A stretch of 37,553 nucleotides of DNA, taken from positions 1 through 37,553 of the forward strand of contig JAPLYQ010000031.1 in the NCBI GenBank assembly GCA_026395475.1. Reading direction: 5' to 3'. Shown piece by piece: positions 1-37,553 of the stretch. The translations under genes and the position numbers were made by a program. Under the pieces are notes generated by a model. The model did not search any database and had not been told where the DNA came from. It saw only the letters and a list, made by a program, of their open reading frames with translations. The stretch is from Candidatus Roizmanbacteria bacterium. Lineage in GTDB: Bacteria; Patescibacteriota; Microgenomatia; UBA1406; GWC2-37-13. Positions within the stretch are counted from its first letter, which is position 1, and every line of letters begins with the position of its first letter.

Positions 1-197
1 ATAATCACGATATAAAAATAAATGATAATAATGAATATAAATTGATAACCGTCTCTATCCCAAAAGGAAGGAATATATTGTCTTTCTCTTTTGAAAATAC
101 ATTAGTACGGACTGTCGGAAGTATAATAAGCTTTTTTTCGTTGCTCATTTTGGTTTTATGTTCTTATTGGATTCATAAAAAGCGTAGAGAAGCTTAA
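1..197 (+). CDS. 3' end of an upstream gene that runs off the left edge. It encodes the C-terminal tail plus TM anchor of a large membrane protein, probably a paralog of the next gene.
   Basis: Frame 3 is open from nt 3 to the TAA at 195-197 (...ITVSIPKGRNILSFSFENTLVRTVGSIISFFSLLILVLCSYWIHKKRREA*). A tail, a hydrophobic helix and a basic end mirror the C-terminus of the 461-1828 ORF (...VVRYNETPTEKSANAITIVTFGALFVVCLNKKLWKK). It is absent from the ORF track because no start lies in the window. Confidence 0.55.
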   Translation, partial: NHDIKINDNNEYKLITVSIPKGRNILSFSFENTLVRTVGSIISFFSLLILVLCSYWIHKKRREA

Positions 198-212
198 TTT
201 AGAACCTCAATT

Positions 213-650
213 ATGTATAATGGAAGAGTGAAAAAAATCATTGTGGTTTGTATTGCTTTCATAGCTATTTTTTTCTTTTTAGGAAGAGAATTGAACCCAT
301 TGAACCCTGATATGTTCTTGGTCCATGATAATACCCAGGCTGCACGTATACAGGAGTTCTCACTCAACCTAAAAAGCGGTATTATTCCTCCTCGTCTTGC
401 TCCAAATTTTTCATTCCAACATGGATTTCCTGTTTTCAATTTTTATGCACCTTTTTCTTATTGGATAGGAGCATTTATTCACCTTGCTGGTGTCCCATCC
501 GCAACGGTGCTCAAGACCATGTTTTTCTTGGGCCTTTTTTTAGCATTCATTTCTTTTTTCCTATATGGACAGCTGTTGAAATATTTGTCCGAGGCAATGT
601 GGGAGAGATATGGTTTATCGCACTATTTCCCCTTGGTTTATATTTACTAA
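213..650 (+). CDS. N-terminal fragment of a YfhO/COG5617-like (GT-C-like) polytopic membrane protein. It is frame-shifted relative to 461-1828.
   Basis: After TM1 comes HDNTQAARIQEFSLNLKSGIIPPRLAPNFSFQHGFPVFNFYAPFSYWIGAF, the N-terminal loop pattern I associate with this membrane-protein family. The last ~25 codons (LYGQLLKYLSEAMWERYGLSHYFPLVYIY*) look non-native. Confidence 0.6.
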   Translation: MYNGRVKKIIVVCIAFIAIFFFLGRELNPLNPDMFLVHDNTQAARIQEFSLNLKSGIIPPRLAPNFSFQHGFPVFNFYAPFSYWIGAFIHLAGVPSATVLKTMFFLGLFLAFISFFLYGQLLKYLSEAMWERYGLSHYFPLVYIY

Positions 651-1828
651 TGAAAAATGATGAGGAAAAAAATGGGTTATCCTTTATAGCAACAAGTATC
701 TGTCTTTCATTTATATTTTCAGTTCATAATGTGTTATCGCTTGTCTCTGTTGTTTTCATCATTCTCTTTTCATTATTATTGAAGCATAAAAAAAAAGCAC
801 TTCTCTCAGTTTTGATCGGACTTCTTTTGGCCTCTTACTTCCTAATCCCTGCAATCATGGAAAACGGGCTTACCTATGCAAATGAAATCGCTTCAAAAAC
901 GAAATATGGTGACCATTTCCTCTGTGTATGGCAATTGTGGAAAGCTAATAAATGGAGCTTTGGAGGCAGTGGTATTGGATGCGTTAACGATGATATGTCT
1001 TTTCAAATAGGAAAAGTGCAATTGATCCTTTCTGGAATTGGCCTTATTGCATTTCTCGTACTGTTCAAGAAACAAAATCAGAAAATAATGTTAGCAATGC
1101 CATTGTTTATATTTGGGTGGACACTTCTTAGCGCATTTCTCACCACCTATCTCTCTAAGCCTATTTGGGACCTGATGTCACCTATAATGGCTGTTTTTCA
1201 ATATCCATGGCGCTTCCTCACTTTTGTCGTCTTTGGTACAGCTTTTTTTGCATCATATTTAGTTAATGTTACAAATAATAAAAAGGCTCAAATTATCATT
1301 GCTGTCGTTTTGTCCACTGGAGTACTTTTTATTTCAAGTAAATTTTTTTCTCGCCCATGGAAATATCCTTTAGATGAATATACAAGTAGTTATTTGACAG
1401 AAAAATATATTGGTCAAAAAGCAGCATATGAAATTCCGGAATATTTTCCTCGTTCCGGAGATTATAGAACATGGAGACTCTATGATACGTCAGCAACTGG
1501 ATTCTATGTAAATCCATTGATATATAAAATTAATAAACCATTTTACAAGGAGATTAATATTAACCAAGATCAGATTACGTTGCCTATCCACTATTTTCCG
1601 TTTTGGGAGATCATGATTGATGGAAAAATATTTGTTCCTCACTCTTTCGACAAGTTGGGAAGACCTATTCTATCCAATCTTTCTACTCATTCAGCAATAG
1701 TGGTGAGGTATAATGAGACACCTACTGAGAAGAGCGCAAATGCTATAACAATAGTTACATTTGGAGCACTTTTCGTTGTTTGCTTAAATAAAAAATTATG
1801 GAAAAAGATAAACTCTATTCTGAAATAA
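461..1828 (+). CDS. C-terminal major part of the same YfhO/COG5617-like membrane protein. The true start is uncertain: the ATG at 650 overlaps the upstream stop as TAATG.
   Basis: It is a multi-TM protein. Family-like sequence in this frame already begins at about nt 560 (PIWTAVEIFVRGNVGEIWFIALFPLGLYLL), upstream of any plausible start. This implies a 1-nt frame change near the T6 run at 554-559. Confidence 0.6.
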   Translation: MDRSIYSPCWCPIRNGAQDHVFLGPFFSIHFFFPIWTAVEIFVRGNVGEIWFIALFPLGLYLLMKNDEEKNGLSFIATSICLSFIFSVHNVLSLVSVVFIILFSLLLKHKKKALLSVLIGLLLASYFLIPAIMENGLTYANEIASKTKYGDHFLCVWQLWKANKWSFGGSGIGCVNDDMSFQIGKVQLILSGIGLIAFLVLFKKQNQKIMLAMPLFIFGWTLLSAFLTTYLSKPIWDLMSPIMAVFQYPWRFLTFVVFGTAFFASYLVNVTNNKKAQIIIAVVLSTGVLFISSKFFSRPWKYPLDEYTSSYLTEKYIGQKAAYEIPEYFPRSGDYRTWRLYDTSATGFYVNPLIYKINKPFYKEININQDQITLPIHYFPFWEIMIDGKIFVPHSFDKLGRPILSNLSTHSAIVVRYNETPTEKSANAITIVTFGALFVVCLNKKLWKKINSILK

Positions 1829-3243
1829 AACACAATAGTATTGTGAGCACATTGAGCCTTTTTTTTCAAAGTGGCTATTCTGCCATGTTAGGGCTTGTGG
1901 CAAATTTAGTAGTGACGATCCTACTATCTCCTGCGATATTTGGGATGTACATCACTGTAATGTCACTTATCTCCGTATTAAATTATTTTTCTGATATTGG
2001 CTTAGCCGCATCTTTAGTCCAAAAAAAAGAAGCTTCTCAGAATGACTTCTCCACCACTTTTACTGTCCAACAAGCACTTGTTGTCTTTATTGTTTTTATC
2101 GGATTTTTAGGAACAGAATTTGTAAGATCTTTTTATAAACTACCACCAGAAGCCATATATCTTTACTGGGCTCTTCTCGTAAGCTTTTTCACTTCATCCC
2201 TCAAAACAATTCCTTCCATTTTGCTTGAACGTAAAATCGCCTTTCAGAAAATTGTTCTTGTCCAGATAATTGAAAGCACTGTTTTTTATATATCGATAAT
2301 TTCATTGGCAATTTTAAAATTTGGATTAACTAGTTTTACAATCGCAGTCCTTTTGAGATCTATCACGGGGTTGATACTCATCTACATTATTTCTCCATGG
2401 AAGCCAAAATTTGGGGTATCAAAACCAAGTTTGAAAGAGCTACTATCCTTTGGGGTTCCTTTTCAAGCGAGCTCCTTCTTAGCGTTATTTAAGGATGATC
2501 TGATTACTTTATTTTTGGGAAAAGTGGTTGGATTTGAAGCGGTAGGATATATTGGATGGGCCAAAAAATGGGCCGAAGCGCCTATCAGGATTATCATGGA
2601 TAACATCACGAAGGTTTTATTCCCAGTTCTCTCTCGACTTCAAAATGACAAAGAAAAAGTGAAACAGTTGATAGAAAAAATCATGTTTTATCAAACAGCG
2701 CTACTCACTCCATCAATTCTAGGACTTGGAATCTTGATGGATGATGTAATTCATGTTATTCCAAAGTATTCAAAATGGGTACCCGCCCTTCCTCTTCTTT
2801 ATATTTTTTGTATATCTGCTTTTTTTGCATCATTTTCATCCCCTCTTATCAATTTAATTAACTCTCTTGGGAAAGCAAAGATATCATTTATATTTATGTT
2901 CATCTGGACAATTATTACGTGGATATTAACTCCTCTGCTCACGCATTATTATGGATATTATGGATTCCCACTTACTGTAATGATCGTGTCACTTTCATCA
3001 ATATTTGTAGTTAAAAAAGCCCAAGAATTTGTGCCATTTCATATCTTTGCATCGATCTATAAGCCATTCTTTTCCTCCCTTGCAATGGCGGTTGTCATGA
3101 TACTTGTAAAGCAGCTGTTTCCACATACCCTTTATGGCATTGTGCTTACCGGATTATCAGGAAGTGTCACATACTTGCTTGTGCTTATGTATATATTTAA
3201 AATAAACATTATGAACGAATTAGTATTATTATTTAAAAAATAA
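1798..3243 (+). CDS. Wzx/RfbX-type polysaccharide or oligosaccharide flippase (MOP superfamily)
   Basis: 481 aa with about 12-14 TM segments. The N-terminus SIVSTLSLFFQSGYSAMLGLVANLVVTILLSPAIFGMYITVMSLISVLNYFSDIGLAASLVQKKE and the central LLERKIAFQKIVLVQIIES are typical of 'polysaccharide biosynthesis protein' flippases. Confidence 0.8.
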   Translation: MEKDKLYSEIKHNSIVSTLSLFFQSGYSAMLGLVANLVVTILLSPAIFGMYITVMSLISVLNYFSDIGLAASLVQKKEASQNDFSTTFTVQQALVVFIVFIGFLGTEFVRSFYKLPPEAIYLYWALLVSFFTSSLKTIPSILLERKIAFQKIVLVQIIESTVFYISIISLAILKFGLTSFTIAVLLRSITGLILIYIISPWKPKFGVSKPSLKELLSFGVPFQASSFLALFKDDLITLFLGKVVGFEAVGYIGWAKKWAEAPIRIIMDNITKVLFPVLSRLQNDKEKVKQLIEKIMFYQTALLTPSILGLGILMDDVIHVIPKYSKWVPALPLLYIFCISAFFASFSSPLINLINSLGKAKISFIFMFIWTIITWILTPLLTHYYGYYGFPLTVMIVSLSSIFVVKKAQEFVPFHIFASIYKPFFSSLAMAVVMILVKQLFPHTLYGIVLTGLSGSVTYLLVLMYIFKINIMNELVLLFKK

Positions 3244-3244
3244 T

Positions 3245-3388
3245 ATGAAAATCACAGGAATCACAATAATCAAAGGACGACCAGACCACGTATATGCGTG
3301 TTTAACATCTCTTGAGAAGCTTGCGGATGAGGTCATGGTTGTCGATATTGGAATGGAAGCTTCGCTCAAAGAAGAAGTAAAAAAATGA
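3245..3388 (+). CDS. N-terminal 47-codon fragment of an LgtF/WaaE-like GT2 glycosyltransferase, split from 3385-4128
   Basis: ATG at 3245 gives MKITGITIIKGRPDHVYACLTSLEKLADEVMVVDIGMEASLKEEVKK*. This aligns position for position with the N-terminus of the intact paralog at 14171 (MNNISVLIQTHNEDRHIRECITSAKFLSQEVVVVDMESTDRTEEIAKE). It stops at the TGA right after the A7 run at 3379-3385. Confidence 0.6.
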   Translation: MKITGITIIKGRPDHVYACLTSLEKLADEVMVVDIGMEASLKEEVKK

Positions 3389-4128
3389 AAAAGGTAACTG
3401 TAATTGAAGAAGAACATGTAGAGTATGTAGAACTTATACGAGAAAGAGTAAAAAATAAAGCAAAACATGAATATGTGTTCTTTTTAGATGCTGATGAAGA
3501 ATTGTCATCTTCTCTTATCGATGAATTAAAAAATATATATAAAAAATACGATGTAATAAAAATTCCACGAAAGAACATGGTTTTTGGGTCCTGGGTGCAA
3601 CATAGTAGATGGTGGCCAGATTATCAAATACGATTATTTAAAAAAACCGCTCTTGTTTGGCCAACAAAAATACACCAACAACCAGAAATAAACGGTGAAG
3701 TCTATGAACTTCCACCTGAAGAAAAAAATGCGATACTTCATCACAATTATGACTCAATTGATGACTTTATTATAAGAATGATGCGTTATGCCAAAATAGA
3801 AGCGCTTGAAAAAATTGAATCCAAAAAAGAGTTTCATTTGAGAGAAGCAACAGGAAATGCTGTGTCAGAATTTGTCAGTAGATATTTTGCCGGTGAGGGT
3901 TATAAAGATGGCATGCTTGGCTTTACTTTGGGAATACTCCAACTCTTTTATTCATTTCTCGTCTACTTCTACTATTGGGAAAAGAGGCGATATAGTGCTG
4001 ATATTGAAGACCCAGCAGCAAATATGAAACGATTCTTCGCTCAGGGTCTTGCAGAAACAATCTATTGGGGACCTAAGCGTGTTACTGATAAAATACTGGG
4101 CGCAATGATTAGAAGAATGATGAAGTAA
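3385..4128 (+). CDS. Main part of the LgtF/WaaE-like family 2 glycosyltransferase, lacking its first ~47 residues in this frame
   Basis: It has FFLDADEE (DxD), PRKNMVFGSWVQHSRWWPDYQIRLFKK and ILHHNY. It is a paralog of 14171-14944 (FILDADER, PRKNMFGGVKWLRRGGWWPDEQMRLIKL, FLHYFH). Confidence 0.8.
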   Translation: MKKVTVIEEEHVEYVELIRERVKNKAKHEYVFFLDADEELSSSLIDELKNIYKKYDVIKIPRKNMVFGSWVQHSRWWPDYQIRLFKKTALVWPTKIHQQPEINGEVYELPPEEKNAILHHNYDSIDDFIIRMMRYAKIEALEKIESKKEFHLREATGNAVSEFVSRYFAGEGYKDGMLGFTLGILQLFYSFLVYFYYWEKRRYSADIEDPAANMKRFFAQGLAETIYWGPKRVTDKILGAMIRRMMK

Positions 4129-4135
4129 AACTACT

Positions 4136-5845
4136 ATGAAAAAAGCGAAATTGAGTGCTTTGATATTTATCCTATTCGTCTTCATAACTGTATTCGCATT
4201 TGTTATTCGAATATATAAGGTGGATCGTGCACCCTCAGGATTGCTCGTTGATGAAGCAAGTTTTGGATATAATGCCTACTCAATCCTTAAAACAGGTAAA
4301 GACGAACATGGCGTTTTGTTTCCATTAATTTTTAAGGCATTCGGGGATCAGAAGTTACCAGCCTATGCATACTCAGTTGTTCCCTTCATTAAGGTATTTG
4401 GCCTAAACAATCTCGCAGTACGTCTGCCTTCTGTCTTGGCAGGCACTTTACTTTCAGGAGTAGTTTTTCTCTTACTGATTGAGGTTGGTTTTACACTTCC
4501 CGTAAGCTTTATTGGAGGACTTATAACTGCTACCTCACCGTGGTCAGTAATTTTAAGCAGGTTTGGTTTCGAATCAAACTTTGGTCTCCTTTTTTTTATG
4601 CTTGGTTTTTTATTCACCTATAAATCGTATAAAAATAAAAGTATTTTATCTGCAATATTTTCTGGAATATTTTTTGGCATCACTTTATATAGTTATATAG
4701 CATTTAAACTTATTACTCCCGTTCTTCTAGTTGGCGTTATCACATTACAACACTTTATAGAAAAACAGAATAAGAAGGTGAGTGTTTTTATCTTTATTGC
4801 TTTTTTACTGTCGATCCTCCCCATCCTCATAACCGCCTTTTCATCGCAGTCAACTGCACGGTTTACTCAGGTCGGCTTAAACTATAACACGGGGTTAAAG
4901 ATGGAGATTAATGAAGATCGCGCATTTTGTGGTATTAAGTTACCTGGGTTACTGTGTTATGCAACAGCGAATAAGCCGCTTTTCTATCTAAGAACGTACT
5001 TGTATCGATATATCACGGCTTTATCCCCTTCCTATCTTTTTCTTGAAGGTGACACTGAATATAAATATCTAAACGTTGACAATTTTGGATCGTATTATGT
5101 ATGGCTACTACCTTTTTACTTACTGGGATTTTTTTACTTATGGAAGAAGGCGAGTTCTCGACTACTTGCTAGATTTGAAATAATTCTTCTGCTTGGTCTT
5201 TTAATTTGTCCTCTTCCAACGCTTCTAGTCAGTGGACCACAAAAAGTACGTATCTCTGCTTTTTTTCCTTTCATCCTCTTCGTAATACTTTATGGAGTTG
5301 CTCAGATTGAAACAATTTTGAAAAAATCATGGCATAAATATGTTTTTTTTGGCACCATTATACTTTTATCTTTTCTCTCCATCGGTTATTTTATGATTCA
5401 TTTTTTAACAATCCATATTCAAAAAAATGAACTATCTTATGGAACTTATATTCCCAAACTTATGAAATATCTCGGTCAACAAGATAAAAATGTACAAATC
5501 TATATTAGATCACTTCCAGAAGCTGTCACATATTTTGCTTATGAGAATACAGTAGATCCAAAATCATATCAGGAAAATGTAATATTTAAGCAACCTGATG
5601 CAATTGGATTTGCCCATGCAAAAGATCTCATGAATATTCATATAATTGAACAAGATATGTTTGGAATTGCTTGTAAAGCAAGAAGTCAGAAAGAAGAAGC
5701 TTTGTTTGTTTCAAGCGATAATGATCTTTCAGTACCAATTAAATCAAAAACAGTCTTTAACTCCGAAAATGGAGTAAACGCAGCCGCAGTTGTATATGAT
5801 TTAAAAAATATTATTTTCGATTATGCTCGCTGCCCTCAAAAATAA
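4136..5845 (+). CDS. GT39/PMT-ArnT-like polytopic glycosyltransferase (GT-C)
   Basis: 569 aa, multi-TM. The loop after TM1 reads VDEASFGYNAYSILKTGKDEHGVLFPLIFKAFGDQKLPAYAYSVVPF. It is a clear paralog of 16873-18486. Confidence 0.75.
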   Translation: MKKAKLSALIFILFVFITVFAFVIRIYKVDRAPSGLLVDEASFGYNAYSILKTGKDEHGVLFPLIFKAFGDQKLPAYAYSVVPFIKVFGLNNLAVRLPSVLAGTLLSGVVFLLLIEVGFTLPVSFIGGLITATSPWSVILSRFGFESNFGLLFFMLGFLFTYKSYKNKSILSAIFSGIFFGITLYSYIAFKLITPVLLVGVITLQHFIEKQNKKVSVFIFIAFLLSILPILITAFSSQSTARFTQVGLNYNTGLKMEINEDRAFCGIKLPGLLCYATANKPLFYLRTYLYRYITALSPSYLFLEGDTEYKYLNVDNFGSYYVWLLPFYLLGFFYLWKKASSRLLARFEIILLLGLLICPLPTLLVSGPQKVRISAFFPFILFVILYGVAQIETILKKSWHKYVFFGTIILLSFLSIGYFMIHFLTIHIQKNELSYGTYIPKLMKYLGQQDKNVQIYIRSLPEAVTYFAYENTVDPKSYQENVIFKQPDAIGFAHAKDLMNIHIIEQDMFGIACKARSQKEEALFVSSDNDLSVPIKSKTVFNSENGVNAAAVVYDLKNIIFDYARCPQK

Positions 5846-7481
5846 TAGATTGGAGAAAATAATATTTATTCTTTTTCTTTTATCTTTAGGTGTCAGATTT
5901 TACTTTCTTTTCTTTGGATTTGGGTCAATTACCAATGATGAAGCAGACTATTACCTCACAAGTTACCTATTTGCAAAAACGGGAACTGACCAATTTGGTC
6001 ATACTCTTTTTTTTAGCTCAGGCTTTTTAAATGCAATATCAAGTGTACCTGTGTATATCGGCGCACTTTTTTTCAAAATACTTCCTATCAAAAGTATTCT
6101 TCTTGCACGTCTACCTTTTGCACTCCTTAATTCATTAACTCCAGTATTATTCTTTACTTGCATATATTTTTTTTCCAATAGTATCCTCTACTCACTTATA
6201 GGTTTTGGGATTTTTAATTTTTCTCCTTGGTTTTCGCATCTTTCAGCAACTGCGGCATTTGATTCTCCTCTCTCATTACTCTTCTTCTTGGGAGCAGTAA
6301 ACAGTTTTTGTTACATAAAAAAGCCAATTTGGCTTAAATATGGTTTATTTATTTTCTTCAACTTCCTTGCGTTCAATTCTTATATGGGGTTCAAGACTAT
6401 CTTTCCTTTCTTATCACTCCTTTTCTTACTTTTGTATTTTTATTCACAAAAAAATAAGCTTTCTTTGAAGCAAATTGGCTTTTGGGTTATTTTCTCAGTC
6501 TTCATTTTTGTATCTTTTTTTACAATATCACTCAAAGGGCCAGGAGGCAACCTTTTCTCAAGTCGCGCTACAAAAACAATTGTTTTTCTCAACAAGAATT
6601 TAATCGAGAATGAGGTATGGTATGCAAATTTAACAACAAATAATAAAGTCGTCAGAAAACTATTTAATAACAAAGCTATTGCTCCTCTGCAATTATTCAT
6701 GTCAAAATACGCTAATGTATTTAACCCTGCAATATATTTTTTTGCAGAACCGCACATTATATATGGCTTACGCATAATGGGCCTTTTCTTTGTGACAGAT
6801 ATCTTTTTCTTTGCAATTGGATTGTTTTTTGGATTCCAGACTTTAACGTATAAAATGAAAGCTCTGATTCTCGGATTGTTATGTATAGCACCAATTCCTG
6901 CTGCCCTTCAGATAGAAGGTCTTACAGTGGCATTGAGAGGAATATTCTTGCTCCCTGCAATTTCACTTGTCATTGCGTGTGGATATCACTTTCTTATTAT
7001 AAGAATAAAAAATAAATTATTTTATATTGCTCTTATACTTTTATTTGTATTTAACATATGCAGCTTTTTTGCGCTCTATCAAAGTCGTATTAAAACAATA
7101 AGCGCTGAGTCATGGGGAGGAAGTCAAAAAATGGTTATAGAAGATCTCAATCACTATAAAAATAACAAAATACATATATATACTAATGAAGGGAATAGCT
7201 TTTTAATGCTATATGGAATGTACAATGAAATAGCCAATCCACAATCGCTCAAAAGCGAGCTGATAAAGGAAAATGTTGATAAATATGTCTATGAGAACAT
7301 AACCATTCACTTTTCATGTGAGGATATACTTAAGGAAAGTAATGAAGGATACATTGTATTTGATGTAAAAAAATGTCCATCAGAATATAAAGTAAAAAAA
7401 GCCCATTTTAAGACACTCAAAGAGTACTATAGCTTAGACAAATCTGGAGATCTTCTCTATATTCTTGCAAAAAGTATTTAA
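5823..7481 (+). CDS. GT-C-like polytopic membrane glycosyltransferase (PMT/ArnT-like, divergent)
   Basis: 552 aa, multi-TM. TM1 is followed by ITNDEADYYLTSYLFAKTGTDQFGHTLFF, and there is a soluble C-terminal domain of about 130 aa. It overlaps the upstream gene by 23 nt. Confidence 0.6.
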   Translation: MLAALKNNRLEKIIFILFLLSLGVRFYFLFFGFGSITNDEADYYLTSYLFAKTGTDQFGHTLFFSSGFLNAISSVPVYIGALFFKILPIKSILLARLPFALLNSLTPVLFFTCIYFFSNSILYSLIGFGIFNFSPWFSHLSATAAFDSPLSLLFFLGAVNSFCYIKKPIWLKYGLFIFFNFLAFNSYMGFKTIFPFLSLLFLLLYFYSQKNKLSLKQIGFWVIFSVFIFVSFFTISLKGPGGNLFSSRATKTIVFLNKNLIENEVWYANLTTNNKVVRKLFNNKAIAPLQLFMSKYANVFNPAIYFFAEPHIIYGLRIMGLFFVTDIFFFAIGLFFGFQTLTYKMKALILGLLCIAPIPAALQIEGLTVALRGIFLLPAISLVIACGYHFLIIRIKNKLFYIALILLFVFNICSFFALYQSRIKTISAESWGGSQKMVIEDLNHYKNNKIHIYTNEGNSFLMLYGMYNEIANPQSLKSELIKENVDKYVYENITIHFSCEDILKESNEGYIVFDVKKCPSEYKVKKAHFKTLKEYYSLDKSGDLLYILAKSI

Positions 7482-9139
7482 TACTTAATATATCCCGTTT
7501 CTGCTAATCTTTTTAAGATTGTGTCTTTTTCTGATTTGAGCAAATAAACATCAGTTCTCATATTAAATGTTTCAGGACTTTTCAGCGCCTCAAGGCCTTT
7601 TATGTGTTCAAGGGAAATATACTTGCCTTCCATCCAATCGGTAAAGAACTTGCCAAACTCAAGCGCTGGTGTTCCAAATATCGACGCTTCATGCTTATAT
7701 ATGATCAACTTAGGAGTATGTGATTCAAATTGCTTAATAAATTCCCCGCTAAAGTATGCACTTTCTCTAAATTGAGGAAGAAGGGTTGGAAATTTACCCG
7801 GTAACTTGGCACCTTTGACAAAAAATTCTTCATTCGGCTCGTAAGGCCCAATCCAGTAATAGTCATCCTTCTGTAAGACTTCATTAATAAAGAATGCGGT
7901 TGGTGCATGGTCATAAATACTTGGCATTTTTTGTGTATAACGCAAATAAAACTTGTTGTAAGTATTTTCTATAAGAAAAATACTTGCAAACACTCCATAG
8001 AGGACAACCATTGCGACAAGGAATTTCTTGATAAATTCTAGAGGCTCAAATGTAAATTTGATATATTTGTATCTCCATAAAAGAAGAAAGAACGATATTG
8101 CACCAAGTGCAATAAAAAGTCCAGATTGATAGTCTGTCTCCCCTATTTTCATAAGGTTGCTACGAGGAGCGGAAAAAGAAAGAACGAAAAAATAAAGTAC
8201 TCCAATTAGCGGTAATTCTTTCAATAAAACGACAAGAAGTAAAAATGTTGAGAGAGCCAACACGAGATCGACTGGAAAGTAAAGATTAAACTCTTTTATG
8301 CGGACTAGGAGTTGGATATAGGTGTTAAAAAAGTTATAAATGATTGTCAGTGCAAATTTAAATGGATTAAAAAAATGCCCCATTTTATAATTTGGGATAT
8401 CTATATACAGTGTAGTGTTATATACAAAATTTGAAATATAAAACTCTTTCCATGAGTTGGAAAGAAGCAGATATAACCCATATATGAGATAAGGAACTGC
8501 ACTTATAAGACAGAAGCGAACAATTTCTCCCCATTTTGGTTTTGATTTAAATAAAAGCACAACAATCCATGTATAAAAAAGGAGTGCAATATAGATATAA
8601 GTAAGGGATGAAAATACAAAAATAAAATTTGCAAGGGAAAAGAAAATAACTGTTTTTAGCTTTGTTTCCTTTTGATAGCTTTCTGTAAAAAGCATCCAAA
8701 AAAGTGCACTAAAAAAAAGAAATGCAATTCCGTCAGCTATAAATAAATGAGTCCAATAATACATTGTGACAAAGGGATACAGAAGAAAGTAACCAGCATA
8801 AAATGGAAATAGTTCTTTGCTTTTTTTCTGGACAAATCGTCCCACCAAGAAAAGAATAAGATATTGAAGTCCTCCCCAAATGAGTCTAAATTTAACAAAT
8901 GAACCAAATGAAAAAAGAAGAATGAGGGCAGACATATACCATGCACCAGGAAGATGGTGATCAAAAAAATCTTTATAGGGAATTTTTCCTTCAAGAATAA
9001 ATTTACCACCAAGGATATTAACAAATTCATCAGGATATGCGATGTATTGAGAGTTAACTAAAAAAATGATTCCAATGAAGACTAGTAAATAGTGGATGGG
9101 CTTTATTTTTTTCACGATCTTGTTGATATAATGAAACAT
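7478..9139 (-). CDS. GT-C-like polytopic membrane protein (ArnT/PMT-like, divergent)
   Basis: 553 aa, multi-TM. TM1 is followed by YPDEFVNILGGKFILEGKIPYKDFFDHHLPGAWY, and there is a soluble C-terminal domain of about 170 aa. Confidence 0.5.
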   Translation of the reverse strand: MFHYINKIVKKIKPIHYLLVFIGIIFLVNSQYIAYPDEFVNILGGKFILEGKIPYKDFFDHHLPGAWYMSALILLFSFGSFVKFRLIWGGLQYLILFLVGRFVQKKSKELFPFYAGYFLLYPFVTMYYWTHLFIADGIAFLFFSALFWMLFTESYQKETKLKTVIFFSLANFIFVFSSLTYIYIALLFYTWIVVLLFKSKPKWGEIVRFCLISAVPYLIYGLYLLLSNSWKEFYISNFVYNTTLYIDIPNYKMGHFFNPFKFALTIIYNFFNTYIQLLVRIKEFNLYFPVDLVLALSTFLLLVVLLKELPLIGVLYFFVLSFSAPRSNLMKIGETDYQSGLFIALGAISFFLLLWRYKYIKFTFEPLEFIKKFLVAMVVLYGVFASIFLIENTYNKFYLRYTQKMPSIYDHAPTAFFINEVLQKDDYYWIGPYEPNEEFFVKGAKLPGKFPTLLPQFRESAYFSGEFIKQFESHTPKLIIYKHEASIFGTPALEFGKFFTDWMEGKYISLEHIKGLEALKSPETFNMRTDVYLLKSEKDTILKRLAETGYIKY

Positions 9140-9952
9140 ATGAAAAAACTTGCATTAATAACGGTGGTATTCAAGAATTATACCATTCTGGACGATTATT
9201 TTGCCACGTTGGCCAAGCAAACAGACTCTGAATTTCATGTATATGTGCTTGATCTTAGTCCAGACCCAGAAAGCTATAATTATCCATCCTATGTAACCTA
9301 TATCCATGATAAAAATGGAGGATATGCCTTTGGTATTAATCAAGGGGTAAAGAAGGCAATTACTGACGGATATGAGCTATTTTGCCCCATGAACTGTGAT
9401 GTCACAGTTAAAGAAAACTTTGTTGAAAGCATAAAAAAAAGTATTACCAATAATCCCACTTCGATAATCGGCGCAAAGATCTATTACTATCCCGGATATG
9501 AATATCATAAAGACAGATATACAAAGAACGATCTTGGAAAGGTGTTGTGGTATGCAGGTGGGATTACCGATTGGAAAAATGTATATACAACACACCGTGG
9601 CGTTGATGAAGTTGATAAAGGACAATACGATGCTCAAGAGAAGACAACATTTATTACCGGGTGTTTAATGGCGTATGATAAATCAGTTGTAGAAAAGATT
9701 GGATATTGGGATGAGAGTTATTTCTTATTTTATGAAGATGCTGATTATTGTACTCGAGCAATGAACAATAGAGTGCCCCTTTTGTATGACCCATCAATTT
9801 GCATGTGGCATAAAAGTGGACAATCAACAAGTGGAGCTGCATCTACATTTCAGCAAAAGTATTTAGAACGTAACAGATTAAAATTTGGTCTTCGATTTGC
9901 ACCACTACGAACCAAGTTTCACTTAATCAAAAACTTTTTTTTACGTAAATAA
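9140..9952 (+). CDS. Family 2 glycosyltransferase (WbbL/rhamnosyltransferase-like subgroup)
   Basis: Motifs present: ALITVVFKN, NGGYAFGINQG, MNCDV and ITGCLMAYDKSVVEKIGYWDESYFLFYEDADYCTRA. In-frame ATGs occur at 9092, 9131 and 9140. I prefer 9140 because it abuts the divergent gene's start codon (9137-9139). Confidence 0.75.
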   Translation: MKKLALITVVFKNYTILDDYFATLAKQTDSEFHVYVLDLSPDPESYNYPSYVTYIHDKNGGYAFGINQGVKKAITDGYELFCPMNCDVTVKENFVESIKKSITNNPTSIIGAKIYYYPGYEYHKDRYTKNDLGKVLWYAGGITDWKNVYTTHRGVDEVDKGQYDAQEKTTFITGCLMAYDKSVVEKIGYWDESYFLFYEDADYCTRAMNNRVPLLYDPSICMWHKSGQSTSGAASTFQQKYLERNRLKFGLRFAPLRTKFHLIKNFFLRK

Positions 9953-11007
9953 GAAATAAGAAGAAATATTCCTTGAACAAAAAGTGAAACATATACTATC
10001 TCCCTTTTAAGAGCAACAGTTTTTGCTGTCCAATCTCCAAAACGGATGAAGGGATAGTATGAAAGAAGAAGTCCAAAGAATAGAATCGATAACTCTTCAA
10101 GAAATTTTGGGAAAAAAGGGACAAAAACAAAGATAGAAAGAAAATACCATGGTTGAATCTCCATTTTATAACAAAGGTATATGATAAGAGCCGCTTGAAA
10201 ACAGAATAATAACTTCATATATCTTGTTATTTCCAATTTTGAGTGCAAGATGACTATTGGCATCGTTATGTACTTTATTCCTGCTGAACAAAGAAGAATA
10301 ATTCGCGACCATACGCTATATTTTTTCCCTAATAGATATATACCTATGAGCCCTAGGGAAAGCGCGATCATATCATTGTGTCCATTTATCAATCCTTCCA
10401 TAATAATTAATGGATGTGTTGCAAAAAGCAGTGCTTCCTTTCTATTTTTTTTATTTAGTAAATACACTGCTAAAAAGTAGAGTGCCCCATTCATGAGTTT
10501 ATAGAAAAAAAATGTCAAGGAAAACTTTCCTAATCCCAAATATGATGGAATAAGTGTAAGCGGGAGAAATGTGGGACCATATGGATAAGTGCGATGTGTC
10601 CAATGCATGAATCGAGTCCATAAGTCTTTTTGAAAGTCTAGTGCAGTATGTGTGTATGGGTTGAGACCGTAATGGGTAAGAATACGAGCGTCAAACAGAT
10701 AGTTAAAAAGATCATGAGATACAAATGGATAAGAAATACAACCTATTATGGCGATAATTCCTGCAATACGAATGGCTGAATACTGTTTAAACTTTTTAAG
10801 AAAAACAAAATGGAAGATAAAAAGGAGAATAAGAAGACTCAGATAAGCGATCCATGATATATCTCTCCGATAATATCCAAGATATACTGCCCAATCCCGA
10901 AACTGTACCCAATAGTTGTTTTGAAAGAAAGTGATGTTTGGATCGATCAGCCAATAGGAGTAGACACCAAACATGACCAATAATATCCCATACAAAGCAA
11001 CTATCAT
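9919..11007 (-). CDS. GT87/DUF2029-like polytopic membrane glycosyltransferase (GT-C)
   Basis: 362 aa with about 9-10 TM segments. The early loop is SHDLFNYLFDARILTHYGLNPYTH. It overlaps the 3' end of the GT2 gene by 34 nt (convergent). Confidence 0.5.
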   Translation of the reverse strand: MIVALYGILLVMFGVYSYWLIDPNITFFQNNYWVQFRDWAVYLGYYRRDISWIAYLSLLILLFIFHFVFLKKFKQYSAIRIAGIIAIIGCISYPFVSHDLFNYLFDARILTHYGLNPYTHTALDFQKDLWTRFMHWTHRTYPYGPTFLPLTLIPSYLGLGKFSLTFFFYKLMNGALYFLAVYLLNKKNRKEALLFATHPLIIMEGLINGHNDMIALSLGLIGIYLLGKKYSVWSRIILLCSAGIKYITMPIVILHSKLEITRYMKLLFCFQAALIIYLCYKMEIQPWYFLSIFVFVPFFPKFLEELSILFFGLLLSYYPFIRFGDWTAKTVALKREIVYVSLFVQGIFLLISYLRKKKFLIK

Positions 11008-11038
11008 ATAGGTAATTGTATATTATAGCCTCTCGTTA

Positions 11039-11047
11039 TGCTAGAAT
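11039..11047 (+). promoter_or_regulatory. Candidate extended -10 element TGcTAGAAT directly upstream of the ATGs at 11048 and 11054
   Basis: TG at 11039-11040 and TAGAAT at 11042-11047. The predicted +1 (about 7 nt downstream) falls on the second in-frame ATG (11054), suggesting a leaderless mRNA. Confidence 0.3.
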
Positions 11048-12544
11048 ATGAATATGAAAAAGGTATTATATGCAGTTCTCTTTTGCATCTTTTGTGCCTT
11101 ATTTATTTACTATCGTATACCCTCCCTTTTAGCACATTATGTTGCATACACATATGATCAAGGAAGAGATTTTATTGCGGGAGCAAATATAGTAAGACTT
11201 CATAAAATTCCCTTTATTGGACCTACCACAGGAATTAACGGATTATTTCATGGATCATGGTGGTATTACCTGCTTGCAATCCCATATATACTTTTTAAAG
11301 GAGCTCCAATTGGGTATTATTGGTTTAATTTTTCAATTCAGTTCAGTCTCCTTATTGTTCTCATGGTTTTCCTCAAAAAAGAATTTGGTTCTCTTACCTC
11401 TCTTTTATTCGGAATATTGATAGTAGTAGCTCCCTATTTCACTTTTATATCTTTATTTGCTGGGAATAATGTGATGGTCTTACCCGCTCTTTTAATATTT
11501 TTAATATGCAATTATTATCTCTTTACTAGTAAAAAGATATCTTTACCCCTTCTTTTCGTCACTGGGTTTTCGTTAGCGCTTGTGGGTGAATTTGAACTTT
11601 CATTTGGTATCTTTCTTGTGCCGCTTTATCTTATTGGGATCCTCATATTCCGTTCCCTTCGAAAAGCACTTATTAATAAAAATGGATTAATGTTCCTCTT
11701 TGGGTTAGTAGTAGGGTTTATGCCTCGTATCCTTTTTGAACTTAAAAATTCATTTACCCAAACAAAAGTACTTTTATCATTCCTATTTCATCCAAAACTT
11801 TATAGTGCGGCAAGCCCATATCTAAGCCGAGTAAGTGAGCGATGGATATTATTTAAAACATATTATTTTGAGATGTTTAGTGAACGTTATTTTGCATATA
11901 TATTCCTTATATCTATTTGCGTAATTGCAGGGTTAACACTCATTGCAGTGTTACAAAAAAGAACCAAAACGCAACCTATTTTTATCTTTTATATCTATTT
12001 ACTTGGGGGATTATTTTTCCTCGCAACATTATATAAAGATTTTTTCTGGAAAAATTATTATGAAGGTATTCATTATATTTTCCTTTTTGTATTCATCTCA
12101 CTCATTGGCCAACAAATACAAAAAAAGCATGTTTTGATAAAGCGCTCGATTCTCTTTAGTTTATTATTTGGATTCTGTGCTCTTGGAATGATTAGTGCGC
12201 GTGAAACATATATGCATAAACCTCCATTTGATGGACTTCAGGTACAAGAGGCAATTGTAAATTATGTTAATAAAAATCAAGATCAACATCAAGAATACTG
12301 TTTGAGAATCTATACACCATCGGTTATTCCGCACACCTATAATTACCTTTTCCTTGTCCGAAACGTGAAACCGTCTAGTGAATGGGTAAATGGCACTTGT
12401 TGGTTTATCGTAGAAGCCGATAGCTATAAACAAAGACGTGATGATTGGTTGACGATAAATGAACCTAAAGATAAACACACTGTTGTTGTGAAGACGATAA
12501 AAGATGTTGAGATCCGTTATTACAAAGTAAATCCCCAAGAATGA
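11048..12544 (+). CDS. GT-C-like polytopic membrane protein, 'YDQxRD' subfamily, copy 1
   Basis: 498 aa, multi-TM. After TM1: YTYDQGRDFIAGANIVRLHKIPFIGPTTGINGLFHGSWWYYLLAIPY, collinear with the next gene. It has a soluble C-terminal domain. The start may be the ATG at 11054. Confidence 0.55.
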   Translation: MNMKKVLYAVLFCIFCALFIYYRIPSLLAHYVAYTYDQGRDFIAGANIVRLHKIPFIGPTTGINGLFHGSWWYYLLAIPYILFKGAPIGYYWFNFSIQFSLLIVLMVFLKKEFGSLTSLLFGILIVVAPYFTFISLFAGNNVMVLPALLIFLICNYYLFTSKKISLPLLFVTGFSLALVGEFELSFGIFLVPLYLIGILIFRSLRKALINKNGLMFLFGLVVGFMPRILFELKNSFTQTKVLLSFLFHPKLYSAASPYLSRVSERWILFKTYYFEMFSERYFAYIFLISICVIAGLTLIAVLQKRTKTQPIFIFYIYLLGGLFFLATLYKDFFWKNYYEGIHYIFLFVFISLIGQQIQKKHVLIKRSILFSLLFGFCALGMISARETYMHKPPFDGLQVQEAIVNYVNKNQDQHQEYCLRIYTPSVIPHTYNYLFLVRNVKPSSEWVNGTCWFIVEADSYKQRRDDWLTINEPKDKHTVVVKTIKDVEIRYYKVNPQE

Positions 12545-14178
12545 AATTATTTAAAAATCCACTTTTCTTACTTTTCCTTATTGTCGTTGTTGCATTCATA
12601 GTGCGAACGATTAATTTAAAAGACAATATCCTTTTTGCTTATGACCAAGCTCGGGACGCTCAACGCGTCTACACTATGATCTATGGGGGTCATTTGAAAA
12701 TTGTGGGACCAGAAACTGACATTCCTGGCATTTTTAACGGACCACTTCTGTACTATGCGTTAGCACCAGTCTATTATTTTTCTCATTTTGATCCCAATGC
12801 GGCTGCACTCCTATTCGTTTTTATAAATGTGGGCACAATCCTTCTTGTATATTGGGCAGCAAAACTATTATTCAATAAAAATTCAATTGCACTCATTGCT
12901 TCACTTTTTTGGGCATTTTCATTTGAACAGGGCTTTTTTGCACGCTATATATCAAACGCTTCTCCTATGTCTACTGCGACAACCATATTCTTTATTGGCC
13001 TTGCATTGTTTTTCTTAAAAAAGAAACAATGGGGACTTCCTTTAAGTGCGATAGGGATCGCCCTCTCAATTCATTGTAATTTTTACTTTATATACCTATT
13101 TCTTTTTTATCCCCTCTTCTTTTTTATCTATAAACAAAAACCTACTGTAAAAACTGTTGTGACAACAATTCTCTTTCTTGGAGCACTACTCTCCCCTTGG
13201 ATCATTACTGAATTAAAATGGAAATTTGTAGGAACACGATCATTATTCTTATACTTTGTTCATCAAGGAACAACCGCTACATCTATTAATCCTCTTTCTT
13301 TTATTCTGTCAATTCTTACTCGTTATTATGATCGAGTTGCACAGGGAATATATTTTTCATTCATACCTAATAAAATTATTGGTTTTTCGAGTGTTGCTAT
13401 TTTATTACTATATCTTGCTTTTAAGAAGCGTTTGCCAGCAGCGCTATTTCTCATTTTCTGGACACTGAACACTCTTCCACTCTTTGCATTTAAATCAGGT
13501 GTACATAGCGTTGAAGTGATTAACGGAAGTATTTTTGTTCCTCTTACATTACTGATTGCATATGGAATTACTGAACTATCAAAAATTAAAATAAGCAGAG
13601 TTCCTGTAATTTCGATTCTTTGTGCAGTTTCCATTATTTTATATGGATTTTTTAATTTTATAGTACATAACTTTCGCACTTATGTCATTCAAACGTCTAT
13701 CCCTTCCCTGTTAGTAAATGAAAAAAAAGTTATTGACTATACGTATACAACTGCTCAAAAAAAGGATTTTGGCATTTGTTCAATATCGGAACCTTTGTTT
13801 ATGAATACCGTGTGGTCATTTCTATACTCAACTTATGGAAAGCAAAAATATGGCTATCTCCCTTATTGGACGGGACAAAAACAAACATTGAATGATAGTT
13901 TCATTCCGTATGCGCATCAAAAATATGCAACTAAATTTATTATCCAAGAACCTATGTTTGGAATCCCTCAATGGGCTCTTCGCTCAGTTTATTATATTGA
14001 AGATAGCCAGAACGTACTCATAAAAAAAAGTACATTTGGAGATTTCGGAGTTCAACAAAGATTTTTTACAAAAGAAAATGGAGGAAATATCGACGCATAT
14101 TCTGAAAGTTTAAAAAACTCAATAAAAGAAGATTTAGATAAGATTCCTCAACTCAGTTGCGATAATATACATGAATAA
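12541..14178 (+). CDS. GT-C-like polytopic membrane protein, 'YDQxRD' subfamily, copy 2 (tandem paralog)
   Basis: 545 aa. After TM1: FAYDQARDAQRVYTMIYGGHLKIVGPETDIPGIFNGPLLYYALAPVYY. It has an ATGA start/stop overlap with copy 1. Confidence 0.55.
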   Translation: MKLFKNPLFLLFLIVVVAFIVRTINLKDNILFAYDQARDAQRVYTMIYGGHLKIVGPETDIPGIFNGPLLYYALAPVYYFSHFDPNAAALLFVFINVGTILLVYWAAKLLFNKNSIALIASLFWAFSFEQGFFARYISNASPMSTATTIFFIGLALFFLKKKQWGLPLSAIGIALSIHCNFYFIYLFLFYPLFFFIYKQKPTVKTVVTTILFLGALLSPWIITELKWKFVGTRSLFLYFVHQGTTATSINPLSFILSILTRYYDRVAQGIYFSFIPNKIIGFSSVAILLLYLAFKKRLPAALFLIFWTLNTLPLFAFKSGVHSVEVINGSIFVPLTLLIAYGITELSKIKISRVPVISILCAVSIILYGFFNFIVHNFRTYVIQTSIPSLLVNEKKVIDYTYTTAQKKDFGICSISEPLFMNTVWSFLYSTYGKQKYGYLPYWTGQKQTLNDSFIPYAHQKYATKFIIQEPMFGIPQWALRSVYYIEDSQNVLIKKSTFGDFGVQQRFFTKENGGNIDAYSESLKNSIKEDLDKIPQLSCDNIHE

Positions 14179-14944
14179 TATTTCAGTTTTAATTCAAACC
14201 CACAACGAAGATCGACATATAAGAGAGTGTATTACTTCTGCAAAATTTCTTTCTCAAGAGGTTGTTGTTGTCGATATGGAAAGCACAGATAGAACTGAAG
14301 AAATCGCAAAAGAAAGTGGCGCCCTTGTTATTTCTTTCCCTTTTTCACATTATGTTGAACCCGGGCGCGCCTTTGGCATACAGCAGATTAAAACTGACTG
14401 GGTATTTATTCTTGATGCGGATGAACGTATAACTCCAGAACTTGCAGCAGAAATAAAAAGGATTGTACCTCACACAGAAAACACTTACTTTAAAGTACCA
14501 CGAAAAAACATGTTTGGAGGCGTGAAATGGTTAAGACGCGGCGGCTGGTGGCCGGACGAGCAGATGAGACTTATCAAGCTTTCTGCCTTTGAATCCTGGC
14601 CAACACAAATACACTCAACACCTCTTATAAAAGGTGAGGTGGGGCATTTAAATAACGCATTTTTACATTATTTTCATGGAAATGTGGAAACAATGGTTAA
14701 AAAAACTCTCCTCTTTGAAGATATTGAGTCAAACCTACTTTTTGAGGCTAATAAGCCTGTCACAACTCTCACTTTTTTCAGAAAATTTTATGGAGAACTT
14801 GGAAGAAGGCTATTTCAGAGGGTCGGCTTTTTAGACGGTACTGTTGGTATAATAGAGAGCATATACCAAGCGTATTCCAAAACGATTACTTATCTATTAT
14901 TATATGAGAAGAAAAACCGTCGGCCTATACACCCCCTATCTTGA
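14171..14944 (+). CDS. LgtF/WaaE-like family 2 glycosyltransferase (intact paralog of 3245-4128)
   Basis: Motifs present: ISVLIQTHNEDRHIRECI, VVVVDMESTDRT, FILDADER, WWPDEQMRLIK and HYFHG. Confidence 0.8.
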   Translation: MNNISVLIQTHNEDRHIRECITSAKFLSQEVVVVDMESTDRTEEIAKESGALVISFPFSHYVEPGRAFGIQQIKTDWVFILDADERITPELAAEIKRIVPHTENTYFKVPRKNMFGGVKWLRRGGWWPDEQMRLIKLSAFESWPTQIHSTPLIKGEVGHLNNAFLHYFHGNVETMVKKTLLFEDIESNLLFEANKPVTTLTFFRKFYGELGRRLFQRVGFLDGTVGIIESIYQAYSKTITYLLLYEKKNRRPIHPLS

Positions 14945-15971
14945 CATCATGGGCGGCGGAGAAAAACATATTCTCTCAATCCTAAAGGTATTTGATGATG
15001 CAGATTACAATACAATTCTTTTTTGGGATACCGATGTTTCTACAGAAATAAAAGAGAAATTAAAACTCACATTCAAGCACTTGCGTTTTGAAAAAGATTT
15101 AAAGAAAATGACTTTTTTTGAAAAGGCTAAAAAACTTGCCCCACTTGATTGGCTTTTGTATGTCACTGATGGAAGTTACTTTTTCTCTCCTGCAAAGAAA
15201 ACCGCTATTTTTTGTATGGTTCCTGACAAAAAACTTTATAATCTTTCTCCAATAAATTCTCTAAAAACGGCAAATGCAATTTTTATTGCAAACTCGCATT
15301 TCACTGCTGGTTGGCTTCATAAATGGGACATTTCCTCTCAAGTAGTGTATCCATATGTTAGTAGCGAATTATTTATATCAGAACCAAGACAAAGAAGCCC
15401 AATTGTTCTCACAGTAGGGAGATTCTTCAAACATCTTCATGCAAAGCGCCAACAAGATCTTATAAAAACATTTTTACGTTTTCACGAACATCATCCTGAA
15501 TATGTGCTCGTTCTTGCCGGAGGTGTGAAAGAAGAAGATTCTCAATACGTGAGAGAGTTAAAAGATGAATTTCCACAGTCCTTTATTCTTTTTAAAACGA
15601 ATATCTCATTTGATACGCTTAAAGATCTCTATAAAAATTCAATGATGTATTGGCATTTTACGGGTTTTGGTGTGGATGCAACGGCCCATCCAGAGCAGGT
15701 TGAGCACCTTGGCATGACGCCACTTGAAGCAATGGCATCTCGTACAGTTCCTTTTTGTTTTAACGCAGGTGGGCCACGAGAATTAATTGAGAATGGGAAG
15801 AATGGATTTCTTTTCAATACTGAAGAAGAACTGTTGCGACAAACATCATATTTTTTAAATACACCAACACTCCAACAAAAGATGGGAGAGACCGTCTATC
15901 GCTTTGCGGAAAAATCATTTCATTATGATGCGTTTACCTTACATGTTAAAAAAATATTTAAAATTAAATAA
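14904..15971 (+). CDS. GT4 (GT-B fold, 'glycosyl transferases group 1') glycosyltransferase
   Basis: N-terminal YTPYLDIMGGGEKHILS, then TVGRFFKHLHAKRQQDLI and EHLGMTPLEAMASRTVPFCFNAGGPRELIENGKNGFLF (EX7E-type motif). Confidence 0.8.
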   Translation: MRRKTVGLYTPYLDIMGGGEKHILSILKVFDDADYNTILFWDTDVSTEIKEKLKLTFKHLRFEKDLKKMTFFEKAKKLAPLDWLLYVTDGSYFFSPAKKTAIFCMVPDKKLYNLSPINSLKTANAIFIANSHFTAGWLHKWDISSQVVYPYVSSELFISEPRQRSPIVLTVGRFFKHLHAKRQQDLIKTFLRFHEHHPEYVLVLAGGVKEEDSQYVRELKDEFPQSFILFKTNISFDTLKDLYKNSMMYWHFTGFGVDATAHPEQVEHLGMTPLEAMASRTVPFCFNAGGPRELIENGKNGFLFNTEEELLRQTSYFLNTPTLQQKMGETVYRFAEKSFHYDAFTLHVKKIFKIK

Positions 15972-16876
15972 TGATTTCCGTCGTCATTCCACACTACAAG
16001 GGGAAAGAAAAACTGTATTCAAATTTAAAGCATAATCTTCCTTTTTTTAAAGATTGTGAGATTATTGTTGTTAACGACTATACGGAAGTATCTATTACAG
16101 GGGAAATGAAACAACTTTTTCCTGAAGTTGTGGTTATTGAAAATAAAAAGAATCTTGGATTTGCAGGAGCAGTAGTGGTGGGTATCAATCATTCAAAAAG
16201 TCCTTATGTGTTTCTCCTGAATAACGATGTCGTGCTAAAAGATGATTCATTTAAATCTGCGCTCACACATTTTCAAGGGACACCGAGTCTGTTTGCTGTC
16301 AGCTTTAAACAAATTGAAAAAGACGAAAAGCATGTTGGTAGAAATAAAATATATTGGTCTCATGGATTTTTCCGTCACAGCAAGGGAGATCCTGGAACAC
16401 ATGGTATTAATGGATGGGCAGAGGGAGGAAGTATGGTGTTTGACAAAAAGAAATATGAAGAACTCCATGGATTTGACACGCTTTATTCACCATTTTATTG
16501 GGAAGATATCGATCTCTCCTATCGTGCTTGGAAAGCAGGATATACGATTCATTTTGACTCGCACGTACTCGTGGAGCATCATCATGAATCGACAATCGCA
16601 ACATATTTCCAGAAATCTAAAATTGAGACAATTGCATATCGTAACCAATTTATTACGATTTGGAAAAATATATCTGATTTTCAATATATTGCAGAACATA
16701 TAATGTATCTCATAAAAAACCTTATTACCTATCCTCTGAAAGGTCAGTTAAATTTTGTGAACGGATTTTGGATGGCGCTCCTTCTTCTTCCTCAAATAAT
16801 AAAAAAGAAAAATCAACAAAAAAAATTGTGGAAAAAAAGTGACAAAGAAATATTTGAAAAATTTAACCTATTATGA
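15971..16876 (+). CDS. Family 2 glycosyltransferase
   Basis: Motifs present: ISVVIPHYKG, IIVVNDYT, NLGFAGAVVVGI, LLNNDVVL and FYWEDIDLSYRAWKAGY. Confidence 0.8.
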   Translation: MISVVIPHYKGKEKLYSNLKHNLPFFKDCEIIVVNDYTEVSITGEMKQLFPEVVVIENKKNLGFAGAVVVGINHSKSPYVFLLNNDVVLKDDSFKSALTHFQGTPSLFAVSFKQIEKDEKHVGRNKIYWSHGFFRHSKGDPGTHGINGWAEGGSMVFDKKKYEELHGFDTLYSPFYWEDIDLSYRAWKAGYTIHFDSHVLVEHHHESTIATYFQKSKIETIAYRNQFITIWKNISDFQYIAEHIMYLIKNLITYPLKGQLNFVNGFWMALLLLPQIIKKKNQQKKLWKKSDKEIFEKFNLL

Positions 16877-18486
16877 ATAAAAAAATTGTCATCTCAACCC
16901 TTCTTGCCATTACAGTCATTTCATTCCTGCTGACAGTAGTAAATTTTCGTATTCCTTCTCCCCCATCTTTTAATGCTGACGAAGCAGCTTTTGGATATAA
17001 CGCTTATTCGCTGTTAAAAACGGGAAAAGATGAATATGGGACATTCCTTCCTTTAAGACTCAAGTCATTTGGAGATTATAAGATGCCTCTCTATAGTTAC
17101 CTTTCCGTCCCTTTTATTGCTGTTATGGGACTTACTGAGACAAGCACAAGAGCTCTCAATGCATTTCTTTCGCTACTTTTTCCTTTAGCTGTGTTTCTCT
17201 TAACAAGAGAGTTGTTTAAGAAAGATCTGTACGGACTTGTTGCCGCGTTTTTTTGTGCAACATCTCTAGGACTACATATCGTCGCACGACACGCACATGA
17301 AGCTTATCTTGCGGCATTTCTGACCACAACTACATTTTATTTTCTTCTGAGATTTTTAAAACGACAATCAAAACTTGCAGGTTTATTTTTTTCTCTGTCA
17401 CTTTTTCTCATGCTCTTTGCCTACCAGACGGGCAGACTATTTGCTGGGTTATTTTTTTGTGCAGCAGTGATATATGCTATTCAACAAAAAAAAGTGAAAA
17501 AATACCTTCCAATATTCCTCATTGTGATAATTATCATTGGGGTTTTCAGTATTAGCGACTTAATCTATAAGCCTGAACGGCTCAAAAGTCTGTTCTTTTT
17601 TTCAAGCCCAGGAGTCCAGCTTACAGTAAACGAATTAAAAACAGAGGGTGGAATTCGTTACCTTTATAATCCTCTTTTTGTTGGAATACGTGAAATGGCA
17701 TTTGAACACTTTAGTTATTTCTCCCCACAATTCCTCCTTCAAAACGGGGATGGAAACGACCGATTTGGATATAAAGGAATGGGGCTAATTACTCCAATTG
17801 AATATATCTTATTCTTTGTCGGAATATATTATTTAGTAAAGAAGAGGGAAGAATGGGGATTTGTTTTGTTATTTATTTTATTTCTAACTCCCCTTTCGGC
17901 ATCACTGTCTTGGTCAACCTCTTCTCTTACCAGATCACTTTTCCTTCTTATACCTATTTCTACACTTGCAGGATATGGTGCAGTAAACTTATTCCATTCT
18001 TTAAAAAAGAATTATTATTCCTATCTAACTATTGGCCTGGTTGTTTGTCTATTTGGATATCTAGCCCTTATGCAGTGGGATTTTTACTTGTTCCACTATC
18101 CAAAACGACTTATTACTATCCATGCATGGCAAGCAGGCTACAAGGAAGTGAATGGATATATAAGAGAGAATTACGATTCAACAAATCACTTTTATATTAC
18201 GAGAGATATTGGACAACCTTATATATTTACCCTCTTCTACCTGCAATATCCCCCAGCAAAATATCAGAAAGAAGCGATTCTTTCCTCACCTGATGAATAT
18301 GGATTTGGACAGGTGGAGAAATTCGATAAATTCATATTCGAATTCAAGAGCCCAAGTAAGCTGCAAAAAAATGACGTAGTTATTGGTTCGCGAGATAACT
18401 TTAGAGAAATTGAAAAACAATATAATCCAATAGTTATAGCTCCACAAGGAGAACCGATGTTTGAGATATATAAAAAATCAAATTAA
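16873..18486 (+). CDS. GT39/PMT-ArnT-like polytopic glycosyltransferase (paralog of 4136-5845)
   Basis: 537 aa, multi-TM. After TM1: FNADEAAFGYNAYSLLKTGKDEYGTFLPLRLKSFGDYKMPLYSYLSVPF. Confidence 0.75.
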   Translation: MNKKIVISTLLAITVISFLLTVVNFRIPSPPSFNADEAAFGYNAYSLLKTGKDEYGTFLPLRLKSFGDYKMPLYSYLSVPFIAVMGLTETSTRALNAFLSLLFPLAVFLLTRELFKKDLYGLVAAFFCATSLGLHIVARHAHEAYLAAFLTTTTFYFLLRFLKRQSKLAGLFFSLSLFLMLFAYQTGRLFAGLFFCAAVIYAIQQKKVKKYLPIFLIVIIIIGVFSISDLIYKPERLKSLFFFSSPGVQLTVNELKTEGGIRYLYNPLFVGIREMAFEHFSYFSPQFLLQNGDGNDRFGYKGMGLITPIEYILFFVGIYYLVKKREEWGFVLLFILFLTPLSASLSWSTSSLTRSLFLLIPISTLAGYGAVNLFHSLKKNYYSYLTIGLVVCLFGYLALMQWDFYLFHYPKRLITIHAWQAGYKEVNGYIRENYDSTNHFYITRDIGQPYIFTLFYLQYPPAKYQKEAILSSPDEYGFGQVEKFDKFIFEFKSPSKLQKNDVVIGSRDNFREIEKQYNPIVIAPQGEPMFEIYKKSN

Positions 18487-19049
18487 AGAAGAATAGGAAG
18501 ACTCAATAAATATAATGCATGCACTAATATTGGTGCAATCGTATTTTTTCTTAGAGAAAAAACTACGGATGTTGTAAGACTGAGTACCGTATTTAATATC
18601 ATCATCTGGATAAGTGTTCCTCCTGAAATTTTATCTGCCCCAAAAAGAACTGGAACATGAAGAAAAAAGAATAATAAAGCTGAGATAGCAAGTGGCTTAA
18701 ATATGGTTTTTGATTCAGCTGAAAGTCGATTAAACACAAATCCTGTCGATAAAATTTGCTCCATACTAAATGCTGTTGCAATAAATAAACTTCCGATTCC
18801 AAGACCAAAAATGATATCCATTGCTTTGTTTGTCTTTGAAAATCCTAACCCTTTAAGGAAAGGTTTTTTCTCCATCATTACAATAAACCAGTACATTGGA
18901 AGAAGAAATACAACAGGTTTTGCGATAAACTCATCAAACCAAATGGGAAGAGCCATTCTGAAAGTTGCTCGATAGAAACTCCATAGGATAAGAACAATAG
19001 CCCATATATTAAGCATCTTCTGTGTAGGGCCTACATCACTTTTTGTCAT
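18483..19049 (-). CDS. CPBP/Abi (CAAX-protease)-like membrane protein with partly divergent motifs
   Basis: 188 aa with about 6 TM segments. Motif-like strings are DEFIAKP (cf. EExxxR), FFFLHVP (FxxxH) and VHALYLL (cf. HxxxN). Confidence 0.4.
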   Translation of the reverse strand: MTKSDVGPTQKMLNIWAIVLILWSFYRATFRMALPIWFDEFIAKPVVFLLPMYWFIVMMEKKPFLKGLGFSKTNKAMDIIFGLGIGSLFIATAFSMEQILSTGFVFNRLSAESKTIFKPLAISALLFFFLHVPVLFGADKISGGTLIQMMILNTVLSLTTSVVFSLRKNTIAPILVHALYLLSLPILL

Positions 19050-19093
19050 ACCTAACTGTACCGTAGAAAAAGGTGAATATCAACTAGATGAAG

Positions 19094-19228
19094 TCCTAAA
19101 TACTAAACTCTAAATCTTAAACAAATAAAACAAAATCTTAAAATTCTAAATGGATACCAGAGAAGTTTTGTTTTATTTCAAATTTAGGATTTGTTTAGTA
19201 TTTAAAGTTTAGGGTTTAGAGTTTAAGT
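19094..19228. repeat. Symmetric heptamer array: six YYYTAAA units facing six TTTARRN units around a 13-bp perfect inverted repeat
   Basis: Left units start at 19094, 19101, 19108, 19115, 19136 and 19144 (tcctaaa tactaaa ctctaaa tcttaaa ... tcttaaa . ttctaaa). Right units start at 19183, 19194, 19201, 19208, 19215 and 19222 (tttagga ... tttagta tttaaag tttaggg tttagag tttaagt). aaataaaacaaaa (19123-19135) is the exact reverse complement of ttttgttttattt (19166-19178). Confidence 0.8.
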
Positions 19229-19232
19229 GAGG

Positions 19233-20246
19233 TTATGCTCTTTTCTTTAAGAAGTTTTCTATCATAAGGTCCAAGTCACCATCAAGTATTTTATCGGTGT
19301 CAAACTCTTCATATCCTGTTCGCAAATCCTTTACCAGTCTATATGGGTGGAGAACATATGAGCGAATTTGGTGACCCCATGATGCCATTTTTTCAGTTTT
19401 AAATCCCTCTATCTCTTTACTTCTCTTTTCTTGTTCAATCTGCCATAATTTTGATCGTAATATTTTCATTGCAGTATCTCTATTCTTTAATTGTTCACGC
19501 TCTGTTTGACATGAAACAATAATGCCTGAGGGTTTATGAATAAGTCTCACTGCTGTTGACACTTTATTTACGTTTTGTCCACCGTGCCCTCCAGCACGAT
19601 AGAATTGCCATTCAATATCTTCAGTTCTCACTTCAATTTCCTTATCTTCAATAACTGGAAGCACTTCAACAAGTGCAAAAGATGTTTGACGAAGTTTATC
19701 TGCATTAAAAGGTGATTGACGGACTAATCTGTGTACACCTGCTTCGGCTTTTAAAAGTCCATATGCAAAACGCCCATGCACAGCTATCGTTACACTTTTT
19801 ATCCCTGCTTCTTCTCCATCAACGCGATCAACCATTTCATATGACCCACCCTTTCGTTCTACAAACCGTGTATACATGCGGAATAGCATTGACGACCAAT
19901 CCATGGCTTCAGTTCCCCCTTGGCCGGCATGAATGGAAAATACAGCATCTCCTCTATCGTATGGTCCTGAAAGAAAAAGAAGGATTTCATACTGTGAGAT
20001 AAGTTTTGAAGCATTAGTAAGATCATCTTCTTCTACGAGTAATTGCATCATTTCAATATCGTCTATCTCTTTTTTTAAAACGGAAATACGTTTTAATGTT
20101 TCTGCAGCTTTTTTTGGGTCTCCCCAAAAATCTCCATCATACGTTAATTTTTCAAGATCAGAAACCTCTGCTTTTTTTGCAGGTAAGTTTGATTTTAAAA
20201 GAATATTGTCTAGTTTACGCTGTAGCTCTTCCTTTTCATTATCCAT
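19233..20246 (-). CDS. prfB: Peptide chain release factor 2
   Basis: It has the SPF tripeptide ([16 protein letters not shown]) and the GGQ motif ([35 protein letters not shown]). It is collinear with E. coli RF2 along its length. Confidence 0.92.
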
Positions 20247-20255
20247 ATTAAGAAG

Positions 20256-21701
20256 TTACATTATAGCTTGTTCTTTATCTGCTAGAACAGTTACTTTTGC
20301 GTTTTTTGCATAATCTGCAAGTTCTGACTTAACTAATACACCCAAGTGTTCATTACCCTTTTTTACAGCGATCTCAGTTAACTCAAAATCAAACGTTTCT
20401 GCATTTCCGGTGACAATATCTTGATACCCCTTCTCCTTCATAACTGTCTTGACGTCTCCAGCTTTACCAGGAGTCCCAGACCCATTAAGTATTTTGACTT
20501 TGATTGTGTCTTTTTTTATTATCGGTGTTGGAGTTGCTGTAGGCAATGGAACTGCTGTTGGAACTGGAGTTGGTTTTGCTTTCGCTATAAAACTTGGAAG
20601 CCTCATATTAAAGCCTGCAGGAGATTGTGTAAGGAGAGTAAAGATAAGAAAGGACCCTGCAAAAGACACAATAAAAAGCATTATTTCTTTTGAAATACGA
20701 ATAGATGGCATATTAAAGTTTTTCTTTTGAACTGATTTACCCATCACAGCAAGTGAGGGACTAAATGTATTTTTCAAAAGTGAAAAACCTCTATTTTCAA
20801 TAGAAAATATAAGAGCACCAAAACAGATGTCGAATTGTAAAATTGGAAAAGGATTATTGTCGATTGGAACAAGCATCTTTAAATAATCTGCATAAAAATG
20901 AGGAAGAATTCGTTTAAGCGGATTTGTCCAAATTCCCACATCTTTAGTAAATGTATCCTGTCTAACTGAATCTGAAAGAGTTCCAGAAAGGATAAGTCTA
21001 TTTATCTTTAAATGTTTTTCCTCATATTCTGCACCTATCTTTTTCAAAGGCTCTTCAACTCCTTTTCCTGCTATTAATTTTGCAGAAAATGATTCTTTTT
21101 CAAGGAGTCCAAAAGAGTCAAATAAATATGCGCTGATTAAATCTTCTTCGTATGATCCATATAATATGTGCTCGATTTTCCCTCTTCTCAGCGTTTTTTC
21201 AAAGAGTTTGTAGTAAGAAAGAGTATCAGGAATCAATGCAAGAAGCTGCATTTCAACTAACTGCAATGTGTCTTTATATGCTTGAACTGTTGATTCTTCT
21301 ATTGCATAAAGGCTAACTATGCGTTTCGCATCGTTTTCCGCCCCGACAAAATCATAATATACAGAATCTAGATGAGCTGGAAGGATCGAGCGTGCTTTCT
21401 CTTTCATAAATGAGGCAATTGCAGGTGGCGCCATATCATTTGGTACTTCTGCACGAGAAAAATAGAAGGCTTCCTGTGGAAGAATGAGAGAAATTTGTTT
21501 TTCTTTTGCGGCGCCACCTGTGAGGTGTGAGACAACTTCTTTAATAGCTGATGCAACAATATCTGTATGAGCTACTTTACCAGCCTTAAGAAGTTGTACA
21601 CTAAATTTTTTTTCTGCCTGTTGGACACTATACTGCCCCAACAATGACTTATTGACATGAAGGGCCTTGATGACATGTTGTCCAATATAAATATAAAGCA
21701 T
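20256..21701 (-). CDS. Membrane protein with a PilM-like (actin-like ATPase fold) N-terminal region, one TM, a Pro/Thr linker and a C-terminal LytR_C domain
   Basis: C-terminus IKVKILNGSGTPGKAGDVKTVMKEKGYQDIVTGNAETFDFELTEIAVKK matches the LytR_C pattern. The linker is KPTPVPTAVPLPTATPTPI and the TM is IMLFIVSFAGSFLIFTLL. The N-terminal ~330 aa (LYIYIGQHVIKAL..., LALIPDTLSYYKLF) resemble PilM only weakly. Confidence 0.5.
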   Translation of the reverse strand: MLYIYIGQHVIKALHVNKSLLGQYSVQQAEKKFSVQLLKAGKVAHTDIVASAIKEVVSHLTGGAAKEKQISLILPQEAFYFSRAEVPNDMAPPAIASFMKEKARSILPAHLDSVYYDFVGAENDAKRIVSLYAIEESTVQAYKDTLQLVEMQLLALIPDTLSYYKLFEKTLRRGKIEHILYGSYEEDLISAYLFDSFGLLEKESFSAKLIAGKGVEEPLKKIGAEYEEKHLKINRLILSGTLSDSVRQDTFTKDVGIWTNPLKRILPHFYADYLKMLVPIDNNPFPILQFDICFGALIFSIENRGFSLLKNTFSPSLAVMGKSVQKKNFNMPSIRISKEIMLFIVSFAGSFLIFTLLTQSPAGFNMRLPSFIAKAKPTPVPTAVPLPTATPTPIIKKDTIKVKILNGSGTPGKAGDVKTVMKEKGYQDIVTGNAETFDFELTEIAVKKGNEHLGVLVKSELADYAKNAKVTVLADKEQAIM

Positions 21702-21717
21702 ACGTAAATGTATCTCT

Positions 21718-21723
21718 ATTATA
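21718..21723 (-). promoter_or_regulatory. Candidate -10 box (perfect TATAAT on the minus strand) for the 21701-19233 operon
   Basis: The minus strand reads ...TTGCAT-18 nt-TATAAT-16 nt-ATG(21701). It sits in the 71-bp divergent spacer shared with dnaG. Confidence 0.3.
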
Positions 21724-21755
21724 GTGTCTAATTGACAAAAAATGCAAGTAGCATT

Positions 21756-21764
21756 TGGTACAAT
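21756..21764 (+). promoter_or_regulatory. Candidate extended -10 element TGgTACAAT upstream of dnaG
   Basis: TG at 21756-21757 and TACAAT at 21759-21764. The dnaG ATG lies at 21773, so the predicted 5' UTR is only about 0-2 nt. No Shine-Dalgarno sequence is visible. Confidence 0.3.
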
Positions 21765-21772
21765 GATGCAAA

Positions 21773-23527
21773 ATGGAAAGCGCGATAGAAAAACTTAAAG
21801 AACGAATTGATCTAGTAGAACTCATTGGTTCTTACGTCCAATTGAAAAAGGCTGGACGTAATTTTAAAGGAATATGTCCATTTCATCAAGAAAAAACTCC
21901 TTCATTTGTAGTTTCCCCAGATCGTCAACTCTGGCGTTGTTTTGGATCTTGTGGAATTGGGGGCGATGCAATAGCCTTTTACATGAAATATGAAAATCTT
22001 TCATTTCTTGAAGCCCTTACAGACCTCGCTACACGTTATGGCATTGTAATTGAAAAAATGCCTGTTGAAGATAAAATCGTCCATTATAAAGAAAGATTAA
22101 TCAAGGTTAATCAAGTAGCAACTGATTTTTACCATTATATTCTTACAAAGTCCTCTATTGGAAAACCAGCCCTCGACTATCTGAAAAATCGATCCATCTC
22201 AGATAAAATCATTGAGACTTTCCAGCTTGGGTATTCCCCTTCTTCTTGGGACTCACTTACTCGATTTCTCCATACAAAGAAATTTGAAAATAAAGAACTT
22301 GTAGATAGTGGCCTTTGTGTGCAAAAACAAATGGGCGGGTCTGTGTATGATCGATTTAGAGGGAGAGTAATGTTTCCACTCAAAGATCATCGAGGTAATA
22401 CTGTTGGATTTTCGGGACGCATCTTAAGTGGTGATAGTGAAGCAAAATATGTCAACACCCCCGAAACCACTCTTTATCATAAGCGTTCTATGCTATTTGG
22501 ACTTCATCTGACAAAAGATGCTGTAAAAAAAGAAAATAAGATTATTCTTGTTGAAGGTGAATTTGATGTAATTATGCCATTTCAACAAGGAGTGAGCGCT
22601 ATTGCCGCTATAAAAGGATCAGCTCTTACTACAGAACAACTCCAACTTATTAAAAGATATACAAACCGCGTATATCTTGCCCTTGATGCTGACAAAGCGG
22701 GAGAAGAGGCCATCCGTCGAGCTATTGAAGTGGCAGAGCCTATGGGATTTGAGCTTGGAGTTATTGTTATTGATGGAGGAAAAGATCCAGATGAAGCAGT
22801 GCGTACAAATGAAATTGAATTTAAAAAATCACTTGAACATCCTATTCCTGTTTATGATTTTCTCATGCAGATGTTTGCAAAAAAATATCCTCCATCTGAT
22901 CCTTTTAATAAAAAACAAATTGGAGAGGAAATGGCTCCTTTTTTGTATGCAATTACCAATCCAATAGTCCAGTCATACTATATTAAACAGCTTGCAAAAC
23001 TTCTTGATGTGAGTGAAGATGCCGCAGGACGAGTTGTTCGAGGATATAGAAAAAGACATCTCATAAGGCCAAACAAGCAGGAGGTCCAAGTTAAAAAGCC
23101 ACTTCGCGAACTTGTTATTCAACAATTTTTGTTGGAACAGCTCTTACATGCGCCATCACTCACTCCCTATATGACCGAGATTCAAAACATTATTACAGAT
23201 GACGTTTTTACAGCACCTTCCTATGGAAAATTGTTTACAAAATTACATGAAAAAGCTCAGGAAGGTGGAACATTTGATATTAATGCATTTATAAAGACTC
23301 TTCCTGCAGAATTAGCCTCAGTTGCGGACGAATTATATCTAAAAGCATCTTCAGATGAACAAAGCGCGACAAACTCAATAAAACATATTGCATTGGAAAT
23401 AAAGAGAAATGCACTGCGATCAAAACTCAAAAATATCCTCAATTCTGCTTCTGAGGCTGATGAGGAAATATTGAAGGAATTGCAGGCTCAATTAAAAGAA
23501 CTGGAAAAAATGAGCTCAACAGTATAA
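21773..23527 (+). CDS. dnaG: DNA primase
   Basis: CHC2 zinc finger [41 protein letters not shown] strings [10 protein letters not shown] and [12 protein letters not shown]. Confidence 0.93.
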
Positions 23528-23537
23528 AATAGGAGCT

Positions 23538-24629
23538 ATGATAAAGCCGAAAAGTCCAAAGACATTTAAAGAACTTCTTCAACAAGGAGAAGATGACGGA
23601 TTTATTCTTCAAGATGATATCTTCCTTATATGTAGTGAACCAGAAAAACATATTCTGGAAATAGATGATTTTTTTAATGATGCGCTTCGTAAAGGTATTG
23701 ATATTTTTGAAACGATATCAACACGAGAAGAAGAAGAGGTTCACAAAAGCGCCGAAGAAGTAGAAAAAGAATTGGAACAACTTATCACTGCAAAGCATGG
23801 TGAGAGTCTTGACCCTATCAAAAAATATTTAAAAGAAATTGGAAAAACTCCTTTGCTTAAATTTGAAGAAGAAATTATTCTTGCTAAGTCATACGAAAAA
23901 GGAAGTGAAAAAGCAAAAGAAAAACTTATTAAAGCAAATTTACGTTTGGTTGTGTCCATTGCAAAAAAATATCTTGGTCGAAGATTGTCATTCTTAGATT
24001 TAATTCAGGAAGGTAATAAAGGGCTTATTCGAGGAGTAGAAAAATACAATTGGAGAAGAGGATTTAAATTTTCTACCTATGCAACATGGTGGATTCGACA
24101 GGCCATCACTCGTGCAATTGCTGATCAGTCTCGTACCATTCGTATTCCTGTTCATATGGTAGACCAGATTAATCGTTTTTATAAGACGCAAAGAAAACTT
24201 ACACAAAAACTCGGGAAAGAGCCAACAGTAAAAGAAATTGCAAAAGAAATGTTGGTAACAACTGATGAAATTGAGAATCTTATGAAGATTTCTCAACAGC
24301 CAAAATCTTTATCGACCCCAGTTGGAGATGATAAAGAAGCAACGCTTGAACAGTTTGTAAGCGATCAGTCACAACCAACACTTTATGATAAGGTCTCCAA
24401 AGAACTTTTGAAAGAGGCAATGAATAAAGTACTTGAGACACTTTCTCCAAGAGAGAAAAAAGTTCTTATTATGCGCTTTGGACTTGATGATGGTAAACCA
24501 AAAACACTTGAGGAAGTTGGAAAAGAATTTAAGGTTACGCGAGAACGTATTCGACAAATCGAAGCAAAAGCTATTCGAAAATTAAAGCATCCAACTCGTG
24601 CTCGTAAACTAAAAGACTTCCTTGATTGA
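23538..24629 (+). CDS. rpoD: Primary sigma-70 factor
   Basis: Region 2 [30 protein letters not shown] and region 4.2 [29 protein letters not shown]. An AGGAG Shine-Dalgarno sequence lies 5 nt upstream. It follows dnaG as in the classical dnaG-rpoD operon. Confidence 0.93.
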
Positions 24630-24696
24630 TGTCGTTTATAGTACACACCGCTAATGCGTTTTTTATGGCTTCATAATAGTCTAAAAATGGGTTTTT

Positions 24697-24712
24697 GCGG
24701 CTTATAAGCCGC
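24697..24712. promoter_or_regulatory. Perfect 16-bp palindrome GCGGCTTATAAGCCGC between rpoD and the XRE regulator gene (operator or weak terminator)
   Basis: It is self-complementary over all 16 nt and GC-rich in an AT-rich spacer. It lies 33 nt upstream of the XRE ATG, with a TATATAT stretch in between. No clean T-run follows it. Confidence 0.4.
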
Positions 24713-24745
24713 TGTGTTTAATCTCTTACTTATATATCCTTCATC

Positions 24746-24973
24746 ATGGAAGCCATGAAAGGAAATTTTGTATATCTAAAAATTGGCAAACGAATTGCTG
24801 AAATACGAAAGAAGCAAAGCATATCTCAAGATCATCTTGCATTTATTGCTGATATGGACAGAACTTATCTCACGCGTCTTGAAAAAGGAAAGGCTAATCC
24901 CTCTGTCCGCACACTCCATAAAATTGCTCGGAAGTTAAAAGTAAAAGTATCTACCCTTCTCCGTGATATCTAA
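24746..24973 (+). CDS. XRE-family helix-turn-helix transcriptional regulator (75 aa)
   Basis: IGKRIAEIRKKQSISQDHLAFIADMDRTYLTRLEKGKANPSVRTLHKIARKLKV is the canonical HTH_3/Cro-C1 pattern. Confidence 0.85.
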   Translation: MEAMKGNFVYLKIGKRIAEIRKKQSISQDHLAFIADMDRTYLTRLEKGKANPSVRTLHKIARKLKVKVSTLLRDI

Positions 24974-25019
24974 TAACTAAACTAGATTTTTATTTTGATA
25001 AATGATATGCTGATACCAT

Positions 25020-25457
25020 ATGAAAACATCAGGATTTATGCATTCAATAAATGCATCAGAAACCCCAAAACTTCTCGCACTTCCCGTTGTAATAATTGTA
25101 TGTGCTCTCACTGTTGTTCTGGGAGGTGTTGGAGGATTTATGATGGTAAAAAAATCTCCTGTGACTACTAATAGCGCCGGAAAAGGTGTATCAGTACAAA
25201 CAGATAAAGCTGCCGGTGTTGCAGATAAAAAAACATTTAAAGATAGTGCTGAGGGAATATTAAAAGAAGGTGGACTAGAAGGCGAAGGCAACTTTCATCT
25301 AGAACGTCCTGGAGGAGTGTCACAAAATGCATATCTTACTTCAAGCACTGTTGATTTAAGTAAATATATTGGAAAAAAAGTAAAAGTATGGGGTCAAACA
25401 TTTACTGGACAAAAAGCTGGGTGGTTAATGGACGTAGGGTTAGTTGAAATTCAATAA
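25020..25457 (+). CDS. Hypothetical membrane-anchored exported protein
   Basis: N-terminal TM LLALPVVIIVCALTVVLGGVGGFMMV followed by a soluble domain of about 100 aa. No family was recognised. I prefer it over the antisense ORF 24977-25291. Confidence 0.55.
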   Translation: MKTSGFMHSINASETPKLLALPVVIIVCALTVVLGGVGGFMMVKKSPVTTNSAGKGVSVQTDKAAGVADKKTFKDSAEGILKEGGLEGEGNFHLERPGGVSQNAYLTSSTVDLSKYIGKKVKVWGQTFTGQKAGWLMDVGLVEIQ

Positions 25458-25463
25458 ATTTTA

Positions 25464-26141
25464 ATGATTCAATTTGAAAACGTAACTAAATCATATCCTC
25501 TTGGAGTTGCAGCTCTTGATGATGTGTCTTTTACCATTGAAAGAAATGAATTTACATTTCTTGTTGGTACTTCTGGTGCTGGAAAAACTACTATTCTGAA
25601 TCTCATTTTAGGAGACCTGTATCCAAACTCTGGAACTGTCATCGTAAATGATGTCGATATATCCAATAAAAAATGTAAGGGAATTGAAGACTTGAGAAAA
25701 CATATTGGAGTTGTATTTCAAGATTTTAAAATTCTTCAGGATAAAGATGTATTTGAAAATATTGCACTAGGACTTCATATCCAAAAACTTTCGATAAAAA
25801 AAATAAAAGAACAGGTAAGAGAGGTGCTTACTCTGGTTGGATTAGAGGAGAGAGATCACTATTTCCCTGTTCAACTTTCAGCGGGAGAGTTACAGCGTGT
25901 TGCGATAGCTCGTGCGCTCTGTGGCGATAGACAGATTATTTTAGCCGATGAACCAACGGGTAACCTAGATCCAAAAACAACTTGGGACATCATGAAAATA
26001 TTCAAAAAAGTAGAAGAATATAAAACGATTATTATTGCTACCCACAATACCGATGTGGTAAATAGCATGAAAAAAAGAGTTATCGTTCTTAAAAAAGGAA
26101 AATTGATTAAGGATATGAAAAAAGGAGGATATGAACTATGA
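25464..26141 (+). CDS. ftsE: Cell-division ABC transporter ATP-binding protein FtsE
   Basis: Walker A GTSGAGKTT, signature LSAGELQRVAIARAL and Walker B ILADEPTGNLD. About 225 aa. It has an ATGA overlap with ftsX. Confidence 0.9.
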   Translation: MIQFENVTKSYPLGVAALDDVSFTIERNEFTFLVGTSGAGKTTILNLILGDLYPNSGTVIVNDVDISNKKCKGIEDLRKHIGVVFQDFKILQDKDVFENIALGLHIQKLSIKKIKEQVREVLTLVGLEERDHYFPVQLSAGELQRVAIARALCGDRQIILADEPTGNLDPKTTWDIMKIFKKVEEYKTIIIATHNTDVVNSMKKRVIVLKKGKLIKDMKKGGYEL

Positions 26142-27043
26142 AACAATTATTGATATCTATACGAAGGACTCCTTTCCAATCTCTTGCTGTATTTTCATCA
26201 CTTATTCTCACACTGTTTCTTTCTCTACTTCTTATATTTTGTATTAACTTTCTGTATGGACTATTAGGATATGTTGAATCACGACCACAAGTAACTATTT
26301 ACTTTCAAAATGAAGTTTCAGAATCAAGTATTATCAATGTAAAAAACGATTTAGAAAAATCAGGAAAAGTAGAATCTGTTAAGTACATGTCAAAAAATGA
26401 CGCATATTCGTTATATAAACAATTGAATAAAGATAATCCACTTTTACTTGAAATGGTCACTCCAGACGTACTTCCTGCCTCACTTGAAATTTTTGCAAAA
26501 AAACCCGCCTACCTTCCAGAGATTGCAACCTATTTAAACGGAGTTACCGGTAAAGATGAGGTAAATTTTCAAAAAAATGTAGTTGATAAATTGCTTTCGC
26601 TTACTTCAGTAGTTCGTACTATGTCGCTCGCCTTTTTTGTTTTCCTTATGATGTCAACAATTATTATATTGATGACGATTACTCACTTTAAAGTCGCTTT
26701 AAAAAAGGAAGAAATAGAACTCCTCAGACTCATGGGGGCATCAACTGGATATGTGAGAAAGCCTTTCATGGACCAATCTTTATTCCTGGGATTTGTATCT
26801 TCCACCGTTGTTTATCTCGTTTTTGGAGGAATTCTCTTCCTTATCTATCCATCAATACAAGGGTATCTGAGTGGTATTCAATCTCTATTTGTTGACATCG
26901 GACCCTATCAACTTACCGTATGGCCATTGTCATTTTTATATGCTGGTGGTTTATATATTCTCCTTACTGGATTTGGTATGGGAATCGCAGGGCTTGCAAC
27001 CTACTTTGCCACACGAAAATACCTTGCAATCCAAAGAAGCTAA
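26138..27043 (+). CDS. ftsX: Cell-division permease-like protein FtsX
   Basis: 301 aa with TM1, a large extracytoplasmic loop and three C-terminal TMs. It is coupled to ftsE, with AGGAGG upstream inside ftsE. Confidence 0.85.
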   Translation: MKQLLISIRRTPFQSLAVFSSLILTLFLSLLLIFCINFLYGLLGYVESRPQVTIYFQNEVSESSIINVKNDLEKSGKVESVKYMSKNDAYSLYKQLNKDNPLLLEMVTPDVLPASLEIFAKKPAYLPEIATYLNGVTGKDEVNFQKNVVDKLLSLTSVVRTMSLAFFVFLMMSTIIILMTITHFKVALKKEEIELLRLMGASTGYVRKPFMDQSLFLGFVSSTVVYLVFGGILFLIYPSIQGYLSGIQSLFVDIGPYQLTVWPLSFLYAGGLYILLTGFGMGIAGLATYFATRKYLAIQRS

Positions 27044-27057
27044 GCTCCAAAAAAATG

Positions 27058-27063
27058 TATAAT
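27058..27063 (+). promoter_or_regulatory. Candidate -10 box (TGTATAAT) 5 nt upstream of the ATG at 27069
   Basis: TATAAT at 27058-27063 is preceded by TG. Only ACAGT separates it from the start codon, so a leaderless transcript is possible. Read-through from ftsEX is equally possible. Confidence 0.25.
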
Positions 27064-27068
27064 ACAGT

Positions 27069-28265
27069 ATGTCTTTTGTAAAAAAATGTACAATTTTTTT
27101 TATCTTCATAAGTGTTATTTGCGCCAGTTCTTTTGTCTTAGCACAAACGAGTGAATCTGACCAACAGAAACGCATCGATGAATTAAAACAAAAACTTACG
27201 AACATTGGAAATCAAAAAAAAACTCTCAGCTCACAGATTCAGCAGATGGATACTCAAATCTCCCTTACAACTATACAAATACAAAGCTCAGAAAAAAAAA
27301 TCATCGAGACACAAAATGAAATAGAAAAATTAGGATCGCGCATTGACAATCTCGACTCATCTCTTAATACGCTAAGTAAACTTCTTCTCAAACAAGTTGT
27401 GAGAGGATATAAAACACAATCTGTATCTCTTGTCGAAATACTATTTGAAGCACATGATATAAGCGACCTTACCAATAAAATAAAATATCAACATGCGACT
27501 CAAAATAATAATCAAAAATTATTAGTACAGGTCCAGGAAGCGAAAGCAAGTTATGAAGAACAGAAGGTCGTTCGAGAACAAAAGAAACAAGAGCTTGACC
27601 AGTTAGTAATAAGTTTGAATGCACAAAAGGATGCACTTAAAACTCAACAAGTTCAAAAAGAGAGACTTCTTGCAGAAACAAATAATGATGAAAGCACCTA
27701 TCAAACACTCCTCGCTCAAGCTGAGGCACAGTTGAAAGGTTTCGGCAGATTCGTCGCAAACCAAGGAGGTTCTTCTTTGCTTTCAAATCAAACATCATGT
27801 GATGATTGGGGATGCTACTATAACCAAAGAGATTCACAATGGGGTGGCAATTCTCTCAATAACACAGGATACACTCTTGCTTCAGACGGGTGTCTTGTTA
27901 CCTCAATGGCAATGGTTTATACACATTTTGGTCATAGAAATGTGACTCCTCAAACTATCAACAGCAACCCTTTTAATTTCGCATCTTACTATCCTGCATA
28001 TCTAAATATGACAATTGTGGCAGATGGTACAACCTCTACCCGTGTCTATTCTGCTATTGATAGCGAACTCAGTAATGGACGACCTGTCGTTGTGGGAATT
28101 AGTTATGATGGAGGACCAAATCCAGATCATTTCTTAGTCCTAATTAGTGGTTCAAATGGTGACTATAAGATGAATGATCCTTATACACAAAATGGGCATA
28201 ATATTCCTTTTACTGATCATTATTCAGTTGGTAGTATTAGGACAATAAACAAGGTTAATATGTAA
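27069..28265 (+). CDS. Secreted coiled-coil protein with a C-terminal papain-fold (Peptidase_C39_2-like) cysteine peptidase domain; putative FtsEX-controlled cell-wall hydrolase
   Basis: Signal/anchor FIFISVICASSFVLAQT. About 190 aa of Q/K/E-rich heptad-like sequence follow. The C-terminal domain has YYNQRDSQWGG, DGCLVTSMAMVY (candidate Cys) and PDHFLVLISG (candidate His). Confidence 0.55.
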   Translation: MSFVKKCTIFFIFISVICASSFVLAQTSESDQQKRIDELKQKLTNIGNQKKTLSSQIQQMDTQISLTTIQIQSSEKKIIETQNEIEKLGSRIDNLDSSLNTLSKLLLKQVVRGYKTQSVSLVEILFEAHDISDLTNKIKYQHATQNNNQKLLVQVQEAKASYEEQKVVREQKKQELDQLVISLNAQKDALKTQQVQKERLLAETNNDESTYQTLLAQAEAQLKGFGRFVANQGGSSLLSNQTSCDDWGCYYNQRDSQWGGNSLNNTGYTLASDGCLVTSMAMVYTHFGHRNVTPQTINSNPFNFASYYPAYLNMTIVADGTTSTRVYSAIDSELSNGRPVVVGISYDGGPNPDHFLVLISGSNGDYKMNDPYTQNGHNIPFTDHYSVGSIRTINKVNM

Positions 28266-28379
28266 CTTGGTTACATATACCAATAATGTGATTTAATTCT
28301 CCTTGTAGCAACTTAAAATGCAATAAATGTGGTTTATAATCCCTTGCATTGTTTTTCACAATATTTCTTAATATAAATC

Positions 28380-29639
28380 ATGTCGTATTTAGGACGCTTT
28401 TCTATTTACTTCATTATATTGTTATTTTTTATCCTTACTTATCCACTCCCAGTTAAGTCATCTATTGTTTTGAATGAAGTCGCCATCCAGCCAAATCAAG
28501 TAGTGGAGCTCTACAACACTGCATCAACAAGTGCTGATATTTCTTCTTGGTATATTGATGATGCCGGAGGAACAACCTACTATACTATTTCCTCTCAAAC
28601 CATTATTCCTCCCCAATCCTGCTTACTTTTCAGTTCGGATTTTAACTTTAATAAATCGTCAGCAGATGTTGTTCGATTATTTGATAACTCATACCCACCA
28701 ACCTCTTCTTCTGCAAAATTAATCGAACAGTATTCCTATACAAAAGCTCCTGATAGTAATTACTCATTTAGCAAGAAAAAAGATGGAGGAACTGAGTGGC
28801 AAACAACCATTTCTTCTCTTGGATTATTTAATGAAACTCTAACAAATTGTATTCCCACCACCACCCCAACTCCCCTCCCCACTGAAACTCCAGCACCAAA
28901 TCCAACTGCAACTCTAATACCTTCTTCAGAACCAACACAAACTCCTACTCCAACTCCATTAATTGATTATCAAAATATATATATTTCTGAAATATATCCT
29001 TATCCCTTAACTGGAGAAAATGAATGGATTGAGATTTATAATGGAAATAATATTCAAGTAAATTTAGATCATTGGTATATTGATGATATTGAGAATGGTG
29101 GGTCTACTCCAAAATCTTTTACTTTGGTTCTGGAACCTTTTACATATGGTGTAATAGATATGTCATCTTCACTCTTTAATAATGGTGGAGATAATGTGCG
29201 ACTGCTCAATCATGATAAGATCGAAAAGGATAGTATGGAATATGGGAAAATAACTCAAGGAAAAAGTATGGGTCGTATTTCTTTTTTAGAAGAGTCATAC
29301 TGCGAACAAGATGCATCAAAAAACACTGCAAATTCTTCCTGCATTTTAGAACCAACACAAATAGTATCTTTACAAACTACTAACAACAAAACAATGCTAT
29401 CGACACAGAAAATAGTTTCCCCGGCAAAAAAATCAACGAATTTATCCACACAACAAACAACTACTTCTGAGATGAATCCAAACTCTAAAACAGCATCTTC
29501 AAAACAAGTCGGAGAAGTACTAGGTATGCAGACAAAAGAAACGAACAATGCCTCTCTTACTCCTTATTTGTCTGGCGTTTCTTTCTCATATAGTCTTTTG
29601 ACTATTGTTTCTGTCTTCATTAAAATGAAGAATGCATAA
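28380..29639 (+). CDS. Cell-surface protein with two lamin-tail (LTD) domains, Pro/Thr linker, Ser/Thr-rich stalk and C-terminal TM anchor
   Basis: LTD-like repeats IVLNEVAIQPNQVVELYNTASTSADISSWYIDD...VVRLFD and IYISEIYPYPLTGENEWIEIYNGNNIQVNLDHWYIDD...NVRLLN. The linker is TTTPTPLPTETPAPNPTATLIPSSEPTQTPTPTP. The C-terminal hydrophobic segment is VSFSYSLLTIVSVFI. Confidence 0.65.
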   Translation: MSYLGRFSIYFIILLFFILTYPLPVKSSIVLNEVAIQPNQVVELYNTASTSADISSWYIDDAGGTTYYTISSQTIIPPQSCLLFSSDFNFNKSSADVVRLFDNSYPPTSSSAKLIEQYSYTKAPDSNYSFSKKKDGGTEWQTTISSLGLFNETLTNCIPTTTPTPLPTETPAPNPTATLIPSSEPTQTPTPTPLIDYQNIYISEIYPYPLTGENEWIEIYNGNNIQVNLDHWYIDDIENGGSTPKSFTLVLEPFTYGVIDMSSSLFNNGGDNVRLLNHDKIEKDSMEYGKITQGKSMGRISFLEESYCEQDASKNTANSSCILEPTQIVSLQTTNNKTMLSTQKIVSPAKKSTNLSTQQTTTSEMNPNSKTASSKQVGEVLGMQTKETNNASLTPYLSGVSFSYSLLTIVSVFIKMKNA

Positions 29640-30021
29640 GAAAATGGATATATTTTATTATTGGTTCCCGCCAGTTGCATGGATGGGAATTATTTTTTAT
29701 ATGTCTTCGCAAAGAAGCATCTCTCTCACATCTCACGTTACTACTGATTTTGTAACATTTAAAACTCTTCACATGATCGAATATGCGTTCCTTTTTTTTC
29801 TTTTCTATCGAGCGTTTCAGTCGTCAAAGTATATTAAAGATAATATAAGCGTACTATGCGCATTTTTTATGACAATGTTTTATAGTCTCACAGATGAATT
29901 TCACCAACTCTATATCGCAACACGTCAAGGTCGTTTGAGAGATGTTTTATTTGATGTAGTCGGCATACTTATCATGTATGTTATCATTAAGAAGATACGA
30001 CTTATCCAAAAACTGTTATGA
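29632..30021 (+). CDS. VanZ-like family membrane protein
   Basis: 129 aa with 4 TM segments. It contains SLTDEFHQLYIATRQGRLRDVLFDVVGIL (VanZ DE.HQ...R...D....G pattern). Confidence 0.7.
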   Translation: MHKKMDIFYYWFPPVAWMGIIFYMSSQRSISLTSHVTTDFVTFKTLHMIEYAFLFFLFYRAFQSSKYIKDNISVLCAFFMTMFYSLTDEFHQLYIATRQGRLRDVLFDVVGILIMYVIIKKIRLIQKLL

Positions 30022-30899
30022 ACTTTCTCTTGAATAAAATCCGTCATTTCTTCATCCCTCGTGAAGAAAATAATTATCATGCTCATTCACTTCATACAAG
30101 CATGCTTTCGGTCTATTTGCTTGTTGCTATCATGCTTGTATTTGTTAGTAAAAATGTTCCTTCTTTTTCAAATGTACTTGGAGTAGCAACGGATATTTCT
30201 ATTCCTAAATTATTAACGCTTACAAATGAAGAGCGCACAAAACTTGGTCTTCCAGCACTCCAATCAAATAATCAGCTAACTCAAGCAGCAGAAAAAAAGG
30301 CAGCGGACATGTTTAAAAAGGACTATTGGTCTCATTTTGCACCAGATGGTGGGAGTCCATGGGATTTTATTAAACAATCTGGATATCAATATGAATATGC
30401 AGGAGAAAATTTAGCAAAAAATTTTCTATATTCAAAAAATGTTGTAGATGCATGGATGAACTCACCAACACATAAAGAAAATATTGTAAAAAAAGACTAT
30501 ACAGAAGTCGGATATGCAGTGGTTAATGGTATGCTAGGAGGCGAAGAAACAACTCTTGTTGTACAAATGTTTGGAGCCCCTCTGAATAAGACAATGACAA
30601 AAACTGAGCAAGTTCCAGAATCGACGCAAAAGGATGTTCCAGTTGTACAAGAGGTTCAAAAACCAGCAGTCTTAGGGCAGTCACAAAAACAGGCTGGAGT
30701 CGTAAATGGAAAACACCTTGCTTATGACATTAACATTGTTTTCATCGCATTTATTGCGGGAGCACTTCTTCTTGATTTTACCGTTGCATCAAAACTCAAC
30801 ATACTTCATTTACGAGGAAAACATCTTGCACATTTATTATTCTTAGGATTTATAAGTTTGGGAATTCTCCTTATTCTCAAACAAGGAGCAATCCTTTAA
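30018..30899 (+). CDS. CAP/SCP (YkwD-like) domain protein with N- and C-terminal TM segments
   Basis: LTNEERTKLGLPALQSNNQLTQAAEKKAADMFKKDYWSHFAPDG...YAGENLAKNF...VDAWMNSPTHKENIVKKDYTEVGYAV matches the CAP/YkwD pattern. Confidence 0.7.
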   Translation: MNFLLNKIRHFFIPREENNYHAHSLHTSMLSVYLLVAIMLVFVSKNVPSFSNVLGVATDISIPKLLTLTNEERTKLGLPALQSNNQLTQAAEKKAADMFKKDYWSHFAPDGGSPWDFIKQSGYQYEYAGENLAKNFLYSKNVVDAWMNSPTHKENIVKKDYTEVGYAVVNGMLGGEETTLVVQMFGAPLNKTMTKTEQVPESTQKDVPVVQEVQKPAVLGQSQKQAGVVNGKHLAYDINIVFIAFIAGALLLDFTVASKLNILHLRGKHLAHLLFLGFISLGILLILKQGAIL

Positions 30900-30905
30900 T
30901 AAATT

Positions 30906-31187
30906 ATGAATCACCTTATTCATGCGGTACAGAAAGAGTTAAAAAAACACATGTTTGATTACTTACTTCTCTGTACAGGTGGTGTTATTTTTCTTCTTTT
31001 TTTACGATTATTTCAAGGATATCGAACTTATAGTTTTATGATTATTTGTTTGTTCGTTGGATTCTACGTATTCTGGGGGCAATACCACCACACAAAGACA
31101 GGAAGAGTTCGTCTCTCTCATATAGTAGAATATATCCTTATTGGATTTACTATTTTGTTTTTACTCTTGTTATTCATTCAACCATAA
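30906..31187 (+). CDS. Small hypothetical membrane protein (3 TM)
   Basis: 93 aa with three hydrophobic helices. No recognisable family. Confidence 0.45.
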   Translation: MNHLIHAVQKELKKHMFDYLLLCTGGVIFLLFLRLFQGYRTYSFMIICLFVGFYVFWGQYHHTKTGRVRLSHIVEYILIGFTILFLLLLFIQP

Positions 31188-31196
31188 CAATATACT

Positions 31197-31946
31197 ATGA
31201 AAGGAATTATACTTGCAGGAGGCTTGGGAAGTAGACTCTATCCATTAACATATGCTACAAATAAACATCTTCTTCCTGTGTATGACAAACCAATGATCTA
31301 TTATCCTATTCAAACATTGGTGAATGCAGGAATTAAGGAAATATTAATCATTGTTTCAGGACCACATTCAGGACACTTTATTCCTGTGTTAAAAAATGGA
31401 AAGGAATTTGGAGTTGAGCATATTGAATTTGCCTACCAGGAAAAGCCAGATGGAGGCATTGCAGATGCTCTTGCTATAGCGCGTAATTTTGCTGAGGGAG
31501 ACTCTATTACGGTTATCTTAGGAGACAACACAACCGATGCGGATATTTCTAAACCTGTAAAAAACTTTAAAGAAGGTGCTTCTATATTCTTAAAACGAGT
31601 ACCAAACCCAAATAAATATGGAGTACCTCGTTTTGATGAAAAGGATCCAACAAAAATAGTGGAAATACTCGAAAAACCAAAAGATCCTCCATCTGACTTT
31701 GCTGTCACTGGAGTGTATATCTATGACAAGAATGTGTTTGAGATAATCAAAACCTGTAAACCTTCATGGCGCGGAGAATTGGAGATTACCGATGTTAATA
31801 ATGCCTATTTAAAGCTTGGTAAACTCACATGGGCAGAACTTAATGGATATTGGCTTGACGCAGGAAGCTTCAACACATTATACTTAGCTAATAAATATTG
31901 GACTGAAAAGAAAAATCCGTCCATTAAAAACATTTCTATCGAATAA
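31197..31946 (+). CDS. rfbA: Glucose-1-phosphate thymidylyltransferase-like sugar nucleotidyltransferase (RmlA-like, short form)
   Basis: MKGIILAGGLGSRLYPLTYATNKHLLPVYDKPMIYYPIQTLVNAGIKEILII closely matches the RmlA N-terminus. Also EKP..P.S.FAVTGVYIYD and RGELEITDVNNAYL. Confidence 0.75.
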   Translation: MKGIILAGGLGSRLYPLTYATNKHLLPVYDKPMIYYPIQTLVNAGIKEILIIVSGPHSGHFIPVLKNGKEFGVEHIEFAYQEKPDGGIADALAIARNFAEGDSITVILGDNTTDADISKPVKNFKEGASIFLKRVPNPNKYGVPRFDEKDPTKIVEILEKPKDPPSDFAVTGVYIYDKNVFEIIKTCKPSWRGELEITDVNNAYLKLGKLTWAELNGYWLDAGSFNTLYLANKYWTEKKNPSIKNISIE

Positions 31947-31948
31947 TT

Positions 31949-32209
31949 ATGGACACAATGCAGATTTTGCTTATTATAACCCTTGGGACAACAACCGTTT
32001 TTTCTGTAATAATTGGCATTCAACTTATCCTTGTTTTGAAAGAACTCAAAAAAACATTGGCAACAGTAAACAAGATAACCACTGGTTTTGAGTCTATTGG
32101 TGTAGGAATGGAAAAGGGATTTGAAGAAATATCTGGATTTATGAATGGTTTTAAAGCACTTTTTAAGTTGTTTGAGCTCGTGTCTCCTAAAAAAAATGAC
32201 AAAAAATGA
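31949..32209 (+). CDS. DUF948-like small membrane protein
   Basis: 86 aa with N-terminal TM ILLIITLGTTTVFSVIIGIQLILVL, then LKELKKTLATVNKITTGFE... coiled segment. It is adjacent to a YtxH-like gene, as is common for this pair. Confidence 0.45.
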   Translation: MDTMQILLIITLGTTTVFSVIIGIQLILVLKELKKTLATVNKITTGFESIGVGMEKGFEEISGFMNGFKALFKLFELVSPKKNDKK

Positions 32210-32474
32210 ACCTGGTGTAAAGAACTTTTGGAATGGGTTTTTGGCAGGAGGCGCTGTTGCCGGACTCGTTTTGTATGCGTTTGGAACAAAAAATGGAAGA
32301 AATGGGCTTCGAGTGCTTCTTTCATTTTCTGAAGATTTAGATACAAATATTCATAAGATTTTCTCCCACACTCAACCTCAAAATTCAAAAAAATCAATAA
32401 AAAATCAAGGGTCAATGCTGGAGACAGTGACGACGATCCTTGATAAAATACAATATGCATCAAAACACGCTTGA
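32196..32474 (+). CDS. YtxH-like small protein
   Basis: Internal ATG at 32196 of the 32145 ORF gives MTKNEPGVKNFWNGFLAGGAVAGLVLYAFGTKNGRNG... (G-rich helix plus GxxNGR, YtxH-like). It overlaps the upstream stop by 14 nt. Confidence 0.45.
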   Translation: MTKNEPGVKNFWNGFLAGGAVAGLVLYAFGTKNGRNGLRVLLSFSEDLDTNIHKIFSHTQPQNSKKSIKNQGSMLETVTTILDKIQYASKHA

Positions 32475-32499
32475 CTTTTCTTTATATATAATGTATAAA
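32471..32499 (+). promoter_or_regulatory. Candidate sigma-70 promoter upstream of rpoB: TTGACT - 17 nt - TATAAA
   Basis: TTGACT at 32471-32476, a 17-nt spacer, then TATAAA(T) at 32494-32499 preceded by TG (ATGTATAAAT, similar to ATGTATAAT at 27055). Confidence 0.35.
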
Positions 32500-32512
32500 T
32501 AGGAGTTTTTCA

Positions 32513-32545
32513 CAACCCCCCGTATTTGAGGGGATTGTTTTTGTT
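32513..32545 (+). terminator. Intrinsic-terminator-like hairpin plus T-run between the YtxH-like gene and rpoB (terminator or rpoB leader attenuator)
   Basis: CAACCCC(32513-32519)...GGGGATTG(32530-32537) forms a stem with one bulge. The C/G core is 4-5 bp with a ~9-nt loop, followed by TTTTTGTT (32538-32545). It ends 30 nt before the rpoB ATG. Confidence 0.45.
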
Positions 32546-32574
32546 ATCATAAAATTTTGCTCTACCAAAGAACG

Positions 32575-35500
32575 ATGCGAAACCTCAAAGCCCAATCTAA
32601 CTCCCTGTCACAAATTTTCCTCGGGAAAGAAGAAAACAATCTAAAGGAACTCAACTTGATTGAAATACAGAAGGAGTCTTGGGAAAAACTCCTTGATAAA
32701 GAGGTACGAGACATTCTCCAAGAATTTTTTCCAATTGAAGACTACACAGGAAAAAAATTTGCTCTTTACTTCGAAGATTTGTACTACGACAAGCCTCGCT
32801 ACACAATCGATTTATGTTTTAAGAAAAAACTTACCTACGATTTCCCAGTCTATGTAAAAGTAAGACTTGTAAACAAAAAAACAGGAACAGAAAAAAGACA
32901 AGATGTCTATTTCTTTAATCTTCCAAAAATGACTTCACGTGGCACTTTCATCATTAATGGAATTGAGCGTGCAATCATTAATCAAATCGTCAGATCTCCT
33001 GGCGCATACTTCACCGCAGAAATTGATAAAACATCCGGATTAACTCTTTATAATGCAGAGGTACGACCATATATCGGATCTTGGCTTGACTTTACCATCA
33101 GTAAAAATGGAACGATTGAGGGAAAGATTAATAAGAAAAGAAAATTCTTAGCATCTGCATTCCTTCGAGTCTTTGATAATGAAACAACAACTGAAATACT
33201 TGAACACTTTAAAGACCTTGATCAAACACTTCTTGATAAATATATTCTTCCAACATTTAAAAAGGATAAGACAAAATCAAAGGATGAGGCTGTTCTTGAA
33301 CTTTACCGAAAAATAAAGCCAGGAGAGCCACTTGTTCTTGAGAATGCCTACGAAACGCTTAACAGTCTGTTTTTTAACCATAGAAGATACTCTCTTGCAG
33401 ACGTTGGACGATATAAGATAAATAAAAAACTTGGATTGAATCAACCAATTGATAAAGATCACCATATTTTGTCCAAGGAAGATGTTATCGCTATTTTGAA
33501 ATATCTCGTACAACTTACACTAGACAAGGGCTCATTTGATGATATTGATCATTTGGGAAATCGAAGATTAAAGACTGTCGGAGAATTAGTTGGCACATAC
33601 GGAATTCGTGTTGGAATGGTACGCACAGAAAAAGAGATTAAAGAAAGAATGAGTTTAGTGCCATCTGATACGTTCCCAACTCCATCCCAGATAATCAATT
33701 CAAAGCCAATTATTATGGCAATTAATTCGTTCTATCGAACGAATCAGTTGTCTACAATAGTTGACCAGACCAATCCTCTTTCAGAAGTGGACAATTTACG
33801 AAGAATCACAGTTGGAGGACCAGGTGGAATTGAGAAAGAAAGAGCATCATTCTCTATCCGAGATATTGCCGCATCTCAATATGGACGTATTTGTCCAATT
33901 AGATCTCCAGAAGGACCTAACATTGGTGTTGTAACTTACATGGCAATGTTTAGCAAGATCAACAAATTTGGATTCTTGGAAACACCATATAAAAAGATTG
34001 AAAAAGTAACAACAGGTGGAAAAACAAAAGTTATTTCTGCACAACAAGTAGTTGGTATTTCTGCTTCTCTTATTCCTTTCTTGCAAAATGATGATGCTTC
34101 AAGAGCACTCATGGGTACACACATGCAATGTCAGGCAGTCCCACTTATTAAACCATCTGCCCCATTTGTCGGCACTGGTACAGAAGAAAAAATTGCACAA
34201 GCATTAGGAAGAACTGTTCTTGCAGAAGAAGATTCAACAGTTGAATATGTCGATGCAAAACGAGTACTTCTTAAAGGAAAAAGTGGCAAAAAATATGACT
34301 ACGAACTTGAGCGTTTCATGAGAACAAACAAAGACGTTATTTTTGATCAGAAGCCACGTGTTGAACTTGGTGAAAAGATTAAAAAAGGTTCAGTTGTTAT
34401 TGATGGTCCTGCAACCAACGATGGAAAACTTGCTCTCGGACAAAATCTTGTTGTTGCTTATACATCATTTAACGGACTTGGATACGAAGACGGATTTGTA
34501 ATCTCAGAACGCGTAGTAAAAGAAGATCTTCTTACTTCTATCACAAGTGAAGAATTTATCGCAGATCTTATCGATACAAAACTTGGTCCTGAAGAATTAA
34601 CTCGAGATATTCCAAATGTCCGAGAAGAAGTCTTAGGAAATCTTGATAAAGAAGGACTTGTTGTTATCGGTACAAAAATGAAAAGTGGAGATATTCTTGT
34701 TGGAAAAGTTGCTCCAAAAGGTGAAAAAGAATTAACTGCAGAAGAACGATTGCTTCGTGCAATCTTCGGAGAAAAAGCAAAAGATGTAAAAGACACTTCC
34801 CTTCGTATGCCATACGGTAAACAAGGTGTTGTGGTCAATGTTGAAACAATCGATAGTAAAAAAGATCCAAACGAATTGGAACCAAGTGTTATTAAAAGAA
34901 TAATAGTTAATACAGCAGAACTTCGAAAAATAACAATCGGAGATAAGCTTGCAGGACGACATGGTAACAAAGGTGTTATCTCACGAATTCTTCCAGAATG
35001 GGACATGCCTTATCTTGCCGATGGAACACCAGTTGATGTTATTATCTCCCCTCTTTCCATTCTTGCTCGTATGAATTTGGGTCAGTTGTTTGAAACATTG
35101 CTTGGATTTATTGCTCAATCAAATAATTGGAGAATAGTTGCTCCAGTTTTTGAAAAAATTGAAGAAAAATTCATCACAGAAGAATTGGTAAAACTTGGTA
35201 TTCCATCAGACGGAAAAGTAACTCTATATGATGGAAAAACAGGAAAGAAATTCGATAGAACAGTACTTGTTGGCACCGGATATATTCTCAAACTTATTCA
35301 CATGGTTGAGGATAAATTCCATGCCCGATCTGTTGGACCATACTCACTTGTTTCTCAACAGCCTCTTGGAGGAAAGTCACAAATGGGAGGACAACGTTTC
35401 GGAGAAATGGAAGTCTGGGCACTTGAGTCACATCGAGTTCCAGCAACTTTACAAGAAATGCTTACCATTAAATCTGATGATGTGCGAGGAAGAACGAAGG

Positions 35501-35616
35501 CATTTGAATCGATCATTAAGGGAATTGAAATTCCACAATCAAATGTTCCAGAATCATTCCACGTACTTTTGAAAGAATTGAACGCATTGGGATTATCAAT
35601 TGATTACATCAAATAA
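32575..35616 (+). CDS. rpoB: DNA-directed RNA polymerase subunit beta (compact form)
   Basis: Motifs present: FIINGIERAIINQIVRSPG, DDIDHLGNRRLKTVGEL, PEGPNIG, LIPFLQNDDASRALMG, GRHGNKGVIS and GGQRFGEMEVWALE. I prefer the ATG at 32575 over the TTG at 32557 used by the ORF track. Confidence 0.95.
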   Translation: MRNLKAQSNSLSQIFLGKEENNLKELNLIEIQKESWEKLLDKEVRDILQEFFPIEDYTGKKFALYFEDLYYDKPRYTIDLCFKKKLTYDFPVYVKVRLVNKKTGTEKRQDVYFFNLPKMTSRGTFIINGIERAIINQIVRSPGAYFTAEIDKTSGLTLYNAEVRPYIGSWLDFTISKNGTIEGKINKKRKFLASAFLRVFDNETTTEILEHFKDLDQTLLDKYILPTFKKDKTKSKDEAVLELYRKIKPGEPLVLENAYETLNSLFFNHRRYSLADVGRYKINKKLGLNQPIDKDHHILSKEDVIAILKYLVQLTLDKGSFDDIDHLGNRRLKTVGELVGTYGIRVGMVRTEKEIKERMSLVPSDTFPTPSQIINSKPIIMAINSFYRTNQLSTIVDQTNPLSEVDNLRRITVGGPGGIEKERASFSIRDIAASQYGRICPIRSPEGPNIGVVTYMAMFSKINKFGFLETPYKKIEKVTTGGKTKVISAQQVVGISASLIPFLQNDDASRALMGTHMQCQAVPLIKPSAPFVGTGTEEKIAQALGRTVLAEEDSTVEYVDAKRVLLKGKSGKKYDYELERFMRTNKDVIFDQKPRVELGEKIKKGSVVIDGPATNDGKLALGQNLVVAYTSFNGLGYEDGFVISERVVKEDLLTSITSEEFIADLIDTKLGPEELTRDIPNVREEVLGNLDKEGLVVIGTKMKSGDILVGKVAPKGEKELTAEERLLRAIFGEKAKDVKDTSLRMPYGKQGVVVNVETIDSKKDPNELEPSVIKRIIVNTAELRKITIGDKLAGRHGNKGVISRILPEWDMPYLADGTPVDVIISPLSILARMNLGQLFETLLGFIAQSNNWRIVAPVFEKIEEKFITEELVKLGIPSDGKVTLYDGKTGKKFDRTVLVGTGYILKLIHMVEDKFHARSVGPYSLVSQQPLGGKSQMGGQRFGEMEVWALESHRVPATLQEMLTIKSDDVRGRTKAFESIIKGIEIPQSNVPESFHVLLKELNALGLSIDYIK

Positions 35617-35619
35617 CCT

Positions 35620-37553
35620 ATGGAGGAAGAATTTGTATTGGATTTCTCAGGCCTAAAGATCCGTCTTGCATCCCCAGAAGATATCTTAAAATGGTCCAAG
35701 GGAGAAGTCACTAAACCAGAAACGATTAACTATCGTACATTTCGTGCAGAAAAAGACGGGTTATTTGATGAACGCATCTTTGGTCCTACTAAAGATTTTG
35801 AGTGTTACTGTGGAAAATATAAACGAATTCGCTATAAGGGAATTATTTGTGATAGATGTGGAGTTGAAGTAACAACCTCTGCTGTTCGACGTGAACGCAT
35901 GGGTCATATAAAACTCGCAACACCTATTTCACATATTTGGTATTTTAAAGGCGCATCTACTCCTTTAAGTATTGTTCTTGATGTTCCTCCACAAGCCTTA
36001 GAAAAGATTATTTATTATGCTTTGTATTTGGTTACTGGCATCGATAAAGAATTACAAAAAAAGACAGTACATGAACTTGATGGAATGGCAAAAGAAGAAA
36101 TAAAGAAATTAGATGAAGAATATGAAGTAAAGAAAACAGATTTAAAGAAATCATTTATTCAACAAAAAGAGGTTGTTGTAAAAAAGATTACTAATAAAGA
36201 GCAAAAAGAACTTGCAACTCAAGAAATTGATTTGCGAGAAAGAGAAAAATTTAGACTGCTTTCAGACAAATATATCGAGGACAAAGCAAAAAGAACTGCA
36301 TTCCTTGATCGTGTTGTCAAAACAGTAAAAGCTTTAAAGGTAAACGACACATTGGAAGAAGAAGATTATCTATTCCTGAGAGAAAAAGATATTGAAGCAT
36401 TTGTCACGGTTGGAATGGGAAGTGAAGTAGTATATGACCTTCTCTCCACAACAGACTTCAAGAAAAAATATGAAGAAGCAGTAGAAGAACTTGAAAAAGC
36501 AAAGGGTGAAAGAAGAAATAAATTATTGAAGAAAGTTCGTATCTTAGAATCATTCCTTAAAGGAAATGTACAACCAGCATGGATGGTATTAACAGTACTT
36601 CCTGTTATTCCTCCAGATTTGCGCCCTGTTGTCCAACTTCCAGGTGGAAAGTTTGCGACTTCAGATTTGAACGACTTTTATCGAAGAGTCATTAATAGAA
36701 ACAATCGCTTAAAACAGTTAATTGATTTGGGTGCTCCAGAAATCATTCTCAGAAATGAAAAGAGAATGTTACAAGAAGCAGTCGATTCATTACTTGATTT
36801 ACAAAAATCTAGAGGAAGAGCGCGCACACAAGGCGTAGCATCAAAAGTCCAGAAATCACTTTCTGATATTTTGAGAGGAAAACAAGGACGATTTAGACAG
36901 AACCTTCTTGGAAAACGTGTTGATTATTCAGGACGTTCTACAATTGCAGTAGGTCCAGAACTTAAAATCAATCAATGTGGTATCCCAAGAGAAATGGCTA
37001 TCGAACTTTTCAAGCCTCATCTTCTTCATGAAATCATTGTTCGAGGACTTGCACCAAATATTAAAAGTGCAAAGAATTTCCTTGAACTTAGAGAACCAGT
37101 TGTATACGATATCTTGGAAGAAATAACGAAAGATCATCCAGTACTCTTAAACCGTGCACCAACATTACACAAATTGTCAGTGCTTGGTTTCTATCCAGTA
37201 CTTACTGATTCTTATGTTATTAAGCTTCATCCAGCGGTCTGTGCAGGATATAATGCAGACTTTGATGGAGATGCTATGGGAGTCTTTGTTCCTCTTTCCA
37301 CAACAGCAATCAATGAAGTTAAAAGTAGAATGATGGCACATCAAAATCTTTTGAAACAATCTGATGGTACTCCAATTGCTCTTCCTATCAAGGAAATGGC
37401 TTTGGGTATTTACTATCTCACAACACTTGATGCTCATGCAAATCAGCCAGATGAAGAGCTTGCGATATTTTCAAGTGAAAATGAAGCAATCAGTGCATAT
37501 CATATTGGAAAAGTAACCTTAAGAAAACCAGTAATGGTAAGTATCGAGGGCAA
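35620..37553 (+). CDS. rpoC: DNA-directed RNA polymerase subunit beta' (5' part; runs off the right edge)
   Basis: ATG at 35620 gives MEEEFVLDFSGLKIRLASPEDILKWSKGEVTKPETINYRTFRAEKDGLFDERIFGP. Zn-finger CYCGKYKRIRYKGIICDRCGVEV. Catalytic NADFDGD at 37252-37272. The frame is open to the window end. Confidence 0.95.
   Translation, partial: MEEEFVLDFSGLKIRLASPEDILKWSKGEVTKPETINYRTFRAEKDGLFDERIFGPTKDFECYCGKYKRIRYKGIICDRCGVEVTTSAVRRERMGHIKLATPISHIWYFKGASTPLSIVLDVPPQALEKIIYYALYLVTGIDKELQKKTVHELDGMAKEEIKKLDEEYEVKKTDLKKSFIQQKEVVVKKITNKEQKELATQEIDLREREKFRLLSDKYIEDKAKRTAFLDRVVKTVKALKVNDTLEEEDYLFLREKDIEAFVTVGMGSEVVYDLLSTTDFKKKYEEAVEELEKAKGERRNKLLKKVRILESFLKGNVQPAWMVLTVLPVIPPDLRPVVQLPGGKFATSDLNDFYRRVINRNNRLKQLIDLGAPEIILRNEKRMLQEAVDSLLDLQKSRGRARTQGVASKVQKSLSDILRGKQGRFRQNLLGKRVDYSGRSTIAVGPELKINQCGIPREMAIELFKPHLLHEIIVRGLAPNIKSAKNFLELREPVVYDILEEITKDHPVLLNRAPTLHKLSVLGFYPVLTDSYVIKLHPAVCAGYNADFDGDAMGVFVPLSTTAINEVKSRMMAHQNLLKQSDGTPIALPIKEMALGIYYLTTLDAHANQPDEELAIFSSENEAISAYHIGKVTLRKPVMVSIEG

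Follow-up and report, generated by a model that had tools for sequence, protein, structure and literature searches.

What does a bacterium make with nine polytopic sugar transferases encoded side by side? The question is raised by nucleotides 1–18486 of the DNA analysed here (the window, 37,553 nt in total), which, judging from the sequence, form a tightly packed block of membrane sugar-attaching enzymes in an uncultured member of the Roizmanbacteria (candidate phyla radiation). The block contains nine genes for polytopic GT-C-type glycosyltransferases, four for GT2 enzymes, one for a GT4 and one for a Wzx-type flippase; the genes are spaced by 0–40 nt or overlap, an extremely dense packing, and all lie on the forward strand except those at 7478–9139 and 9919–11007. 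It is the larger part of a chromosomal locus of ~22 kb. With a probability of roughly 60%, we regard this as a locus for the assembly and decoration of a cell-surface glycan in a Candidatus Roizmanbacteria-like bacterium, most likely operating in two tiers. The reading frames listed in the initial annotation were all found at or near their coordinates, and its gene content is upheld by Pfam, profile and model evidence, although two frames, 213–1828 and 3245–4128, are each interrupted and not single ORFs.

Are the polytopic proteins glycosyltransferases at all? The initial annotation had considered that most might fall outside the GT-C fold, for example as transporters; instead, family or fold evidence for GT-C is present for all nine, and none is transporter-like. 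The evidence comprises direct family matches, family-level Pfam counts, profile–profile links and, for the one family lacking a model, a predicted structure, and it divides the genes into five PMT_2-like, two PTPS_related/YfhO-like, one MptA_B/GT87-like and one of a rare family without a Pfam match. Among the PMT_2-like proteins, that of 4136–5845 (motif VDEASFGYNAYS) matches PMT_2 above the gathering score (28.6 bits), while that of the island's last gene, 16873–18486 (motif ADEAAFGYNAYS), matches PMT_2 and PMT at 25.2 and 22.0 bits, both slightly below the gathering scores. The two are paralogues (blastp E 5e-32); an orthologue of the former in relative L063 carries PF02366 (PMT), orthologues of the latter carry PF13231, and the motif residues D36/E37 are invariant for both genes. 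The divergent 5823–7481 protein (motif TNDEADYY) has no Pfam match as a single sequence. It is 25% identical to its tandem paralogue, the 4136 protein, over 529 aa (blastp E 8e-7), and its family profile aligns with the 4136/16873 profile at 100% (hhalign, E 2e-42, 469 columns), with E40, D42 and a C-terminal cysteine pair, C499/C518, invariant. The 11048–12544 protein (motif YTYDQGRDF), likewise without a Pfam match as a single sequence, is assigned through PMT_2 matches in 6 of 12 family members and the alignment of its family with that of 12541 (hhalign 99.9%, E 4e-31, 415 columns); D37, R40, D41 and the C-terminal cysteines C418/C451 are invariant. Its tandem paralogue 12541–14178 (motif FAYDQARDA, D35 invariant) matches PMT_2 weakly (18.7 bits), has an orthologue in L001 with PF13231, and belongs to a family that aligns with the 4136/16873 profile at 98.9% (hhalign, E 2e-17) with the acidic motifs in register.

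The PTPS_related/YfhO-like pair lies at the left edge. The gene fragment at 1–197, a 3' end that runs off the window, had been annotated only as a partial polytopic ORF; it is of GT-C type and can be refined to the C-terminus of a second PTPS_related-type paralogue, since its 64 residues match the C-termini of 570–640-aa proteins of this family (~10 TM helices) in relatives (best 58% identity, E 2e-15), and its syntenic counterpart in L063 and L066 is a 579-aa protein with PF10131. The adjacent 213–1828 gene (motif VHDNTQAAR) yields a fragment matching PTPS_related in Pfam at 24.8 bits; PF10131 is matched by 19 of 29 family members (best 5e-15) and YfhO, DUF6541 or PMT_2 by a few, the family profile reaches 92.9% against the PMT_2-like profile, and H33, D34 and R40 are invariant. 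A 64-nt deletion at ~nt 564, seen by comparison with the closest relative, splits this gene into two ORFs, 213–650 and 461–1828; the counterpart in L066 is intact (582 aa). The GT2 gene at 3245–4128 is frameshifted because an A-run at ~nt 3381 is one base short (gap mapped against L066), and its counterpart in the closest relative is intact (294 aa). By these alignments both genes, which stand on either side of the flippase gene, appear to be inactivated in this genome, and the pathway may therefore be partly defective in this organism, unless the breaks stem from assembly errors.

The 9919–11007 protein (motif SHDLFNYLFDARI) is itself assigned to PF26314 (MptA_B_family) by precomputed annotation and matches TIGR03459 (MptA-type) with E 7e-7; GT87 is matched by 3 of 30 relatives, D99 and D106 are invariant, and its AlphaFold model, with a pLDDT of 91.5, gave no clear Foldseek assignment. 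The last polytopic protein, 7478–9139 (motif YPDEFVNILGG ... DFFDHH), has no sequence match in Pfam, NCBIfam or the PDB; its family, in which D37/E38 are invariant, is rare, with only 669 representative clusters out of 1.84 billion. Here the structural comparison proposed by the initial annotation was informative: with the AlphaFold model (pLDDT 91.2, pTM 0.90), the top 13 Foldseek matches in the PDB are all GT-C enzymes (probability 0.93–1.0), among them STT3, AglB, DPY19, Pmt1/2, AftB and AftA, and transporters stay below 0.12. TM-scores are modest (0.27–0.45) and the E-value is borderline (8e-4); GT-C enzymes are the only credible matches, and on this predicted structure the protein is a GT-C. 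One distant family member passes PMT_2 (35.8 bits), and at least 23 of the best 149 representatives carry an N-terminal GtrA fusion (PF04138, 92.8 bits). One such distant GtrA-fused homologue has rmlBCDA-like genes on one side and a 318-aa GT2 on the other; this GT2 is 41% identical to a PgfS/ArnC-type GT2 of the relatives' islands.

Do the acidic loops face outward? All eight acidic motifs quoted in the initial annotation are present, at residues 32–38 in seven proteins and at residue 97 in the eighth, and in the family alignments of all eight complete polytopic proteins at least one acidic motif residue is invariant. The claim that the motif directly follows TM1 holds for seven; in 9919–11007 it follows the third predicted TM helix. 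For 7478–9139, model helices and the distribution of Lys and Arg give an N-in topology with 11 TM helices, so that the first outer loop carries D37/E38 and the C-terminal domain is external. In seven proteins N-in is favoured by the difference in charge between the two sides of TM1, and a crude whole-protein hydropathy method gave no clear orientation. A predicted location of the acidic loop outside the membrane is thus supported. The invariant cysteine pairs in the C-terminal domains of 11048–12544 and 5823–7481 also suggest that these domains are extracytoplasmic.

The island is not a one-off; comparison of gene order shows a lineage-wide locus, conserved yet variable. It adjoins dnaG–rpoD in about 50 Candidatus Roizmanbacteria genomes, and the 59 related loci from species-representative genomes are nearly all from Roizmanbacteria or Microgenomates. 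The same 21-kb neighbourhood in 24 species-level relatives holds a median of 9 polytopic genes (range 6–11), which shows that the window's set is not due to chance. The closest relative's full island has ten GT-C genes in the same gene order as the window, and three modules are conserved: GT2–GT4–GT2–GT-C, GT-C–GT2–GT-C and GT2–Wzx–GT-C. Additional GT-C families in relatives include DUF2079, PMT, PMT_2 and others without a model. The right border is a Rce1-like/CAAX-type membrane protease (18483–19049, reverse strand; Rce1-like 34.2 bits), followed by prfB, dnaG and rpoD; in relatives this protease usually lies between rpoD and the island; its neighbour is rpoD at 13 of 15 loci, and the 16873 homologue at 11 of 20 loci. 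In the closest relative the left border is a Kup potassium transporter, beyond which lie housekeeping genes and a GT8.

What, then, do the cytoplasmic components add? The 1798–3243 product is a Wzx/MOP-family flippase (Polysacc_synt_3 175.7 bits, Polysacc_synt 79.6 bits); NCBIfam MOP flippase and O-glycosylation Wzx models score ~134 bits, below their cut-offs, and relatives are annotated as 'oligosaccharide flippase family protein'. Classically, Wzx-type flippases move diphosphate-linked oligosaccharides. Together with several cytoplasmic glycosyltransferases, such a flippase also has the look of a classical repeat-unit pathway. The soluble GT2 at 14171–14944 (Glycos_transf_2 59.6 bits) is a paralogue of the frameshifted 3245–4128 GT2 (blastp E 2e-28); against the PDB its family profile scores 67 bits with GmaR, over the full catalytic domain, and 47 bits with SunS, but only 20–24 bits with DPMS and GtrB; by profile, the closest solved relatives of the pair are direct protein or peptide glycosyltransferases. 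A rhamnosyltransferase-like GT2 (9140–9952; Glycos_transf_2 37.8 bits; TIGR01556 44.7 bits, below cut-off) has a start codon abutting that of the divergent 7478–9139 gene, a neighbourhood retained in 33 of 49 loci. The fourth GT2 (15971–16876; Glycos_transf_2 59.9, Glyco_tranf_2_3 50.3 bits) is of an oligo- or polysaccharide-making type, its family profile matching chondroitin synthase (58.7 bits), PglI (35.8) and DPMS (35.2, N-terminal part only), and 14904–15971 encodes a cytoplasmic GT4 of GT-B fold (Glycos_transf_1 82.5, Glyco_trans_1_4 48 bits). The presence of a GT4 with several GT2 suggests that the cell also synthesises a lipid-linked oligosaccharide or glycolipid core internally, which makes a two-tier logic more likely than a purely Gtr-like one. 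In the first tier, the GT4 and the three to four soluble GT2 would build this core at the inner membrane face, and the Wzx-type flippase would carry the lipid-linked sugar to the outer face. In the second, eight to ten outward-facing GT-C enzymes of four sequence families, each with an extracytoplasmic loop that contains an invariant Asp/Glu, would act on the first-tier glycan, another wall polymer or surface proteins. This tier is established at the level of enzyme class; as to chemistry, we infer that sugars are added singly from polyprenyl-phosphate-sugar donors. Such donors are used by the PMT_2, YfhO-like and MptA/B families (family knowledge and PMC8035078) and are also indicated by the GtrA fusions and neighbouring PgfS/ArnC-like GT2 of the 7478–9139 family. 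The set expanded by tandem duplication (1–197 with 213–1828, 4136 with 5823, 11048 with 12541), and its variation between species around the three modules makes the resulting surface structure probably species-variable.

Where the donors come from is less apparent. None of the window's four GT2 matches the ArnC or PgfS models, which give 280 and 180 bits with a GtrB/ArnC/PgfS-type GT2 taken from the island of a relative; the sole match to a polyprenyl-phosphate synthase model is marginal (PpgS, 24 bits). With no recognisable polyprenyl-phosphate glycosyltransferase among them and no GtrA-like or small GacJ-like partner found in the window, GT-C donor supply is unaccounted for within the 37.5 kb. 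The lone RmlA-like gene noted initially is real (31197–31946, forward strand; short; NTP_transferase 189.9 bits; TIGR01207 rmlA 235.9 bits, below the cut-off of 360.65), no second sugar-activation gene was found in the window, and it could possibly supply donors. Nor did the scanned window ORFs of at least 100 aa contain a WecA/WbaP, Wzy/Wzz or ligase domain, as the initial annotation had stated; its further claim of no ABC exporter holds for glycan exporters, but an ABC pair, FtsE/FtsX, does exist (25464–27043). The window contains neither the maker of the polyprenyl-phosphate sugars nor the priming enzyme.

The Gtr/Arn/PMT-like logic of the initial annotation corresponds to the best-surviving alternative, which we hold to be possible but improbable: Gtr/Gac/Csd-type decoration, multiplied, in which every GT2 supplies a polyprenyl-phosphate monosaccharide of its own, the Wzx-type flippase transports all of these, as proposed for GacK, and a neighbouring GT-C puts the sugar on a polymer made elsewhere. 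Every GT2 does adjoin a GT-C (3245/4136; 9140/7478 and 9919; 14171/12541; 15971/16873), often conservedly so; the cytoplasmic GT2 GacI acts together with a separate membrane protein, and the Wzx-type GacK works with the GT-C GacL (PMC8035078). Distant 7478–9139 homologues occur in textbook three-component arrangements, and the broken GT2 and GT-C flanking the flippase would fit loss of a donor/transferase pair. Of this logic, the outward-facing GT-C set stands; the loading of single sugars on a lipid carrier by GT2 is not supported, as the window GT2 are unlike GtrB, ArnC, PgfS or DPM1, even though some relatives carry a GtrB/ArnC-type GT2 inside the island. Moreover, the GT4 has no place in it, nine to ten GT-C genes face only four GT2, and the small GacJ- or GtrA-like partner was not found in the window.

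Somewhat less probable still is general protein glycosylation, with the GT-Cs O-glycosylating secreted S-layer or pilus-type proteins, or transferring the flipped oligosaccharide, each with its own acceptors. PMT/PMT_2 matches and an Asp-Glu loop-1 motif typical of protein O-mannosyltransferases are in keeping with this, as are the GmaR/SunS affinity of the 3245/14171 family and the best match of a relative's in-island GT2 to PgfS, of the Streptococcus mutans Pgf protein-glycosylation system. Structurally, 7478–9139 is closest to the oligosaccharyltransferases STT3 and AglB, but TM-scores to these are low and a WWDYG-type motif is absent from all island proteins. The PMT_2 and YfhO families also have teichoic acids and polysaccharides among their acceptors (PMC8035078), the MptA/B-like enzyme points to glycan elongation, and neither the island nor the adjacent DNA encodes a candidate acceptor protein. 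An ordinary Wzx/Wzy-dependent heteropolysaccharide locus (O-antigen, capsule or secondary wall polymer), with some polytopic proteins acting as Wzy or ligase, is very improbable despite the flippase, five cytoplasmic glycosyltransferases, O-antigen-like variation in gene content and the notorious difficulty of recognising Wzy by sequence: GT-C evidence is positive for every one of the nine polytopic proteins, with no match to Wzy, Wzy_C or Wzz models; a search for a phosphoglycosyl transferase, a chain-length regulator or a catalytic LCP domain found none in the window or on the left flank of the island (~5 kb in L066 and L068, ~2.4 kb in L005); and priming transferase, Wzy, ligase and glycan ABC exporter are absent inside the closest relative's full island and ~5 kb to its left. 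The initial annotation had considered that a priming transferase, polymerase and ligase might lie just outside the window.

Finally, we would like to place the proposed two-tier locus in the context of characterised systems. The enzyme types are already known; so many of them in one conserved block are undescribed. The initial annotation knew of no characterised model with this many GT-C families in one block. The mycobacterial arabinogalactan/LAM machinery does combine many GT-C families, but its genes are more dispersed, whereas the Roizmanbacteria island is a single block. The island is a greatly expanded version of known multi-component transmembrane glycosylation systems.

Housekeeping genes (prfB-like, dnaG, rpoD, ftsE/ftsX, rpoB) lie in the right half of the window, homologues of the genes in the glycosylation island (nt 1-18486) come almost solely from metagenome-assembled genomes (MAGs) of Candidatus Roizmanbacteria, Microgenomates or Patescibacteria, and G+C stays at 32-37% all along, with no compositional break at the island. 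The window is thus a chromosomal segment of a Roizmanbacteria-like CPR bacterium, not a mobile element. After FtsE-FtsX, within 25464-28265, comes a protein that combines a PcsB-like coiled coil with Peptidase_C39_2, an arrangement resembling the FtsEX-PcsB wall-hydrolase module except for its different hydrolase domain; 28380-30899 is a run of likely surface or secreted proteins (lamin-tail-domain (LTD), VanZ-family membrane and CAP-domain proteins). Packing within the island is extreme, the majority of neighbouring genes overlapping by 1-41 nt. The start codons of the divergent genes 7478-9139(-) and 9140-9952(+) abut at 9139/9140 with zero spacer, and the convergent 9140-9952(+) and 9919-11007(-) overlap by 34 nt (9919-9952), so that any promoters there would lie inside coding sequence. 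A consensus scan of the window for promoters and terminators found fewer sites than, or no more than, in shuffled sequence, and operon boundaries could therefore not be drawn; Rfam and tRNA scans of the window returned nothing.

Our ORF table reproduced the gene list of the initial annotation with the exception of 213-1828 and 3245-4128, which are not single ORFs. The first is split into two frames that overlap, 213-650 and 461-1828. Aligning it with the closest relative (locus L066, ~77% nucleotide identity, identical gene order) shows that 64 nt are absent at ~nt 564, a loss that removes ~21 residues and shifts the frame. In 3245-4128, a GT2 gene, one base absent from an A-run at ~nt 3381 breaks the frame. 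The intact homologues in relatives encode 582 aa and 294 aa, respectively. The two broken genes lie on either side of Wzx, and the closest relative has both in intact form; the lesions could be real pseudogenes, through module decay or phase variation, or assembly errors.

The Wzx/MOP flippase at 1798-3243 matches Pfam Polysacc_synt_3 with 175.7 bits, three intact GT2 genes (9140-9952(+), 14171-14944 and 15971-16876) score above the Pfam gathering threshold, the broken GT2 at 3245-4128 is a paralogue of 14171-14944 (E 2e-28), and the GT4 at 14904-15971 is confirmed by Pfam. The island's nine polytopic membrane proteins fall into four families (PMT_2-like, PTPS_related/YfhO-like, MptA_B/GT87-like and the family of 7478-9139). 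The initial annotation had taken them for GT-C enzymes on sequence alone, and the profile and structure searches bear this out: a GT-C family or fold match was obtained for all nine, and the Pfam families involved presumably all belong to the GT-C clan. We consider the nine proteins very likely to be GT-C glycosyltransferases. NCBIfam gave no match for seven of the eight scanned, and PDB sequence searches with the 7478-9139, 9919-11007, 11048 and 213-1828 families returned nothing meaningful.

In the PMT_2-like group, measured against the Pfam PMT_2 (PF13231) gathering threshold of 26.1 bits, 4136-5845 passes with 28.6 bits, 16873-18486 falls slightly short with 25.2 bits (PMT, PF02366, 22.0 bits) while its orthologues pass, 12541-14178 is weak at 18.7 bits, and 5823-7481 and 11048-12544 have no direct Pfam match. 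We built family alignments from the syntenic genes of relatives and compared the profiles with hhalign. The 5823 family matches the 4136/16873 family at 100% (E 2e-42, 469 columns), the 11048 family matches the 12541 family at 99.9% (E 4e-31), and the latter in turn matches the 4136/16873 family at 98.9% (E 2e-17), with the acidic motifs aligned; moreover, PMT_2 is matched directly by 6 of 12 relatives of 11048. For the truncated 213-1828, a fragment scores 24.8 bits against PTPS_related (PF10131; threshold 26.4), and 19 of its 29 relatives match PF10131 (best E 5e-15), as do the syntenic genes in L063/L066, while a few match YfhO, DUF6541 or PMT_2. The 64 aa encoded at nt 1-197 are the C-terminus of a second PTPS_related/YfhO-like paralogue, whose syntenic gene in L066 encodes 579 aa with PF10131. 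The protein of 9919-11007 is itself precomputed as PF26314 (MptA_B_family), and GT87 is matched by 3 of its 30 relatives. Its TIGR03459 match (E 7e-7) reaches 28.5 bits against an equivalog cut-off of 439, so it is not an MptA orthologue.

No curated model covers 7478-9139, which lacks any Pfam, NCBIfam or PDB-sequence match even with a 51-sequence profile. Foldseek comparison with solved GT-C enzymes covered two of the nine proteins, this one and 9919-11007. The AlphaFold model of 7478-9139 (pLDDT 91.2, pTM 0.90) has only GT-C enzymes among its top 13 PDB matches, at probability 0.93-1.0, with STT3, AglB, DPY19, Pmt1/2, AftB and AftA as the best and ALG3 and AftD lower down. The modest TM-scores (0.27-0.45) make it a distant GT-C member. 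A transporter can be dismissed for this model, since MFS and other transporters stayed below a probability of 0.12. For 9919-11007 (pLDDT 91.5) no match had an E-value below 0.4, and raised probabilities were confined to PIGU (0.44), ALG3 (0.38) and ArnT (0.21). Searched against 1.84 billion representative proteins, the 7478-9139 profile found only 669 at E <=1e-3 and 97 at <=1e-30, and the family is therefore rare. Its DE...DFFDHH signature is invariant and YYWIGPYEP is conserved; one distant member passes the PMT_2 threshold (35.8 bits).

The distant members of this family also bear on its likely donor. GtrA is a flippase family for polyprenyl-phosphate sugars, and at least 23 among the best 149 representatives of the 7478-9139 family carry it as an N-terminal fusion. 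One such fusion, in the relative's locus L069 (6001-8061), sits between rmlB/C/D/A-like genes, which resemble those of the dTDP-rhamnose pathway, and a 318-aa GT2 with 41% identity to the PgfS/ArnC-type GT2 of relatives' islands; it aligns with the 7478-9139 protein over the full length and keeps the DE..NILGG and DFF.HH.P motifs. To judge from sequence, the fusion and its GT2 would make a compact two-gene form of a three-component glycosylation system. The GtrA fusions and a neighbouring GtrB-type GT2 thus lend independent, if indirect, support to polyprenyl-phosphate donors for the family. Further GtrA-fused distant homologues include P0184 and P0215.

Each complete polytopic protein had been credited with an acidic Asp/Glu motif directly after TM1 and facing outward. 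In each family alignment at least one Asp/Glu of this motif is invariant, and its position holds for all complete proteins apart from 9919-11007, where a third helix precedes it. The outward orientation is backed by two lines of evidence. In 7478-9139, the helices of the AlphaFold model and the K/R distribution give an N-in protein of 11 TM, with ~21 K/R in the N-tail and alternate short loops with adjoining helix ends and zero in the opposite short loops; the first outer loop is predicted to hold D37/E38 and D60-H61-H62, with the C-terminal domain on the outside. Seven proteins have a net positive N-tail and, beyond TM1, a neutral or acidic flank. Applied to whole proteins, Kyte-Doolittle hydropathy with the positive-inside rule, a crude method, overlooked helices and yielded K/R counts that were nearly equal; we therefore based orientation on the AlphaFold helices and the TM1 flanks. 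Two families have invariant cysteine pairs in their C-terminal domains, which would fit an extracytoplasmic location, and the placement of the GT-C part after a four-helix GtrA domain in the fused homologues would also fit an N-in start.

The island is not peculiar to this contig. A look-up by exact sequence gave no contig for the window's 4136 protein. With one genome per species scanned, we found 59 loci, all but three of them in Roizmanbacteria-type MAGs. Many of the island-bearing MAGs are titled 'uncultured Gammaproteobacteria' (binchicken co-assemblies; L006, L009, L011, L013, L017-L019 and others), and these titles look wrong. Read from the right of the window to the left, the kept order is dnaG-rpoD, a CAAX-type protease, a first module (16873 GT-C, 15971 GT2, 14904 GT4, 14171 GT2), variable GT-C genes, a second module (9919 GT-C, 9140 GT2, 7478 GT-C), more variable GT-C genes, a third module (3245 GT2, Wzx, 213 GT-C) and further GT-C genes. 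The variable slots hold PMT_2 (504 aa), DUF2079, PMT and several proteins without a model in relatives, and the 24 loci of at least 20 kb have a median of 9 (range 6-11) polytopic non-Wzx genes and 4 soluble glycosyltransferases. Even in a single relative, identity to the window differs by gene (26-82% in L004, 58-91% in L063/L066), the kind of mosaic that is typical for loci of surface structures. How the GT-C set grew is shown by three pairs of tandem paralogues (nt 1-197/213-1828, 4136/5823 and 11048/12541). Some relatives' islands (L007:15012-15569, L009:11652-12125, L036:10029-12083) contain single-TM proteins of about 157-214 aa, two of them of about 185 and 214 aa, and a 467-aa, 12-TM protein, all without Pfam or NCBIfam match. 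They are possible accessory, polymerase-like or flippase-like components.

The relatives also fix the borders. Gene order in L063/L066 is identical to that of the window, and the L066 island runs one gene further left, to a 503-aa PMT_2 protein; the complete island in this lineage is thus ten GT-C, one Wzx, four GT2 and one GT4 in ~22 kb. Beyond it, leftward, lie a Kup potassium transporter, GT8, NTPase_I-T, LigB and YdjC, and L068 and L005 have similar housekeeping borders. The GT8 (L066:2185-3021) stands ~2 kb left of the island border, with the kup gene in between. On the right, the gene of the Rce1-like/CAAX-type protease at 18483-19049(-) shares 4 nt at its stop with the end of the last GT-C gene; it usually lies between rpoD and the island and adjoins rpoD in 13 of 15 loci.

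These borders matter for the absence of a priming transferase, polymerase and ligase, which the initial annotation had noted for the window and which holds just outside it as well. Priming transferases (Glycos_transf_4, Bac_transf) were found neither in the scanned window ORFs, nor, in L066 and L068, among the genes with precomputed Pfam listed for ~5 kb on the left side of the island, nor by Pfam scan in three flank ORFs of L005; on the basis of these three loci we reject the idea that a priming transferase or ligase hides immediately to the left of the window. A priming transferase may be encoded elsewhere in the genome. Wzy, Wzz and WaaL/LCP ligase gave no Pfam or NCBIfam match, the polytopic proteins all being assigned to GT-C families, and there is no glycan ABC exporter in or adjoining the island. 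The 481-aa protein of 20256-21701(-) combines a weak PilM_2-like N-terminal part, a membrane segment, a Pro/Thr-rich linker and LytR_C; no catalytic LCP domain was found in it.

How, then, might such a set of enzymes work together? We favour, with a probability of roughly 0.6, a two-tier model of surface-glycan assembly. The GT4 and the oligosaccharide-type GT2 would build a lipid-linked core inside the cell, and Wzx would export it; it is the presence of these soluble enzymes that argues for such a core. The GT-C enzymes would then use polyprenyl-phosphate-linked donors at the outside of the membrane, as family knowledge and a review of such systems suggest (PMC8035078). What was directly observed for this model is which enzyme classes are present and in what number, that their acidic loops are conserved, and that synteny is kept by module.

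The main rival is a Gac-like scheme, close to what the initial annotation had proposed: soluble GT2 would charge the lipid with sugar, which a Wzx-type flippase would then carry across. The flippase of multi-component systems has a candidate counterpart in the Wzx-type 1798-3243, for which GacK is a precedent (PMC8035078), and nine genes provide the GT-C part. For the loading step the window lacks a recognisable enzyme, however, as none of its GT2 is GtrB/ArnC/PgfS/DPM1-like. ArnC and PgfS models found no match among the four GT2, 14171-14944 scored marginally with PpgS (24 bits) and dolichyl-phosphate hexose transferase (19 bits), far under the cut-offs, and GT2 family profiles gave weak N-terminal matches in the PDB to DPMS (about 24-35 bits) and GtrB (about 20-29 bits). 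The 3245/14171 family is nearest to GmaR and SunS, the 15971 family to chondroitin synthase and PglI. There is no GtrA-like ORF in the window. A cryptic GacI-like role may still fall to one of the window's GT2. In more distant relatives (L020, L022, L025-L032, L037, L052, L058), a PgfS/ArnC/DPM1-like GT2 of 250-318 aa lies inside the island, one reaching 280 bits with PgfS and 180 bits with ArnC. Such genes and the 3245-type GT2 typical of the window's clade (L004-L018) almost exclude each other; because the pattern follows phylogeny, it does not count as evidence that one type functionally replaces the other. Proteins may also be the target of glycosylation. A classical Wzx/Wzy locus can be set aside, as no priming transferase, Wzy, Wzz or ligase lies in or next to the island.

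CPR bacteria are regarded as episymbionts that attach to other cells, and their surface coat is almost undescribed. Here, a genome of roughly 1.1-1.2 Mb gives ~22 kb at one fixed site to about ten outward-facing glycosyltransferases in a species-variable set, which suggests that these cells invest heavily in a surface glycan that is complex and evolves fast. It is conceivable, and we put it forward tentatively, that the main envelope glycopolymer of Roizmanbacteria, or a dense glycoprotein coat, is made almost wholly at the outer side of the membrane by at least ten GT-C enzymes from one hypervariable locus, and that cassette turnover sets host-attachment or phage-receptor specificity. If true, the locus would stand as a small, independent parallel to the arabinogalactan/LAM machinery of mycobacteria with at least one GT-C family outside curated databases, and turnover would proceed by tandem duplication, by replacement and through pseudogenes, of which 213-1828 and 3245-4128 would be examples. 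For further work, the island offers a Pfam-less GT-C family with an invariant signature and a confident model, three conserved modules, and a marker locus for metagenome strain typing. The enzyme classes and the general mechanism are known; new are the conserved yet variable ten-GT-C locus in a reduced genome and the GT-C family absent from Pfam and NCBIfam. In the open-access literature, we found no account of GT-C-rich islands in CPR, Patescibacteria, Microgenomates or Roizmanbacteria.

Finally, we would like to place the island among known systems. Membership in the oligosaccharyltransferases (STT3/PglB/AglB) is rejected, as no island protein has a W[WYF]D[YWF]G (WWDYG-type) motif. With PMT (GT39) and ArnT (GT83) enzymes, the PMT_2/PMT Pfam matches, the Asp-Glu motif directly after TM1 and a soluble C-terminal domain of ~130-170 aa are shared, whereas the scores lie at or near gathering thresholds and no MIR domain was reported. 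To our knowledge, lipid A is absent from this kind of organism, which makes an ArnT-like role unlikely. The Pgf protein-glycosylation locus of Streptococcus mutans (PgfS-PgfM1-PgfE-PgfM2) combines a GT2 and two polytopic GT-C-type proteins in one operon. With the PgfS model, whose cut-off is 500 bits, a relative's in-island GT2 scores 280 bits and hence is not an equivalog; unlike Pgf, the window has no PgfS-type gene or epimerase, and its GT-C genes are far more numerous.

The reviewed multi-component systems of Gram-positive and Gram-negative bacteria (GtrA/GtrB/GtrX, CsbB-GtcA-YfhO, GtlA/GtlB, CsdAB/CD/EF-CflA and GacIJKL; PMC8035078) share several features with the island: outward GT-C enzymes (PMT_2, YfhO-like or without Pfam family) with a conserved acidic motif in an outer loop, GT2/GT-C adjacency, possibly a Wzx-type flippase as in GacK and, in the distant homologues of 7478-9139, GtrA fusions beside a GtrB-type GT2. 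However, these systems have one GT-C each, with two to four systems dispersed per genome, whereas the island has nine to ten GT-C of four families in one block with a single flippase, lacks a GtrB/CsbB-type GT2 or GtrA in the window, and interleaves GT4 and oligosaccharide-type GT2 with its GT-C genes. The multi-component logic of single GT2/GT-C pairs would thereby be extended to a whole battery.

The machinery for arabinogalactan and lipomannan/LAM in mycobacteria and corynebacteria comprises PimA/B, Ppm1, PimE, MptA/B/C, EmbA-C and AftA-D. There, cytoplasmic GT4/GT2 enzymes make a lipid-linked core that is flipped, and a GT-C battery elongates and branches it outside from polyprenyl-phosphate sugars. 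The island differs in its phylum, its tiny genome, its one compact syntenic block varying by cassette and its Wzx in place of the mycobacterial ABC exporter, and genes for a Ppm1-type synthase, of Emb type or for the DPPR pathway did not turn up. Orthology to any mycobacterial enzyme is unsupported (TIGR03459, 28.5 bits against 439), and the likeness is one of logic. In that logic, and with an MptA_B-family member in the island and AftA, AftB and AftD among the structural matches, the island most resembles mycobacterial LM/LAM and arabinogalactan assembly.
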